Virus record (IMG/VR): IMGVR_UViG_3300021142_000002
Location: 156,367 to 220,366 of that record
Direction: 5' to 3' (one strand)
Length of the DNA stretch: 64,000 nucleotides
Shown piece by piece: positions 1-64,000 of this stretch (positions within the stretch are counted from its first letter, which is position 1; each line of letters begins with the position of its first letter). The translations under genes and the position numbers were made by a program. Under the pieces are notes generated by a model. It made no database searches. It was given only the letters and a program-made list of their open reading frames with translations, and was not told the DNA's origin.

Positions 1-166
1 TTGGTGTACGACAATGGATTTTACAATCCCAGCGTTTAATACCGTATCTATCTTCATAACTAGATACTCTGTATTTGTGTAAACCAGCTCTGCACAGTAA
101 ATTAAACCATTTAATGTTTCCTGGCTTAATTACCTCGAACTTCCTGTTGGTTGATAAATCTGCCAT
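1..166 (-). CDS. partial small hypothetical protein, runs off window start (MADLSTNRKFEVIKPGNIKWFNLLCRAGLHKY...)
   Basis: Manually read open frame from ATG at 166 to position 1, overlapping the dcd 3' end; the start is uncertain. Confidence 0.35.
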   Translation of the reverse strand, partial: MADLSTNRKFEVIKPGNIKWFNLLCRAGLHKYRVSSYEDRYGIKRWDCKIHCRTP

Positions 167-650
167 TGTAGCCCTCCACCTCTTCATGTTCCATGAACAT
201 TAATTTACCAATATTCATTCCATCATAAAATCTTAAGTTATGATACTGTGCCGCATTCATTAATTCTAATACTAATTTACCAGACCATCCTGGCTGAATT
301 AAAATAGCCGCACCATGATCACTACCGCAGCGCCCAAGACTACTATCTAGATAAAAGAATCCAGTAATGTTATTTGGAAGACTAATAGTCTCCTTTAATC
401 CACCTAAAGCAAATTGATTTGGTTTTAGAATCAGATTTTCTTTAAACAAATCAAATTCTGTTAACTGTAGTTTATCTTTTCCTGGAATAATAGTTTGATG
501 AAAGATATCAGGTACAGTTTCTAAATAGATTAAACTATCTAATCTAACATCAACATGTACTGATTTTACTGCATTAGTATCTAATGGTAAACCAGTTACT
601 AAACCAGTATCGACTAAGTTCTTTAATTTCTTTCCAACTATTAAACTCAC
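126..650 (-). CDS. dcd: dCTP deaminase (trimeric dUTPase-like fold)
   Basis: Motifs VDVRL, ETISLP, SSLGRCG, IQPGWSGKLVLEL, GMNIGKLMF match the dCTP deaminase family. Confidence 0.85.
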   Translation of the reverse strand: MSLIVGKKLKNLVDTGLVTGLPLDTNAVKSVHVDVRLDSLIYLETVPDIFHQTIIPGKDKLQLTEFDLFKENLILKPNQFALGGLKETISLPNNITGFFYLDSSLGRCGSDHGAAILIQPGWSGKLVLELMNAAQYHNLRFYDGMNIGKLMFMEHEEVEGYNGRFINQQEVRGN

Positions 651-1441
651 TATTTTTTCTCCGCGTTAACATACTTCATTTTTGTATGTGGTTTTTCACT
701 TTCAAAGTTATACAGAATACTTACCATATCTTCATTGGTAACAATAATGTTAGTCAAATCTTTAGGTATGTAATTGAGTATTTTTAATACTCCATTAATC
801 ATATCCAAATCTAATTCCTTTCTGGATACTAATTCATCTAGTAACCTATCTTGATAAGTTAAATAGTTATCAATGTGTTTATAAATATCATAACAATCTA
901 TTGCCTTTGGTGATAAATTATTAAAATTAGCCACTAAAGATCTGCCTAGTCGTACTAAATTCCATGTATTATTAGACATTGTCCCATAGGGAATAGCGGT
1001 AGTGCTAAAGATAGCCTTTCTAAGGCAATGTAATTGCGCTGGCATCATTTTTCTGATAATGTTACGATACACTATCTCGGCCATTAAAAGCTCTCTAGTA
1101 GACACTGGGTAAGCTTCTATGGCATGATCCATTACTATCTTTAATTGAGGATAATAATCTGGCAATGTAAATCCATCTTTACCAATATCTACAGATAAAG
1201 ATAATATTTCGCCTCGCAATATCCCTAAACGATTAAGTACCTTATTTGCAAATACTTTTCTATCAGGAAAGCATAAATGATACGCTTCAATAATAGCTTC
1301 ATTAGATACAGTATAACCTTCTTTTAGACTCTTTACAATGCTTTCAGCTTCTTGTGGAATCTCTTTATTCTTTTTAGCAAGAACCCCTACTGCAGCTATT
1401 AGTTTCCATCTAGCGACATTTGTTTTAACACTGGTTTTCAT
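650..1441 (-). CDS. hypothetical protein
   Basis: 263-aa ORF overlapping both neighbours in an operon-like arrangement; no motif recognised. Confidence 0.7.
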   Translation of the reverse strand: MKTSVKTNVARWKLIAAVGVLAKKNKEIPQEAESIVKSLKEGYTVSNEAIIEAYHLCFPDRKVFANKVLNRLGILRGEILSLSVDIGKDGFTLPDYYPQLKIVMDHAIEAYPVSTRELLMAEIVYRNIIRKMMPAQLHCLRKAIFSTTAIPYGTMSNNTWNLVRLGRSLVANFNNLSPKAIDCYDIYKHIDNYLTYQDRLLDELVSRKELDLDMINGVLKILNYIPKDLTNIIVTNEDMVSILYNFESEKPHTKMKYVNAEKK

Positions 1442-1728
1442 TTGTTTCTCCTAACGATAAAAATTGAACTCGGATAACAATCTCTTATCCAAGATAAATA
1501 AGTTTCTTTATTAGTTCTAAGGTCAATAATCATTTTAGAACTTTTATTAGTTTTAATAGTAAAGAAAAAACCTTCTTTATGAAGATTATCTACCATTAAA
1601 TATAGTTTTAGAATAGCTCTCCCTCGTTTTAAAATAGTTTGTCTATCCTTTGGCAAACTATCTATTTGCTTAATTAAAGAAACTTGCTTAATGAGTTCCT
1701 TAGCAATTAACCCTGTATTAACAGACAT
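1438..1728 (-). CDS. small protein, possible ribbon-helix-helix-like DNA-binding protein
   Basis: LIKQIDSL..DRQTILKRGRAILKLY..GFFFTI resembles the neighbouring ORF and CopG-like proteins; pattern inference only. Confidence 0.4.
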   Translation of the reverse strand: MSVNTGLIAKELIKQVSLIKQIDSLPKDRQTILKRGRAILKLYLMVDNLHKEGFFFTIKTNKSSKMIIDLRTNKETYLSWIRDCYPSSIFIVRRNK

Positions 1729-2011
1729 TACTATTAATTTTCCTTTTAAAGATCTCTGCTTCTTTAACTACATCTCCTTTATGTAATTTAATAGACCACC
1801 CATTTTCTTGACATCTATAAAGATAAATGGCTATTTTAATACATCGGCTAATAATAGATGCTCTATTAGGATAGGTAGCTTTTGGATCTTGCTTTTGTAG
1901 GCTTAGCATAAATCCATCTAAGGTATCTATTAATTTTGGATCTTTAAAACAGACATCTACTCTGTGCCTATTCCTTTCTAATCCTTTATTTTCTATTGCT
2001 CTTAGTCCCAT
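1718..2011 (-). CDS. putative ribbon-helix-helix (CopG/Arc-like) DNA-binding protein
   Basis: Beta-strand RVDVCF, helix PKLIDTLDGF, then NRASIISRCIKIA helix; AGGAG RBS upstream. Confidence 0.5.
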   Translation of the reverse strand: MGLRAIENKGLERNRHRVDVCFKDPKLIDTLDGFMLSLQKQDPKATYPNRASIISRCIKIAIYLYRCQENGWSIKLHKGDVVKEAEIFKRKINSNVC

Positions 2012-2042
2012 TATTATTCTCCTAAATTTTTACAAATAAAAA

Positions 2043-2070
2043 AGAGATAGCAGGATATCCTGCTATCTCT
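2043..2070. terminator. 28-bp perfect palindrome, probable intrinsic terminator
   Basis: AGAGATAGCAGGAT|ATCCTGCTATCTCT; A-run on the + side gives a U-tract on the minus strand. Confidence 0.7.
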
Positions 2071-2079
2071 AGTTATTAC

Positions 2080-2373
2080 TTATTTAAAGTTTTTCTTATT
2101 ATAATGTTCACCCTCAATGTCTTCAATTACTGATAGTTTAGAAATATCACATTTCTGCGCATACAGCTGAATACTGTCTTCAGTTTCAGTCTTTACTTCA
2201 ACTGACCCATGATACACAACTTTAAATACCATTGTTTTGCTTTCAGTCATAAATCGGTTTACTACTTTACCGATAGCGCCTAAATGCTTAGTTTCTAGAG
2301 ATATTACAGTATCTCCAATATCAAATCTAAAGTCCTTGAAGAACTCCTCATGATTAAGACTCTTAATTTTCAT
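2080..2373 (-). CDS. hypothetical protein (possible SH3/KOW-like fold)
   Basis: GAGGAG RBS; F.IGD.V...G.V pattern. Confidence 0.6.
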   Translation of the reverse strand: MKIKSLNHEEFFKDFRFDIGDTVISLETKHLGAIGKVVNRFMTESKTMVFKVVYHGSVEVKTETEDSIQLYAQKCDISKLSVIEDIEGEHYNKKNFK

Positions 2374-2448
2374 TGTTCTCCTCGTAAATTCTATCCATTT
2401 TGCCTCTCCTTTATTGGATTAAAGGTGTTAGTTATTAACACCTAATAG

Positions 2449-2466
2449 ATAATATAAATATTAAAA
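2449..2466 (-). promoter_or_regulatory. putative early promoter (TTTnA-N4-TATATTAT)
   Basis: Minus strand TTTTAATATTTATATTAT resembles the phiKZ early consensus TATATTAC; followed by a hairpin at 2423-2443. Confidence 0.6.
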
Positions 2467-2499
2467 AATATAGAATAATAAAAAAAAATAAAAAATGAT

Positions 2500-2535
2500 G
2501 TATGGAAATGAGAGCTATAGCTCTCATTTCCATAC
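2500..2535. terminator. 36-bp perfect palindrome, terminator downstream of 2543..3049
   Basis: GTATGGAAATGAGAGCTA|TAGCTCTCATTTCCATAC followed by a U-tract on the minus strand. Confidence 0.75.
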
Positions 2536-2542
2536 GATTGGA

Positions 2543-3049
2543 CTATGCCGTCCAATCGTTATCATCTTCTTTAACCTGATCTTCCTCCTCCACTGGGAAG
2601 ATCAGGTCCCAGTGGGGTTCTTCAAGTAATACTGGGCGTGGCTTTGTCACGTATTCGCAGTCGCTTAATGCGACTATTCCGGTCCATTGACCGGATTCCC
2701 CCCGGTAATCGGGGTCAGTATACTTCCCCATAACAATGGGGTGACGGCCATCGTCATGGTCATTTTTGCACATTGTGACTCCCTTCACAATGAACTTATG
2801 CCCCTTGGGGCAATATAACATCTGTCCCTCAAAGGCCGTTAGAGACCATATGGCCTCTATGTCTCTTAATAGATCTAAAATTGGTTGCAACTGCCCTTCT
2901 GGGCAGCTGAAAGCAGCGGATATTACTATCCGCTGCATGTTCTCTATATAGAGCAGCATCCATCTGGGGGTGCTCTCTTCCTCATACTCGTGCGAGTATG
3001 TGGCAACAAACTCATTAACCATTTGCATCAAAATTTCAAAAATGTTCAT
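2543..3049 (-). CDS. orphan early protein with atypically high GC
   Basis: 168-aa ORF starting directly from repeat cassette copy 1; visibly more GC-rich than its flanks; acidic C-terminus. Confidence 0.75.
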   Translation of the reverse strand: MNIFEILMQMVNEFVATYSHEYEEESTPRWMLLYIENMQRIVISAAFSCPEGQLQPILDLLRDIEAIWSLTAFEGQMLYCPKGHKFIVKGVTMCKNDHDDGRHPIVMGKYTDPDYRGESGQWTGIVALSDCEYVTKPRPVLLEEPHWDLIFPVEEEDQVKEDDNDWTA

Positions 3050-3154
3050 ATCAAATCTCCTGCCTCTATGAGGACTTTAAAAGTTATAGTAAGTTGGATT
3101 ACTTATATAAGTTAATCCATTAAAATAATATATACATGAAATTTTTTTTTGAAT
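3045..3154 (-). repeat. promoter-hairpin-RBS cassette, copy 1 (direct repeat of 33609..33717)
   Basis: Manual alignment: identical to copy 2 except one extra T in a homopolymer; contains TATATTAT (3125-3132), a hairpin (3096-3118), AGGAG and the ATG. Confidence 0.95.
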
Positions 3155-3182
3155 CCATTTTTAGATAAAAAAAAAGAAATAA

Positions 3183-3220
3183 TATACAGGGATGAGGATT
3201 ATAATCCTCATCCCTGTATA
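3183..3220. terminator. 38-bp perfect palindrome terminator
   Basis: TATACAGGGATGAGGATTA|TAATCCTCATCCCTGTATA downstream of the holin-like gene. Confidence 0.75.
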
Positions 3221-3233
3221 ATTAATTAAATTA

Positions 3234-3515
3234 TTATTTTACATCAGCACTATTATCTGCAGGTACGGTAGTATCAGTTACTGCAGGAGTGGGTTCTGTC
3301 GATTCTTTAATTTTCAGGCCAGCACCGACTGCAGTTAAGAATGCGCCTGCTGCGCCTAAAAAGTTCCATACGTCAAAATGTTGACTAGTATAAACATTGT
3401 AGCCTTCATAAATGATCGCTGCAAAGGAAAACAATAAAGCCAACCACTTTACTAGGTCATGTGTTTCATTATCTTTGCCAGTTAATATATGGCTAATTGG
3501 ATGATTTTTATCCAT
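3234..3515 (-). CDS. putative holin-like two-TM membrane protein
   Basis: Two hydrophobic segments; LTGKDNETHD and GAAGAFLTAVGAGL..K pattern recalled from small prophage lysis-associated proteins. Confidence 0.5.
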   Translation of the reverse strand: MDKNHPISHILTGKDNETHDLVKWLALLFSFAAIIYEGYNVYTSQHFDVWNFLGAAGAFLTAVGAGLKIKESTEPTPAVTDTTVPADNSADVK

Positions 3516-3524
3516 AATTAATTC

Positions 3525-4247
3525 CTATTGTCTTAAGATGTCTTCAATAGATTCATTTCTTTCACTCTTATTAACTAAGGCTGATGTTAAACCTTCATTA
3601 AAATGAGCACCTAGTAACTTAGCAGTGGTATTACTACTTTGATAAGCTACGGATTTTAATGGTACAAAGATAGGTTTAATTTTGCTATGAGGATCATTAA
3701 GTCTTGGATCGTGTCTAAAGAATTTAGCCCTATCTTCTTTTTGTCTGCACATAGCCACAGTTAATAATTCTAGTAGTGCAGCATCAGCACCTAATTTAGC
3801 ATTACCATGACTTAATGCAGTTTCAAATAAAACTGCATGATCTTCCATAGTAATGTACCAAGGCACTTTACCTTTAGAAATAATCTCATTATAAATACGA
3901 TATACTAAGGTACCAATTCTAATGAGATTAAGATTCTTAATAATGGTATCGCCTGCAATAAAACCAAACTCTAAATATTTCTCACCATGGATATCCACTG
4001 TATTGGTAGTACTTGGTTTAATTTCCATTAAGGTACAAGCATTACTAGTTGCATAATACTTGTCATCAACCGTCATACCGAAGATACCTACAATTCTAAT
4101 AACATCATCAATGGTACATAGACTAGCACTTGTATAATGTTCAGGAATATATATCTTACAAGGATGAACAGCTACTAATGAATCACCTACTTCTTTACAA
4201 GCAGCATGAACTTTAGCAGCATCTCGAATTAAGTGATTAACATTCAT
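3525..4247 (-). CDS. putative small vRNAP subunit (phiKZ gp176-like, beta' C-terminal part)
   Basis: Synteny downstream of the gp178/gp177-like genes; C-terminal SNTTAKLLGAHFNEGLTSALV resembles the beta' C-terminus; homology recalled, not computed. Confidence 0.55.
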   Translation of the reverse strand: MNVNHLIRDAAKVHAACKEVGDSLVAVHPCKIYIPEHYTSASLCTIDDVIRIVGIFGMTVDDKYYATSNACTLMEIKPSTTNTVDIHGEKYLEFGFIAGDTIIKNLNLIRIGTLVYRIYNEIISKGKVPWYITMEDHAVLFETALSHGNAKLGADAALLELLTVAMCRQKEDRAKFFRHDPRLNDPHSKIKPIFVPLKSVAYQSSNTTAKLLGAHFNEGLTSALVNKSERNESIEDILRQ

Positions 4248-4250
4248 CGT

Positions 4251-5630
4251 TTATACCGACATACTTACAATCTGTGATTTTAACCATCTAGCAATTAATC
4301 TAATGCACGCAATGTATAAGGCATAATCTAGATCAGGCTCTTTCATTTCATGTAAGATATTATCAATTTCTAATAAAATATCTTTTACATCAGATCCTTC
4401 AGTTAATGTTCTAGAAACTACTTTAATAACATATTGTACTAGATATTTAGCACCATGATATTCATGCTCTAATGCAGCAGTTAATCTTAATTGCATGGCA
4501 GCTTTATCAACACCTTCCATACCCATAATTAGTGTAGCCATGTAATCTCTGGTTACACGTCTTACTAGAGTAATATCTTCCAGTGTTTCTTTAGCCTTTA
4601 ATTGATTAATTTTCATGGTATAGATATCTGAATACTTTTCTGGATTATTTCTTAAATCCAGATCTCTATCTATAGCTGATGTATTGCCATGGGTAGATAA
4701 GAAACCTAAAGCAGCTTCAGGACTACCGCCTTTGTTTTGAATCCATTCTCTGTAGTTTGGACCATAAACCATTAGGCAATTGCGAGCTAAGTAATCAGTA
4801 TCGTTAAAACTTACTTTAGCTAAGATTTCACCATTAGAAATAGATCTATCATAAGCTAGTGTATCTCTATAGATCTTACCGGCAATAGCAGCTCGCAGTT
4901 TAGCGACCAATGCTCTTAAAGCAGTATCTTCCATTAAAGCTGAACACTTATCAGTTTTTTCATTTTGTATTCCAGTTAATAATAGGAAATACAAAATAGA
5001 TCTAGGCAGGCTTAACTGCGCCGTATCAATAGCATCTGGAATCGTTCTAGCTTCAGAGATAATATCTTTAAGATACTCAGTCGCCTTAGCGTCCAGTAAG
5101 TTAGAGCCTGTTTTAATTAGATCTTCAATTTCAGCTGAGGTAAAATCTTCAGCTAATCTTTTTGATAATTCATAACATTCAGACGATACAAAAGGAATAG
5201 TATCTTTATAAGGATCTAATAACTGAGTAAATAATTCATCAGTTAAAATACTAGGCATTTCAATTAACTTAATATTGCCCAGTAACCCTACGCTAGCTAA
5301 AGCACTTTCTTTTCTAACCTCTTCAACTTCTTTAACAATTGCTCTGCAATGGGGGTTGACTACATTCTTTGCTGTATCAATAATGTTTCCCATCACAATA
5401 GCAATCTTTTTAACACAGGCGGTTTCATAACCTGAATGTGTACCAAATGTATTATTGCCTTCAATTGATAAATCCATAATCCTTTCATCAGTCCCTGTAT
5501 CATTAATACAAGTTAATGTTTTAAAGATAAGATCTAATGCTGAGGCTTGTACCGGCATCAGTGCTTTACCACTATAAGTAGCTGCACTGACAATATGACT
5601 TGTTTCATTTAAAACCTTTCTGGTAATCAT
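4251..5630 (-). CDS. virion/internal head protein (phiKZ gp177-like)
   Basis: 459 aa, helical; position between vRNAP beta and the gp176-like gene. Confidence 0.5.
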   Translation of the reverse strand: MITRKVLNETSHIVSAATYSGKALMPVQASALDLIFKTLTCINDTGTDERIMDLSIEGNNTFGTHSGYETACVKKIAIVMGNIIDTAKNVVNPHCRAIVKEVEEVRKESALASVGLLGNIKLIEMPSILTDELFTQLLDPYKDTIPFVSSECYELSKRLAEDFTSAEIEDLIKTGSNLLDAKATEYLKDIISEARTIPDAIDTAQLSLPRSILYFLLLTGIQNEKTDKCSALMEDTALRALVAKLRAAIAGKIYRDTLAYDRSISNGEILAKVSFNDTDYLARNCLMVYGPNYREWIQNKGGSPEAALGFLSTHGNTSAIDRDLDLRNNPEKYSDIYTMKINQLKAKETLEDITLVRRVTRDYMATLIMGMEGVDKAAMQLRLTAALEHEYHGAKYLVQYVIKVVSRTLTEGSDVKDILLEIDNILHEMKEPDLDYALYIACIRLIARWLKSQIVSMSV

Positions 5631-5643
5631 TAGTATACTCCTT

Positions 5644-5847
5644 TTAAACAGCTAGTTCAGATAATAAAGCAGCGGCTACTAATTCTTCAGTTTCACTTTC
5701 TGCTAAAGGAGATTTACCTATTTTATCACCAATCATTTCTTTTAAAATAGCAGTCCCTAATGAGACTGCACAAGCGATTGTTTTCTTAGTAATGATTTGT
5801 TTTTCTGGTAACTTTTCTTCTACTACTAAATTTAGATCATCCATCAT
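5644..5847 (-). CDS. small hypothetical protein
   Basis: 67-aa ORF abutting the stop of the spliced vRNAP beta gene. Confidence 0.6.
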   Translation of the reverse strand: MMDDLNLVVEEKLPEKQIITKKTIACAVSLGTAILKEMIGDKIGKSPLAESETEELVAAALLSELAV

Positions 5848-8800
5848 TTATCCTCTTTTATATTTTAAACCCATTTGTTTAGAAAGCTCTTTTAGTACGG
5901 TATTCATAACACCCATAATTTCTGGAGAAACTACGATACGTGCAGCAACGGCATAAAATCCAAATAAAGCATCGACTTTAATGCCATTTCTAGCAATAAT
6001 GGGTGAGGTAGAAACTCGGCTAATAGTAGATTTTAACTGATTAGCAAACACGACTTTCCTTTTTGTTCCATTAATTCGTTAGATTAATGCGGTGTGCAAA
6101 GACACCCGCCCTTACTTTCATAAGGGAGCAGATCATATCATCCACCTATTTGTAGGTGGTTTCCCATTTCTTCCCACTTGGGGTCTACAGGGTGGTAAGC
6201 CCTTGATCGTTGAACGTTCTCCATGTATTCTAATGAATATTTAGGAGCTTCGCTGCTGATTGCCCAATCTTTATTATTTTTAAACATTCATATTTCTTTT
6301 CAAAAATACAGTAGTTAATAAAGCTCTAAGGGATTTCCAGCAATTAAGGAAAAACGAATATAATATTACTATTATACCGGACTAATTATTTAATTAAACA
6401 ACTCTTCAATGATCCAGCCATTATATGGCATTTTATAATGTAATCTATTTTTAAGGGTCTTTTTATCTAAACCTAAATATTTACGTAATGTTGCCGAGCT
6501 ATTGAATTTTAAAATTTCATTATCTTTTATGTTAGTTATAATAAAATTTCTGGGAACAGAATGTTTAACTGTATAAAAGTTATCTAACCATTCTTTATCA
6601 CTTTTAGATCTAAAAATAAAATTACCAATAGCAGTTTGCCGTTCAGAATAAACAGCTTTACGTACCATTGAAATATCAGTATTTGTTATTTTAGCCAGAG
6701 TGGTTGCATGTTCTGCATGTATTATTTCACCAGTTTCAATATTTTTAGCTTCATATCCGTTTGTATTCTCAATTATTTGATTTCGTTTTTCTGGTGTAGT
6801 GTAATACCATTCTGTAGTGTCATTGATATCTTTAATTTCAAATCTTTTACAGAATAGTCTAGGTATTAAAATGCCATTAATTAATTTCTTAAATGGTCTG
6901 TTATGGAATTTTAATCCAATACTTTTAAACCCAGCAGTGTGAGAATGGTACTCAGTTATAGTATTATTTAAATAATCTCGTATAACACAGCGCTTATTAT
7001 CAGTTCTTAAATTGCTAATAAAGGCATGATTATTATTTTCTCTTGGCGTAACCCATTCCAAATTAATTATACGGTTATCTAATTTATTACCATTTTTATG
7101 ATTAACATAAATTTTGTTACTTATATCGCTATTATATATAAATGCTTTAGCCATCAGCAAATGTGTACATACGGGACGCCATCTATTTTTATCAGGATCC
7201 CTAATATTAACACATGGATATCCATAAGGATTTAGTCTTATACTCATTTCTAAATCTTTATTTTTATATAACGAAATAACTTTACCATTCTTATTTATAG
7301 CAAAATTAGTAAAACCAGGAATTATTCTAAACCCATTCTTATAAAGAATAGGGTTAGTAAAATACATTACCATACCACATCTAACCTTTAATACCCTGCT
7401 AGTTATTGGCATAAATTTTATTTTAACTAATTCATTAAGGGGTAACTTTACATCATAATGGCATAATAAACTAACCCATGTTTTATCCAATTGCACTATT
7501 TCACCAGAAATTTCTATATCAATAAATTGATCGTTTAAAACTATATCTTTTCCCTTAAATCTATAATTTCCATTAATATCAAATGAATGGTCTTCATTAA
7601 GATAAAATTTTTTATACATGTTATTTAACCTATAAATGATTGAATGTGTGTATAAATAATATATATCTTAAAGAAATTTGTGTTTATTAAAAGGAATAAT
7701 CACCGCAATTCATTGGCAGCTCACCATCTATATAGATTTTAATAGCCAATTGATTTTCTACCACTTTCTTACCTGCTATTCGTACCGTCTCATCTATTCG
7801 TCCAGTCTTAGCTTCATCTAATTGATATCGCTTTACACGCTTAGCTCTATTGGAGTCATAATACTCTGCAATCTTTTGCAAACTAAAATGCATATCATCT
7901 ATTTTTCCATAGTAAACCACTTCAATATCAGTTACTTTACCATAGACTTTAGCTTTCGGATTATTAGCGTTAATAGCTGTTAAAGCCTTAATAGCTGCGG
8001 CATCTTTAGCATCCACATTCTCGCCAATAGCCTGCTCTAAAGTACATAATATTGTTTCAGGGTCCACTACATCACCTATTTTTACTAGGTTATGAATGAT
8101 GGTATCAAAGTCTACTATTACCCCGTGCAGAGTCGTTGTAGGCGTTACTAATTTACTAGCCAGTTCACTAGTAATAACTGATCCATCTTCAGTAACATCC
8201 ATATTTTCTACTAAAGCTACTTTACAAATTAAGCTGCCTTTATAGACAACATTTCTAGGATTTATTTCTGATCTTTGAAAGAATCCAGAGTTAAAGACTA
8301 ATGCATCACCTTTTTTAAACTGATGTCCTTTCTTTAAATCACTGATTCTAGTATGAGGTATAGTAACACCCGATACAGTACCATGATAAATACCTAATTC
8401 ATAATTAACCAGTCTATCTTTACCATACTTAACAGTTAAAACATCTTTTTTATTATCTTCTACAATACCATCTTCTTCTGCAGTAACAACAAAGATATCA
8501 TCTGCTTTAGCACCAATGACTTCTTCATAACCTGTTCTATAATGACTAGGATGATATCCATTGCAGGCAACTGTATGACTATCCTGAATGCCTTTATAAT
8601 TTACGCGTTTACTATCATCGTGACTTAATGAAACACCAGCTAGGGTGGTACTACTTAATGCATTAGTGGCCCCATCTTTCTCATGATTAAATTCTCTAGT
8701 AACTCCTCTTAAATTGACAAAGTTAGGATTAGCTGTAAAGTATGCTCTAATACCTACCTTAGCACTATCTGGAGTAGACTCCGATATAACACCTAAATCC

Positions 8801-11481
8801 TTTTCATTATAAGCTCTAGTCTCCTTTACCATTGTTTCAGCAGATCTACCACCTGCGCCGCCATGAGTAAAAGATTCATGCTCCTTTAGATTGTGCAGTG
8901 GATTACTTTCTTCTACTAATGATACTGACTGATCTTGAATGATATCTAGCCAAACCGATTTAGGATTAATAGTCACACCCACATTACTCATACTACCACC
9001 TGCCCTGTGAGTACGCATAGCAGTAATCAATTGATGGTATAACAAGCCCGATAGTCTTTCATAACCTTTATACCTAACTGCATTTAAATCATGTACAAAG
9101 TCATCCACTAATAAGCTATTAGCTCTTAATAATAAATGATAAAAATCAGTAGGCTCTCCCATCTCCTTTAATAGATTAAGAGTAATGGGTTCCATCCACA
9201 TATCAAACATTAGTTTTAGTTCTCTTAAGTGATAATTAGTGACACCTAATCCACTCATTAAACTACTGTAAATATTAGGTCTATTAAAGTCACTTCCTTT
9301 ATATTTAGAGATATCATTTTTAATAGCCAGTAATCCACCGACTATTAATTTATCTGCAGGTTTAGTTACTGTAATAACGTAGACGATATCTTTAAACTTT
9401 AGTTTAACTTCATCTGGATGATAAGCTAATCTTACATTAGTTGCTGAGAGTGTAAAAGGTATTTGTAATTTCTTTAACATCTCATCTAAACCAAAGAGAT
9501 AAGAAAAAGCTAGGCCTAATGGAATACGTCTATTAAAGACTGACATTTCAGAATATTCAATAGGTCCATTACCTAATGATGGATCTATTAAATAAGGTAT
9601 AGTGCCTAATTCCTCAATTGAATCAGCTTTGGTGGATCTAATACCACTACCCCAGAATGTATAAACAGTCCCCTCATTATCCATTCCTAATAAACCTAAT
9701 CCGCCAATTAACTCCCCAACTACCACGCAGTCTTCATCCTTAATTTTTTCATATAAAGAATGATCGTATTCATGTAATTTCTTTTCTATAGCAAAGTCTA
9801 AATGATATTGGAATCTAATAATTCCATCTACTAAAAATCTTCCACAGTCAAAACTGGTAATTGCTTCACAAATAGCCGTATAAGCTCTAGGTAATTGCAG
9901 ATTCTTTATTTTATTAATACCATAGAGTAGATTACCAATAGTTCCATCATTTTTAGTAAATCTATTTATAATCTCTTTTAAAATCCATTTACTGTAGTTA
10001 CTTGCTACACTTTCATTTCTAGTAACAAATATCTTTCCATAATAACTAGTCAAAGAAACAGTATTAGATTTTACCTTAAAAATTGGAAGTTCTCCGCGCT
10101 GACTAGTTAAAGAATAGCGTATTCCACCAGCTACGAAAGTACCATCAGCATTAACTACTGGTATAGTAAAATGAATAGTACTCGCCTCCCCATTAATAGG
10201 TTGCAGTGATACACTGTAGGTATCAGATTTAGTAACTGCATTATTCTTTCTTTTTACTTTAATATCCTTTACTATTACCCCACCTTTGTGTAAATTTAAC
10301 ACTGTGGCTATAATATCTTTAGGCAATACTTCAGTAACGTATTTACTCGTAAATTCTTTCATGGTAGAGTGTAGCATACTCTCATCATGAATAGTAATAC
10401 TTTCATCTAATAATTTAGTATCAGTAATAGTTAAATCATTATCGGTAATTGCCATTTCCTCTAGTGTCTTGCCAGAGCCATGAGGGTCTAATATTGTCTT
10501 ATACTTTTGACTGAGTTTTAATAATCCTTTTTGTTCAGCTTCAGATAGAGCACCCATTTCTCCAGCTTCTTTAATCTTCCTTACAATGACTTCGTTAGAT
10601 ACTAAATCATTTTCCCCTAAGTCCTTATCATTAATATCTACAATGTCTGGATTGTTAGGTGTTCTTAAAGCTACTATACCATCCAGAAAGTGATATAAGC
10701 TATTCATGCAGACTTCAGGATCTTCATGTGACCAATCTAATAGATCCTTTAATCTAATGATAATAGTATTATTTAACTCTACAAAGACTAGATTAACATG
10801 TTCGATCGCTTCATCAGATACTTTAGTAATAACTGATTCAATACTAGGGTTAATGATTCTCCATAATTCTAATAAGTCAAAACTCTCATTAGTGTGAAAA
10901 TCTGCTAGTCCATTACTCGTAAAGTTCTTAGTATATTTACTTAAGTCAGATCGAGTAGGCAATATCTCTGGCAGTAGATATCTAATAAAGTGCTCTCTCC
11001 TACCACCAATCTGATTAATCATATCCCACATAGTCAGTCGAATGTTATACCATTCTTGATAGACGACTAAGGTATTATTAGTATACTTATTTAATCTAGG
11101 CAATAGAGCATAGTTAATAACAATAGGGGCACTATTGTTACTTAATGACCTATCTAGATTAGTCAATGGTTTAATATTTAGATGTGTTTTTTGATATCGT
11201 CTGATAACATTATTAATAGGTATATTGGTGCTACTTACATTGCCAATACCTACCTTTAAATGTAGCATGTGATAAATATAGATTGGGCTACTATTTCCAT
11301 TTCTAATTAAACAATAGGAGTTGTCTATCCCTACTGTTTGATCAGTTTCCCCAATATAGTGAATAACACTATTACTGGGTAGAAAAAACTGACTCGATGG
11401 ATTATGTTTACCACCATTGACTATCTTACCAATGGGATAAGTCAAAAACTTTTTATCCCATTCTTTTATTGGTAAATACAT
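5848..11481 (-). CDS. virion RNA polymerase beta subunit, large part (phiKZ gp178-like); spliced, join(11481..7699, 6057..5848), ~1330 aa
   Basis: Beta motifs ETxAYNEKDLGVISESTPDSAKVG, HDDSKR, EDGSVI; splicing restores the conserved GD|KVVFANQLK in frame. Confidence 0.9.
6390..7619 (-). CDS. intron-encoded HNH homing endonuclease (NUMOD4-HNH with C-terminal HTH modules)
   Basis: [13 protein letters not shown] (NUMOD4), [36 protein letters not shown] (HNH), NUMOD1-like C-terminal segments. Confidence 0.92.
   Translation of the reverse strand: [409 protein letters not shown]
7656..7673 (-). promoter_or_regulatory. putative early-type promoter inside intron 1, upstream of the HNH gene
   Basis: Minus strand CTTTAAGATATATATTAT matches the motif at 2449, 3125 and 33689. 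Confidence 0.5.
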
Positions 11482-11490
11482 TACTTACTC

Positions 11491-13626
11491 CTATTCATAT
11501 ATTTTAGTAAAGCTATTGAGCACGAGTGGACTAACTTTATCAATAACTCCGTATAATAATCCGCCACTAGGATTCATAAATGATTTTTTATTATTCATAA
11601 ACTTTTTAGCTTCCTCTACCGCTTCTTTTGAGATTACAAAATTTAGAGAGACTTTCGATTTGTTCAGATGAAGTCGTTAATTTCACCTCGCAGCATTACC
11701 TGCAGCTATAACTCTCGTTATAGACCAGACTATATCTTCTACCTATTAATATATTCATTAATATACCAATAGGCAGCTTCCCATTTCTTCCCACTTGGGC
11801 TTTACACCGTGGTTAGCGGTTAGTCGTTGAACGTTCTCCATGTATTCTATAGAATATTTAGGAGCTTCGCTGCTGATTTTCTCTACCTAATAGTTTTCAA
11901 ACATTGGTATTACTTTTCAATAATACAGTAGTCTATTAGTCTAACAAGATGTTCCAGCAATTAAAGAAGAATCTATCCCAGTATTACTACTGAGTAGGAC
12001 ACTGATACTTAAACTATTTTATACTTAAAATGCCAATCTGAATTAATGGGTATTCCATTTAGATTCCTAATAATAGCTTTTCGGTTTACTCGAGTAACAC
12101 CTTCAGCTATTTATAAGTATTACGATAAAAAGTATTCAGAAAAATAAGTACAACTAGAATAAGCTAGAATCACCATCGAAATCTGCTTGTAATCCTTCGG
12201 GTTTAGAACTGTGTACCGATACTGAATCTATAAAAGGTTGTCCTTTAATAGGCATGTTTATAGCCTTAGATTCATTTTCTACAGGACACCAATTATCATC
12301 CAATCTTTGCAGAATTTCTGTTTTTACTGTTGTTTGCAGGTAAACCATACTGCAGTAAATACTGCCTGTACCTACAATGGGATATCTTGTTATATAGGTA
12401 GCTACTTCTTTACTTTGTAGATAAACGGAAATATAAAACATTTCAGTCCAAGTAATAGGTGCTACATTCTTTCTATCTAAACGTTTAGGTAAATCAGTAA
12501 TGTCATAAAAGACCCTAAAGTATTTATCATCCCTATAAAGCAATGCTGCATAATGACCATCTATTATAATAGGCTTATGCCTTGCATCTAATTTAGCATA
12601 ACCAGTTAATAGTTTTTCAATACCTTTTTCACTGCCCCAATTATCTTTAACAAAAGTAGAAGGTGTAATCATTCTTTCTTCTAATGTCTTGCTATCGACT
12701 ACCCAGATATCATTAGGTAAGTTATTGACTATTCTATTCATTGGACCTGCTTTAATTCCATAGATAGATAGCTCAGTAGTACCCTTTAAATACTGGTGTA
12801 AACCACAGGTTGTATCATTAACAGTAACTGCATCTATATCGCCTAATTTCTTAGGAGCAGGATCAATTGCAGTGATTACATTTCGTGTTCCGCCATGAAT
12901 ACTGCGGCTTGCCCATTTGGATAAGAAGAATCCTCTTTTACCCTCAAGGATAGATTCTATGTAATCATAGATGTTATTAAATCCTAATTGGAGAGACCAT
13001 CTAACAGTATCTAAGATGGGATCATTTTTAGCGGTAGAGAAAGTAGAAATAGTATTAGCAGATCGCATGACTTTTCTATAAAGCGCGTTAATGTCATCTT
13101 CAACAGTTCTTTTATTTTCATCTATTTCAATGTCTCTAAGACCTGCTGGAATAACGACTAAATACCGATACATACATTTTTCATGAGACTTATCTAGAAA
13201 CTTAATTCTTAAATCTCTAATCGGTGAATTATTTTCAGCATGTAAGATATCATGAAAGTGTTCCATAAAGAAGGCATAACCTGTTCTGCCATCTATGATA
13301 TTAGATTTTACAAAGTCTTTTAGATTATTATCCCAAGTAGCATAAGCTGCTCCAGACATAATAAGTTTATATAAACCTTTTAATCTAGTGAGTTCTAAAA
13401 AGACTTTAGGATGCATGACTTCAGTACGCATGTCTATATAAGACAGTCTTCTTTGTCTAGTAGGTGATCCAAGATCACCAAAGATAATAGATGAATATAA
13501 ACCTTGTGGATTAAATGATCCATCAATGGTATAAATATCCATTGACTGAGTAGGCAGTAAGCCTGCTAATCGACTCTTATCAGGAGAGAGTAGATATAAA
13601 TTAAATGGTAATCGCTTGAGTGCCAT
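11491..13626 (-). CDS. virion RNA polymerase beta' subunit, catalytic part (phiKZ gp180-like); spliced, join(13626..12169, 11655..11491), ~540 aa
   Basis: GKRGFF, RNVITA, TRYP and catalytic ADFDGD; the 54-aa exon 2 KVSLNFVISKEAVEEAKK...KIYE* is absent from the ORF track and in frame after splicing. Confidence 0.92.
11656..12168 (-). mobile_element. group I intron (IA2-like, 513 nt) without an intact ORF
   Basis: 5' exon ends in U and intron ends in G; P AAUUGCUGGAAC, Q AAUCAGCAGC, R UUCAACGACUA, S AAGAUAUAGUCU. Confidence 0.93.
12009..12110 (-). pseudogene. probable C-terminal remnant of a homing endonuclease gene
   Basis: Startless frame IAEGVTRVNRKAIIRNLNGIPINSDWHFKYKIV* resembles a NUMOD1-type HTH end; its stop lies at the same position relative to the intron core as the HNH stop in intron 1. 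Confidence 0.6.
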
Positions 13627-13667
13627 AGTGTTTCCTTTTATAAATTTAAATAGAGCTAGGTGGTATC

Positions 13668-16600
13668 ATGGCTAAGAATAAAGAATTTGATTTAGAAAAA
13701 ATGGGTGAAATGGATGACGATAAATTACTCAATGCATTAGAGGCTGCCTTTGGTGATGACGATGATTTATTTGATACAGAAATTAAAGATAATAGAAAAC
13801 CGACTACAGTTATTAAAGATACCATAGTCGATGCTTTCTCTGGTACGGATAATATCTTAAAGGTAACTAAGTCTCTTATTAAAAGAGCATTGCCAGATAG
13901 CTATGGTGATACCATGGATACACTTGAGAATGTATCCAGGGATGTTAAAGATACTTATGACGATACTGTTTATAAGTTAGAGCCTGCTATTAATAATGTT
14001 AAATTAGGCATTAAAGGTGCTCTTCCTACTATAGAAAAGATACTGCCTGCGGGAATGGCTAGAAAGATTAAAAAGTTTGCAGAAACTGCAAATGAACAAC
14101 CTTATTCTGACTATAGTAAAAAGGATTATCAGGGTGAAGAAATTAGTAATACGATTCAAACTATCTTTGGTGCTGAAGTAGCAGAAAGAGAAGTTAGGGA
14201 ACGTAAGGCTAATATACATAGGAATATTGACAGGACTATAAATAAAAAACAGTTTAAAGTCAGTGCTACTCTGCAAACCCATATGGCTAACAATATAGGT
14301 CGTATTGTTAGTTATCAAGATGAAGTATTAGATAAGTACTATAGAAAATCTTTAGATCTTCAATACCGTTCATACTTTGCTTTAAGATCATTATTAGATC
14401 TAAAGAAAGATGAAGTAGTTTCTAATAAGATTCGATTTGATAATATCATTAAAAATACTGGTTTACCAGATATTGTAAAAAGTAGATTAAATGAAGATTT
14501 TAAAACAGAGTTAAGAAATAGATTAATTGGTAGAGTACATGATGATTTAGCTACTCGATTAAGAAACTTACCAACTAGAACGCGTGATAGATTAAAAGAA
14601 ACTATTCGTGGGATAGTAGAAGGTTTTTCAGGTGCTGCAGAAAGTAGTGTTTCATTAAATGAACAATTCTCTGGCTTGCCATTAGGTGAAATGGCTAAGA
14701 TGGAGGGTGGGGATTTTGCCAGACATCATCTAGGTGCACAAATTGGTAAAAAGTTTAGAGATACTATACCTAAATATTTAAATAAAGTAAATCCAAACAT
14801 TTGGGGATCTATTGAAAACTTTGGTAATACTCTAAAAAGATACCATTCTGAATGGCCAGGTTATTTAAATAGAAAGTTTGGTGAAGGTAAAGGAATACTA
14901 GGTCAAATAGGTACTCTAACAGGTACTGAGTTTGGCGATACAAACACTATTAATAATAGCTTAGTAGCTGATGCTACTACTGCTACACCTTGGGATACAT
15001 TATCTAGAAGAACTCTAGTAGAAATTATTCCAGGTTATTTGTCAAGAACTTTAAATGAAATATCTGGCATACATGCTTTATTAGCCGGTAAAGAAACGCC
15101 CAATGAAGTAGTTTATAGCCATGAGTTTGAAGACTTTGTTACTAAAAAGAAAGCATTAAAACAAATAAGAAAAAGATTTAGAGGCACAATAGGCAGTGGA
15201 TTGAAAGATAAGATTAATGCTATTATTGATATAGTAGATCCAGATGGCACTAAATTATCTGAAAGTGAAAGAGTAGAATTAGGTGGTATCATTGTAAAGG
15301 AATTAAGAAAAGGTAATAACTTTGATCCTAGAGATTTTGCTGATCCTTATAATTTAGACACACCTAAAGCAGAAAAATATGCTCAGTTATTTAGGGATAC
15401 TTTTAATATAACTGAAGAGATGGTAGAAGAAGATGGCTTTTTAACATCTAAACTACAAGTAGGTGGTGCGGGGGAAGCTAATCTTAAACATAAAAATGCT
15501 GCTTTACTATATGGTGAGGCTAGAGGTAGTTTAGGGAACTACAATGCTTTATTAAATGAATATTTTAAAACAGGCAATAAATCATTACTGCGTGAGTTAG
15601 GTATTTTAAAAGAAGAAACTGGAACACTCCATGTTAATAATGACTATAAAAATAGAGATATTAGAGAATGGTTAAAATTAGGTAATAAAGGTAATTATAC
15701 TGCTGAGGCAAAAGCCTATTATGAAGGTACTGATACTACCATGGGTCCACCAAAGCCATCACAAACATTTGCAGGATTCCAATTAGGTGGATTAGGTGAA
15801 AAAATAGATAAAATAACGCATGAAGAAACTTTAAGTAAGTTATACAAATTAACAGAAACTAATGATGATAAGAAATTAGCATTATTAGAATCTATTAATG
15901 ATAGATTACTAAATTTTGGTTATTTTACCCCACCCCATGAGTCATCTGAAAATATTAATGCTTCCCACGGTTCAGTAACTGTACGAACTAGTAGAAGAAA
16001 AAATAATCAAAGAACAACCATTCCTGTTAATCAGCCTACACCTGCACCAGCTACACCATTTTCTATTTATGAAATGATGCAAATGGTAAAAGATTATGGT
16101 GGTAAAATGTCATTGCATGATGCTACTGGTTTAATGAATAAGATAGCAAATGCCGGTGGTTATTTAAATACCTCTAGTACAACTATTCGCAATTTATTAA
16201 AAAGAGTTACTAAATCCACTGCTAAAGAAATGAAAAAGGCAGATGCATTTAATGCCACTGGTCATCCTGCTATGGGAAAAACATGGGCTACTCCGGTACA
16301 ACATCAATTTAATTATGACTTTACTACAGGCACTAAAGAGTCTACTAGTAAAGGTAATGATAGAGAAATGCCTAAGGTTTATAAAATTCCTAATGGGAAA
16401 TATCTATACCTTCATGATAAATTAACGGGTGAGTGGAAAGTTAGGGATTCTGAAACCGATGAACCTTGGATGGATATCGAAAAGCCTGATGCAGAGCTAG
16501 TTAAAAAGTTTGTTCCCGCAGACAAAGAAAAACCTAAATCCTCTAGTACCAAGGCTAAAGGTGGTACTAAAGAAGAAAATGTAAAAAAACTTCGTAAAGG

Positions 16601-19289
16601 ATTAGCAGGTTTATTTATAGGTACAGGTAGATTAGTAAGAAAAGGAGTTAGAGGTTATTTTAAAGCTTTAATGCCTGCTAAAAAATATATCAATAAAAAA
16701 ATTGATAATGCAGCAATTAAAGTATTTAAAAAGGTATTAGATCCAACAGGCATGTTTACCAGTATGTTTTCTTCTATATCGGCTACAATAGGTGAAATAA
16801 TTGAAAGAAGAGATGATCGAATAGATTTTACACTGCACTCTATTTTAGATTATTTAAAACAAGCTATACCTGGAAAAGATTCTGAAGAAAAAGAAGCTAT
16901 GCGTGAAGGTGGCTGGAAAAGTATACAAGAACATCGCAAGCAAAAGATGGAAGAAAATAAGAAAAAGAAAGCTGAAGAAAAAGCAGAATCAGATTCTAAA
17001 TGGAAAGGTGCTCCAAAAAACGATACTGTTGGTAAAGTAGGCGGTTTTATGGATAACATCCTTAGTAAAGGATTAGACTTTATTAGTAGTTTAGGAATAC
17101 CAGAATTACTAGGTGGTGTAGGCGCATTTCTTGGTGCTACTAATATAGGTAGAACTGTAGTGGGTGCTACAGAAGCTTTAGGTGGTTTAGTTGCAATGGC
17201 TACAGAAGGTGCTATTGCAGCAATGGCTACGTTAGCTATGCCTGAAGTAGCTATGATAGCGGGTACAGTAGCTGCTGTGGGTGCAACAGCTTATGCGGCC
17301 TATAAAGGATATGAAGCATTAAATAGAAGGCGATCTTTAGATAGATTAGAGAAAATACGCTTTATGCAATATGGTATTCCATTAGATAATGGAAGAGCTA
17401 TTGGTAAAGTTAGATTCTTAGAAGAAACTATTGATGACGTTTATACCTTTGGATCAAATGGAGCCGCTAAATTAAAGTTAAAGCTACAAGAAATTTGGGA
17501 AAAATATTATTCAGATTTTGATTGGAGAGCTGAAGATGAACGTGGGGCTAAAGCTTTTATGGATTGGTATATTAGACGATTTGTACCAGTTTATGTTAAG
17601 CATAGAACTGTAGCTAGTATCTTAAAAATTACTTTAGATGAATTAGATTCAACACTTAAAGATGAAGATCTATCTGCTTATGTTAAAGCTATTCAGTTTG
17701 GACCTAAAGATAAAGAAGGTAAATTAGATCCTTATAACATTACTATTTCTCCTTTTAGATATTATTCTTTGGAAAATAGACTCGAAACATTAAGTCTCTA
17801 TTGCCAGCAGTTAATTATTGAGGGCGATAAAGCTAATGAGGGAAAAGATGATGCCTCTAAAAATAACTTAGATCCAAAAGAATTATCTAAAGCAGTTACT
17901 AGTACACCTGGTAAAAGAAAAGAAAACGAAGATAAAAAAGTAGCTGATGAAAACTTAAAGAAGGTTAATGCGGTTAATGAATCCGAACAAAAAGAAGCTA
18001 AGAAAGAGCAAGAGAAATCTACTCTAGAAAAGATATCAGATTTTGTTAAAGATAAATTTGGTGTTGATGTTCCTGCGGCGGCTAATAATGTTAAAAACTT
18101 TGTTGGTAGAGTGGGTGAAGATTTAGCTGTGGGCGCTAAAAAGTTACCAGGTGCAATTGGTGGATTTGTTAATACCAAGATAGTACAGCCTGTTAAAAAT
18201 TCATTAGCTGGATTAATATCTGGACATGAATCGGGTGGTAATTATGATATTGCTAATCGTGGTAATATTAATGGTCATAACTTAGGTATATCAACTGCTA
18301 AAGTAAGTACCATGACTATTGGCGATATCTTAGCCGCTAATAAGAAATCGGCTAGTGACCCATCTAGAATTTTGGCTGCTGGTAAATATCAGTTAATTAC
18401 ACCTACATTAGCTGATGCTGCTAAACAATTAAATTTACCAATGACCACTGTATTTGACAAAAAGACTCAAGAGTATATTTTTGCTAAATACTTATTAGGC
18501 ATTAAAGGAAATACTAAGCTCCTTAATGCTTATATAAAAGGTAGCGATGTAGATAAAATGAAGATGATGAAAAATCTAGCCAGAGAATGGACTAGTATTG
18601 CTGATCCTTATACGGGTAAAACAGCTGGCGGTGCTGGCAATAAAGCATTTGTTACCGCAGATCAAGCATTAGCAACTATTGATAAAGCTAGGGCTATGTA
18701 TGCTTCATTTAAAGAAATGGGTTTATCAGATGATGAAGCTTTCCAGCAAGCAGTAGCATCTGATGGAACTAATGTTCCCTTAACTAATTTGGCAGGCTCT
18801 GCAGCTAAACCTGATGCTGGTAATGGTGAAATGGTTCAAGCTACTCCTCCAAAAATAGCTGCACCAACACTAGCCAATGGCGCTAATAATTCTGTGGCTA
18901 GTAATGTTATTCCACCACCCGCTGCTGCTCCTAATGTAGATAAATCTAAGACGTTAGAAGCTGCATCGGCAGACAATGCCAAATCTACTAATACGGTGGC
19001 CGTTAATAATTCTAGTCCTGCACCTTCCGCTGGTCCTAGAGCTAATAACTATCCAGATCTTACACATGTTAGTAAAGCTATTAATAGTACATCTGCCGAT
19101 GCCAATAAACAGCGTGATGCTCAAATAGCAGAACAGCAAAAAACTAATATGTTGTTAGCTCAACTCACTGATAGTTTAACAGCTAGTTTAAATGATAAGA
19201 ATATACCCACTACATTGATGAAACCGTCAGAAAGTCCTGTAGTAAAACAAAAAGTAAATCCTGTTATTAATTTAGCAAGAAATATTTAA
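13668..19289 (+). CDS. large virion tail protein with lysozyme-like domain (phiKZ gp181-like)
   Basis: 1873 aa; divergent from the gp180-like gene; C-proximal muramidase-like motifs ISGHESGGNY, AAGKYQLITPTL, FDKKTQE, LAREWTSI. Confidence 0.8.
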   Translation: MAKNKEFDLEKMGEMDDDKLLNALEAAFGDDDDLFDTEIKDNRKPTTVIKDTIVDAFSGTDNILKVTKSLIKRALPDSYGDTMDTLENVSRDVKDTYDDTVYKLEPAINNVKLGIKGALPTIEKILPAGMARKIKKFAETANEQPYSDYSKKDYQGEEISNTIQTIFGAEVAEREVRERKANIHRNIDRTINKKQFKVSATLQTHMANNIGRIVSYQDEVLDKYYRKSLDLQYRSYFALRSLLDLKKDEVVSNKIRFDNIIKNTGLPDIVKSRLNEDFKTELRNRLIGRVHDDLATRLRNLPTRTRDRLKETIRGIVEGFSGAAESSVSLNEQFSGLPLGEMAKMEGGDFARHHLGAQIGKKFRDTIPKYLNKVNPNIWGSIENFGNTLKRYHSEWPGYLNRKFGEGKGILGQIGTLTGTEFGDTNTINNSLVADATTATPWDTLSRRTLVEIIPGYLSRTLNEISGIHALLAGKETPNEVVYSHEFEDFVTKKKALKQIRKRFRGTIGSGLKDKINAIIDIVDPDGTKLSESERVELGGIIVKELRKGNNFDPRDFADPYNLDTPKAEKYAQLFRDTFNITEEMVEEDGFLTSKLQVGGAGEANLKHKNAALLYGEARGSLGNYNALLNEYFKTGNKSLLRELGILKEETGTLHVNNDYKNRDIREWLKLGNKGNYTAEAKAYYEGTDTTMGPPKPSQTFAGFQLGGLGEKIDKITHEETLSKLYKLTETNDDKKLALLESINDRLLNFGYFTPPHESSENINASHGSVTVRTSRRKNNQRTTIPVNQPTPAPATPFSIYEMMQMVKDYGGKMSLHDATGLMNKIANAGGYLNTSSTTIRNLLKRVTKSTAKEMKKADAFNATGHPAMGKTWATPVQHQFNYDFTTGTKESTSKGNDREMPKVYKIPNGKYLYLHDKLTGEWKVRDSETDEPWMDIEKPDAELVKKFVPADKEKPKSSSTKAKGGTKEENVKKLRKGLAGLFIGTGRLVRKGVRGYFKALMPAKKYINKKIDNAAIKVFKKVLDPTGMFTSMFSSISATIGEIIERRDDRIDFTLHSILDYLKQAIPGKDSEEKEAMREGGWKSIQEHRKQKMEENKKKKAEEKAESDSKWKGAPKNDTVGKVGGFMDNILSKGLDFISSLGIPELLGGVGAFLGATNIGRTVVGATEALGGLVAMATEGAIAAMATLAMPEVAMIAGTVAAVGATAYAAYKGYEALNRRRSLDRLEKIRFMQYGIPLDNGRAIGKVRFLEETIDDVYTFGSNGAAKLKLKLQEIWEKYYSDFDWRAEDERGAKAFMDWYIRRFVPVYVKHRTVASILKITLDELDSTLKDEDLSAYVKAIQFGPKDKEGKLDPYNITISPFRYYSLENRLETLSLYCQQLIIEGDKANEGKDDASKNNLDPKELSKAVTSTPGKRKENEDKKVADENLKKVNAVNESEQKEAKKEQEKSTLEKISDFVKDKFGVDVPAAANNVKNFVGRVGEDLAVGAKKLPGAIGGFVNTKIVQPVKNSLAGLISGHESGGNYDIANRGNINGHNLGISTAKVSTMTIGDILAANKKSASDPSRILAAGKYQLITPTLADAAKQLNLPMTTVFDKKTQEYIFAKYLLGIKGNTKLLNAYIKGSDVDKMKMMKNLAREWTSIADPYTGKTAGGAGNKAFVTADQALATIDKARAMYASFKEMGLSDDEAFQQAVASDGTNVPLTNLAGSAAKPDAGNGEMVQATPPKIAAPTLANGANNSVASNVIPPPAAAPNVDKSKTLEAASADNAKSTNTVAVNNSSPAPSAGPRANNYPDLTHVSKAINSTSADANKQRDAQIAEQQKTNMLLAQLTDSLTASLNDKNIPTTLMKPSESPVVKQKVNPVINLARNI

Positions 19290-19296
19290 TAATTAA

Positions 19297-19330
19297 TATA
19301 GGGTTAATTGGATATCCAATTAACCCTATA
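19297..19330. terminator. 34-bp perfect palindrome
   Basis: TATAGGGTTAATTGGAT|ATCCAATTAACCCTATA. Confidence 0.65.
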
Positions 19331-19347
19331 CTTTAAAGGAGTTTTTA

Positions 19348-21534
19348 ATGACAATGAATACTAATACCGCTTTACTTAATGAATTAACAAATAATTCATG
19401 GGTAAGACAAGCTTTATTTTTACCCATTAGAGGGGATGGTTCTGGAAACCCTGGTGGATTATTTGTAAATGCTCGAGCTAAAAAAATACAAATAGCAGGA
19501 ACCTATAGTTTAGAATCTTTAAATTTTGAAGATACGTCATTGGGTGGAAATAGATCTATTAATCCTAAATATCAATTTACCAGTTATGCAGATCAAAATT
19601 TACCTTCTCTTTTATATAATACCACTTCTAATGGTAAACCCAATAGAAATCAATCTATGGGTATGGGAAGGTATTATGCTGAGGCCATTAATAGTAATGC
19701 CCAAAGAATAACCCTACAATATGGTGTACCAGCCTTTAACTCAGTCTCCAACTACATGAATACCTTTTATGATTCTAATATTGCAAAAACTGCAACAACA
19801 GGTGAAGTAGGTATTGGATGGATGAGTACCGTAATAGAATGGGCTGCTAGAATTACCGTATACTACATGGTACCAGTATTAGCCCTATCTTCTTTTATAG
19901 TAGGTACGGCTGGTGCAGTGATTAATAATATTAATAAAAGGCCAACAAGTAAATTTTATTACATGACACCTACCATGCCATTATACTGGAGTAGCGTGCA
20001 GACCATTGCCAATGCATTGGCAGTTAATATGAAACTAGTTCAGGGTTTATCTAACGATGTTTTAACTCAGCCTGTGGGTCAAGAACAAACAGGAATTAAT
20101 TGGGAAAAGTTAGGATTTACCACCAGTGAAGGGGCTACCGGAACTAATAATGCACTAGCCTCTACTTATGAAAAATATTTACCAGATATTCTATTGCCCA
20201 ATGGATCTGGAATAGATTTTAAACAAGTGGCTACTAGATATCAAAGACTTGCCGATGCCCATACCAGAATATTAACTGATATCAGAAATAGAGCGACTGA
20301 TGATGATCATGCTTTTGCTTTAATTCAAGAATATATTTCAGGAAATAAAAGTGAATTAAAAGTAGAAACAGGTATGGGATTAAATGACCTATTAAAGGCC
20401 TACGCCACTGTGTCTGAAAATGCATCAAAGAGTTTAATGGATCAATTAGTATATCCTGATCCGCCTTCACAATCAGATGGCGTGGATAATAAATCGCCTG
20501 ATAATTTAAGTTCAGCTGCTCGGGCAGCAGCCACTGCATCGGTGGCCAATACCTTTGGTGGAGTAGGCTCTATATGGACTGGGATTGCAGAACATTTTCT
20601 TGCTAAAAAAGATTTTCTATTAGCTGAGCTGCGAGATGGTTCTTCTTTTATTCAGTATAGTGTGGAATTTGATCAACATGTTAGTGAATCATTTACTAAT
20701 AGTGCTAGAGTATCAGATATTGCTAGTACAATGAATTCTTTTAGTAAGTCAAATAGAGATAAACTATTTAATATAGCTAACGGGCATTTCGTTGATGGTC
20801 CTATAGGCGATGTATTAGATGCGGTCGTTAGTGCCGGCAGCGCAGTTCTTACAGGAGTGGCTAAAGCAACAGGCTTTAGTGGTCTTGCAGCATTAGGTGG
20901 TAGAGGCTTTGCTGACATACCAGAATTTTGGGATGAATCTTATACCAACTTACCTAGTGCCAACTATGAGATTCAATTAAGAACACCTTATGGTAATCCA
21001 GCTGCTATTTATACTGATCTTCTACTGCCATTAGCAACCTTAATCGCAGGTGCTGCACCTAGAGCTACAGGTAGAAATTCATGGACGGGTCCTTATCTTT
21101 GCAAGTTATGGCAAAAGGGTAGGGTGCAGTATAGTCTAGGTATGATTACTCAAATGAATATCCAAAGAGGTACTGGAAATGTGGGATGGAACATACATGG
21201 TCAGCCTTTGGGCATTGATATAAGTTGTACTATTACAAATTTATCTAAGATGCTGTATATGCCTATTAGTGCAGATATTACAGTATCTGATATATTAGGT
21301 ACCTCAATTTTTGATGAAGATAATAATTTTACAGACTATATGGCTACATTAGCCGCATTAGGTTATGTAGATCAATACTATGCTTTAAGTAGATGGAAGT
21401 TAAAATTAGCTAATATACAATCTAATTTTGATTCTTTTGGCAGCATAGATAACTTTTTATTCTTCCAATTAGACCCAACCTCAAATGTGGGTAGTTTATT
21501 ATCATTAGCTGCTAGACATAATCTTGGTTTATAA
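19348..21534 (+). CDS. virion structural protein (phiKZ gp182-like, tail tip/baseplate)
   Basis: DTSLGGNRSINPKYQFT, MGMGRYYAEAI, PEFWDES, LRTPYGN, GWNIHGQPL recalled from phiKZ-like structural proteins; synteny. Confidence 0.65.
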   Translation: MTMNTNTALLNELTNNSWVRQALFLPIRGDGSGNPGGLFVNARAKKIQIAGTYSLESLNFEDTSLGGNRSINPKYQFTSYADQNLPSLLYNTTSNGKPNRNQSMGMGRYYAEAINSNAQRITLQYGVPAFNSVSNYMNTFYDSNIAKTATTGEVGIGWMSTVIEWAARITVYYMVPVLALSSFIVGTAGAVINNINKRPTSKFYYMTPTMPLYWSSVQTIANALAVNMKLVQGLSNDVLTQPVGQEQTGINWEKLGFTTSEGATGTNNALASTYEKYLPDILLPNGSGIDFKQVATRYQRLADAHTRILTDIRNRATDDDHAFALIQEYISGNKSELKVETGMGLNDLLKAYATVSENASKSLMDQLVYPDPPSQSDGVDNKSPDNLSSAARAAATASVANTFGGVGSIWTGIAEHFLAKKDFLLAELRDGSSFIQYSVEFDQHVSESFTNSARVSDIASTMNSFSKSNRDKLFNIANGHFVDGPIGDVLDAVVSAGSAVLTGVAKATGFSGLAALGGRGFADIPEFWDESYTNLPSANYEIQLRTPYGNPAAIYTDLLLPLATLIAGAAPRATGRNSWTGPYLCKLWQKGRVQYSLGMITQMNIQRGTGNVGWNIHGQPLGIDISCTITNLSKMLYMPISADITVSDILGTSIFDEDNNFTDYMATLAALGYVDQYYALSRWKLKLANIQSNFDSFGSIDNFLFFQLDPTSNVGSLLSLAARHNLGL

Positions 21535-21548
21535 AAAAAAACATATTG

Positions 21549-21580
21549 GAGTATAGGATAGCCTAGGCTATCCTATACTC
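21549..21580. terminator. 32-bp perfect palindrome between convergent genes
   Basis: GAGTATAGGATAGCCT|AGGCTATCCTATACTC. Confidence 0.75.
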
Positions 21581-21584
21581 TATT

Positions 21585-22169
21585 TTAAATGTCTAAATCT
21601 TTCATTAAATCATAAATAAAATCATCAGGACTCACCTCACCATAAACATTATGGTTTATATTAAAGTCATCACAAAATTTATGCACTATAAATAAACTCG
21701 TAAATAATTCTAACACAGTTTTAGGTACTTTAGTAACTGCATTATTACAATACAGTATATCACCTATACATTCATCTAAAGAGGCTATCTTAGCCTGTAT
21801 AGCTAATAAACCTAATATAGCTTGTTTAACTATGTTGCTGGATGTTTTCCCTAAGTTGTATAATTCTTTTCCATTTTCTGTTAAGTTTGGATAAATGTTT
21901 TCAAACTGATCTGGACACATAAACAACATCTTTAAATGGAATCTATCATTAGCTATCTGCAGTGGTCTAGCTAATGTTTTACTTGCATTTGAATTAGATA
22001 CAATTAATTTGTTTACACTCATGTCTGTTAAAGACAATGCTCGATCGACTAATTCTGTATTAGCTTTGCGTCTTTTAAACCTAAGCTTAGGTTTAAGTGC
22101 ATAATAACCAATACATAAAGCATATAACCAGCCAATACTCTGATGTGACCAATCTATTAAAACTGCCAT
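21585..22169 (-). CDS. hypothetical protein
   Basis: 194-aa ORF, no motif recognised. Confidence 0.65.
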   Translation of the reverse strand: MAVLIDWSHQSIGWLYALCIGYYALKPKLRFKRRKANTELVDRALSLTDMSVNKLIVSNSNASKTLARPLQIANDRFHLKMLFMCPDQFENIYPNLTENGKELYNLGKTSSNIVKQAILGLLAIQAKIASLDECIGDILYCNNAVTKVPKTVLELFTSLFIVHKFCDDFNINHNVYGEVSPDDFIYDLMKDLDI

Positions 22170-22215
22170 TTTACTAGCCCTATGAAGAAGTTATTAAGAA
22201 TGTACTTACATAAAA

Positions 22216-24297
22216 TTAAACATGGACTAAAGTATATTTATTATCTAATTCTAACTGGCAAGCAATAGCTGTTAAGGGATAATAAACTAGAGTATTTAGA
22301 CTATCCATAGAGGCCGTAATAAAAGGAGATTGATTAAAAATACTCTCTCCGTTTCTAATAACCATATCAAAGCTTGGGCAAATTTGATAAAGTGCACCGC
22401 CAAAGAATCTAGAAACGGTTTGTCTACCCATCGCTGCATCATCTTCATTATTAGAATAATTACTCAATAAAGTAACTACAATGTAATAAAGATAATCAGT
22501 AGATATTGTGCCCGCATAATTATTAATTAAGTCTAATACGATTCTATAGTTACCTGCTTTAGCACCTACTTCCATTGCCTTTTTGGTAGCATAGATTAAA
22601 TAATCGCCTGATAAACCAGCACTCGTTAATATACTTGTAGGCTCATTATTACTATTTATCTGTGTAGATAATGTTGTTAATTGAGTACTATTTAAATTAG
22701 ATAAGATAGGTAATGCTGAAATAACGGCTGTTGAATCTAATCCATTTAAATTATTAGTAAGTACAGTAGCATTAGCTGCATTCAATGCATTAATAGTATC
22801 AGATACTGATATTACATTATTAGATCCCATTAAGGTGACTTGAGCCAATGCAGTATTTAAATTAGAAGTAGTTTCTAAACCAATTAGACCCATATCAGTA
22901 CTGATAGTATTTGCACCATGGGTAGTTGCAAGCGTTAATAAGGTATTAGCATTAGTTATAGTCAAGGTATTAATACCATTAATTAAACTAATACAGTATG
23001 TTATACCAATAGTATCTAATAATGTATTTAAATTAGCAATTAAAGTAATTCCATGATTTTGAATGTCAGTGAGTACTGTACCATTATTAGTACTGCCATG
23101 AGCCGTTATATAGGCTGCTATGTTAGTAGCTTCTACTTCAGTAATAATGCCTAGCATGATAGTAGGCTGTATACCAGCAATATCATTAAATAATTGAGTC
23201 AGTACAGTTAAGCCTAACGTTTGTAATTGAGCTACGAGATTAGTAACAGTACTAATACCATACGTGTTGATGCCATTGGCTACTGTAGCTGCGGCTGTAG
23301 GATTACTATTAATAACACCAATTAAAGTAGTCGCATCAGTTTTTCCTAATTGAGTGACTATATTGGCTACATTTTTATAAATGTTAGGTGAAGTACTCGT
23401 ACCAATAGCAGTAATTAAATTAGAGGTATTGGTATAGCCCGAACTATTAATTGTATTAACTAAGTTAGATACTGTCGTTATACTCGATGCTTGAGTAGCT
23501 GTTGCAATGATACTCACCTGAGTACTAGTAGAATTATTAAGCAATGGCAATGCATTAGTAGCATTGGTAATACCTAAATTTCTTAATGTATTAGAAATAG
23601 AGGTAGGTGTAGTAGTCGATAAACTAACAGTCGCTAAAGCTACACCTGCTTTAGCAATAGGATTGCCACTATAAGTATACCCGCCACCATGATTAGCTGG
23701 ATATCCTCTAGCCGCATTAAAATCCAATGAGCCTTTAATTTGATTAGTAATAGAGCTAATGTCAAAGAAATGACTCATTTGCCCCATAAAACTCAATCCA
23801 TTGGTAGTAAAGACTGCTGGTAAGTTTTCTACAGTAATTCCAATTTGACGAGCTTGGTAAAGAAATGTTTCTAAATGATTAACAGTATTTAAAACCCCAG
23901 ACATTCTTAGTATATTAACTAAGCTTAAATTCCTAGGTATTCTGTTTTGTAAGTTTAAAAGAAACTGTTCTAAATTCTGTCCTTTTAGCAATAGCTGCTG
24001 AGCTAGTCCTGGTAAACCTTTAATACCATCTATTAGTTCAGGAGGTAAAACACTTTCTACGTAATCTACTACACTATCAATAGCTAACTCTGCTTGATTT
24101 AAAATACCTAATTCTACTGTAGAATAAGGATCAACGGTTACTTTTTCTAAAAAAGGGGATAGTTCAAAATCAGTAGGGAGTATATCTTTGATGGGTGATG
24201 GTGCCGGCACTGGTGTAGTGACAGGTTGAGTATTTATACCCAGTGAAGATAAATCTATTTTTGAAAGATCTAAACCATGTGAATTAATAACAGGCAT
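22216..24297 (-). CDS. probable virion protein with a long T/N/L/I-rich charge-poor helical region
   Basis: ORF track 22216..24363; likely start MPVINS at 24297 because a palindrome overlaps the longer start. Confidence 0.6.
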   Translation of the reverse strand: MPVINSHGLDLSKIDLSSLGINTQPVTTPVPAPSPIKDILPTDFELSPFLEKVTVDPYSTVELGILNQAELAIDSVVDYVESVLPPELIDGIKGLPGLAQQLLLKGQNLEQFLLNLQNRIPRNLSLVNILRMSGVLNTVNHLETFLYQARQIGITVENLPAVFTTNGLSFMGQMSHFFDISSITNQIKGSLDFNAARGYPANHGGGYTYSGNPIAKAGVALATVSLSTTTPTSISNTLRNLGITNATNALPLLNNSTSTQVSIIATATQASSITTVSNLVNTINSSGYTNTSNLITAIGTSTSPNIYKNVANIVTQLGKTDATTLIGVINSNPTAAATVANGINTYGISTVTNLVAQLQTLGLTVLTQLFNDIAGIQPTIMLGIITEVEATNIAAYITAHGSTNNGTVLTDIQNHGITLIANLNTLLDTIGITYCISLINGINTLTITNANTLLTLATTHGANTISTDMGLIGLETTSNLNTALAQVTLMGSNNVISVSDTINALNAANATVLTNNLNGLDSTAVISALPILSNLNSTQLTTLSTQINSNNEPTSILTSAGLSGDYLIYATKKAMEVGAKAGNYRIVLDLINNYAGTISTDYLYYIVVTLLSNYSNNEDDAAMGRQTVSRFFGGALYQICPSFDMVIRNGESIFNQSPFITASMDSLNTLVYYPLTAIACQLELDNKYTLVHV

Positions 24298-24334
24298 CTT
24301 AAAGCTCCATTTTAAACAAAAAAAAATAAGATTA

Positions 24335-24358
24335 GGTAGATAGCCTAGGCTATCTACC
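24335..24358. terminator. 24-bp perfect palindrome
   Basis: GGTAGATAGCCT|AGGCTATCTACC; shares core GATAGCCTAGGCTATC with 21549. Confidence 0.7.
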
Positions 24359-24377
24359 CACATAAAATTTAGCTAAG

Positions 24378-24722
24378 TTATTTATTGTAAACGAAGAGCA
24401 CTTCATAAATGGCATAACATGCTATCAGCACTATTAACAATGGCCAGAATGCCATGTATAAAACGAAGGCAATACAGTTATGTTCCTTTAACCACTTATA
24501 AGTATTGTATCTAAACTCAATACTCTTTACATTTTTTGGACCTAATAAAGTCATTGTTAATTCCAGCGCTGTGTTACTAAGCGCTCTATGAAAGGCTAAT
24601 GCTATAAACTTAGCCATATAAACTGATATAATAAAATACCCACCAACTAACCAAATCATTTGAATCTCCTCTTGATGTGAAATATAGGCCATGTAATAGC
24701 TATTAGTAATAGCATTTTCCAA
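24378..24722 (-). CDS. small membrane protein
   Basis: Two hydrophobic segments; YMAFWP motif. Confidence 0.6.
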   Translation of the reverse strand: MENAITNSYYMAYISHQEEIQMIWLVGGYFIISVYMAKFIALAFHRALSNTALELTMTLLGPKNVKSIEFRYNTYKWLKEHNCIAFVLYMAFWPLLIVLIACYAIYEVLFVYNK

Positions 24723-24859
24723 CTCTTTTCTTTTCTTAAAACAACTGCAGAATCTTTAGTTTCTTTCATAAATGAAATAGTTAATAGACCTGCATAAAGG
24801 TAAAGATAGAGTGGCAGTGCAATGGCTGATAAAAGATCTTTATCCATTAAAAGTCCCAA
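24656..24859 (-). CDS. small membrane protein
   Basis: Two hydrophobic segments; AITWP motif. Confidence 0.6.
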   Translation of the reverse strand: MGLLMDKDLLSAIALPLYLYLYAGLLTISFMKETKDSAVVLRKEKSWKMLLLIAITWPIFHIKRRFK

Positions 24860-25269
24860 TAAGTTCTTAATAACTCTGCATATCCACCTAACGAATAATG
24901 AATATTGTTACGTGCCCAATACTTTCTTTTAAAAATGATATTAATAAGTTGACCAAGGAAAGTCAATCTAGCTAGTTCAATGTCTACTCTATAAGTAGAA
25001 TGCTCAGTAACCGTTAATTTAATCATAATGCATTTTTTAATGTTATCATATTCAACATTTTCCAAATGCACGTCAGCACAAAGTAATTTTTCTAAATGCT
25101 TAGCTGATGATAATTTAAGACTATCAATATTAATATCACAAAGATTAATGCCTTTGTTTAATTTTTTGATATCCCAAAGATATTTAGAATACCATTTGTC
25201 TATGCGTGTACAAGCAAGAATTAATCTAGCTGATGACTCTGTTAAGTTATAGTTTAACTCTAAAATCAT
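24847..25269 (-). CDS. hypothetical protein
   Basis: 140-aa ORF coupled to neighbours. Confidence 0.6.
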   Translation of the reverse strand: MILELNYNLTESSARLILACTRIDKWYSKYLWDIKKLNKGINLCDINIDSLKLSSAKHLEKLLCADVHLENVEYDNIKKCIMIKLTVTEHSTYRVDIELARLTFLGQLINIIFKRKYWARNNIHYSLGGYAELLRTYWDF

Positions 25270-25673
25270 TCTTCTTCCCCATCATCCTCATTGCTAATAT
25301 CTCTTAGATTATCAACTGATATCTCTAAGGTTTGTGGTTTGTTTTTACGCCATAGCGTTACCTTGATATCCATCTTATCATATTCGAGAATTATTAATCC
25401 TCTCATAAACATGCCCCAGGATATCTTAGATTTCGCTAACATTCTAGTGGCATTACCTCTATCAGTAGCTGCTGCCTTTTCAGTCATTTCACCCTTACGA
25501 TGAAACTTTGCTTTACTGATAAGTGTGTGCCATTGATGAGCCTTTAGATTATTATCGTAGAGTAAAATCCTCCATAATCTAGCCAAGACATTAGTTGTCT
25601 CGTAGATACCCATCATTCCCTCTTCAATAACCTTTACCATTGGATTATTAGAAGGAACTTTCTTCTCAGCCAT
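25266..25673 (-). CDS. conserved jumbo-phage hypothetical protein
   Basis: VLARLWRILL..DRGN..L....SWGMFMRGL recalled from phiKZ-like phages. Confidence 0.55.
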   Translation of the reverse strand: MAEKKVPSNNPMVKVIEEGMMGIYETTNVLARLWRILLYDNNLKAHQWHTLISKAKFHRKGEMTEKAAATDRGNATRMLAKSKISWGMFMRGLIILEYDKMDIKVTLWRKNKPQTLEISVDNLRDISNEDDGEEE

Positions 25674-26163
25674 AGCTTACCTCCAGTAATAGTTTTGTTA
25701 AAGCCATGTAAGTATTTAATGGCTTAAATGACCTTCTTTGAACATAACCTTTATCATCCTTTGGCGTTAGTTCATATAACCTATTAATGAGTTCAGTAGC
25801 TCTTACCCACCCATCAAATAAATCCATTCCATAAAACTTTGAGTCAGGTTTAATATCACTCCATTGATCTAACCTATAAATAGAAGGCTTTCCAATATCC
25901 TTATCTTGAGTAATTCTACCCCCTGGTCTTTTCCATTCTTCTAGAATTCTTTCCAACTCAGCTAACATCGTATGTAGACTATAGCTGGCCGCTTCAATTT
26001 GATAATGATATAAAACTCTTGGTTCTACGTTAAAAGTTTTCTTTTTAAAGAACTCTTTAAATAGAACACAGCTATCAAATAGCATCAGTTGTTCTTTCTT
26101 TATTTTGTATAAAGTTAATTTCCACTTTATAAACAAAATAAAGTATCTAACTTTATTTAACAT
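25666..26163 (-). CDS. hypothetical protein
   Basis: 165 aa; AGGAG RBS. Confidence 0.65.
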   Translation of the reverse strand: MLNKVRYFILFIKWKLTLYKIKKEQLMLFDSCVLFKEFFKKKTFNVEPRVLYHYQIEAASYSLHTMLAELERILEEWKRPGGRITQDKDIGKPSIYRLDQWSDIKPDSKFYGMDLFDGWVRATELINRLYELTPKDDKGYVQRRSFKPLNTYMALTKLLLEVSYG

Positions 26164-26196
26164 TTTTTTCTCCTAAGAAATGATATTATCTAATAG

Positions 26197-26214
26197 ATAA
26201 TATATACATCTTAC
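26197..26214 (-). promoter_or_regulatory. putative early-type promoter overlapping an inverted repeat (26183-26203)
   Basis: Minus strand ATGTATATATTATCTATTAG; shares ATGTATATATTAT with the repeat cassette and TATATTATCTATTAG with the 2449 site. Confidence 0.5.
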
Positions 26215-26239
26215 TAATTTGAAATACTGGAATTTATTT

Positions 26240-26605
26240 ATGGAAACAAACACTAAAGAAGTTATTAGTTTAGAACCTGATAAGGTCATTGAGTTTGCAC
26301 AGCAAACTCGTATTGAAATGATTACCGATGTAAGCACAGAGGAGCAAAATAAAGTCACTCTGCTTAGAGATTTATCAGCGACTGCATTGACTATTAAACG
26401 CCTTAGCACTGATGATAGAAATGCTGCAGCCGATAGAGATATTGCTGCGGCTATGGTTACAGCCATTTCTAATTTATCAGCTAATCCTTTTCTATCGCAA
26501 AAAGTTATTAGAAGAGATCTAGAAATGCCTGAATTACCTCCTGTAGAGCTCGTACCGGATGAAACTTCTACTACCCTGGCTGATCTAACATTTGAGGATA
26601 TTTAA
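26240..26605 (+). CDS. conserved jumbo-phage hypothetical protein
   Basis: ORF track 26219..26605; helical, Pro/acidic C-terminus; the METNTK start is a guess. Confidence 0.6.
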   Translation: METNTKEVISLEPDKVIEFAQQTRIEMITDVSTEEQNKVTLLRDLSATALTIKRLSTDDRNAAADRDIAAAMVTAISNLSANPFLSQKVIRRDLEMPELPPVELVPDETSTTLADLTFEDI

Positions 26606-27101
26606 GCTTTAAATCGCGCTGTAGTGAGATTATTTGAATATGACCAATTTCCATTAATAACAGTATAATGGCCCATGGATAATTAAGTAAATCATCTACA
26701 ATTAGATCAGCCACTTTAGGATTAATAATACCATCATCAATATCATGGTGTACTCTATTAAAGGATATGTAAAGATATTTAGCTAAGTCTTTCCATTCTT
26801 CTGATGATAGCCCACTCTGTACGCTAAAATCAGTTGTTAGTTTTATTAACATGTCTATAGCAAGAAACTTATGTTCACTGTTTTTATCTTTTCCATTAGG
26901 TAAAGTATAGCCAGTTTCTTCTAGCACTAACATCAGATCATGTATTCCACCTTTACTGATTTGGACATACTGGCTACTGCCTCTAGCTAAAACCTTTTTA
27001 AAATGTTGGTAAAAGAAATAATAGCTTTCGTCGTGTAAAATGATGTTAGCTAAAATATTTAAAAGCATGTTAATTTGATAATGTTTCATAGATTCCTCCA
27101 A
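26571..27101 (-). CDS. hypothetical protein
   Basis: 176-aa ORF; GGAGG-like RBS. Confidence 0.6.
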   Translation of the reverse strand: MEESMKHYQINMLLNILANIILHDESYYFFYQHFKKVLARGSSQYVQISKGGIHDLMLVLEETGYTLPNGKDKNSEHKFLAIDMLIKLTTDFSVQSGLSSEEWKDLAKYLYISFNRVHHDIDDGIINPKVADLIVDDLLNYPWAIILLLMEIGHIQIISLQRDLKLKYPQMLDQPG

Positions 27102-27116
27102 AAAAGGGTATTAATA

Positions 27117-27146
27117 TAGGATAGCATACTAATGTATGCTATCCTA
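27117..27146. terminator. hairpin terminator
   Basis: TAGGATAGCATAC-TAAT-GTATGCTATCCTA. Confidence 0.7.
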
Positions 27147-27152
27147 TTATTT

Positions 27153-27479
27153 CTAAAGTTTGTTAATAAATTTAAGAAAATCTTGCTTAGTCGCTACACC
27201 TATTTTAGTATCTTGTACCAAACCATCTTTAAAAGCTAAAGTAGTTGGTAGACTCCTAACACTATAGCTATTAGCAAAGGTAGCATTCTCATCAATATCC
27301 ATTTTATAAATAGTTAATTTTCCTTCCTTTTCTTCTGCTATCTCATTTAATGTTTGAGAAAAACTCTTACAGGCACTACACCACGGTGCTGTAAAGAAGA
27401 CTAAAATTAAACCATCACTTCCTAATACTTTTCTATCAGTTTCACCATCATTGATATACTCAATAGACACAGGGTACAC
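27153..27479 (-). CDS. trxA: thioredoxin
   Basis: FTAPWCSACK active site, MDIDEN, VRSLPT, 108 aa. Confidence 0.9.
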   Translation of the reverse strand: MYPVSIEYINDGETDRKVLGSDGLILVFFTAPWCSACKSFSQTLNEIAEEKEGKLTIYKMDIDENATFANSYSVRSLPTTLAFKDGLVQDTKIGVATKQDFLKFINKL

Positions 27480-27867
27480 TCCTTCTTATTGTTCCTTTAA
27501 AGTTATCATCATTAATCATTTTAGGTTTAAAGTTATGCACATAAATAGGTAAACCTTTACGCTTAGCTATGTTAATCATACTCTCTGAGCCTTTAGATCG
27601 TCCATCCCAGATCACAATCACCTGATCAGCAAAGTTAGCCATTCTATCGTTTCTTATATAGCCAGCTCTTTTACCATGTTTTTCCCAGTCTGCAGGAAAT
27701 CTTTGAATAGGTATCCAGTTTAATGTAGCCCATTGCTCACCTAATTTATCAGCCCCATTAGCTGTACCAGAAATGACCTCAGTCACATTAAACCCTGAAT
27801 TTCTAATAGCATTTTCAATATGTTTAATATCATCACAACTTCTACTACCGGCAATAATGGTCTTCAT
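27460..27867 (-). CDS. YspA/DUF2493 SLOG-family protein
   Basis: MKTIIAGSR, VISGTANGADKLGE, ADWEKHGKRAGYIRNDRMA, WDGRSKGS. Confidence 0.85.
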   Translation of the reverse strand: MKTIIAGSRSCDDIKHIENAIRNSGFNVTEVISGTANGADKLGEQWATLNWIPIQRFPADWEKHGKRAGYIRNDRMANFADQVIVIWDGRSKGSESMINIAKRKGLPIYVHNFKPKMINDDNFKGTIRRSVPCVY

Positions 27868-28190
27868 GCAACACTCCATTCTATTAAGTATAATTTAGTA
27901 TTTTCTTTTACATTAAAAAAGTAAACAACATTGCCAAATACCTTACTTTCTTTAAACCATTGTTTAGTATTATAATCAAAGGTTAAAAAGTGTTTTGATC
28001 CATCACTTAAAATAACATTATACTCACCTGATTGCTGTGGTAATTTAAACCCATGTCTTTCTACATAGCTAGATTTCTTACTAGCGACTTGTATTTCAAA
28101 CCATCGCCTATCTCTTATTAAAGTATTAAAGTCTTTATCAGAAAGTCTATTAACAAAATAAGATAATATCTTAAGTAGGGTTATTTGCAT
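27864..28190 (-). CDS. hypothetical protein
   Basis: 108-aa ORF coupled to neighbours. Confidence 0.6.
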   Translation of the reverse strand: MQITLLKILSYFVNRLSDKDFNTLIRDRRWFEIQVASKKSSYVERHGFKLPQQSGEYNVILSDGSKHFLTFDYNTKQWFKESKVFGNVVYFFNVKENTKLYLIEWSVA

Positions 28191-28887
28191 CAGTCGTTTC
28201 CTGTTTAATAGGTAATTTAAATGACATATCTCCCAGTGGCATTATTTCTAAATCAAACATAATGTTAAAAGCTCTTTTTATTAACTTAATACTTTCATTA
28301 TCATACCTTTTATCTACATGTTCTTTAACTGTTTTATAAGGTATAATACAGCCAACGTTAGGCATTCTAAAATGCTTAAATAACTCTTGATGGTATTGAA
28401 ACCATTCATCAAAGTCATAAAGCATAAACTTATCAAAAGTCTTTTTAATAAACTCTGGCTTTAAGTCTTTAGAGTGTAAATGAACATGATATAATGTTTT
28501 AATATCCCAAATGTATTTTAAACCACTAAATAGCTCTAATAGATCTTCTTTAGGCAAAACATAGGGATAGGTATTAATAGTGATAACAAAATCAATGGCT
28601 TCAGGATGAGTAGGATTAGCTTTAGACATGGCAACCCTATCTCGGATAATATCAACAATGTTTGTTTTTTTACTCGACTTTAAAATAGATAGATCCCTAG
28701 ACTCATATCTTTCTTTAACTTTATCATCATCTATTGCTGGATGTAGTAAAGATAAATAATTATGATTTCTTTCTAAGTAATCAGCTTTAGCCAGTGGTAT
28801 AGCCCAATCTGGATTAATATCTATAACTGTAGAAAAGTAAGTGTCAAATAAACAATCAATATTAATCAATAGTTTACATTCTTCCAT
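28171..28887 (-). CDS. conserved jumbo-phage hypothetical protein
   Basis: LLINIDCLFDT, INTYPY.L, MLYDFDEW pattern; possible HAD-like start. Confidence 0.55.
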   Translation of the reverse strand: MEECKLLINIDCLFDTYFSTVIDINPDWAIPLAKADYLERNHNYLSLLHPAIDDDKVKERYESRDLSILKSSKKTNIVDIIRDRVAMSKANPTHPEAIDFVITINTYPYVLPKEDLLELFSGLKYIWDIKTLYHVHLHSKDLKPEFIKKTFDKFMLYDFDEWFQYHQELFKHFRMPNVGCIIPYKTVKEHVDKRYDNESIKLIKRAFNIMFDLEIMPLGDMSFKLPIKQETTDANNPT

Positions 28888-28891
28888 AAGG

Positions 28892-29698
28892 TTACTTCAT
28901 TAAACAATGATAAACTTTATTAAAGTTAGCAATTCTCATGTCAACATTATTTTCACCCCCATTAGTGATCTTAGTAACTTCTTTAATAACGGCAATAGTG
29001 CTGCCTTTATCACAGACCTTCCATAAGTCTTCTTTATCAAAAAAGAAACCAGCCGCTTCTAACGGATACTTAGTGGCTACTAAGTCAGGATTAGCTACTA
29101 AGTTTACACCTAGTTTTTTACCTAATAATTCATACCAATGTTTAAAGGTTAATTGAATGTCGCCCCTACCACGGTATTTATAACCATCACCGCTGGATAC
29201 GTCGCCATTACCATACTTGTTAGCATAAACTAAATTAGCGATGGCTTGTGGCTTATGAGCATATTTGTTAGCTACTTCTAATGTATGAAAATAATGAGGA
29301 AAGATCTTCATTAATCCTTCAGCACTGTAATTAAGATTCTCCACACAACAAGAAAAGTTTCCAGTTTCTTCCATACATTGAGATAAGAAATGACTGACTC
29401 TAATATTAGTCATTACATTATCTTTAAAGATATTAGGTAAAGCTTCTAATACTCTATCAGGTACTACACCTTTTAATTTAGTTAAATCTACTTTATCATT
29501 ACCCACTTTATTTTCCTCTGATATTAATTTAAGCCATTGTTCATTGCTAACAATGCCATCTTGTTTATAGCCATTTTCTTTTTGCCACTGTATTACTAAA
29601 CGTTGTGTTACACCACCAAAATAACCAGAAGGTGCAATACCTAATAGTTTTTGCAGTCTAACAATATCTGCCCCATTATTGCCTTTCTTTAATTCCAT
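28892..29698 (-). CDS. modular endolysin: N-terminal peptidoglycan-binding domain plus GH19 catalytic domain
   Basis: GADIVRLQKLL..GYFG..T...V..WQ..NG; HFLSQCMEETGNF, ENLNYSAEGL, GDGYKYRGRGDIQLT, TKITNGG. Confidence 0.9.
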   Translation of the reverse strand: MELKKGNNGADIVRLQKLLGIAPSGYFGGVTQRLVIQWQKENGYKQDGIVSNEQWLKLISEENKVGNDKVDLTKLKGVVPDRVLEALPNIFKDNVMTNIRVSHFLSQCMEETGNFSCCVENLNYSAEGLMKIFPHYFHTLEVANKYAHKPQAIANLVYANKYGNGDVSSGDGYKYRGRGDIQLTFKHWYELLGKKLGVNLVANPDLVATKYPLEAAGFFFDKEDLWKVCDKGSTIAVIKEVTKITNGGENNVDMRIANFNKVYHCLMK

Positions 29699-29707
29699 TT
29701 TATTCTC

Positions 29708-30373
29708 CTAAACGTTAGAGTCTAAATGCATTCCTAATAATAAAGCTTTTAAAGTTTCTGTACTCGTTGGTCTAGAATTTAATTCTTCTAAATTCTTTAA
29801 ACTGACTTCACCCGTATCTAGAGTTGATCGTTTATATTCTCTAAAGGCTAATTCATTGCCACCTCGAATATTAATCAATTCTTGAATACCTCGTTTTAAT
29901 CCCATAGACTCTAAGTTCATAATTTCAGGTAGTGATAGGCGACTGGATTTACTAGCACCTGCTGGCTGTCCCGTTAATGCATCTACAAAGGCACTACTTT
30001 CTACCACAGACTTACCCTTACTAACATGTTGAGATTGTCTTCTACAGGGTAAATCTAATATTAGATACTTTTCAGGCGTTAAATACTTTACACCTGTTAC
30101 TGGGTCAATCATCCATAATTGTTGAAATAAATCTAATCCTAATTCATCCGCTACCTTTAATGCATTGTTAACAGGTACATCTTTAGCTGATATATTGGCA
30201 GAGTAATATGGCAATACAATTTCTTCATCAGCTAATTTATCCATTAACTCACCAAAGGCTTCATCAGACAGTGAGTTAAAATGTGTTTTATACATTTGAG
30301 TATTTTTATTGCCTGGGAGTAGTTTTTCTATTAAACCTAAAAACCACTCAGTCAGTTCTTTTCGATTACTCAT
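29708..30373 (-). CDS. virion RNAP beta C-terminal subunit (phiKZ gp149-like)
   Basis: RRQSQH, DALTGQPAG, RLSLPEIMNLESMGL, ELINIRGG; synteny with uvsX; ATGA overlap start at 30373. Confidence 0.75.
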   Translation of the reverse strand: MSNRKELTEWFLGLIEKLLPGNKNTQMYKTHFNSLSDEAFGELMDKLADEEIVLPYYSANISAKDVPVNNALKVADELGLDLFQQLWMIDPVTGVKYLTPEKYLILDLPCRRQSQHVSKGKSVVESSAFVDALTGQPAGASKSSRLSLPEIMNLESMGLKRGIQELINIRGGNELAFREYKRSTLDTGEVSLKNLEELNSRPTSTETLKALLLGMHLDSNV

Positions 30374-30672
30374 GATAACATTCCTGTATCCGCTAGTAAA
30401 TAAATCCAATTACTTTCAAAGGCTTGAATATAGGCTTCAATACTTTCAGCCTCACATAACCAGCATCTAATTTCGGTTGTATTTTCAATATGAATTAAAT
30501 GCTTTCGCCAAAAGTTATTAATGTATTTAATTTGCTCTCTTGCCGTTAATCCATCCATGGTGACTTCTCTGCCACCTGCATCACGGTCTAGCAATGCATT
30601 AAAATTAACAGCAGCTTCCAGCCCCATTACCTTATTAATAACAAGGTAACTCTCTTCAACAATGTCATTCAT
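30370..30672 (-). CDS. hypothetical protein
   Basis: 100-aa ORF between uvsX and the gp149-like gene. Confidence 0.6.
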   Translation of the reverse strand: MNDIVEESYLVINKVMGLEAAVNFNALLDRDAGGREVTMDGLTAREQIKYINNFWRKHLIHIENTTEIRCWLCEAESIEAYIQAFESNWIYLLADTGMLS

Positions 30673-30679
30673 AAAATAC

Positions 30680-32140
30680 CTAGCTATTAAGTTTATGTTT
30701 AAATTCTTTTTTATAAGTTACTTTATCATCATTTAACCAATAGGGATGATATAAACCTTTTCTCATTCTAAGAAGATCTAAAGTCGTTAATTGAGGTAAT
30801 TCAAATTGTTCATACTCTTTAAACGTCCACCATGACCGAGTATTTAAAAGTATGGACCAATCATAGCCTAATGATTTTAGATCAGTGTAGAGCTCTTGAG
30901 GCGTACACATGAGGTCATCTGGAAGAGTAGCCCACAATTCTTTAATTTGTAACATCTCAGAAGTAATCTCTAATGCTCTTTGCAAGAATGCATTACTATC
31001 AATAATGTTTCTAACAGTTGTTCTTTGTATTTTTACATCAGGTAATAAAGATAATGAATAACTAGTGTTATTACCTTCAAATCCAAAACGACCACTTTCT
31101 TTAATATAATGGAACATAGAAAGATGAGGCAGTACACCTTCTCTTTGCGATAGAATTAAATCAACTACAGCACCTGATGGACCACCTTTATTACGTGTTA
31201 GTTTTAGGGTAACAATCGTTAAATCAGTACAATCAGGTAGTCTATCGGATTCAATAGCAGGATAGAGTACGCCTGTGCCATAATCTTTATTGTTAAGCAT
31301 ATTGGCATTAAAGATTTCATACAATGCATTATTAATAAATTCAAAGGCTTTAGTAGTACCCGTTACTTTACTACCTTTTTTAGCAAACATGAGTTTATGC
31401 TTTTTGGGAGCCATCATGCCCATTTCAAATTCATCGCCTACATGGGCTGTCATCAAAAAATGCATGGATGCATTAGCGGCCATATTAGGCAACTGAGTAA
31501 TCAATTGCTTTTTAGCTCCGCCTTGTCTCATCCATAAAATGTTCATGCCACTGTCACCAATACTGTTTTTATCAACAATACTTTCTTCATTATTGGTTAC
31601 TTTTAATTCTGATAATGAATCAATAACGGATATAGTCGGTGGAATGACTAAGATAGGTTTATGTTCTGGTGTGAAAAAAGGTGTAGTTAATTTAGTTATT
31701 TTTTTATCTTTTTTAGCTTCAGCAATTTCTAATATCTTATCAAAGTATACGTCACCTAACTCTTCAGCACTGCTCGTTATTTTTACTTTAATGTTTTCTA
31801 TATCACTGTATTGGTCAGAGTGATCTATTTTAGATAAATTAGGTAATCGTTTACAGAAAGTATTAACCCTATCATAATTAGAAGATACTTCACTATCATA
31901 GATGCTCGTACCCATGGGGGTAATTCTATCAGTAGCCACCAATGCAATGTGGTAGATAATACTGGTTTTACCTGCATTACCAGGACCTACTACCGATAAA
32001 ATATGAGGCATACCGCCTGATAAAATAGATTGTCCATACTCACCAAAGTGATAAGTTCCTGTGGGTATATCTAGCATACTACCGCAGTTATAAGCAGGTC
32101 TAAAGGGTGGTATTGAAGATAAAGAAGATAAAAAGTTCAT
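30680..32140 (-). CDS. uvsX: UvsX/RecA-like recombinase (phiKZ gp152-like)
   Basis: LDIPTG, Walker A GPGNAGKT, Walker B SVIDSLSE, KLTRNKGGPSG. Confidence 0.8.
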   Translation of the reverse strand: MNFLSSLSSIPPFRPAYNCGSMLDIPTGTYHFGEYGQSILSGGMPHILSVVGPGNAGKTSIIYHIALVATDRITPMGTSIYDSEVSSNYDRVNTFCKRLPNLSKIDHSDQYSDIENIKVKITSSAEELGDVYFDKILEIAEAKKDKKITKLTTPFFTPEHKPILVIPPTISVIDSLSELKVTNNEESIVDKNSIGDSGMNILWMRQGGAKKQLITQLPNMAANASMHFLMTAHVGDEFEMGMMAPKKHKLMFAKKGSKVTGTTKAFEFINNALYEIFNANMLNNKDYGTGVLYPAIESDRLPDCTDLTIVTLKLTRNKGGPSGAVVDLILSQREGVLPHLSMFHYIKESGRFGFEGNNTSYSLSLLPDVKIQRTTVRNIIDSNAFLQRALEITSEMLQIKELWATLPDDLMCTPQELYTDLKSLGYDWSILLNTRSWWTFKEYEQFELPQLTTLDLLRMRKGLYHPYWLNDDKVTYKKEFKHKLNS

Positions 32141-32233
32141 AACAAAAATGCTCCAAAGTGTTATACTGTGTAAGGTAGTTCTTCGTATAAAATAAAGGCT
32201 ACCAATAATTTTTAAACTCTATGGGCACAAGCT

Positions 32234-33049
32234 ATGTTATTAAGTGATTTAATGGAAAATCAAGAGCATCAAGTAATCCCAGGCAATGAAGCTATTTTAG
32301 ACTTAAAAGCTTTTAATAACTTCTTTGGTGGTTTTATAGATAGCTTAACTAAAGTATTTGATGCAAAAAGATTGATCCCTTTAATGCAAGGGAAAACCGA
32401 CGTATATGATGCGGTAAAGAATATTGAAAAATGTACAGTATTTGATTTAGAGCACTTTATTGTACCTACACCGGAATATGTTGTTGGTTTAATAGTACCT
32501 TATTTAACTGTATTAGAAGAAGTAACTACAGAATTACTGACAATTGATGATAGACTATTAACCCATTTAGAACAATGGGCTGGTAACATGATTACTGATA
32601 AAGAGTATGTTAATAAGGTATGGATTAACATGCCTGAGAAATCTAACATTGTTGAAGTTAATAGTGATAAATTGCATAAGTACTTTAGTGATGCAGCAGG
32701 TGATGGCTTAAACGGTCAATTATTTATTAATGTCTATAAAGATGCTAAAGGCTTAAAAGAAGCCGATGTCATGTTGGAAAAGTTAGTAGCCTTATCGTGC
32801 AGAGCATTAAATGGAAAGTTAATTGAAAGGGCCAACTCAGTGGCTAAAATGATCCATAGACTCTCTAATGATAATAGAGTAGATTCAGCACTATCTCAAG
32901 TCACTGCTGATAAATTAAAACCTATTACTGAATTGACTATTCAAGCGGCTAGAGAATTAGAACTATTAGCTATTTGTTTATTTCAAATCAGAACAGTAAG
33001 TTACGCATATAACGAAACATTGACTAAAATTAATGTGCAAATGAAATAA
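32234..33049 (+). CDS. probable virion head protein (phiKZ gp153-like)
   Basis: Divergent from uvsX as in phiKZ; helical 271 aa. Confidence 0.5.
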   Translation: MLLSDLMENQEHQVIPGNEAILDLKAFNNFFGGFIDSLTKVFDAKRLIPLMQGKTDVYDAVKNIEKCTVFDLEHFIVPTPEYVVGLIVPYLTVLEEVTTELLTIDDRLLTHLEQWAGNMITDKEYVNKVWINMPEKSNIVEVNSDKLHKYFSDAAGDGLNGQLFINVYKDAKGLKEADVMLEKLVALSCRALNGKLIERANSVAKMIHRLSNDNRVDSALSQVTADKLKPITELTIQAARELELLAICLFQIRTVSYAYNETLTKINVQMK

Positions 33050-33071
33050 AAAAAAAAGAAAAGATTGATAC

Positions 33072-33107
33072 ATAGAGTAGTCAGAGCATATGCTCTGACT
33101 ACTCTAT
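33072..33107. terminator. 36-bp perfect palindrome between convergent genes
   Basis: ATAGAGTAGTCAGAGCAT|ATGCTCTGACTACTCTAT. Confidence 0.75.
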
Positions 33108-33157
33108 TTGTTAAATGCTATCCCCCCCCCCATAGCATTTAAATTGATTTGTAAGGG

Positions 33158-33613
33158 TTAATATATCCATTCTATTAAATTTTCCTCACTGACCTCAAAA
33201 CCTACTTCCCGATCTCCTTCTTTCCAGAGGTTGGTTAAGACCTCCTTACCGCCATTTGGATGCTCAAGTGTTAATTCCGTTACTTGACGTTTTCCGTCAT
33301 CAATGAAAATATTACTTACAACCTTTAAAATGTTGTAGGTAATTCCAGCATTAACACTATCCCGAAGATCCATTATTAGATCCCCAGGTTTAAAGTTACT
33401 TTCGTTCATTACATTGTCGTAATCAACGAATGAATTCTGGAACTGATCCTCCCCCCCCGTATTTGTAATGAAAAGAGTTTTTGTTAAAATCTTTTCATTG
33501 TTCCCCTCGCCCGTGAACATATGGATACAGCCAATGACCGCGTTATCGGATCCAGCATAGTACCCCTTCTCAGAAAAAGGAAATAATTCTGTTTTGATTT
33601 TTATATATTTCAT
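33158..33613 (-). CDS. orphan early protein driven by cassette copy 2
   Basis: 151-aa ORF beginning at the cassette ATG; internal G8 tract. Confidence 0.75.
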   Translation of the reverse strand: MKYIKIKTELFPFSEKGYYAGSDNAVIGCIHMFTGEGNNEKILTKTLFITNTGGEDQFQNSFVDYDNVMNESNFKPGDLIMDLRDSVNAGITYNILKVVSNIFIDDGKRQVTELTLEHPNGGKEVLTNLWKEGDREVGFEVSEENLIEWIY

Positions 33614-33717
33614 ATCAAATCTCCTGCCTCTATGAGGACTTTAAAAGTTATAGTAAGTTGGATTACTTATATAAGTTAATCCATTAAAATAATATATACA
33701 TGAAATTTTTTTTGAAT
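33609..33717 (-). repeat. promoter-hairpin-RBS cassette, copy 2
   Basis: Identical to 3045..3154 except one T; offset 30,564 bp. Confidence 0.95.
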
Positions 33718-33728
33718 TGACATAAATA

Positions 33729-33759
33729 CTCTAGGATAGCTAATATAGCTATCCTAGAG
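33729..33759. terminator. hairpin terminator
   Basis: CTCTAGGATAGCTA-ATA-TAGCTATCCTAGAG. Confidence 0.7.
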
Positions 33760-33770
33760 ACTATGTTTAA

Positions 33771-34004
33771 TTAATAGAGTACTTGCTCTATGGTAAAGTT
33801 AGTTAATTTACCAATAACCATATATACATTTAGCGATCTATATTCTCCGTCTATATAGTCATTATCATAGAGTTCACCAACAACTTCAGTAACGCCATCT
33901 CGATCAAGATAACCCAATAGCTTAAAAGCATAGTAATCAGTTTTGTAAAGAACTAATGGTGTATCGCGAAACATTAATGTCAGTTTTAAATTTTCTGTTT
34001 GCAC
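33771..34004 (-). CDS. small hypothetical protein
   Basis: 77 aa, GTG start. Confidence 0.55.
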   Translation of the reverse strand: MQTENLKLTLMFRDTPLVLYKTDYYAFKLLGYLDRDGVTEVVGELYDNDYIDGEYRSLNVYMVIGKLTNFTIEQVLY

Positions 34005-34014
34005 ACTTCCATGA

Positions 34015-34836
34015 TTAATCTCGATATAAAAAATTATGATAATGTTTATTAATAGTCTTAATGCTGTCTAAAGATATTTTACCATCTATTCTTTTTAGCA
34101 TATTATTTAAATCTGGAAATGCTATTAATAATAAGTTATATAACTTCCCATAACTAAACTTAATTTTCTTATGGCTAAAGAAAGGTCTCACTGAGCTATT
34201 TGCAAATGAAGGTGCATGTAGTTTAGCAGCTAGAATTAATTTATTTCTTTCAAACTCAGCAACATTTGCTAAGTCATCTTCATTTAACTCTCCGATTTTA
34301 AAATCATAATCCTTTATTGATTTTAAATAATCTTCGGTCACAGTATTTTCAGGTCGATGATTAAGGCCATAGTCACTAAGATAATTTAATCGAAGAAATT
34401 CAGCCAATAAATAAACCACTTCATTGGTTGAAGTTGGCACAATGGCGAAATTTGTTTTCCAATTATTTCCAGCAATTGCACGGTCTAAAGTGCCAACGTC
34501 TGGCTTATCCATTAAAAACTCATATTCATCGCCATACTTTGCAATTAATTTTAATTTAATATTAGCAATTACATCAACCATAGCTACTACTTGATATAAG
34601 CTATCAAAATAACTAACGCCTGAGCAAAGTTTAGGATCTTCAAAAATAGTAGTAACTTCTTTCGTTGCAGTTATGAGTTGGTCATTATATTCTTTACTTT
34701 CCAAACCTCTTTCAGCTACATTTCTGTAGTTTATTATCTGCTGTTTATTTTTAATACACCAGCTAAAAGGTAAAAAGGAAATTAATGTTTCTAATTTCCA
34801 GATCATTACCTTTACTTGTCTTTTATTCATCATCAT
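34015..34836 (-). CDS. hypothetical protein
   Basis: ORF track 34015..34878; TAGGAG RBS favours the start at 34836. Confidence 0.65.
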   Translation of the reverse strand: MMMNKRQVKVMIWKLETLISFLPFSWCIKNKQQIINYRNVAERGLESKEYNDQLITATKEVTTIFEDPKLCSGVSYFDSLYQVVAMVDVIANIKLKLIAKYGDEYEFLMDKPDVGTLDRAIAGNNWKTNFAIVPTSTNEVVYLLAEFLRLNYLSDYGLNHRPENTVTEDYLKSIKDYDFKIGELNEDDLANVAEFERNKLILAAKLHAPSFANSSVRPFFSHKKIKFSYGKLYNLLLIAFPDLNNMLKRIDGKISLDSIKTINKHYHNFLYRD

Positions 34837-34862
34837 TTTTAAATCTCCTAAACTATAAATAT

Positions 34863-34892
34863 TGAGCATAGAGAGCATGCTCTCTATGCTCA
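34863..34892. terminator. 30-bp perfect palindrome
   Basis: TGAGCATAGAGAGCA|TGCTCTCTATGCTCA. Confidence 0.7.
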
Positions 34893-34898
34893 GATTAA

Positions 34899-35741
34899 TT
34901 AAACTGAAACTTCTGCTTTAATAGAAGGCCATGCTGTGTAGCCATGTAAATGTACTTTATCTGGATCTTTCCATTTTAACAGATTATCAATATTATCCAC
35001 AGTTACTGTAGGTAACTCATAAGGCGTTCTTGATAACTGTTCATTTACTTGTTCAATGTGATTTTTGTAAATGTGTGCATCGCCAATAGTCCAAATAAAT
35101 TCACCAGGTTCATAACCCGTTACTTTAGCTAGTAAAACAGTAAATAAAGCATATGAAGCAATATTCCATGGACCGCCTAAAAAGACATCACAAGAACGTT
35201 GGTATAGCTGCAACGATAATTTGTCATTTCTAATATAGACTTGAAATAGCGTGCAACATGGAGCTAAAGCCATTTTATTTGAAAGAACATTTTCTACCGG
35301 AGAAATAGATTCAAGGGGTAGATCACCTAGATTCCAAGAACTGACAATATGTCTTCTAGAGTATGGTTTTTTTGCAATGTTGATAATCAACTCATGCAAT
35401 TGATCCATTTTCTCTGGACAATAACTTTCTAACATATTTGCATCCCGCCATTGCTCACCATAGATTGGACCAAGATCACCATATTTATCTGCCCAACTAG
35501 ACCATATTTTAACACCATGATCTTCTAGATACTTAATATTGGTATCACCCGATATCATCCAAATTAATTCATGAATGATCCCTTTAAACCACATTTTCTT
35601 TGTAGTAATTAAAGGAAATGATTTACTTAAATCAAATCGTTCCTGATGGCCAAAAATAGATAATGTTCCAGTTCCTGTTCGGTCATCAGATGGAATACCT
35701 CCATTTAATATTTTTTCTAACAGATTTAAATATTGTTTCAT
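34899..35741 (-). CDS. thyA: thymidylate synthase
   Basis: DDRTGTGT, FPLITTKK, GDLGPIYGEQWR, MALAPC, YQRSCD, NIASY, GDAHIYKNH. Confidence 0.95.
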   Translation of the reverse strand: MKQYLNLLEKILNGGIPSDDRTGTGTLSIFGHQERFDLSKSFPLITTKKMWFKGIIHELIWMISGDTNIKYLEDHGVKIWSSWADKYGDLGPIYGEQWRDANMLESYCPEKMDQLHELIINIAKKPYSRRHIVSSWNLGDLPLESISPVENVLSNKMALAPCCTLFQVYIRNDKLSLQLYQRSCDVFLGGPWNIASYALFTVLLAKVTGYEPGEFIWTIGDAHIYKNHIEQVNEQLSRTPYELPTVTVDNIDNLLKWKDPDKVHLHGYTAWPSIKAEVSV

Positions 35742-36616
35742 TCTTTGACACCATTTATTGAAAATAACATTTTAATCGTATTTTCCTTTACTTCATCAGA
35801 TATTCCATCAATATCTACTTCTTTTAGTGGTTCAGACATCTTAGCACCAAATACATTGATATAGGGAATGTAACAATAATTCCCTGAGTGAGTTTCTGCA
35901 ATATAAGGATAGCCAGTACAATGGCCTAAGTCATGACCACGGTTACTAATGGTTTTACCAAGAATATCTTTAATGTCAATAATATCAATATCCTCATTAA
36001 AGTCTTCATCGGCTAATTCATCTACTATTTCTATAACAACATCTAGTTTTTCTAGACTCTCGTTTACAGATTTAGTTGGAACTTCTTCTGTAGGTTTTTG
36101 CACAAATTTACTTTCTGGTAATAGAGCCAAAGCTCTAGCTATTAAACGACCTGTTATATATTCTTTAAATTCAGGAAAATGTTTATACATTGGCACCCCA
36201 AATTCTTCTACAATCCTACCACGTGATTTTAATGGCACCTTTTCAAGATTGAATTGCTGTTCTAATATACCATCATGATGTGTTAAATAATAAGTGCCAC
36301 CCAATGGTATTGATGTGACTGATTTTTCAAACTGCGTATATGCATCACCTGCATCATTATACATACCTGCAATATATCCGTAAATCATAGAACAATAAAA
36401 ATCTTCATGACTTTTATACTCGAAAATAGCAGTGCGAATATAAAAGTCATTTAGAAATTTATCATATTCAACTTGATCTTTATCACGATTAATAATTAAA
36501 AATCCAGTTTTAGTCATGAAGACATATTTTTCTACATTGCTTGCAGTTTGTTTAGCAATAAGAATACCCGGTGAATCTTGCAATATAGTCTCATAAGTAG
36601 CTTTATCTAATGCCAT
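35738..36616 (-). CDS. hypothetical protein
   Basis: 292 aa; AGGAG RBS. Confidence 0.65.
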   Translation of the reverse strand: MALDKATYETILQDSPGILIAKQTASNVEKYVFMTKTGFLIINRDKDQVEYDKFLNDFYIRTAIFEYKSHEDFYCSMIYGYIAGMYNDAGDAYTQFEKSVTSIPLGGTYYLTHHDGILEQQFNLEKVPLKSRGRIVEEFGVPMYKHFPEFKEYITGRLIARALALLPESKFVQKPTEEVPTKSVNESLEKLDVVIEIVDELADEDFNEDIDIIDIKDILGKTISNRGHDLGHCTGYPYIAETHSGNYCYIPYINVFGAKMSEPLKEVDIDGISDEVKENTIKMLFSINGVKE

Positions 36617-36627
36617 TTTAATTTCTC

Positions 36628-36777
36628 CTAATCTTTAAAAAATGCTGTGATTTTAAACAATCCATTAATTGGATGAATTGTGTTTACTTTTACTTCTATT
36701 GCCCCACTAGCCTTAAAGGTTTCCACGATTTCATGGATCTTTGGCTCTGGAACATTATCAATGATTTCTGTTCTCAT
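36628..36777 (-). CDS. 49-aa small protein (MRTEIIDNVPEPKIHEIVETFKASGAIEVKVNTIHPINGLFKITAFFKD)
   Basis: Manually found; GAGGAG RBS; fills the gap in the operon. Confidence 0.6.
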   Translation of the reverse strand: MRTEIIDNVPEPKIHEIVETFKASGAIEVKVNTIHPINGLFKITAFFKD

Positions 36778-36866
36778 TTTAAACTCCTCTGTTTATATAA
36801 CTGTTTTAAAAATTACCATGGTTTGAGTCTATCTCTTTAATTTCCTCTGCTGTCATCTTTATTCTC

Positions 36867-37694
36867 CTACTTAATATTTAAATCACCAATTGCTTTACTT
36901 CTTAACTTTTCAAAATTATCACCCTGAGCATTAATAAAGCTTGCAGAGTGCATATCTACTTTATTAGATACCAACCAAGCATCTAATGTCCTTATATTGT
37001 TTAAAACAATATTTCTATTCTTATCAAAAATATACTGCTCCAATACTTTACTGGTTGATGTTTCCACATAAGTCGTTTCAACTACTTGATTCAATTGATT
37101 AGTTGCTTCTAAACTCTTATTACTAGCTGCTTCAGATAACGCGATATAAGCATTTAGTAAAGTACCTGCTTGGTAATAATGCTCTAAATCAATTCTAGCT
37201 AATGTTAAAGGATAATCAGTAATATTTTTCTTCATCCCTTTAAGTAACTTAATCTTAGCTAGATTTCTATTAGCATTCATTTGAGCTTGAATACCTTGAG
37301 CTGATTTATCAAATAAAAGATTAGAATCAAAAGCTGATTTAGATCCAGTAATAAAACCAGATATACCAGAGAGTGCACTCGTGCCATAAAGCGTACCTAC
37401 AGCATTTAATCCCATAGAAGTTATAGAAGACATAAAAGATAAATGCCTATCCTCGTTAAATAAACTCTGCTGGAACTCATTAAAGGCTAAATCAATACCA
37501 TAGATGCTATTATAGGCAATATCATTTCTACAATCAACTGATGGATTATTTGAGCATAGTTTAATGTTTTCAGGAGATAACTTAATGGTTATCTCCTGAA
37601 TAACTTCTTTATTACTAGTGAGTTTATCTGGATACCCAATTAATGAAGGTGTACATCCAGATAATAAAATGATTAAAATTAATGGTATAACCAT
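36867..37694 (-). CDS. predicted lipoprotein
   Basis: Signal peptide with lipobox LLSG|C; Gly/Ser-rich hydrophobic central segment. Confidence 0.7.
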   Translation of the reverse strand: MVIPLILIILLSGCTPSLIGYPDKLTSNKEVIQEITIKLSPENIKLCSNNPSVDCRNDIAYNSIYGIDLAFNEFQQSLFNEDRHLSFMSSITSMGLNAVGTLYGTSALSGISGFITGSKSAFDSNLLFDKSAQGIQAQMNANRNLAKIKLLKGMKKNITDYPLTLARIDLEHYYQAGTLLNAYIALSEAASNKSLEATNQLNQVVETTYVETSTSKVLEQYIFDKNRNIVLNNIRTLDAWLVSNKVDMHSASFINAQGDNFEKLRSKAIGDLNIK

Positions 37695-37930
37695 TCTACT
37701 GCCGCTGTGCGATAAGATCTGGTAAAGTCAGAATCTAGTAACTTAGTAATCATTATAACTGAAAAAACAAATATTCCAAAAATTAATACGGCTTGAATGC
37801 CACCAACTAAAAATGGATCTACTTTTTTATAAATTAATTTGTCTATTAACTTAAAAGAATAATTTATTAAGAATATTTCGGCAATACAAATAGCCATTGT
37901 CAGGAGTAATAGTAAAATAAATTCTAACAT
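37679..37930 (-). CDS. small two-TM membrane protein
   Basis: 83 aa, two hydrophobic helices. Confidence 0.65.
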   Translation of the reverse strand: MLEFILLLLLTMAICIAEIFLINYSFKLIDKLIYKKVDPFLVGGIQAVLIFGIFVFSVIMITKLLDSDFTRSYRTAAVEWLYH

Positions 37931-37931
37931 T

Positions 37932-38171
37932 TTAACCTAGCCAGACAACAAATTCATTTAATATGTTAACAATAAAGGGTAAGTGAGAACCTTTATAGAA
38001 AACTGCTATCCAAAAACCAGCATCTACAGATATCAAAGAAGCTGCCGTTGTCCACATTAAGATCACATTATTTTGAAATTTCAAAGACAATTCTAGGATG
38101 CAAAAGATAGACCCAAAAAGTAACGCAGCTAAACTAAATATTAAAAAAAGAACTTCAATAAAACTAAGCAT
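37932..38171 (-). CDS. small two-TM membrane protein
   Basis: 79 aa, two hydrophobic helices. Confidence 0.65.
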   Translation of the reverse strand: MLSFIEVLFLIFSLAALLFGSIFCILELSLKFQNNVILMWTTAASLISVDAGFWIAVFYKGSHLPFIVNILNEFVVWLG

Positions 38172-38426
38172 TTAATTTACTCCGACTAAGTGTTTGGATA
38201 GACTGATAAGTGGGTTCATGATTTCTGGTAAAGTAAAGATTCTTACTATGGTAGCAAGCCCACCTAGTTGACTAAATAAATAAAGAATGACTATAATTGG
38301 TTTTATATTCTTAGATTCTTTCTTAACTAATTTTAAGTATTCAGTATAAATTTTATTAACCGTTGTACGCCACCAAGTTAAAGCCAATATACCTGGTATT
38401 TCTGCAATTATAGTAACAAGAACCAT
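38172..38426 (-). CDS. small membrane protein
   Basis: 84 aa, hydrophobic N-terminal and central segments with a basic loop. Confidence 0.6.
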   Translation of the reverse strand: MVLVTIIAEIPGILALTWWRTTVNKIYTEYLKLVKKESKNIKPIIVILYLFSQLGGLATIVRIFTLPEIMNPLISLSKHLVGVN

Positions 38427-39244
38427 TAAGCTGTTCCTCCTTCATCTATTGAATTAAATTTACCGCCATCAGCAGTTACTTTACCAGCGATGGTAAGATC
38501 ACTGGTTGTATTTACTATACCATCTAAGGTAATATTAGGTGCTTTAATATTAGCACTTTCAGATGCTGTTATATTAAATGATTTAACATTGCCAAACAAT
38601 CTACCGTCTTTTAAGGCAATAGTCTCACCAGTGCTTTGAGTCATGGTAATTTGATTATTAGCAGAGTCAATCTGAATAGTATTTCCAGCATTATCTGCTA
38701 ATGTCGCTGCACCATTTTTCCCATGGAGCTGAAAGGTATAAGCAGCTATTTCACCGTTAGCCATAGTTGTCCTAGCGGTCATATGACCACTTTTACCATC
38801 CACGGAAACGGTGTATTGATTTTTAGCAGTCGGCGCTTCATCAGTTTCTTGATTGGTATCCGATGCATTAAACCCATAAGTAGCTCTATCACCTCGCCTA
38901 AGATGAGTAGATCTACCTGTTGCTTTCCAAAAGTATTGACCGGTTTCACCCAGCTCATAGACCTCAACAGTTTCACCTTTTCTAACTGGAGGTGAATCTA
39001 TTCTATTCCCCTCACCATACCATTCAGCCTTTATAGCCATCCCTCTAAATAGTTTTACATTAGACTGATTGCCATCTGCATCTGTTACATTTCTTTCCAC
39101 CATAATGTGCTGGTCTGTAACATCACCTTCCGTAAAGGGTAAATGTTCCCTTAAGTACACTGAGATAAATTTACTACCATCATTCTTATCAGCAGCAACA
39201 GTGCCCAGACTAGTTAACTTAAATTCAGAATGTGCCTTAAACAT
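38426..39244 (-). CDS. baseplate central spike protein (phiKZ gp164-like)
   Basis: N-terminal OB-fold-like part (PPVRKGETVEVY..G.TGQYFW, HLRRGD), then short beta-strand repeats; synteny near SbcC. Confidence 0.7.
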   Translation of the reverse strand: MFKAHSEFKLTSLGTVAADKNDGSKFISVYLREHLPFTEGDVTDQHIMVERNVTDADGNQSNVKLFRGMAIKAEWYGEGNRIDSPPVRKGETVEVYELGETGQYFWKATGRSTHLRRGDRATYGFNASDTNQETDEAPTAKNQYTVSVDGKSGHMTARTTMANGEIAAYTFQLHGKNGAATLADNAGNTIQIDSANNQITMTQSTGETIALKDGRLFGNVKSFNITASESANIKAPNITLDGIVNTTSDLTIAGKVTADGGKFNSIDEGGTA

Positions 39245-39467
39245 TGAGTGCCTCTTTAAGTTTTGGCAGTATATCTAAAAATATAAAAGCAATACAGCCT
39301 TCCACTAGTATTGTGATTACGATAACAGGTACTAAATTGCAAATTGTAGCCATTAAAGATTTATGACTATGAATAAAGGAAAGTAATGCATCTTTTAACC
39401 AGATAAGGGTTACCACCTCTGTAGTTAATAAAACTACTATAAACATAACTGCTTGTATTTGTGACAT
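39237..39467 (-). CDS. small two-TM membrane protein
   Basis: 76 aa; TAGGAG RBS. Confidence 0.65.
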   Translation of the reverse strand: MSQIQAVMFIVVLLTTEVVTLIWLKDALLSFIHSHKSLMATICNLVPVIVITILVEGCIAFIFLDILPKLKEALNV

Positions 39468-39511
39468 TGTTTTCTCCTAAGTAAATTAATATCAATTAGA
39501 TAATGTATTTA

Positions 39512-39736
39512 TTAACTGGTTTTGAAAAGGATATCAATAACGTCAATTGCCAATGATGCCAAAACTAATATAATAAGTACGTAAAATAAATTTAAAAATC
39601 TTATTATTAATAAATAATACCAAGTCTCACCTAACCAACCATATAAGAAATTTTCTTGCCAACTACTTATATTCCCAAACACTAAGCAAATAGATAGAAA
39701 ACCAATAATAGTCATTATAGTAGTAAAGTATTCCAT
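39512..39736 (-). CDS. small two-TM membrane protein
   Basis: 74 aa, two hydrophobic helices. Confidence 0.65.
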   Translation of the reverse strand: MEYFTTIMTIIGFLSICLVFGNISSWQENFLYGWLGETWYYLLIIRFLNLFYVLIILVLASLAIDVIDILFKTS

Positions 39737-39975
39737 TATTTTAACCCCATTAAAACTCTAACTAAACTGCCAGAAAAGATGTCTATAGCTGCCAGTAATA
39801 TAATGACTGACCAGACTATAAATAAAGCATAGAGTAAATAAACTACATTTTTAATATACTTATTTTTAATCCATGAAATATTAACATGTTGCAGAATATT
39901 TCTTTCCATGTTTACAAAAGGTATTACTGCAAAGACAGCAATAATAAAGGTAATGATAGCATGAGTTACAGGCAT
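39736..39975 (-). CDS. small two-TM membrane protein
   Basis: 79 aa, two hydrophobic helices with a basic loop. Confidence 0.65.
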   Translation of the reverse strand: MPVTHAIITFIIAVFAVIPFVNMERNILQHVNISWIKNKYIKNVVYLLYALFIVWSVIILLAAIDIFSGSLVRVLMGLK

Positions 39976-39978
39976 TGT

Positions 39979-40128
39979 CTATACTCCAATGTGTGAATTA
40001 ATATAAGTAAAGGAAGGTATAAATACAAAGTAATGTAATATATAAGGGACTACCATCATAAACACTAAGGCTGTTGCTAAACAGATTAGTGCAACAATGG
40101 CTTTAATGGAGGTAAAAATATTATTCAT
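39979..40128 (-). CDS. 49-aa hydrophobic protein (MNNIFTSIKAIVALICLATALVFMMVVPYILHYFVFIPSFTYINSHIGV)
   Basis: Manually found; fills the gap after SbcC; AGGA RBS. Confidence 0.55.
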   Translation of the reverse strand: MNNIFTSIKAIVALICLATALVFMMVVPYILHYFVFIPSFTYINSHIGV

Positions 40129-40137
40129 TCATTATTC

Positions 40138-42579
40138 CTATAAATAAGTAATGGTAGTTTTTTCATTATAGACATCAGGGACTATTACATTTCTATTATC
40201 AATCACTACAATATCATGGTTACTTAATCCTGTAATGATATCATTATAGTGATTAACCATAAAGACTTGTGAACATAACTTCATGTCTATAAAGGTTTTA
40301 ATATAGCTATATAGACTTGTTCTGTGATTGTAATCAAAAGTAGCCCCTGTTTCATCTAGATAGACTGGATAATCATGTAAGTTTAAATACTCTCGCATAA
40401 CTATCATAAAAGATAGATTAATAATTTCTTGCTGAGACTGACTGCCTAAAGCGATATCTTTAATAGTATTAACAGTTGATTTAAAAGGAAAAGTATAGCT
40501 TAATGCACCATTATCCATATTACAAGCTTCTACTTTAAGCGTATAAGCCCAAACTTGTTTAATAATTAAGTTTATACTATCAACATAGCTAGTAATAAAA
40601 CCTAGCATTTCATCAGCTATTATCCCGGTTTTGGGTGATAAGTTTTCCTCTACTACTAACCAGCCTTTTTGTTTAAATAAAACTTTTTTATATTCATCTT
40701 CTAATTCTTTAATGGTATTGGTTAAATGATTTCGTTTATTTAACAATCCTTTAATGGTGGCTAGATCATTGTACAATTGTTCACACTGCTTTTTTGCGTC
40801 TTCTTGTATCAAACTATCAGTTGCTAATTTAAATTGCTCAGATAGTCGTTTAAGGATGTTATTGCCCTGTTCTTGTAGTCTACTATAGTTAGTTACATTC
40901 TTTAGAATTAACTTACAAGTATTAATTTGCTCATTGAGTAATTTCTTTTCATTTAAATAATGATTAATACTATTTTCAATAGTAATGACCCTTTCATTAA
41001 CCTGACCGTTATATTTATCATAAGTAGTTAAACAAGTCTCTAGATACTTTAATCGTTTAGTGCATTCTAGTCTTTTAGAATGCATATCTATATTTTGTTC
41101 CCATTTACAGATATGATTTAAAAAGAGACTAGGATTTTTTAATATCTCTAGATTAGAATTAAACTTATCCCAAAAACTAAAAGGTAAATTAATTTCCTTT
41201 TTCATTCGACCAATTTTAGTTAATAGTCGATATAACTCATTAACTTCTTCAGCTTGTGGTCTAAGTATCTCTAACTCAGCCATTAAATCTGCTTTAATTT
41301 TAGATACATTAATAATAGACTGCTCTATTTCTTTAATAGTATCTTCTATACTAATTCCCTTTAGATTAAACTCATGTGTGCATTTAGGACATGTTATTGT
41401 TTCTAGATCTTTATTATAATGCTCTAATTTATCGGTTAGATTACTAATGGATTGAATAGTTCGTGTTAACCTAGCTTCAATGTAATTATATCCGTCTAAA
41501 ATATCTTTGCATTCTTCCGACGTTCTAATCGGTGTATTAAATAGAAATAGATTAGAAATTTCATTAGCTAAAAAATGTAAGTTAGGAATATATTCTAAGC
41601 AATCATCATTGCCTAATTCAATAACAGGAATACTATTTAATGATCCTTTTATTTCTTTTATTTCATTTTGTAGGTGACTAGCATTAGGTACTGTACCATC
41701 AAATGAATGGGTTAAATCAGATAGCTCACTGGCTTCTTTAGTTAAGTCATTGATTAGAGTTTGTATTGCAGATAACTTTCCTATACACGTTCCTATATAC
41801 TCATTTAATTCATCTACACTATTAATACCCTCTGTAGGCACTCTAGTATCATCAAACTTTAATAGCTGATTTTTAATTTGATTCATTTCAGCATATAGAC
41901 TTTCTATAACTAAGAAAGTAGCATTACTGCTAGGTAGCTTTTGAGTAGTAAAAGGAATTAAAGAATTTAATTGTTGTTCTAATTCTTGTTGCTTGCTATC
42001 AGTATCTTCTGGAATATCTAATTGTTTTAATTTAGTTTGAGCATCTGTACTTTTATTAACTAAATGCTTTAATACAGCATGACTATCTCTTAATGACTCT
42101 TTTGCCTTATTGTGCAGAGTAATAGCGTATTGTAACTCTAAAGGAGATATTTCAGTGAGTATGTTTCTTCTTTCACTAACTGACATGTCAGTAAACTTTA
42201 ATTCCCCTATTAATAACTTATGAACTAATGGCGTATAATTAAACTCTTTAACTACCATGTCCATATGGACACTGGCATTAGCATTACTATGAACATCTAT
42301 GCCATCTTTAATAAAAGTGTGTTTACCATTTTTACTCAGTATAGATATCAATTCGTATAGATGTCCATTATGCTCTATTTTAATTCTTTTTTCACCTTCT
42401 TCTAAGTAATTAGAAGGCTGGGCTGGAAAAGGAGTAGCCTCTCTTAATAGACTCGATTTACCACATCCATTAGTACCAATAATCAATGTAGTCATTTTAT
42501 CAATTGATAATTCAATTGAATCTATTTTGGCTAATAATAGTGGTCTAAATCCTTTTAAGTAAATAGAAATAATTTTCAT
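40138..42579 (-). CDS. sbcC: SbcC/Rad50-like SMC ATPase (phiKZ gp165-like)
   Basis: Walker A GTNGCGKSS, coiled coil with CPKC zinc hook, signature LGSQSQQE, Walker B YLDE; likely start MKIISIYLKGF. Confidence 0.9.
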   Translation of the reverse strand: MKIISIYLKGFRPLLLAKIDSIELSIDKMTTLIIGTNGCGKSSLLREATPFPAQPSNYLEEGEKRIKIEHNGHLYELISILSKNGKHTFIKDGIDVHSNANASVHMDMVVKEFNYTPLVHKLLIGELKFTDMSVSERRNILTEISPLELQYAITLHNKAKESLRDSHAVLKHLVNKSTDAQTKLKQLDIPEDTDSKQQELEQQLNSLIPFTTQKLPSSNATFLVIESLYAEMNQIKNQLLKFDDTRVPTEGINSVDELNEYIGTCIGKLSAIQTLINDLTKEASELSDLTHSFDGTVPNASHLQNEIKEIKGSLNSIPVIELGNDDCLEYIPNLHFLANEISNLFLFNTPIRTSEECKDILDGYNYIEARLTRTIQSISNLTDKLEHYNKDLETITCPKCTHEFNLKGISIEDTIKEIEQSIINVSKIKADLMAELEILRPQAEEVNELYRLLTKIGRMKKEINLPFSFWDKFNSNLEILKNPSLFLNHICKWEQNIDMHSKRLECTKRLKYLETCLTTYDKYNGQVNERVITIENSINHYLNEKKLLNEQINTCKLILKNVTNYSRLQEQGNNILKRLSEQFKLATDSLIQEDAKKQCEQLYNDLATIKGLLNKRNHLTNTIKELEDEYKKVLFKQKGWLVVEENLSPKTGIIADEMLGFITSYVDSINLIIKQVWAYTLKVEACNMDNGALSYTFPFKSTVNTIKDIALGSQSQQEIINLSFMIVMREYLNLHDYPVYLDETGATFDYNHRTSLYSYIKTFIDMKLCSQVFMVNHYNDIITGLSNHDIVVIDNRNVIVPDVYNEKTTITYL

Positions 42580-42654
42580 GTATTTTTCCAATGGGCGAAA
42601 AAAAAAAGATAATGTGAACTCAATCACATTATCTTTGATTTAGGTACTTAATTA

Positions 42655-43272
42655 TTATAAATGAGCATTTTGAATGATGGTATTTGCCGCTATTAAAGCA
42701 GCTTCTAAATTAGCTATTTTCTCTCTAGCAGCCTGTAATTGAGTATCAGCCGCAATCATAGCCGTATAGAAAGTAGGCTGTTTATTAATAGCTGCTATTC
42801 TAACAGCTTCTTTATTTAGATACTGACTATAGCTTACGTCCCCTATTAGAGGAATTTGATGTAATCTCATCGTAGCTGTTTGACCTACCCAGTCAGTGGC
42901 TAAGTTTTGCAACTCAGGCAGTAGTGCATCCACATTAACCATTTCTGGTAGATTGCCTAAGTCAATAGAAATAACCATTCGATTATATTGAACGGCTACC
43001 TCAATGGGTGCATTATTTAAGTAGCTGCTAGGAATGCTAACAGTGGGCGATTCAGTTGAAGTTAGAGTAACAATGACTTCACCATTGTTATAATCAGTTT
43101 CATAGTTAGTATTAGTTAATCCATTGGGCGTATAATAGGTGTTAAATATATTAACACCTTCTTTAACTAATGAATCAAATGTTTGTAACTGTGATACTTT
43201 ATAATTTACTGTCTGTAGAGTAAAAGGTGCTAAGGCTGTAAATAATCCATAGGTATTAAGTTGGGGTATCAT
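42655..43272 (-). CDS. probable virion structural protein
   Basis: G.FTALAPF, NRMVISIDLGNLP pattern recalled from phiKZ-like baseplate-region genes; C-terminal coiled coil. Confidence 0.5.
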   Translation of the reverse strand: MIPQLNTYGLFTALAPFTLQTVNYKVSQLQTFDSLVKEGVNIFNTYYTPNGLTNTNYETDYNNGEVIVTLTSTESPTVSIPSSYLNNAPIEVAVQYNRMVISIDLGNLPEMVNVDALLPELQNLATDWVGQTATMRLHQIPLIGDVSYSQYLNKEAVRIAAINKQPTFYTAMIAADTQLQAAREKIANLEAALIAANTIIQNAHL

Positions 43273-43281
43273 AAAAAGCCA

Positions 43282-44550
43282 TTAGGTTAAATTTAAAGCT
43301 GAATGTCTAGTTAATACTGATAGAGTAGCACCCGTTACATTAACATTAACATAGGTTTGATTATTTCTAGTCTCTAGTACATAACCTGCAGGTAATACTG
43401 TACTGGTTGTCCAGGTTTCTGCAAACCTTACAACTTGATCTAAAGCAACTGCCATCTGTACAGTAACCTGAGACATTTGCTCTAAGTTAATATCAGATAC
43501 TGATACTAAAAAGTAATCAGGGAATTTTGCCTTAAAGGTTAATGGACCATCTAAGTTAGTAAAATCTGGCAATACAAATAAACCAATGGATTTATACATC
43601 ATTACTGTATAGTCTAGGAAACCAACAATATGAGAAGATGCATAGTCTGGGAAATAAGTACTGGCAAAACTTGTAGTATCAGTAACTGTAATAGTAGGGC
43701 TAATAATGGGCGTAGCTAAAGCAGAATTGCTAATAGCTGCATTGCCCCAATTAGGTACAAAGTAAAACTTACTTAATGGTAATAACGCAGGAATAATGTT
43801 TAACCATTGATTAAGTGTTTGTGCACCACTGGCTAATAAATCTGATTTTAATTTCAGAATATAATTAGCCATATTACAAAATACAGGACCACCATTGTAG
43901 GCTACTGCAATGGGCATGCTAAAAAACTGAGTAGTATCAGCAGCATTATATACATTAACAGTAAAGGTAGTAATACCTGTTACCACACCGGTAACTTGAG
44001 TTGCTACATCAGTAATTAAACTCGTTGGGTTTAAGCTATTAATAGCAAAAGCCGATGCAGTATAGTTGGTAAATAATAGTTGTAAATTATTAATAGGATA
44101 AACTAACTGAATTTGCCCCAATGGATATTGGGATAAGAAAGAAGCATTGACTAACCAGACTTTAAACGATACTGTATTACCCGATGCGGTTACATTAAAC
44201 TGTATCCATTCAGGATACAATAAGTTATCAATAGGGTTTAATACACCATTGCCTATAGATACATTACTCGTGCCATTGCCTAAGGCTGCCAGCATATTGT
44301 TAATCAATGTACCAGAGCTAGTATTATAGCCTGGAACACCATTCAGTGCAGTGACTGCTACAGCAGCCAGTGATGATATGCTGCCTGATAGACCACCTAC
44401 ATCAAAGACGTTCAGTGTACCATTACTACCTGTAAAATATTGAATGCTTTTAGCATAAGTAGTACCAATCTCAGAGAGTTCACCCACCGGGTTAATAGCC
44501 CCTGGGGTATTATTAATAAAGCTATTTATCGTATAAAAACCTTGAATCAT
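43282..44550 (-). CDS. probable virion structural protein
   Basis: N.PG.INPVGELSEIGTTYAKS and FYFVPNW motifs recalled from phiKZ-like virion proteins. Confidence 0.55.
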   Translation of the reverse strand: MIQGFYTINSFINNTPGAINPVGELSEIGTTYAKSIQYFTGSNGTLNVFDVGGLSGSISSLAAVAVTALNGVPGYNTSSGTLINNMLAALGNGTSNVSIGNGVLNPIDNLLYPEWIQFNVTASGNTVSFKVWLVNASFLSQYPLGQIQLVYPINNLQLLFTNYTASAFAINSLNPTSLITDVATQVTGVVTGITTFTVNVYNAADTTQFFSMPIAVAYNGGPVFCNMANYILKLKSDLLASGAQTLNQWLNIIPALLPLSKFYFVPNWGNAAISNSALATPIISPTITVTDTTSFASTYFPDYASSHIVGFLDYTVMMYKSIGLFVLPDFTNLDGPLTFKAKFPDYFLVSVSDINLEQMSQVTVQMAVALDQVVRFAETWTTSTVLPAGYVLETRNNQTYVNVNVTGATLSVLTRHSALNLT

Positions 44551-44562
44551 TTTTATTATCCT

Positions 44563-45999
44563 CTAAAGGGGTGAAAGAATTCTGTAATTAGCATCAATGC
44601 CATAATAAATACACTTATGGTTACTGTGCTCTATGATGGTTGCTATTCTATAGCTATGCATTGTAATTTCAAAAATCATTAAAGTGACTTTAATAGGCTC
44701 TTTGCTAACCTTTAATAAATTACTAAAGTTATTTCTAAGGGGTATATCAATCCCTACATTAATCTTAACATTAGTATTAATGTCATTAATTTTAACACTC
44801 TTAATAATTAAGGTTTTATCAGGTATTGTAAATTCTGGTACAATAGACTGAATACCTTTGCTATTAGTGACAATGATATTGTTAGTAATATCAACAAACT
44901 GATATCTATTGGATTGGGTTTCATAGGCATTTAATAGAGTAAAGCCATAATTATGGATATCTGTTAATTTGTAAACGAGTTTAGGTGGTGAGAGTACTGT
45001 ACCTAATGGACTCGTATTAGAGGCTATCACTAAGTTTCCCTTCATTAAAATAGCATCAGATTGTTTTTCGTTTATCTCTTCCCACTGACTACTTTTAGTT
45101 ACTGCTGCTAAATCTATTTCAATGGGCAGCATTAATCCATTATAATGCTGATTTAATTTATCTCTAAATAGCTCTAATTCTTTTATAGGCTCTTTAGTCA
45201 CTAAAATAGAGTAATGAGTATCTGAATTTCTTTTGCCTACATTCCTGTATTTAGTTTTCTTATCATCAATATAAGTAGATGTGGGGTAAAAGAATCGGCC
45301 ATCTTCTAATTGAAAAGATTGATTAGTATTAAAGAACCATCTTTTGCCTGATATCAAGGGCAGTAGTGGTTCAACCTTTACTTTCTTTTTCTTTTCTTTA
45401 ACTTTAGTAACAATCTCAGTAGTTACTATATCTAATGGATTATAAGGCTCTAGTAATACTACATGGCCTAACTCACCTTTCTCTAAAGCCTTTCTTCCCG
45501 TATCAGCTAATCTATCAGCCTTTTCATTACCTGAATTTCCATTATGTCCTTTGACCCATTTAAAGGTAACCAGCCCATTCTTCTCTTTAAAGGTATTGAT
45601 AGCCTTTTTTAATTCCTTTAAGTATTGGACATTCTTAACGACTTTCCCTATCTTAGTCATCCATTTATTTTTCTCCCATTCATCCATGCTACTAATGCAT
45701 TTTAATACATACTCACTATCTGCATTAATAGTAACCTCTAATTCATTATTAATACTATTACAATAATTTAAGCAATTAGTAATAGCCATAATTTCAGCAA
45801 CATTATTAGTCTCTTTAATACCTACTGGACCATAGCCACTAATCTCTGTATTATTTTCATCTATTCCATAAAACCCATAGGCTGCAAAACCTGGATTAGG
45901 AATAGCTGAGCCATCAGTATAAAAGGTTAATTTTTTACCTAAAGTAATTGTTTGCTCGATTGCCATGTTATTCCCTAGACTATTATTAGTATATACCAT
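44563..45999 (-). CDS. rnhA: ribonuclease HI with C-terminal extension (phiKZ gp155-like)
   Basis: FYTDGS, TNNVAEI, ADSEYV, WVKGHNGNSGNEKADRLA. Confidence 0.9.
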   Translation of the reverse strand: MVYTNNSLGNNMAIEQTITLGKKLTFYTDGSAIPNPGFAAYGFYGIDENNTEISGYGPVGIKETNNVAEIMAITNCLNYCNSINNELEVTINADSEYVLKCISSMDEWEKNKWMTKIGKVVKNVQYLKELKKAINTFKEKNGLVTFKWVKGHNGNSGNEKADRLADTGRKALEKGELGHVVLLEPYNPLDIVTTEIVTKVKEKKKKVKVEPLLPLISGKRWFFNTNQSFQLEDGRFFYPTSTYIDDKKTKYRNVGKRNSDTHYSILVTKEPIKELELFRDKLNQHYNGLMLPIEIDLAAVTKSSQWEEINEKQSDAILMKGNLVIASNTSPLGTVLSPPKLVYKLTDIHNYGFTLLNAYETQSNRYQFVDITNNIIVTNSKGIQSIVPEFTIPDKTLIIKSVKINDINTNVKINVGIDIPLRNNFSNLLKVSKEPIKVTLMIFEITMHSYRIATIIEHSNHKCIYYGIDANYRILSPL

Positions 46000-46016
46000 T
46001 GCTGTTTTATATACTT

Positions 46017-47210
46017 TTAAATAGTATAAAGAGTGATTAAATTAGCTGATGTATAATCAGAAGGGTGGTATACATTAGAGGTATCAACCGTTCCTTGTAA
46101 AGGGGTAGTATCCTTTAACATATTTAAAGCTTTAGGTAATTGCGTAGATACTTCTAAACCATATTGAGTCACTGAAGTCACTGCGTAATCTGATAAAGAT
46201 CCATCGGATAAATAAACTAATCCATGGGGAGTATGTGATAGGCTATATTGTCCTGCAAATCCAGAACGTAATAATGGCTCTACATGAATACTCAACTGAT
46301 CTGTATTAACAAAAATGATTGCACAGTAGGTACTACTAATATAAGTAATGGGATTAATACTGCTTACCACTAATCCAGTACCATTAGTACTCGCTGGTGC
46401 TACCCAATTTAAATTATTAATGGGCATACCCACTGTTTCTTCTATCATCTTGCTATAGTCTAATTTAATAGTTAGTGTATTATTATCAATAAAACTATAA
46501 GTATTATCCAATAACCTTAATCTGCCATTTAACATGACTAAAGGTGTTTTACCCTTTTGTTTAGGAACATTAACATGGAGCACTGCACAGGTATTATCAC
46601 TGTGGAATACACTAACATTACTTGCATTAATAGGTGCTAAGTTAAAACCACCTACTAAGGTAAAGTCAATAACATTAATTGCTTGGAAATTAAAATAATC
46701 TAAATAGATTCCACCATTTTTAATATAGACTTTATTACTGTCAATAATGTAGGGGAAAATAACACCATTTAATACAAAGAGCAAATCATTAGTTTGAGCA
46801 CCGAATAGATTAGTAGATCCTTCAGACTGAGTAATAATAATGTCTGGTAAAAAGTTTGGATTAACTAACGTATTCCTATCATTATACTGACATCTATTAG
46901 CATCAAAGCCATAATGCCAAACACTCATCATCTCTACATAGTTTGGACTATTAAACTGCTTCATTGGATTAATAGGTGTTGGCATTACACCATTATAATT
47001 GGTAAAGTAATCGCTAATTAATACAGTAGTGCTTACTAATCTAATTTTATAAAAATCATTTAAACGATATTGTTTTAAAACACCATTACTGTCGGTTAAT
47101 TTAACATACGTCAAATCATAGTTATTTAAACAATTTTGGACTGTAATAAATGTTGTCACTAAGCTCCAATCTCTGTTTTTGCGTACTAAAATTTCATTTA
47201 AAGTGTACAT
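46017..47210 (-). CDS. probable virion structural protein
   Basis: ORF track 46017..47243; likely start MYTLNE; beta-rich, adjacent to fibre genes. Confidence 0.5.
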   Translation of the reverse strand: MYTLNEILVRKNRDWSLVTTFITVQNCLNNYDLTYVKLTDSNGVLKQYRLNDFYKIRLVSTTVLISDYFTNYNGVMPTPINPMKQFNSPNYVEMMSVWHYGFDANRCQYNDRNTLVNPNFLPDIIITQSEGSTNLFGAQTNDLLFVLNGVIFPYIIDSNKVYIKNGGIYLDYFNFQAINVIDFTLVGGFNLAPINASNVSVFHSDNTCAVLHVNVPKQKGKTPLVMLNGRLRLLDNTYSFIDNNTLTIKLDYSKMIEETVGMPINNLNWVAPASTNGTGLVVSSINPITYISSTYCAIIFVNTDQLSIHVEPLLRSGFAGQYSLSHTPHGLVYLSDGSLSDYAVTSVTQYGLEVSTQLPKALNMLKDTTPLQGTVDTSNVYHPSDYTSANLITLYTI

Positions 47211-47282
47211 ATTTTTGCTCCATAATAGGGAGAGGCTAGACACATATCATATGAGTTTAGCCTAATTAATAAGAGAGGAAAC

Positions 47283-48260
47283 ATGACAACGACCTATGTA
47301 TTTGACCCTACTGGGTTACTGGGTGCTAATAAAATAGTAAATGAACCGCACAGCGTAACACAAGCTAATGGTATTAATGCATACTTGATTGCACCTGTTG
47401 CTGGTCCTTTCTATCGAAATGGTTTTAGCATAGTTAATGCATCTGGAATGACATTAACAGAAAATGTCGATTATTATCTAACCCATCATTGGCAACAAGC
47501 CAGTGATTATACTGGTCTAGATGTATACGGCAGTATTACTCTACTGACCGGATATTCAGTTGGTTTATACCGAATTAATTATCAAACCATTGGTGGTGCT
47601 TATGTAACCGCACCTGCTACTGTTATTGCAGATGGTATTGCAGCAGCTAATGGCAGTTTCTTAACAATAGATTGGTCTACTGCCCCTGTATCATTTCCAG
47701 CCATTCCGCATAACCATTCACTAGATAGTTTAGCTGGGATGACCCAGATCTATCAAGCAATGAATAATATTGCAGTAGCAATTACCTCACCCCAAGCAGG
47801 TATTCACTATGACGATATCGTCGACATTGAAGCGGTTAATGTAAAATCTAATGTAGAGCCTATTTTAGACATGATTAGTTCTAATCATTCTAATGTAGAA
47901 GGATTAAGTAGTTTAGTGCTTTCTTTAAAAGATCAGCTATCTATGTTTAATACATCTATTCCTGGTAATTTACAAAACTATACCTTTCCTCTACCTTTTG
48001 GTTTTAAACTAAAAATAGGACAATTATATTTTACACCAGGCAATGAGCCTTCCACTCTATATTTTCAGTTACCTAATTTTACCAATGATCCATTGTTTAT
48101 AATGGGTAATTTAAATATAGGCACAGATGGTGCTACGCCATTAAATGATCAAGTATTGTTTGGTAAACCAACGACTTCAAATGTTACTATGCTGGCTAAC
48201 TACGATCAAACTGATTTACTTAGTATGCGATTACTGAGTTATATTGTTATTGGCAAATAA
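47283..48260 (+). CDS. baseplate/tail-fibre attachment protein (FDPTG...N.I..E.H anchor family)
   Basis: YVFDPTG...NKIVNEPH, GPFY..GF and HNH motifs shared with downstream fibres. Confidence 0.65.
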   Translation: MTTTYVFDPTGLLGANKIVNEPHSVTQANGINAYLIAPVAGPFYRNGFSIVNASGMTLTENVDYYLTHHWQQASDYTGLDVYGSITLLTGYSVGLYRINYQTIGGAYVTAPATVIADGIAAANGSFLTIDWSTAPVSFPAIPHNHSLDSLAGMTQIYQAMNNIAVAITSPQAGIHYDDIVDIEAVNVKSNVEPILDMISSNHSNVEGLSSLVLSLKDQLSMFNTSIPGNLQNYTFPLPFGFKLKIGQLYFTPGNEPSTLYFQLPNFTNDPLFIMGNLNIGTDGATPLNDQVLFGKPTTSNVTMLANYDQTDLLSMRLLSYIVIGK

Positions 48261-48281
48261 CTATAAATGACCTTAACTATC

Positions 48282-48319
48282 ATTAGTAATCAGGGATTTA
48301 GGTATCCCTGATTACTAAT
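48282..48319. terminator. hairpin upstream of fibre gene 48341
   Basis: ATTAGTAATCAGGGAT-TTAGGT-ATCCCTGATTACTAAT. Confidence 0.65.
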
Positions 48320-48340
48320 ATTTTTTAAAGGATAAAATAC

Positions 48341-50653
48341 ATGAATTTCATTACGCTTAATTTTGATCCGACCTCTATAGCCAATAGTAACTTAATTACT
48401 GGTGAGGTTTGGAATTTATCGGTTGCTACTGTAAGAACTATTGTTGTTAATAATGGACTCTTTTATACCAATTCATTAGTTATTAAATTAGTATCTACTA
48501 ATGCTACTTTAGTCAAAGGAACTGATTATACGCTAGAAGGTTTTGATGCCGTTGTTACAGCAGCTACTGGATTTGAAACAGCTTCTGCTATTAACTTTAA
48601 TAATACTAACTTAACTGAAAGTGTTAGTATTCAGTATCAAGCTGTCGGTGGATTAGAGGGACAAAATAATGCTCTAGTTACTCAGCTTAGAGATACTCTA
48701 AATGTACTCTCACTAGAGAGTCCTACATGGACACAGGTTTTAAATAAACCAGATTTTTATCCGCCGGCTACTCATGTTCATAGTCCATTAACCGATCTAA
48801 TAGGGCTCAATGCAGTATCTAATGCGTTAAATAAAATATTTGATAGTCTTAATAATAATAGAGTCCCTGCATTAGGTGGGGAATCATTAAATAATAAGAT
48901 TGAAAGAATCTTAGGCGTTATTACCGCACAACGAGCTGACATTAATAAATTAGGTAATATACTCGCTAATATTCCTGATTTATCTACAGTAGGCTTTACC
49001 TCTATTGTATCATTTGGCTGTAGAACTGGTGGGTTATTTGATAATACACTTTATCTGCAACAAGCTGTTAATTCTGGCTTAGATATTTATGTTCCTGAAG
49101 GTATCTGGTATATCTCTGGATCTATTTTACTTAATGGAAATGGCTCTAAGATTATTGCATCACCTAAAGCTATTATTAGGAAATTAAATACATGCATTGG
49201 ATTTCAAATATTTGGACAGAAATGGCAATTACTGGGCGTATCAGTTGATTCAAATGGTTATGCAGGTGCTGGTATATTTGTATTCGGCTCATACAACTTA
49301 ATAGATGGTTGTGAGATCTATGGCAGTGCTTATCAGCTTAACGATGGTACTTGGGTAGTACCAGGCGGTGCTCATGGTGTTGCATTGGATGGTCAAAATA
49401 CTACCTGTAAAGGCAATAGAGTTGTTAACTCTTATATCCATCAAGTAGGTGGAGGTGGATTAACCAGTAATGCTGCTGGGGCTAATATTAAAGCTAACAA
49501 TGTCATTATTCAGTGTGGCAATGAATGTATTACCAGTGACTTACCTTCCAATGATGCGATTGTTAATAGTAACTATTGCGAACAAGGTTGTTTATCAGGC
49601 GGTGTGGGTAATATTGGTATTGATAGAGCGCTAGGTGGTACAGTATCAAGTAATGTATCTTTTAACTGTGCTAATGGCTATCCTGGTTTAACCTTCCAAA
49701 ATAATGTAGGGGATACAACAGGTGTTACCATCAATGGCAATGTACTGGATGGTAATAATGGTGGACTATGGCTCAAATTTAATATGGTTCAGTTTACTGG
49801 CTATATTACACCTATTCCAAATACCAATACCAGTCTTTTAACGGTTACTAATGTACCCAATGGACAATCTATTTCTATTGCTAGTCCTAGATATTTAGTA
49901 TCTGATGGAACAACCATTTTGGACAGAACAAAGATTTTAACTGATACCACTTATGTAGATGGTAGTGGTCATACTCAATCCATTACAGGTACTGGTGGTG
50001 TAGGCACTTACGTAGTCAGCAATTCTCAAGCTGTTTCTTCACAATTAATGACTGCCGGAGGCAGCACTAAGAACTGTGTGGTGGCAGCTAATGTATTTAG
50101 AAATAATACTAACTATGATATCAAAGTTGATGCAGGGTGTACGGGCAATTCCTTATCAGGAAATAGTACTGATGCTGTTATACTCGATTATAACATCGGT
50201 GGTGTTAATCCTAAGTCTGGTATTAATAGTTCCTTTAGGGTGTATCTATCTAATCCTCAAGGTAATATGACGGGCGATGGTACAACTCAGCAAATTATGT
50301 TTGATACTGCTAGTTTTAATACTACCAGTGTTTATAGTTTAGTTAATGGATTTTTTACTTCTAAAGTAACAGCTATTTATAGTTTCTCTATTTCTATTTT
50401 AACCACAGGACTAGCCAGTGCTACTTCAGCCACTTTAAAGCTAGTACAATCTGGCTCTAATAGTCAAACTATTCAAACAACTGCAGATATTGATAGTGGT
50501 GCTACGTCAATTAATCTAACCTTATCTGATAGCTTCTCTTTGCAGAGAGGCGATATTGTTACAGCTTATCTAACGGTATCAGGTACTAGTAAAAACTGGG
50601 GTATTCCAGCTAATCAATTATATACATGGTTTAGTGGTAATCTTATTAGCTAA
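48341..50653 (+). CDS. tail fibre/tailspike with right-handed beta-helix (pectin-lyase-like) and a beta-sandwich C-terminus
   Basis: Anchor domain; SIVSFG...DNTLYLQQAVNSGLDIYVPEGIW; Asn/Gly ladder repeats; FRVYLS..Q..IMFDT C1q-like end. Confidence 0.75.
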   Translation: MNFITLNFDPTSIANSNLITGEVWNLSVATVRTIVVNNGLFYTNSLVIKLVSTNATLVKGTDYTLEGFDAVVTAATGFETASAINFNNTNLTESVSIQYQAVGGLEGQNNALVTQLRDTLNVLSLESPTWTQVLNKPDFYPPATHVHSPLTDLIGLNAVSNALNKIFDSLNNNRVPALGGESLNNKIERILGVITAQRADINKLGNILANIPDLSTVGFTSIVSFGCRTGGLFDNTLYLQQAVNSGLDIYVPEGIWYISGSILLNGNGSKIIASPKAIIRKLNTCIGFQIFGQKWQLLGVSVDSNGYAGAGIFVFGSYNLIDGCEIYGSAYQLNDGTWVVPGGAHGVALDGQNTTCKGNRVVNSYIHQVGGGGLTSNAAGANIKANNVIIQCGNECITSDLPSNDAIVNSNYCEQGCLSGGVGNIGIDRALGGTVSSNVSFNCANGYPGLTFQNNVGDTTGVTINGNVLDGNNGGLWLKFNMVQFTGYITPIPNTNTSLLTVTNVPNGQSISIASPRYLVSDGTTILDRTKILTDTTYVDGSGHTQSITGTGGVGTYVVSNSQAVSSQLMTAGGSTKNCVVAANVFRNNTNYDIKVDAGCTGNSLSGNSTDAVILDYNIGGVNPKSGINSSFRVYLSNPQGNMTGDGTTQQIMFDTASFNTTSVYSLVNGFFTSKVTAIYSFSISILTTGLASATSATLKLVQSGSNSQTIQTTADIDSGATSINLTLSDSFSLQRGDIVTAYLTVSGTSKNWGIPANQLYTWFSGNLIS

Positions 50654-50724
50654 AAGAAATAATATGACCATGGATGACGCTATTATAGACACGTTTTCTT
50701 TCTCTCTACTATAGGAATTTAATA

Positions 50725-53460
50725 ATGACAGTTCCATATGATCCAACGGGTTCAGCTTCTACTAATTTAATTAGTGCAGAAGTCCACACACCGATTACTG
50801 AACCAGATATATTTCCCAACCAGGGACCCTTTTATAGTAATGGGTTTTCCATTACTGGTATTTTAAAAGCTTTAACAAATACAGTCAATACATTAGGCAC
50901 TATTGTAGGTGGTTCAGGCTATACCACACAAACTACAACTACTTATTATAATGTTCAGTTAACATTATTCAGCGGTACAATGGCTACCAGTTATCCAACA
51001 GCTAATATTACTGTCAGCGGTGGTGTAGTCACAACAGTTGCTTTAACATCTAATGGCTATGGTTTTACTGACACAACCACTGTATTAACTTGTCCAGCTA
51101 ACTCAATAGGTGGTGGATCACCAACGGCTACTTGGCTTGTACCTATTGCCACACTGCACACTAACGTAGCCGTACCCGTTAGTTTAAATCTATTTGTTGA
51201 TTATAACTGGGGTCCTTTATTTGCACAAAGATCAGGTGATACCGGTAAAGAAGTTTATAGCTTCTTCTTATTAACTGACTATACTAAATGGACATCAGTT
51301 ACTATTACCTATCAAGCTACTGGTGGTGATCCAGATACTGTTCTATTAAATCAAATTACTAACATGGGTAGTTTTGATAGAACTGATATTAATAACTGGT
51401 TATCTATCCAAGGCGATATTACTAATTTAGCTTTAGCTGGTGTTGATTACAATTTAAAGAATGTATCTGTTGCATATCTTTTTGCTTCTAAATTAGACGC
51501 TATTGCGGTAGCAATGAGAACACCTTCTACTTATTTGTCATTTATTAATAATGACTTCGCTAACATGCAAACTGCAGTAACGACTATTCAGGGGCAATTA
51601 AGTTCTTGGACTACTACTTTTAATAACATTGGTTTATTAACAGGTGGTGTAGCCACCAATGCTGCAGTTACAACAGCTATTAGTAATGCACTGGCTAACC
51701 AGACTAACATTAATGCATTAGCACAGGCTATTGATACCAACAGTTATTTCTATACTCATCCAACCCACACTTGGCTACAGAGAGTAGTTAATGGTACAGG
51801 CGGTGGAAGTTATGGTACTAATCCTAGTTCTAGTACACCAACCTGGTACAACAATGTACGATTAGGCTATTCATCAGGCAGACCCGTTACTGACAATATT
51901 AACGGCGCAGGTACTTATCCGGTTGTTAATTTAAAAGTTGTTAGTGGCGTTATTACTGATATTAGTTTGGTATCAGGTGGAACAGGATTTTGGGATACCA
52001 ATACTCGCTTTACTATTGATGTTACTGATTCTGGTACTATCTCTTCCGGTATTCTAGGAACTGCAGGTGCTGGCTTTTTATGCTGCGCAGATGCGGTTAC
52101 TACTGGCGCCACTAAAAACAATCCAGGTGCAATCACTAGTTTCTTACCCTTTGACGGTTTAGTCGATAATAATACATTAGCCACTGCTATTTCACCGACT
52201 GCTTTAAATACAGCCGTTAATAGCGTAGCACAGCTTTATAAATATGCTTCTCAAGTTTGGGTACAAAGGCTATTATTAGGTGCACCAGGTACAGGTTATC
52301 CCGATGGTTATTATGCTGCTGTTCCATTGCAATATCTATGGGGTACAGGTAATGGATCGACTACTAATGGAAACTATCCTTCTATTAACTTAACAGTTAT
52401 TAATGGCAGTGTAGTTAATGTAGTATTAAATAGTGGCGGTTCAGGCTTTACTGACGCCAATACACATTTCCAAATTAATACTAGCTTATTGATTGGTAGT
52501 AATGTAGGCTTAGCTACTTTTACTACTCCTCTGATATTAGGCGCGTCTGGTTACAATTCATCTACTGGTGCTATTACTGGTTTTATGAACTTTGATGGTT
52601 TTGTTGATAACAATGCATTAAAGGCGGCTACTCGTATTAAATTAACTAGCAGTATTACCATTTATGTCAATGGTTCAACAGGCAGCGATAGCGGTAATTT
52701 ATATGGTGGTCTATCAGCTAGCTATCCTTATAGAACATTAACTGCTGCATTTAATGCGGCTAATAATAACTATGATACAGGTACATCAACTGGTGGTTAT
52801 TCAATCATTATTCAGGTGGCAGATGGCACCTATACAGATGATTGTAACTTACATGGCTCTACTGTAAATAATAACATCATTGTACAGGGTAATAGTGCAT
52901 CACCTACTAACGTAGTAATTACCTCTGCAGCAGGCTCATCCGCCTTTATTAACAATGCTATTGTAACTTTTAAGAATGTTTTATTTACTGCACCCAATGC
53001 TTTATCAGGCAGTCAATCACATTGTTTAGTTGCAATGTTAGGCGCTTATGTAACGATTGCAGATGGCGTAACCTTTGGCACTGCTTTAAATAACCATATT
53101 CATTGTGATGGTGTATCTACTATTCAGGTAGCAGCAACTTCAAGCGGCTATAATGTACAAGGCAGTGCAGGTGGTTCACATCAATACTGTTTAGGTTCTG
53201 GTGTTATCAATAACATCATTAGTAATATCTGTAATATTACTGCTGCCATTACTGTGGGTCAATGGATTTGGGCACATGGTGGTACCGTATATATTGCTTC
53301 TAATACCTTTACTAATAAATCAAATGTTACTGGTAAGTACTACGCCGTGGATAACCATGGTATTATTATCACCAATGGTGCAAGTGGAACTTATTTACCT
53401 GGTAATAGTGCAGGTACTGCAGATACTGCAACAACTTATGTGGGAGGAAACTATGTTTAA
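50725..53460 (+). CDS. tail fibre with internal tandem duplications and C-terminal beta-helix
   Basis: YDPTG anchor; three GxGY/F modules; IYVNGSTGSDS...PYRTL..A...IQVADGTY motif. Confidence 0.75.
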   Translation: MTVPYDPTGSASTNLISAEVHTPITEPDIFPNQGPFYSNGFSITGILKALTNTVNTLGTIVGGSGYTTQTTTTYYNVQLTLFSGTMATSYPTANITVSGGVVTTVALTSNGYGFTDTTTVLTCPANSIGGGSPTATWLVPIATLHTNVAVPVSLNLFVDYNWGPLFAQRSGDTGKEVYSFFLLTDYTKWTSVTITYQATGGDPDTVLLNQITNMGSFDRTDINNWLSIQGDITNLALAGVDYNLKNVSVAYLFASKLDAIAVAMRTPSTYLSFINNDFANMQTAVTTIQGQLSSWTTTFNNIGLLTGGVATNAAVTTAISNALANQTNINALAQAIDTNSYFYTHPTHTWLQRVVNGTGGGSYGTNPSSSTPTWYNNVRLGYSSGRPVTDNINGAGTYPVVNLKVVSGVITDISLVSGGTGFWDTNTRFTIDVTDSGTISSGILGTAGAGFLCCADAVTTGATKNNPGAITSFLPFDGLVDNNTLATAISPTALNTAVNSVAQLYKYASQVWVQRLLLGAPGTGYPDGYYAAVPLQYLWGTGNGSTTNGNYPSINLTVINGSVVNVVLNSGGSGFTDANTHFQINTSLLIGSNVGLATFTTPLILGASGYNSSTGAITGFMNFDGFVDNNALKAATRIKLTSSITIYVNGSTGSDSGNLYGGLSASYPYRTLTAAFNAANNNYDTGTSTGGYSIIIQVADGTYTDDCNLHGSTVNNNIIVQGNSASPTNVVITSAAGSSAFINNAIVTFKNVLFTAPNALSGSQSHCLVAMLGAYVTIADGVTFGTALNNHIHCDGVSTIQVAATSSGYNVQGSAGGSHQYCLGSGVINNIISNICNITAAITVGQWIWAHGGTVYIASNTFTNKSNVTGKYYAVDNHGIIITNGASGTYLPGNSAGTADTATTYVGGNYV

Positions 53461-53944
53461 TAAACTCATTATTCCATTTCAGATGGATAATCATTACTGG
53501 GCAGTAGAAGACTCTACTGACCCTGTTAATACAGTGTATTCATCGGCTAAAGCTGACTATGTATCAGTTACTGATCCTACTTATTTAGCCTGGGCAGATA
53601 GTGGTCATTATACGACTACTATTGAAACTGAAGCAGAGTTGTTTTCAAAGTTTACTGGCGTATTTGTTAAATGCTTACCTTTAAACAACCCAGCCAGACA
53701 AGCTGCCTTTATTGAAGACTATATTAATATTTATATTAATGACCCAAAGTTTGATTATGATAGTTATCATGAATTATCTCTTTGGTTAAATAATAGTCGT
53801 TTTGCTAAAGAAGCTACTGAAGTATTAGAGTGGGTTCAAGAATGTTTATCTATTCAGTTTGACGTTAAAAGAGGTCATGTAACCTATCCAGATTTACAAG
53901 CTCTTGAAGCTGCATTACCTGTTTTTAATATCCAACCTGCATAA
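53453..53944 (+). CDS. putative tail fibre assembly chaperone
   Basis: GGAGG RBS, start overlaps the fibre stop; HYWAV..VYSSA..DYV and FDYDS...RFAKEA patterns; ORF track start 53201 is too long. Confidence 0.55.
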   Translation: MFNKLIIPFQMDNHYWAVEDSTDPVNTVYSSAKADYVSVTDPTYLAWADSGHYTTTIETEAELFSKFTGVFVKCLPLNNPARQAAFIEDYINIYINDPKFDYDSYHELSLWLNNSRFAKEATEVLEWVQECLSIQFDVKRGHVTYPDLQALEAALPVFNIQPA

Positions 53945-53954
53945 ATCTTAACAT

Positions 53955-53989
53955 ATAGACATTCAGGGATTTATACCCTGAATGTCTAT
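53955..53989. terminator. hairpin upstream of fibre gene 54010
   Basis: ATAGACATTCAGGG-ATTTATA-CCCTGAATGTCTAT. Confidence 0.65.
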
Positions 53990-54009
53990 TATTTACAGGA
54001 CAAAAATAC

Positions 54010-57000
54010 ATGAACTTAATAACGTTTCAATTTGATCCTTCAGCGAGTAATTCAAATAACTTAGTTACAAATGAATCCCATGCTTTAACCGATAGCACTG
54101 CAGGTATATTATTAGCCAATGCTGGTTTGTTTTATGTTAAAACTTTAATTGTTTCAGTGCCTTCTACTAATAGAATACTAGTAAGAGATACTGATTATAC
54201 TATCACAGGCTTTGATAGTGAGGCAACTGCATTAACAGGTTATGAATGTGCATCAGCTATTTCATTAAGTCCTAGCATTATTTCGGGTACTATCAGTTTG
54301 CAATACCAAGCTGTCGGTGGTATGCAAGGGCAAAACAGTGCATTAGTAAAACAGCTTAGAGATACTGTTAATTTGTTAGCAGAACAAAATCCTACCTGGG
54401 CTGAGGTTATTAATAAACCTAACTTCTATCCAGCACTACCTCATGTTCATAATCCAGTTACTGATTTAGTCGGATTAAATGCTTTAAATAATGTTTTAAC
54501 TAAAATATTTGAAAGCTTACACAATAACAGAATTCCTGCTTTAGGTGGTGAAAGTTTAAATAATAAGATTGATAGAGTATTAACAGTTATTGCCTCTATG
54601 AGACATGATATTAATATCCTAGGTAATGTCATTAATTTAAATCCTATTCAATTACCCACCTATGCCTCTAAAGAATCGGCTAGTAATAAAACACAAGTCA
54701 TTAATAGTAATAATATTTCCAGTACTGTACAATATCCTAGTGTTAATGCAGTTGTTAATTACATTGTTAATGAAATGTCCAGTGTTTTAACCAGTGATCA
54801 ATTAACGGCAGCTTTAGCTAATTATGCAACAACTGCTTATGTGAACAATGAATTTAATAATCAGTTGTTTAACTATGCTCAAAACGGCGCTAATGGCTTT
54901 CTAAGAGCTTTAAATGATATCATCGCAGAAGAGTTCAATGTAAAAAACTTTGGCGCTACAGGCCTTGGAGAGGCTGTAGATGATAGTGCTGCTTTTTTAT
55001 TGACCTTTAATAAAGCATTGCAATATGAATGTGCTTTAATTAAAATACCTGCGGGAAAATTTAGATTAGATCAAGGTATTGTAGGATTATTAACCTGTTA
55101 TGCGACACAAGGCATAAGACAATTATCTACTGTTACAATGGGATCAGGTTATACGCCAGGTACTTATAGTAACATTAGATTAAATTACATTAGTGGAACT
55201 ACTTCTAATACACTACCTAGAGTAAATATTACAGTTAATTCAAGCGGTCAAGTAAGTCAAGTAACGATGGTTACCTTTGGCTCTGGCTATGTAGATACAA
55301 GTATGGTAATGGGGTTACCCACTACTGGATTAACAGGTGCGCTAGCAGGATTAGCTGCAGGTTCTGGTTTTACCACAGGTATCTTAAGTTTAACAGGTCA
55401 AGGGCAGAGAATAAAAGTAATTGGTGCAGGTCCTGGACAAACTACTTTAATGGTAAATGCGACTAATGGTGGTTTGCAATTAGGATTTTCTTCTTGGTTA
55501 GATCCAGAGACTAATACTAGGCATAATCAAAAAGTTGATAGATACTCTACTGTTAATTATGAAGGTATGGCAATAGTCCCTATGGTAGATGGCGCTGGTA
55601 CAGGACTGGGTTATAGCTTCCAGCCTAACTCTGATGTACCCGCGTTAAATGCTAATAATGCAGGGGGATCTCCTTATGGTCAGCTTAGAATTTATGATGT
55701 AGTAGTGGGTCCTTTAACAACTTTTACCAATACTAGTTTTAATATTGGCGTTGATATTAGAGGTACTTGTAACCCTATTCTTTGGAGAGTGGTTGTTAAC
55801 CAAGGACATCAAGCGACTACATGGATGACGGCAGGACTTGAGGCATCTAGTTCTTATGGTTACTATATAGATCATTGTAACTTTGGTGCAGTACAAGGAT
55901 ACTTTGGTATAAAGGATATTAACGTATCGGTTACTGAGTCTGGCTATATTCATAACACAGATAATGCAGGTTACAATGTAGCTATGATTAGCACTCGTGT
56001 GCCTGCAGGTCGTAATGACCAGTTCTATATTGCAGATAGCCACATGAATGGATGTTTTATGGGTGCCTTATTTCAGGGCCAATCTGAATTAAAATTTGAT
56101 AGTGTACTCTTTTTAGCTGAAGTATCATCTACTAACAATTATGATACGTATAAAGATATTGTAATTGGCACTAGAAATGGCCGTGGCACAACGAATACTC
56201 AGTTATTAAACTGTCAGTATGGTGGTGGAATGAACGTGCCTAGAAGGCGTCATGTATCGTTAATGAATGCTAAAGCCGCGGATACCGCTACCGTTAATAA
56301 GAAGGTTAAAGTGGTTGATTACTGCTTAGGTGCTAGAACCTGTATACCTGCTTATTATGTTGATAAAAATAGTCACGAGATTACCATTGAATTGCCAGAA
56401 ACTATTATCAATGATGCCTTTCCTTCTTATCCGCTCCAGACTACTTTAAATCCAGGTTATGTAGGTCAAACATTTGTTGCGACAGGCTGTACTGCTCAAT
56501 CATTTTCTATCGTATCTGGAAATGCATCAGTCACTATTAATAACAATCCGGCCTCTGGTGTAACCCCTAATAATGGTTTTGTGTTAACGCTGCCTGTGGG
56601 ATCATTTACAGGTACTATTGTAGCTGGAATGACTATTACCGGCACTGGCAACGTCTATGGGACAACTACACCACAAGCTATTAAAGCTGTCATTATGCCC
56701 TTTGGTAGTAATCAGACAACCGGTACGGGTGCAGCTGGAACTTATGCGTTAAGTAACTACTTTAATCTAACCAATGTTAATATCAGCTCTAACACTCTAT
56801 TAACAGTAGGTACTGTAGTAGGTGGTATGGTTATGGTAGGGCAGATGATCTTTAGTAATACAACCAGCAGTGGTGTTACTATTACATCTGCAGGCAATGC
56901 CTCAAATAAATGGTTTTTAAGCAGCAATGAAACGGTATCCGATACAGTGACCGGTATACTACCTACCTTTACAACAACGGCTGGTAGAATCAATAACTTG

Positions 57001-60000
57001 TCAGCAGGTAATATCTTTACCATTGGTAATAATGAATCGGGTACTACACCCTTAGTTAATCAGTTACTGGCTAATAATGCGATTACTGTAGGTACTTATA
57101 TTAATTCAGTTATTAATAGCACAGAGTGGTATGTTAATTTCATGCAGCCACAATCTGTTATGGTTAATCAAGTACAATCATCTGTTTATACTACTTTCAG
57201 TGGCTCTATTACAGGTAATGTATTAACCGCTACTAAAGTAGTTGGTGCTATGAAGGCTGGTCAATTAGTAGTGGGTAGTGGTGTCGTTAATGTAACTTAT
57301 ATTATTTCTAAAGGCACTGTAGCTAATACCTGGGTACTTAATAATAGTTATACAAATACTATTACTGGTAACATGACTTCTTATGTCATGAATACGCCTG
57401 TACAATGTATATTTGATACACCCTTTACCATTACCGGTTATATTACACAAGACTCTATTGGTGGTGTTCTAAATGTTGTAACAGGTAATACACCCTCAGT
57501 TTGGATTAACATGGTAGGTACTATGATTAATTCTACCAGTACTAATCCAGGTACTGCCGTTACCGAGCAGTTAACGGGTATTGGTGATGGTGTTGGAACG
57601 TACAGAATTAATAGTAACATTACGGCAGGCTCTAGTGGATCACCTATTACCTTTACCTGTTATCCATACCCAATCTTAGGGTATATTGCTAATACCATTG
57701 TTACAGGTACTATAGTTAGTAACTTAATGACATTGGATAATAACTCTGGTGTTAGTGCAGGTCAGTTAGTATTAACTGCTAATTTACCATTGGGTACAGT
57801 AATTACACAGGCTAATGGTAACTCATGGCAGATTAGTAATCCACCTAGAAACTCTACGACTACTTTAGTAACAGGCACTATTATTAATTTAGTAACGCCA
57901 AACGTAGTTATTAATGCTAGTATTAGCAATGGTAGTATAGGTACTGTGGGCAGAACGATTACTATCTCTGGTAGCTATACTGGAACAATAGCCAATGGCA
58001 TGTTGGTCTTTGGTGTAGGTATAGCTTATGGTACTTATATAGTAGGGACTGATAGCTCAGGTAACTGGATAGTTAATCAAAAATACAAATTTAGTGGTAC
58101 CCTATATTTGGTTAATAGTACGTTTATTACTAGCAATGCATCTATTAACAATGCAGTGACCGGCAATACATTAACCTTTACCGATAGTACAGCACCTATC
58201 TATGGCGAGCTATTAGTGGGTCCAAATGTAATTCCAGGGACTACTGTTTGCTATGGAACTAGTGGTACTTATGCGACAACAGTTGCTCATCAGTTAAACA
58301 CTGCTCAGTTATTAATGGGATTTAAACCAACTACCTTCTTATCAGATTCTATTATTAATGATAACTTATTAATAGTGGGCACTGATGTATCGGGTCCATT
58401 AACAACAGGAATGGCTTTATTTGGTATTGGTGTAACACTGGGTACAATGATTAATGATTGGTCTAGTGATGGTTTGATTTATCAGCTTAATACGGGGGGT
58501 ATTTCTTATCGTGGTAGGATTTATGCCTCTATACCTAATGCATGGTTTAACGGCACAATCGTTGCTAATACCGATGGTACAGGTACTTTAACGACTACAC
58601 CTATATTAATTCCTGTCGGTCAATTAGTAGTAGGTAATACTTACACCATTAGTACCAGCGGTAATACTAACTGGTTATTGTTAGGGTCTACTTCTAATAA
58701 TGCGGGTACTACTTTTACTGCAACGGGAAATGGTAATCTAGGTGAAACAGGTGTGGTGAGTGTAGCCTATACAGTAACTATTAATCAAATCCTAATAGGC
58801 TTTGGCGTTACCTTTGGCACTTATATTACCACTCAGTTAACAACCAATACCTTTAAAGTTAATATTGCACAGACTGTAAGTACTGCGGTTAGTATGATGA
58901 CTTTTAATAGAGATTGGATTAGCTCACAAGCTACTATTGGTAATCCTAATCCCTTATTGTCACAGGGCAATTATTTAAAGATTAGTAACATCATTGGCAC
59001 TGCAGGTATTAACCAAATGATCTTTGGCAAAAATATACCTAGAGGCACTGTTATCATTAATGATGGATTAGATAATAGTAATCAAACCTGGATGGTTGAT
59101 AGCATTGCTAATATTTACCAAGAAAATATGGTAGGTATCTATCCAATGTTTAAAGCAGTGAACTGTAATATTAGTTCACTGAATGCATCAGGCTGTTCTG
59201 TTTACTATTTTAATGGTGCAGGCTGTAGTATTAATAATGGATTTAGCACACCTTCCGCGGGTTATACGCTAACTGTTCCATCAGGTGGATTTACTGGTCG
59301 GTTAATGATTGGTACGAGTTATAATGCATTAGATGGGAATGGGGATATTGTAGGTACAGGCACTATTACTGGATTTATCTCAGACATTACTAATGGTACT
59401 TATATTGGTACGGCTAATGGTGGCGGGTATAACTTGAGTCAAAATGCTACTGCTAATGCGATTGATCCAGTAGGGACTATTGCCACCACAGCAGTAGCTA
59501 CAAATTGTGTATTAAATACTAATAGTACAGATGTTAATTTACTCTATATTAATGGGTCAATTCCTTATGGTACTATAGCTACAGGTAATCTAGTATTTGG
59601 TGGACCTAATATTCCATATGGAACATTTATTACTAATCAGGTATCGGGTACACCAGGCAGTGCAGGCGTTTACACCATGAGCTCACCTTCAGGCAATATT
59701 ATATCCCATGCAACTACTGCTTTTACTGCATGTTTTATATCACCTGCTGTTAATAGTATTTCAGGCTGTAATATTACTGGAACTACATTAACTCTACCGA
59801 CTGGTTCTTTAACAACAGGTATTGCTGTAGGAATGACTTTAATTAGCAATAAGCTTAATTTAGGTATTACGATTACAGGCAGTACTAGCAATCCATTGGT
59901 GTGGACTATTAGTAGCCCATTATTATTTTCTAATATTAGCATTGCCTTTACTAACTTAAATATGTTGGGTACAGGCATTGTAGGTAGTGGTACGGGCAGT

Positions 60001-60714
60001 ACTATTACTATTAGCAATATTACCTATGGGTCTGTTGTTCAATACAGTATGTTAATTAGCACTAAGTTAAGTGGTGGAGCAGGCAAATATACTCTATCAA
60101 CCAGTAACTTTCTGCCTAATGTAACTGTACAATCGACTGTTCCTTTATTAACAGTTGGTACAGTGTCAACTGGTACGGTAGCTGTTGGTGAAGTGTTAAC
60201 AGGTTCTAACTTAATCGCTAATACTCAAGTTATTGGAACTAATGGTTTAGCATGGGTGTTAGATACGCCTCAGGATACGGTTAGTACAACGATAGTGAGT
60301 CCGGGTACTCTTAGTATAGGGTATATTGAATTTGGTGTTGTAATGGGCAATGAATTGCTCTATGGTATTAACTTATTAGATGGTACTTACATTGTTAGCA
60401 ACAGTGCTGATAATGATCCTAATACCTTTACCATTAACAATGTTCAGAATGTATCCAATATTACAGTTTGGGGATTTACTATGTCCAGAATGTATGATGT
60501 TAAAGCAGGTAGTAGCAATGTTAAAATTACGATGGGTGATAAAACGCTCTATAGTGATACATTGCCTGGTCGATATCAAAATTATGGACCACCTAATTCT
60601 AATCAAGTCGGTGCTATTGGTTCAGAATATGTTAACCTAAGTGGTGGTATAGGAAACACTAAATGGGTTAAAACAACAGGTACTGGTAATACTGGTTGGA
60701 CTAATGTAACGTAA
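54010..60714 (+). CDS. giant tail fibre/tailspike (2234 aa): anchor, beta-helix, ~16 degenerate repeats and a GTGNTGW C-terminal motif
   Basis: Anchor paralogous to 48341; FNVKNFGATGLG..DDSAAF..IKIPAGKF; C-terminal GSEYVNLSGG.G.TKWVKTTGTGNTGW. Confidence 0.8.
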   Translation: MNLITFQFDPSASNSNNLVTNESHALTDSTAGILLANAGLFYVKTLIVSVPSTNRILVRDTDYTITGFDSEATALTGYECASAISLSPSIISGTISLQYQAVGGMQGQNSALVKQLRDTVNLLAEQNPTWAEVINKPNFYPALPHVHNPVTDLVGLNALNNVLTKIFESLHNNRIPALGGESLNNKIDRVLTVIASMRHDINILGNVINLNPIQLPTYASKESASNKTQVINSNNISSTVQYPSVNAVVNYIVNEMSSVLTSDQLTAALANYATTAYVNNEFNNQLFNYAQNGANGFLRALNDIIAEEFNVKNFGATGLGEAVDDSAAFLLTFNKALQYECALIKIPAGKFRLDQGIVGLLTCYATQGIRQLSTVTMGSGYTPGTYSNIRLNYISGTTSNTLPRVNITVNSSGQVSQVTMVTFGSGYVDTSMVMGLPTTGLTGALAGLAAGSGFTTGILSLTGQGQRIKVIGAGPGQTTLMVNATNGGLQLGFSSWLDPETNTRHNQKVDRYSTVNYEGMAIVPMVDGAGTGLGYSFQPNSDVPALNANNAGGSPYGQLRIYDVVVGPLTTFTNTSFNIGVDIRGTCNPILWRVVVNQGHQATTWMTAGLEASSSYGYYIDHCNFGAVQGYFGIKDINVSVTESGYIHNTDNAGYNVAMISTRVPAGRNDQFYIADSHMNGCFMGALFQGQSELKFDSVLFLAEVSSTNNYDTYKDIVIGTRNGRGTTNTQLLNCQYGGGMNVPRRRHVSLMNAKAADTATVNKKVKVVDYCLGARTCIPAYYVDKNSHEITIELPETIINDAFPSYPLQTTLNPGYVGQTFVATGCTAQSFSIVSGNASVTINNNPASGVTPNNGFVLTLPVGSFTGTIVAGMTITGTGNVYGTTTPQAIKAVIMPFGSNQTTGTGAAGTYALSNYFNLTNVNISSNTLLTVGTVVGGMVMVGQMIFSNTTSSGVTITSAGNASNKWFLSSNETVSDTVTGILPTFTTTAGRINNLSAGNIFTIGNNESGTTPLVNQLLANNAITVGTYINSVINSTEWYVNFMQPQSVMVNQVQSSVYTTFSGSITGNVLTATKVVGAMKAGQLVVGSGVVNVTYIISKGTVANTWVLNNSYTNTITGNMTSYVMNTPVQCIFDTPFTITGYITQDSIGGVLNVVTGNTPSVWINMVGTMINSTSTNPGTAVTEQLTGIGDGVGTYRINSNITAGSSGSPITFTCYPYPILGYIANTIVTGTIVSNLMTLDNNSGVSAGQLVLTANLPLGTVITQANGNSWQISNPPRNSTTTLVTGTIINLVTPNVVINASISNGSIGTVGRTITISGSYTGTIANGMLVFGVGIAYGTYIVGTDSSGNWIVNQKYKFSGTLYLVNSTFITSNASINNAVTGNTLTFTDSTAPIYGELLVGPNVIPGTTVCYGTSGTYATTVAHQLNTAQLLMGFKPTTFLSDSIINDNLLIVGTDVSGPLTTGMALFGIGVTLGTMINDWSSDGLIYQLNTGGISYRGRIYASIPNAWFNGTIVANTDGTGTLTTTPILIPVGQLVVGNTYTISTSGNTNWLLLGSTSNNAGTTFTATGNGNLGETGVVSVAYTVTINQILIGFGVTFGTYITTQLTTNTFKVNIAQTVSTAVSMMTFNRDWISSQATIGNPNPLLSQGNYLKISNIIGTAGINQMIFGKNIPRGTVIINDGLDNSNQTWMVDSIANIYQENMVGIYPMFKAVNCNISSLNASGCSVYYFNGAGCSINNGFSTPSAGYTLTVPSGGFTGRLMIGTSYNALDGNGDIVGTGTITGFISDITNGTYIGTANGGGYNLSQNATANAIDPVGTIATTAVATNCVLNTNSTDVNLLYINGSIPYGTIATGNLVFGGPNIPYGTFITNQVSGTPGSAGVYTMSSPSGNIISHATTAFTACFISPAVNSISGCNITGTTLTLPTGSLTTGIAVGMTLISNKLNLGITITGSTSNPLVWTISSPLLFSNISIAFTNLNMLGTGIVGSGTGSTITISNITYGSVVQYSMLISTKLSGGAGKYTLSTSNFLPNVTVQSTVPLLTVGTVSTGTVAVGEVLTGSNLIANTQVIGTNGLAWVLDTPQDTVSTTIVSPGTLSIGYIEFGVVMGNELLYGINLLDGTYIVSNSADNDPNTFTINNVQNVSNITVWGFTMSRMYDVKAGSSNVKITMGDKTLYSDTLPGRYQNYGPPNSNQVGAIGSEYVNLSGGIGNTKWVKTTGTGNTGWTNVT

Positions 60715-60789
60715 TAAAAAACTATAGTGTTGCTATTTTATGATAGCAACACTATCTTAACTTCAATTACTAAGATCAAGGAAAATATT

Positions 60790-61056
60790 ATGTCGGAAAA
60801 CAATACTCTTACTCCAGAACAAATTGCACGTCAATATTCAGCTACTATGGACTCGGTGACTGTGGTTAACAGATTGAAAGATGTTAAACCATTAAACCAA
60901 GATAACATTGATGAGATTGATCGCAATGTTGAGCATTTAAAAATTATGATTGCAAAAGACTTCTGGACAGTTGAAGATCTAACCCCATTTAATACAGCAA
61001 TCGCTAAAGGTACTGCTGCTATTGAAGCGGCTAAAAACCCTGAAGCGGCTGCCTAA
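60790..61056 (+). CDS. putative tail fibre chaperone
   Basis: AAGGA RBS; EQIARQYSATMDSV..RNVEHLKIMIAKDFWT.EDL pattern recalled from small genes downstream of phage fibres. Confidence 0.55.
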   Translation: MSENNTLTPEQIARQYSATMDSVTVVNRLKDVKPLNQDNIDEIDRNVEHLKIMIAKDFWTVEDLTPFNTAIAKGTAAIEAAKNPEAAA

Positions 61057-61079
61057 TTAAAACAGGTATCTAAACATTA

Positions 61080-61113
61080 GAGTAGACTAGCGGAATATTC
61101 CGCTAGTCTACTC
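61080..61113. terminator. 34-bp perfect palindrome
   Basis: GAGTAGACTAGCGGAAT|ATTCCGCTAGTCTACTC. Confidence 0.7.
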
Positions 61114-61152
61114 ATTATGCCTAAATTTTTGGTAAACTAAAGGAAACACAAT

Positions 61153-64000
61153 ATGTCTTATGATGAAGATAATGTTAATGGTAGTTTTGATAGATTACTG
61201 GCTTTAATACAAGCACAAAATAGTACCTTTGGTGCAGCCATTGCTGGTTTGCAACAAGTAGTTAATACTTGGCCAGTAGGCTCATTTCAAACCTTCCAAA
61301 ATAATGTAATTAGTGCTATTTCAGTAAAAGAAAACTCAATTAATAAAACAGATGATATTGCTGATAATACAACCAGTAGTACATTATATCCATCAACTAA
61401 AGGTGTTGCTAATTACATTAGTAATCAACTAAGTACATTTGTCAATACTACTCTATTAAATAATACATTAGCAAGCACACTGGCTAACTATCCTACCTTA
61501 ACTTATTTTAATAGCAAGATAGCAGGTGTATTGACATACTGTGGTACCATGGATGCTAGTATTGGATCATATCCTGCAACCGGTGGTAATGGTACGGCAG
61601 GTAGCATTGTTACGGGTAATGCCTTTGTGGTTAATGTAGCAGGCGCTATTGGCTCAGCTAATTTAATACAAGGCGATTTAGTCATAGCTGCTGTTAATAA
61701 TCCCGGACAAACTACAGCTAACTGGGATATCATTGAAGGTAATTTAAATTATACGCCAGAAAATGCAGCTAATAAAAATGCTAATAATGGCTATGTTGGT
61801 TTAAGTGGCTATAACATTAAGTTTTTAAATACCACTAATACCTTTGCCTCTGTATTAACTAATAGTGCTACTGCTAGCAGAACTTATACATTCCAAGATA
61901 AAAACTATACCATAGCTGGGATGGATGATGTAGCTTTAATGCTGCCTTTAACGGGTGGTACTATTACCAGTACTTGGAACAGTAGTTCAAATACTTTTAC
62001 TGCTCTGACTGTAAATGCTATTGATAACGGTAGCAGCGCAGAGTCTATGCTGCAAAATTGGTCAGTCGGTGGAGTCACTAAAGTATCTATTAATAAATCA
62101 GGTGATATGTTGATTAATGGCATATCAGTAGGTATTGGTTCTAGTAGTTATAATACTGTCTTTGGGCATAATGCATTAGCTGGCAACACCACTGGTTTTT
62201 ATAATCAGGCTTTTGGATATGGTAGCTTAAGTAGTGTTACATCAGGGTATGGTAACGTAGCATCAGGCTTTAATACAGGTACTATGCTGACCACAGGTAG
62301 CTTAAATGTGGTTATTGGCTATAATGCTAATACTGCTGCTAGCGGTGATACGAATACAGTCGTATTAGGTCCTAATGCAGTGGGTATGGGCAACAATACT
62401 GTAGTGATTGGTAATAGCAGTATTACCGATAATTACTATTTTGGTTTAATGCATATTCCAAAATATACTACTAGTGGTGCACCTAGTTTTGTAAATGCTG
62501 GTTTGTATTTTGATAGCACTTTAAATAAGTTAGTCATTGGCGGAGTAAGTGCTAAGGAAACAATAGCTACTTATTTAGATTTGGCTAATTATTTAACCAT
62601 ATCTAGTTTTAATAGTACAATAGCTGGCTATGTAACTTCCAGTAGTTTAACGACTACTTTATCTAACTATCTAACAATTACTAGTTTTAATACGAGTATT
62701 GCTGGGTATGCTACGACTACTTCTTTAAATTCAGAAATTAGCACTCGTGGTTCTGCAGATACTGCTTTGGGTAATAGAATAGCAGTGTTTGAAACAGGTG
62801 GTAATAGTGCCGTTGGTTTACTAAGTGCATTAACTGGATCTATTTCTAGCTCTACCAGTATTGTATCTGCTTTAAATAGCCTATCTAGTATTACCGGAGC
62901 ATTAGCGACTACTTATGAAAGCATAAGTAATTTTAATACCTCTATTGCAAGTTATGTTACGTCTTCTACATTGAGTACTACTTTAGCTAGTTATTTACCA
63001 TTAACCGGTGGTACATTAACTGGTAATTTAACATTAACAGGAACTAATCCAACAATTGCCACTACAAGGACAAATGGTATCTTATTTCCATCAGTGGCCA
63101 CATTAACTCTAGGTGGAAGTAGTTTAACTAGTTTAACAATAGGGTCTGCTGTTAGTAATAGCAGCAATACTGCTTTTGGTATCAGTGCATTATTAAATGT
63201 TAGTACAGGAACTAACAATGTAGCCTTTGGTTATATGGCGGGACAACTTACCACTACTTCTAATGATTCTACTTATATTGGAAATTTAGCAGGAGCAAAA
63301 AGCACCACTGATGGTAACACTGCAGTTGGTATGAGTGCTTTAACAAATCAAACATCTGGTTATTGGAACACTGCCTTATCTGCATATGCACTAAATTCTT
63401 TAACCACAGGCATTAGTAATATAGCAATAGGTTATAAATGCGGATATTCAATAACTACCACTAGCAATAATGTTTTAATAGGTATTCAAGCCGGTTATAA
63501 TACCACTGCAGCTAACTTAACGGGTGTAGGTTATCAAAGTCTGTATAGTAATACGACTGGTAGTGGTAATACTGCTATAGGTTATAATGCGCTTTATTCA
63601 AACACAACCGGTAGCTGGAATGTCGCATGTGGAAACTCATCACTTCAGTATAATACCACTGCTAGTAACAATACAGCTTATGGTAATCGATCTTTACAAA
63701 ACAATACTACGGGATCTAGTAATACAGCCATTGGATATAACGCTGGCGCTGCACAGGTTAGTGCAGTTAATAATACTTATTTAGGTTATAATGCCGGATT
63801 AGTAAATTTATCTGGGTATATTACTGCAGTGGGCGCTTATAGTTTAACAGCCAATACGACCGGGCAGTATAACACTGCATGTGGAAACTTATCACTTCAG
63901 TATAATACGACTGCTAGTAACAATACAGCTTATGGTAATCAATCTTTACAAAACAATACTACAGGTAACTATAATACTGCCATCGGCGTAAATGCATTAA
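61153..64000 (+). CDS. tail fibre with YadA-head-like 14-aa repeats (partial, runs off window end)
   Basis: Not in the ORF track; AAGGA RBS, ATG at 61153; reads open where checked; NTA(I/V)GYxAL-type repeats. Confidence 0.8.
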   Translation, partial: MSYDEDNVNGSFDRLLALIQAQNSTFGAAIAGLQQVVNTWPVGSFQTFQNNVISAISVKENSINKTDDIADNTTSSTLYPSTKGVANYISNQLSTFVNTTLLNNTLASTLANYPTLTYFNSKIAGVLTYCGTMDASIGSYPATGGNGTAGSIVTGNAFVVNVAGAIGSANLIQGDLVIAAVNNPGQTTANWDIIEGNLNYTPENAANKNANNGYVGLSGYNIKFLNTTNTFASVLTNSATASRTYTFQDKNYTIAGMDDVALMLPLTGGTITSTWNSSSNTFTALTVNAIDNGSSAESMLQNWSVGGVTKVSINKSGDMLINGISVGIGSSSYNTVFGHNALAGNTTGFYNQAFGYGSLSSVTSGYGNVASGFNTGTMLTTGSLNVVIGYNANTAASGDTNTVVLGPNAVGMGNNTVVIGNSSITDNYYFGLMHIPKYTTSGAPSFVNAGLYFDSTLNKLVIGGVSAKETIATYLDLANYLTISSFNSTIAGYVTSSSLTTTLSNYLTITSFNTSIAGYATTTSLNSEISTRGSADTALGNRIAVFETGGNSAVGLLSALTGSISSSTSIVSALNSLSSITGALATTYESISNFNTSIASYVTSSTLSTTLASYLPLTGGTLTGNLTLTGTNPTIATTRTNGILFPSVATLTLGGSSLTSLTIGSAVSNSSNTAFGISALLNVSTGTNNVAFGYMAGQLTTTSNDSTYIGNLAGAKSTTDGNTAVGMSALTNQTSGYWNTALSAYALNSLTTGISNIAIGYKCGYSITTTSNNVLIGIQAGYNTTAANLTGVGYQSLYSNTTGSGNTAIGYNALYSNTTGSWNVACGNSSLQYNTTASNNTAYGNRSLQNNTTGSSNTAIGYNAGAAQVSAVNNTYLGYNAGLVNLSGYITAVGAYSLTANTTGQYNTACGNLSLQYNTTASNNTAYGNQSLQNNTTGNYNTAIGVNAL
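63625..63962 (+). repeat. 86-bp near-identical direct repeat (63625..63710 and 63877..63962)
   Basis: 3 mismatches by manual alignment; offset 252 bp = 84 codons. Confidence 0.9.

What the first reader, a model, noticed from the sequence alone, without database searches (positions are those of the whole stretch)
3045..33717. Near-identical 110-bp promoter-hairpin-RBS cassette driving two unrelated orphan genes 30.6 kb apart
3045..3154 and 33609..33717 are the same except one T in a homopolymer. On the minus strand the unit reads AAAAATTTCATG-TATATATTAT (early promoter), GGATTAACTTATATAAGTAATCC (hairpin), CCTC-ATA-GAGG (mini hairpin), AGGAG and ATG. Identity ends two bases into codon 2, and both cargo ORFs are followed by hairpin terminators. 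Non-coding identity this high in a genome whose paralogues are otherwise diverged implies recent copying or gene conversion. It resembles the PeSL promoter-early-stem-loop elements of T4-like phages that shuffle early gene modules. It may be an analogous plug-in expression and recombination cassette in a phiKZ-like phage; I do not recall one being described.
Basis: partly seen in the sequence, partly recalled or inferred. Interest (0 to 1): 0.78.

Follow-up and report, generated by a model that had tools for sequence, protein, structure and literature searches.

The report
Repeated promoter-leader cassette for foreign genes
An uncultivated freshwater phiKZ-like giant phage carries about eight copies (three nearly identical) of a roughly 110-base promoter, structured-leader and ribosome-site module; each copy drives a different small, self-contained gene whose base composition looks foreign, and two distant relatives show the same arrangement, so it looks like a standard plug for wiring in newly acquired genes.

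Summary
Window 3045-3154 and 33609-33717 (minus strand) differ by one base of a homopolymer. Ten or more independent assemblies carry both copies, and unitig depth is about three times that of the flanks.

The 220-kb genome holds three near-identical copies, three at 75-80% identity, one partial copy and one distant copy. All are co-directional with their genes.

Each copy has the same layout:
- an upstream terminator;
- a conserved block, ATTCAAA-N5-TTTCATG;
- a variant of the phage's own AT-rich promoter motif;
- a hairpin at the predicted transcript start;
- an A/U-rich spacer;
- a mini-hairpin next to the Shine-Dalgarno sequence;
- ATG, one unrelated ORF, and a terminator.

The cargo ORFs are the GC-richest genes in the genome, and most have no known relatives.

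Two distant relatives (UvsX 51% and 61% identical) have their own homogenised versions in front of their own GC3-richest genes. One of them shows compensatory changes in the mini-hairpin.

The copies are mosaics of each other, which indicates recombination between them.

My reading is a clade-conserved, concertedly evolving expression module for lineage-specific, probably horizontally acquired genes. It works like a PeSL or a moron but is not a PeSL member. Promoter activity, transcription start and mobility are inferred, not shown.

The parts
3183..3220 (-). Intrinsic-terminator-like hairpin of the upstream 93-aa gene, followed by a T-run; precedes cassette A
   Evidence: 17-bp stem, T-rich tail; sequence
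3135..3154 (-). Cassette A upstream block ATTCAAA-(A-run)-TTTCATG, found only in this promoter subclass
   Evidence: TTTCATGTATATA occurs only in the 7 family members; conserved in relative G005
3121..3134 (-). Cassette A AT-rich promoter core TATATATTATTTTA, a variant of the genome-wide motif TATACATTATCTA
   Evidence: motif enriched upstream of genes, about 45 intergenic copies; promoter activity is inferred
3096..3118 (-). Cassette A leader hairpin 1 (GGATT-A-ACTT / AAGT-AATCC), at the predicted 5' end of the transcript
   Evidence: a hairpin sits at the same position with different sequences in c43k, G003 and G005
3063..3073 (-). Cassette A mini-hairpin CCTC-ATA-GAGG next to the Shine-Dalgarno sequence
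   Evidence: two compensatory pairs against copy c116k (CCCT..AGGG); the analogous hairpin in G005 covaries
3047..3061 (-). Cassette A Shine-Dalgarno AGGAG (3061-3057), 7-nt spacer, and ATG (3049-3047)
2543..3049 (-). Cargo A: 168-aa acidic ORFan; GC 0.467 (rank 2 of 209 ORFs), GC3 0.54 (rank 1)
2500..2535 (-). Terminator-like hairpin plus T-run that closes cargo A
2446..2458 (-). Ordinary promoter motif TTTATATTATCTA of the next gene, listed as a comparator for the general promoter class
   Evidence: genomic 158824
33729..33759 (-). Terminator-like hairpin upstream of cassette B; shared at 86% with the flank of copy c150k
33609..33717 (-). Cassette B, whole unit: block 33717-33699, promoter core 33698-33685, hairpin 1 33682-33660, mini-hairpin 33637-33627, SD 33625-33621, ATG 33613-33611
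33158..33613 (-). Cargo B: 151-aa acidic ORFan; GC 0.371, GC3 0.38 (rank 6 of 209)
33041..33133 (-). Two hairpins and a T-run that close cargo B
   Evidence: sequence
30680..32140 (-). UvsX-like recombinase, a candidate enzyme for exchange between copies; also used as the anchor to find relatives

Best explanation
The repeat is a portable expression module, not a gene and not a mobile element. It is a specialised subclass of this phage's own AT-rich promoter. By analogy with phiKZ this is the early type read by the virion RNA polymerase. The promoter is fused to a fixed leader of about 70 nt and a strong ribosome-binding site.

Proposed working:
1. A polymerase recognises the TATATATTAT-type core. 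The class-specific upstream block ATTCAAA-N5-TTTCATG tunes or times this step.
2. Transcription starts at or next to hairpin 1, so the mRNA begins with a stem-loop.
3. An A/U-rich spacer and a mini-hairpin directly 5' of the AGGAG keep the ribosome site in the same local context whatever ORF follows.
4. Terminators on both sides make each unit an insulated one-gene transcript.

The module is used for lineage-specific accessory genes with atypical composition, which are most probably horizontally acquired. The copies are kept alike within a genome by homologous exchange (duplication or gene conversion). This explains three copies at 98-100% identity and the mosaic copies.

Shown here: the repeat, its copy number, the mosaicism, the terminators, the cargo composition and orphan status, conservation of the architecture, and covariation in relatives.

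Inferred: promoter activity, which polymerase reads it, the transcription start, the stabilising or insulating role of the hairpins, and recombination as the route by which cargo is gained.
For: Family and identity.

Not an artefact.

Promoter core is a variant of a motif found about 45 times in intergenic DNA, 35-50 nt upstream of start codons, and also in relatives. phiKZ early promoters are likewise conserved AT-rich elements with 31-40 nt leaders (PMC7598289; PMC8244752).

One-gene units closed by terminators.

Cargo genes are unrelated to each other. Cargo A and B have no homologue among 5.8 billion proteins or in GenBank phages. None of the six larger cargo proteins matches a Pfam or PHROG family.

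Cargo composition:
- GC ranks are 1, 2, 3, 4, 7 and 24 of 209 ORFs. GC3 is higher than background by Mann-Whitney test, p = 2e-5.
- The three highest 400-bp GC peaks of the 220-kb genome are cargo genes.
- Virion genes have average GC3, so this is not a signature of high expression.

Replication in relatives:
- G005 has 5 members in front of ORFs with GC3 ranks 1, 2, 3, 6 and 7 of 97 (p = 2e-7).
- G003 has 5 near-identical copies, four of them in front of top-GC3 ORFs and the fifth before a 6-codon stub (p = 5e-6).
- Cargo sets do not overlap between the three phages.

Leader structure:
- A hairpin follows the promoter in all three lineages, with different sequences.
- The mini-hairpin next to the SD in G005 is 100% paired, with 4 of 5 pairs changed on both sides. 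The covariation score is 0.92 against 0.33 in shuffles (0 of 500 reach it).
- Two compensatory pairs occur within G000.

Recombination:
- Copy c150k is 86% like B in the terminator flank, 98-100% like c140k in the core, and 92% like B and c24k at the SD-ATG end.
- Within-genome identity is 84%, 92% and 77%, against 62-66% between genomes.
- A UvsX-like recombinase is encoded.
Against: - There are no transcript data. No RNA run was listed, so promoter activity, timing and transcription start are unverified.
- The hairpins are weak as RNA: hairpin 1 is -3 to -5 kcal/mol, and whole-leader z-scores are -0.5 to -2.4.
- The arms of hairpin 1 are conserved in sequence between the two subfamilies of this genome rather than covarying. 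That would also fit a protein-binding site.
- GC enrichment is mainly at third codon positions. GC12 is only modestly raised (p = 0.002, 0.03 and 0.09), so a selective cause cannot be excluded.
- No donor was found for any cargo gene.
- The population sampled is clonal and shows no cargo polymorphism.
- The covariance model did not detect the G003 cassette. I link it to this class by architecture and a partial motif only.
- ORF sets come from my own simple caller, and the relatives are fragments (31-41% complete).
Confidence: 0.68

Rival explanations
1. Regulon operator. The conserved hairpins and the ATTCAAA..TTTCATG block are binding sites for a phage regulator, either a DNA-binding repressor or activator at the start site or an RNA-binding translational repressor in the style of T4 RegA. 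The eight genes would then be co-regulated, and identity would be maintained by selection on the binding sites rather than by recent copying. This is compatible with the best explanation for everything except the cause of the identity.
For: The hairpin 1 arms (GGA(A/T)T..AATCC) and the upstream block are conserved in sequence between the subfamilies of this genome. The block is conserved in G005. The loop (G/A)ATGA of the G005 mini-hairpin is conserved while its stems vary, as expected for a recognised loop. Small palindromes follow many ordinary promoters too.
Against: The three best copies are also identical in spacer positions and into codon 2, where no binding site is expected. The mosaic breakpoints and the genome-specific homogenisation need recombination in any case. 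No candidate regulator was identified.
Confidence: 0.3
2. Host sigma-70 promoter, as in true PeSLs. TTCAAA (-35) and TATTAT (-10) would be read by the host polymerase immediately after injection.
For: The scan finds TTCAAA-17-TATTAT in copy A and TTCAAA-16-TATTAT in copy B, 9 of 12 matches. The ATTCAAA element is conserved in all members and in G005.
Against: The number of such matches equals that in shuffled AT-rich sequence. Spacing differs between A and B. In subfamily 2 the best -10 is TACCAT at a 15-nt spacing. The -10 region instead matches the phage-specific motif shared with about 45 other intergenic sites that lack any -35. phiKZ-type phages transcribe independently of host polymerase (PMC8244752).
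Confidence: 0.12
3. The cargo genes are native rather than foreign. Their high GC3 would reflect selection tied to this expression class, such as mRNA stability against AU-specific RNases or a codon preference for an early burst. Their orphan status would reflect fast evolution.
For: All 15 cargo genes in the three phages deviate in the same direction. The effect is strongest at third positions and weak at positions 1 and 2. The first 60 nt or so of each cargo are AT-rich like the phage. No donor was found.
Against: Virion genes, which are expected to be highly expressed, have average GC3. No tRNA genes exist that could create a phage-specific codon regime. The two cargo genes with recognisable families belong to patchily distributed small viral or archaeal families, MJ1673-like and STIV B116-like. 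Cargo sets are entirely different in the three relatives. Decayed or truncated cargo follows some copies, as expected under gene gain and loss.
Confidence: 0.3
4. The repeat is a selfish mobile element, such as a MITE, a transposon end or a homing-endonuclease target, that happens to land upstream of genes.
For: It is a dispersed repeat with sharp boundaries. Group I introns and an endonuclease context exist elsewhere in this genome and its relatives.
Against: All eight copies lie on the coding strand, exactly abutting a start codon and after a terminator. I saw no terminal inverted repeats, target duplications or conserved 3' site. No transposase or endonuclease lies next to any copy. Depth equals the three assembled copies.
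Confidence: 0.04
5. The repeat is an assembly or chimera artefact.
For: Several assemblies break exactly at the repeat. One 30.6-kb contig starts in copy A and ends in copy B.
Against: Other independent assemblies read through with the same flanks. The unitig of the core has three times the flank depth in four runs.
Confidence: 0.01

Closest known systems
PeSL (promoter-early stem-loop) cassettes of T4-like phages (Arbiol et al. 2010, PMC2839356; Comeau et al. 2014, PMC4122927)
   Same: A repeated intergenic module of about 100 bp that combines terminator, promoter, SD and start codon. It sits directly upstream of ORFans in variable regions and offers homology for recombination between otherwise unrelated genes. 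Here the copies are mosaic and homogenised within each genome. In G003 and in the B/c150k pair the upstream terminator is part of the repeat.
   Different: The promoter is not a clear sigma-70 promoter but a variant of the phage's own AT-rich motif. The conserved stem-loops lie in the transcribed leader and lack a U-tract, so they are not terminators. There are about 8 copies per 220 kb rather than about 50. The phage is phiKZ-like, not T4-like. No mini-circles or cargo differences between strains were observed. Cargo genes are compositional outliers, a property that the PeSL sections I read do not describe.
Morons of lambdoid and other tailed phages (Hendrix, Juhala and colleagues; from my own knowledge, not read here)
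   Same: A single extra gene with its own promoter and terminator, inserted between conserved genes, with base composition unlike its neighbours, and present in one phage but absent from relatives.
   Different: Here the promoter and leader are not foreign. They are the phage's own standardised, repeated and conserved module, and only the ORF is atypical. The phage is presumably lytic, so expression from a prophage does not apply.
Early (virion-RNAP) promoters of phiKZ and other RNAP-encoding jumbo phages (PMC7598289, PMC8244752)
   Same: A conserved AT-rich element of about 10-13 nt upstream of many small non-structural genes, with leaders of 30-40 nt, in a phage that encodes multisubunit RNAP subunits. 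The A-run followed by TTTCAT at about -22 recalls the phiKZ 'middle' motif (an A-rich repeat plus TACT centred at -22).
   Different: The cassette subclass adds a conserved upstream block and a fixed, structured 70-nt leader that is conserved well beyond the promoter. In the papers my searches returned, no long repeated leader of this kind is described for phiKZ-like phages.
ompA-type 5' UTR mRNA stabiliser of E. coli (Belasco and colleagues; from my own knowledge)
   Same: The same order of elements: a hairpin at the 5' terminus, an A/U-rich single strand, a second hairpin, then the ribosome-binding site. It can be transferred to other coding sequences.
   Different: The cassette leader is much shorter with weaker stems. 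Neither its 5' end nor any effect on stability has been measured.

Membership tests
PeSL (T4-like phages) | Sigma-70-type -35/-10 early promoter with an AT-rich upstream region | tested here: inconclusive
   TTCAAA-16/17-TATTAT scores 9 of 12, no more frequent than in shuffles. It is poorly kept in subfamily 2. The core matches the phage-specific motif instead.
PeSL (T4-like phages) | The conserved stem-loop acts as a terminator or attenuator of upstream transcription | tested here: not met
   The conserved hairpins lie downstream of the promoter core and have no U-tract. Terminators do precede each copy, but their sequences differ except in B/c150k and in G003.
PeSL (T4-like phages) | Shine-Dalgarno and start codon of the downstream gene form the 3' end of the motif | tested here: met
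   Identity runs through AGGAG-N7-ATGAA.
PeSL (T4-like phages) | Positioned immediately upstream of ORFans in variable regions | tested here: met
   Cargo A and B have no homologues. The B site corresponds to a variable region next to UvsX in relatives.
PeSL (T4-like phages) | Dozens of copies per genome (about 50) | tested here: not met
   8 members in 220 kb by nhmmer and covariance model.
PeSL (T4-like phages) | Genes flanked by the element differ between closely related phages | tested here: inconclusive
   No close relative is available. All population samples are identical. Relatives with 51-61% UvsX identity have wholly different cargo.
PeSL (T4-like phages) | Mini-circles formed by recombination between neighbouring elements | tested here: inconclusive
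   The core unitig has about 3 times the flank depth, which equals the three copies. No joints were reported, but only Logan contigs were available and these drop rare forms. The 30.6-kb 'DTR' contig is explained by assembly breaks at the repeat.
Moron | A single gene with its own promoter and its own terminator | tested here: met
   By sequence signals only.
Moron | Base composition unlike that of the neighbouring genes | tested here: met
Moron | Absent from the same site in related phages | tested here: met
   No cargo homologue and no cassette B in the syntenic UvsX region of L044, L046 and L048. The relatives are distant.
phiKZ-type early promoter | Conserved AT-rich element upstream of many early operons, in a phage that encodes a virion multisubunit RNAP | tested here: met
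   Motif census and RNAP beta-like ORFs. The virion versus non-virion assignment was not made.
phiKZ-type early promoter | Transcription start about 5-10 nt downstream of the element, early in infection | not testable with these tools
   No RNA run was listed.
Integron-like gene cassette | Conserved recombination site at the 3' end of each cargo (attC-like) | tested here: not met
   The 3' flanks share only T-runs. I did not search for an integrase.

The most novel reading that the evidence does not exclude
A clade of freshwater phiKZ-like jumbo phages has a dedicated gene-capture and expression platform. A conserved promoter-leader module, shared across divergent phages, would serve as the homology patch through which co-infecting phages, using the UvsX-like recombinase, swap or acquire foreign ORFs. 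The same module would guarantee their transcription, mRNA stability and translation. In function this would be a phage analogue of an integron or PeSL system, for a polymerase that is independent of the host.
Probability: 0.3. Interest if true: 0.8.

Novelty: new variant of a known kind. Interest (0 to 1): 0.62.

Why it matters
Jumbo phages that build their own transcription system cannot rely on a foreign gene's own promoter. How they wire in new accessory genes, such as anti-defence or host-takeover functions, is largely unknown.

A conserved, homogenised module that marks exactly the compositionally foreign, fast-turnover genes would give two things:
- a sequence tag for finding recently acquired genes in uncultivated jumbo phages;
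- a natural, compact promoter, leader and RBS part whose elements can be tested for polymerase specificity, mRNA stabilisation and context-independent translation.

There is also a practical consequence. The repeat breaks assemblies and has produced a false 'direct terminal repeat' genome in IMG/VR.

Tried and rejected
- Rfam: no family matches the cassette. The only matches lie on the upstream terminator and are far below threshold.
- Exact-pattern scans of IMG/VR and JGI metagenomes: apart from this phage and G005, the hits look like chance matches. L144/L149 carry a tandem pair of the motif that I did not follow up.
- Single-protein searches for related loci found only the same phage.
- Whole ENA or NCBI contigs of relatives could not be searched.
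- RNA runs: none was listed.
- Laying contigs found no joints.
- Cargo function: no Pfam, PHROG or PDB-sequence hits. The protein atlas gave nothing useful for cargo A. The c24k cargo folds confidently (pLDDT 92) but has no Foldseek match in the PDB.
- Paralogy among cargo genes or among neighbouring genes: none.
- A conserved 3' recombination site: none.
- MAFFT and covariance-model alignments did not align hairpin 1 or the G000 mini-hairpin structurally. For G000 I counted pairs by eye; the formal count was possible only for G005.
- A search for the c150k homopolymer variant in other IMG/VR contigs found nothing.


Full report
**Observation**

On the minus strand, window 3154..3045 and 33717..33609 are identical except for the length of one A-run (A9 versus A8). 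A 46-nt core occurs exactly twice in the window, against zero expected. Identity begins at ATTC and ends at ATGAA, two bases into the second codon.

The unit is not an artefact:
- At least ten independent JGI and ENA assemblies carry both loci with the same flanks, and several read straight through.
- In four separate freshwater runs the 105-nt core unitig has about three times the word depth of its flanks (for example 130.9 against 38.5-52.4, and 54.8 against 14.1-15.9). This fits three near-identical copies per genome.

**The family is larger than reported**

The window is the last 64 kb of a 220,366-bp viral contig with 33% GC.

BLAST, an nhmmer profile and a covariance model found the following members, all on the minus strand:
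- a third near-identical copy at genomic 24232-24352;
- a second subfamily at 75-80% identity at genomic 116.8k, 140.0k and 149.9k;
- a partial copy at 74.7k;
- a distant member at 43.1k (covariance-model E = 0.007).

A self-comparison shows that the cassette pairs are the best dispersed repeats of 100 bp or more in the genome.

**Anatomy**

Every member sits at a gene start. Read 5' to 3', each has:
1. a terminator-like hairpin of the preceding gene;
2. the block ATTCAAA-N5-TTTCATG, which occurs only in this family;
3. an AT-rich core, TATATATTATTTTA or TATATA(C/T)CATTTA;
4. a hairpin (GGATTAACTT..AAGTAATCC, or GGAATTAC..GTAATCC);
5. an A/U-rich spacer;
6. a 4-bp mini-hairpin directly 5' of GCAGGAG;
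7. seven bases and ATG.

Each cargo ORF is followed within about 60 nt by a strong hairpin and T-run. The units are therefore insulated one-gene transcription units.

**Relation to the phage's ordinary promoters**

K-mer enrichment upstream of ORFs gives one dominant motif, TATACATTATCTA. With up to two mismatches it has 81 sites, 45 of them intergenic. Most lie 35-50 nt upstream of a start codon on the coding strand, and many are followed by a small palindrome and TTAGGAGAAA. The same motif occurs in relatives.

The phage encodes multisubunit RNAP beta-like proteins, a UvsX-like recombinase, SbcC-like and RNase H-like proteins. Its UvsX is closest to Vibrio phage BONAISHI (43%) and to phiKZ-type Pseudomonas phages (39%).

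In phiKZ-type phages, conserved AT-rich elements centred near -10 mark early promoters read by the virion polymerase, and leaders are 31-40 nt (PMC7598289; PMC8244752). The cassette core is a two-to-three-mismatch variant of the general motif. I therefore read it as a subclass of that promoter type with an added upstream block and a longer, fixed leader. This is an inference; no RNA data could be found.

A sigma-70 reading (TTCAAA-16/17-TATTAT, 9 of 12) is no better than chance in this AT-rich DNA and is poorly conserved in subfamily 2.

**Cargo**

- The cargo proteins (154, 235, 153, 213+, 168 and 151 aa, plus small hydrophobic peptides at two copies) show no similarity to each other.
- Cargo A and B have no homologue in GenBank phages or among 5.8 billion proteins beyond their own cluster.
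- None has a Pfam or PHROG family.
- The c24k cargo belongs to a widespread family of small proteins. It has 379 distant hits, labelled MJ1673-like by precomputed annotation. It folds confidently but matches no solved structure.

The new finding is compositional:
- Of 209 ORFs (mean GC 0.331, sd 0.038; mean GC3 0.244, sd 0.058), the cargo genes rank 1, 2, 3, 4, 7 and 24 in GC.
- They take five of the six highest GC3 values, with the sixth at rank 10 (Mann-Whitney p = 2e-5).
- Independently of any ORF calling, the three highest 400-bp GC peaks of the whole genome are the cargo genes of c24k, A and c140k.
- GC rises within the ORF and falls again at the terminator.
- Virion genes have average GC3 (0.18-0.24), and there are no tRNA genes. 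A general pull of expression level toward GC-ending codons is therefore unlikely.
- GC at codon positions 1 and 2 is raised less (p = 0.002).

I read the cargo as recently acquired foreign genes. Selection specific to this expression class remains a live alternative.

**Relatives**

UvsX homologues led to related contigs. In the syntenic region next to UvsX, relatives carry different small genes and neither cassette B nor cargo B.

G005 (110 kb, GC 32.7%, UvsX 51% identical):
- The covariance model found cassette-like sites.
- It carries AATTCAAA-N4/5-TTTCATATATATATA, then a hairpin of different sequence, a spacer, a 4-6-bp hairpin with loop (G/A)ATGA next to the SD, and ATG.
- There are five such units. 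They front small terminator-closed ORFs with GC3 ranks 1, 2, 3, 6 and 7 of 97. The rank-5 ORF is the second gene of one unit and has the mini-hairpin only (p = 2e-7).
- On five G005 copies the hairpin next to the SD is 100% paired, and four of five pairs change on both sides. The covariation score is 0.92 against 0.33 in shuffles (0 of 500 reach it) and at most 0.14 when slid.

G003 (88 kb, GC 29.9%, UvsX 61% identical):
- It has five copies, 87-99% identical to each other, of its own version: ATTCTAA-N5-TTGAATATATATA, a 9-bp hairpin, and AATAGGAGTAAGAACATGAA.
- Four of these copies front cargo ORFs with GC3 of 0.31-0.38, against a genome mean of 0.16; the fifth precedes only a 6-codon ORF (p = 5e-6).
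- The covariance model did not detect this version. I link it to the class by architecture and partial motif only.

Cargo sets of the three phages share nothing. One G005 cargo is a STIV B116-like protein.

**Exchange between copies**

A segment-by-segment comparison shows mosaics. Copy c150k has three differently related segments:

| Segment of c150k | Best match | Identity | Comparison |
|---|---|---|---|
| Terminator flank | B | 86% | at most 64% to the others |
| Promoter, hairpin and spacer | c140k | 98-100% | 73-76% to B |
| SD to ATG | B and c24k | 92% | 67% to c140k |

The 5'-flank type (ATGTCAATTC or AATGGATTC) and the core subfamily occur in all four combinations.

Mean cassette identity is 84%, 92% and 77% within G000, G003 and G005, against 62-66% between genomes. 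This is the pattern of concerted evolution, or of repeated re-copying within each genome.

Signs of gene gain and loss:
- c150k's ATG is one base out of frame (an A6 run) with the long ORF that opens at the cassette.
- c116k drives only a 28-codon ORF followed by about 440 nt of non-coding DNA.
- One G003 copy is followed by a 6-codon stub that shares its first codons with another copy's cargo.

**How it most likely works**

- Shown: a conserved, repeated signal module placed between a terminator and a single atypical ORF that is closed by its own terminator; leader hairpins conserved by position and, for the one next to the SD, by compensatory change; and recombination among copies.
- Inferred: a phage polymerase starts at or next to hairpin 1, giving a 5'-terminal stem-loop that protects against 5'-end-dependent decay. 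The A/U-rich spacer and the hairpin next to the SD keep the ribosome site accessible whatever ORF follows. This layout recalls the ompA 5' UTR (my own knowledge). The upstream block sets class-specific strength or timing; it resembles the A-run plus TACT element at about -22 of phiKZ middle promoters.
- More speculative: the module, being shared and conserved, is also the homology through which new ORFs are swapped in.

**Comparison with known systems**

The closest described system is the PeSL of T4-like phages (features read). It works alike, but membership fails on promoter type, on the role and position of the stem-loops, on copy number and on phage group. The units also meet the operational definition of morons, except that the promoter and leader are native and standardised. 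My literature searches returned no description of such a cassette in phiKZ-like phages.

**Verdict**

The repeat is a real feature. It is a new variant of a known kind. I rate interest as moderately high because the association with compositionally foreign genes replicates in three lineages and is directly testable.

Noticed in passing
window 11706-12020 (-); also window ~6153-6354 and genomic 106.6k, 107.0k, 107.7k: A group I intron (Rfam RF00028, 77 bits) lies between two RNAP beta-like ORFs (7687-11481 and 12154-13626). Self-BLAST shows a family of similar elements at four other sites, including a 98-bp patch at 98% identity (genomic 107165-107262 versus 162614-162711).
   Followed up: partly
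window 4244-4351: This is the only megablast match of window 2000-12000 to GenBank phages: 81.6% identity to an unannotated stretch of Serratia phages 2050HW and Haymo and Pectobacterium phage ParM-25. In 2050HW the stretch lies between an RNAP beta subunit CDS and a putative endonuclease. It may be a conserved exon end next to an intron carrying a homing endonuclease.
   Followed up: partly
IMGVR_UViG_3300021127_000026 (equals genomic 159421-190073; window 3055-33707): IMG/VR classes this 30,654-bp contig as having direct terminal repeats, only because it begins in cassette A and ends in cassette B. CheckV completeness is 11%. The repeat breaks assemblies and imitates genome termini.
   Followed up: yes
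genomic 149877-149927 (outside the window; L004): In copy c150k the cassette ATG is one base out of frame (an A6 run) with the ORF of more than 213 aa that is open from the cassette onward. The ATG frame stops after 9 codons. This could be a real frameshift or pseudogene, or slippage.
   Followed up: partly
genomic 116400-116840 (L005) and G003 64300: Some cassettes drive only stubs. One drives a 28-aa hydrophobic ORF followed by about 440 nt of AT-rich non-coding DNA with a 60-nt GC-rich island (no tRNA or Rfam match). A G003 copy drives a 6-codon ORF that shares MNW with another copy's cargo. These look like decayed or truncated cargo.
   Followed up: partly
whole genome; for example window 2446-2458, 7653-7665: The general promoter-like motif TATACATTATCTA has about 45 intergenic copies, typically 35-50 nt upstream of ATG. 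It is often followed by a small palindrome and TTAGGAGAAA, and is conserved in relatives with 57-61% UvsX identity.
   Followed up: partly
genomic 42150-42419, 138882-139184, 150721-151119: Further ORFs with raised GC3 lie directly beside cassette units c43k, c140k and c150k. The cassettes therefore mark small islands of atypical composition.
   Followed up: no
contig ends: genomic 85-262 versus 219937-220366: The two contig ends share diverged repeats of 80-87% identity. A second assembly of the same phage is 221,502 bp. CheckV nevertheless estimates 75% completeness.
   Followed up: no
L144 / L149 (IMG/VR contigs 3300025462_000009 and 3300005859_000002): An unrelated low-GC viral contig carries two tandem copies, 110 bp apart, of ATTCAAAGGTGATTTCATATATATATTATAAT. 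This could be a similar promoter in another phage group or a chance match.
   Followed up: no
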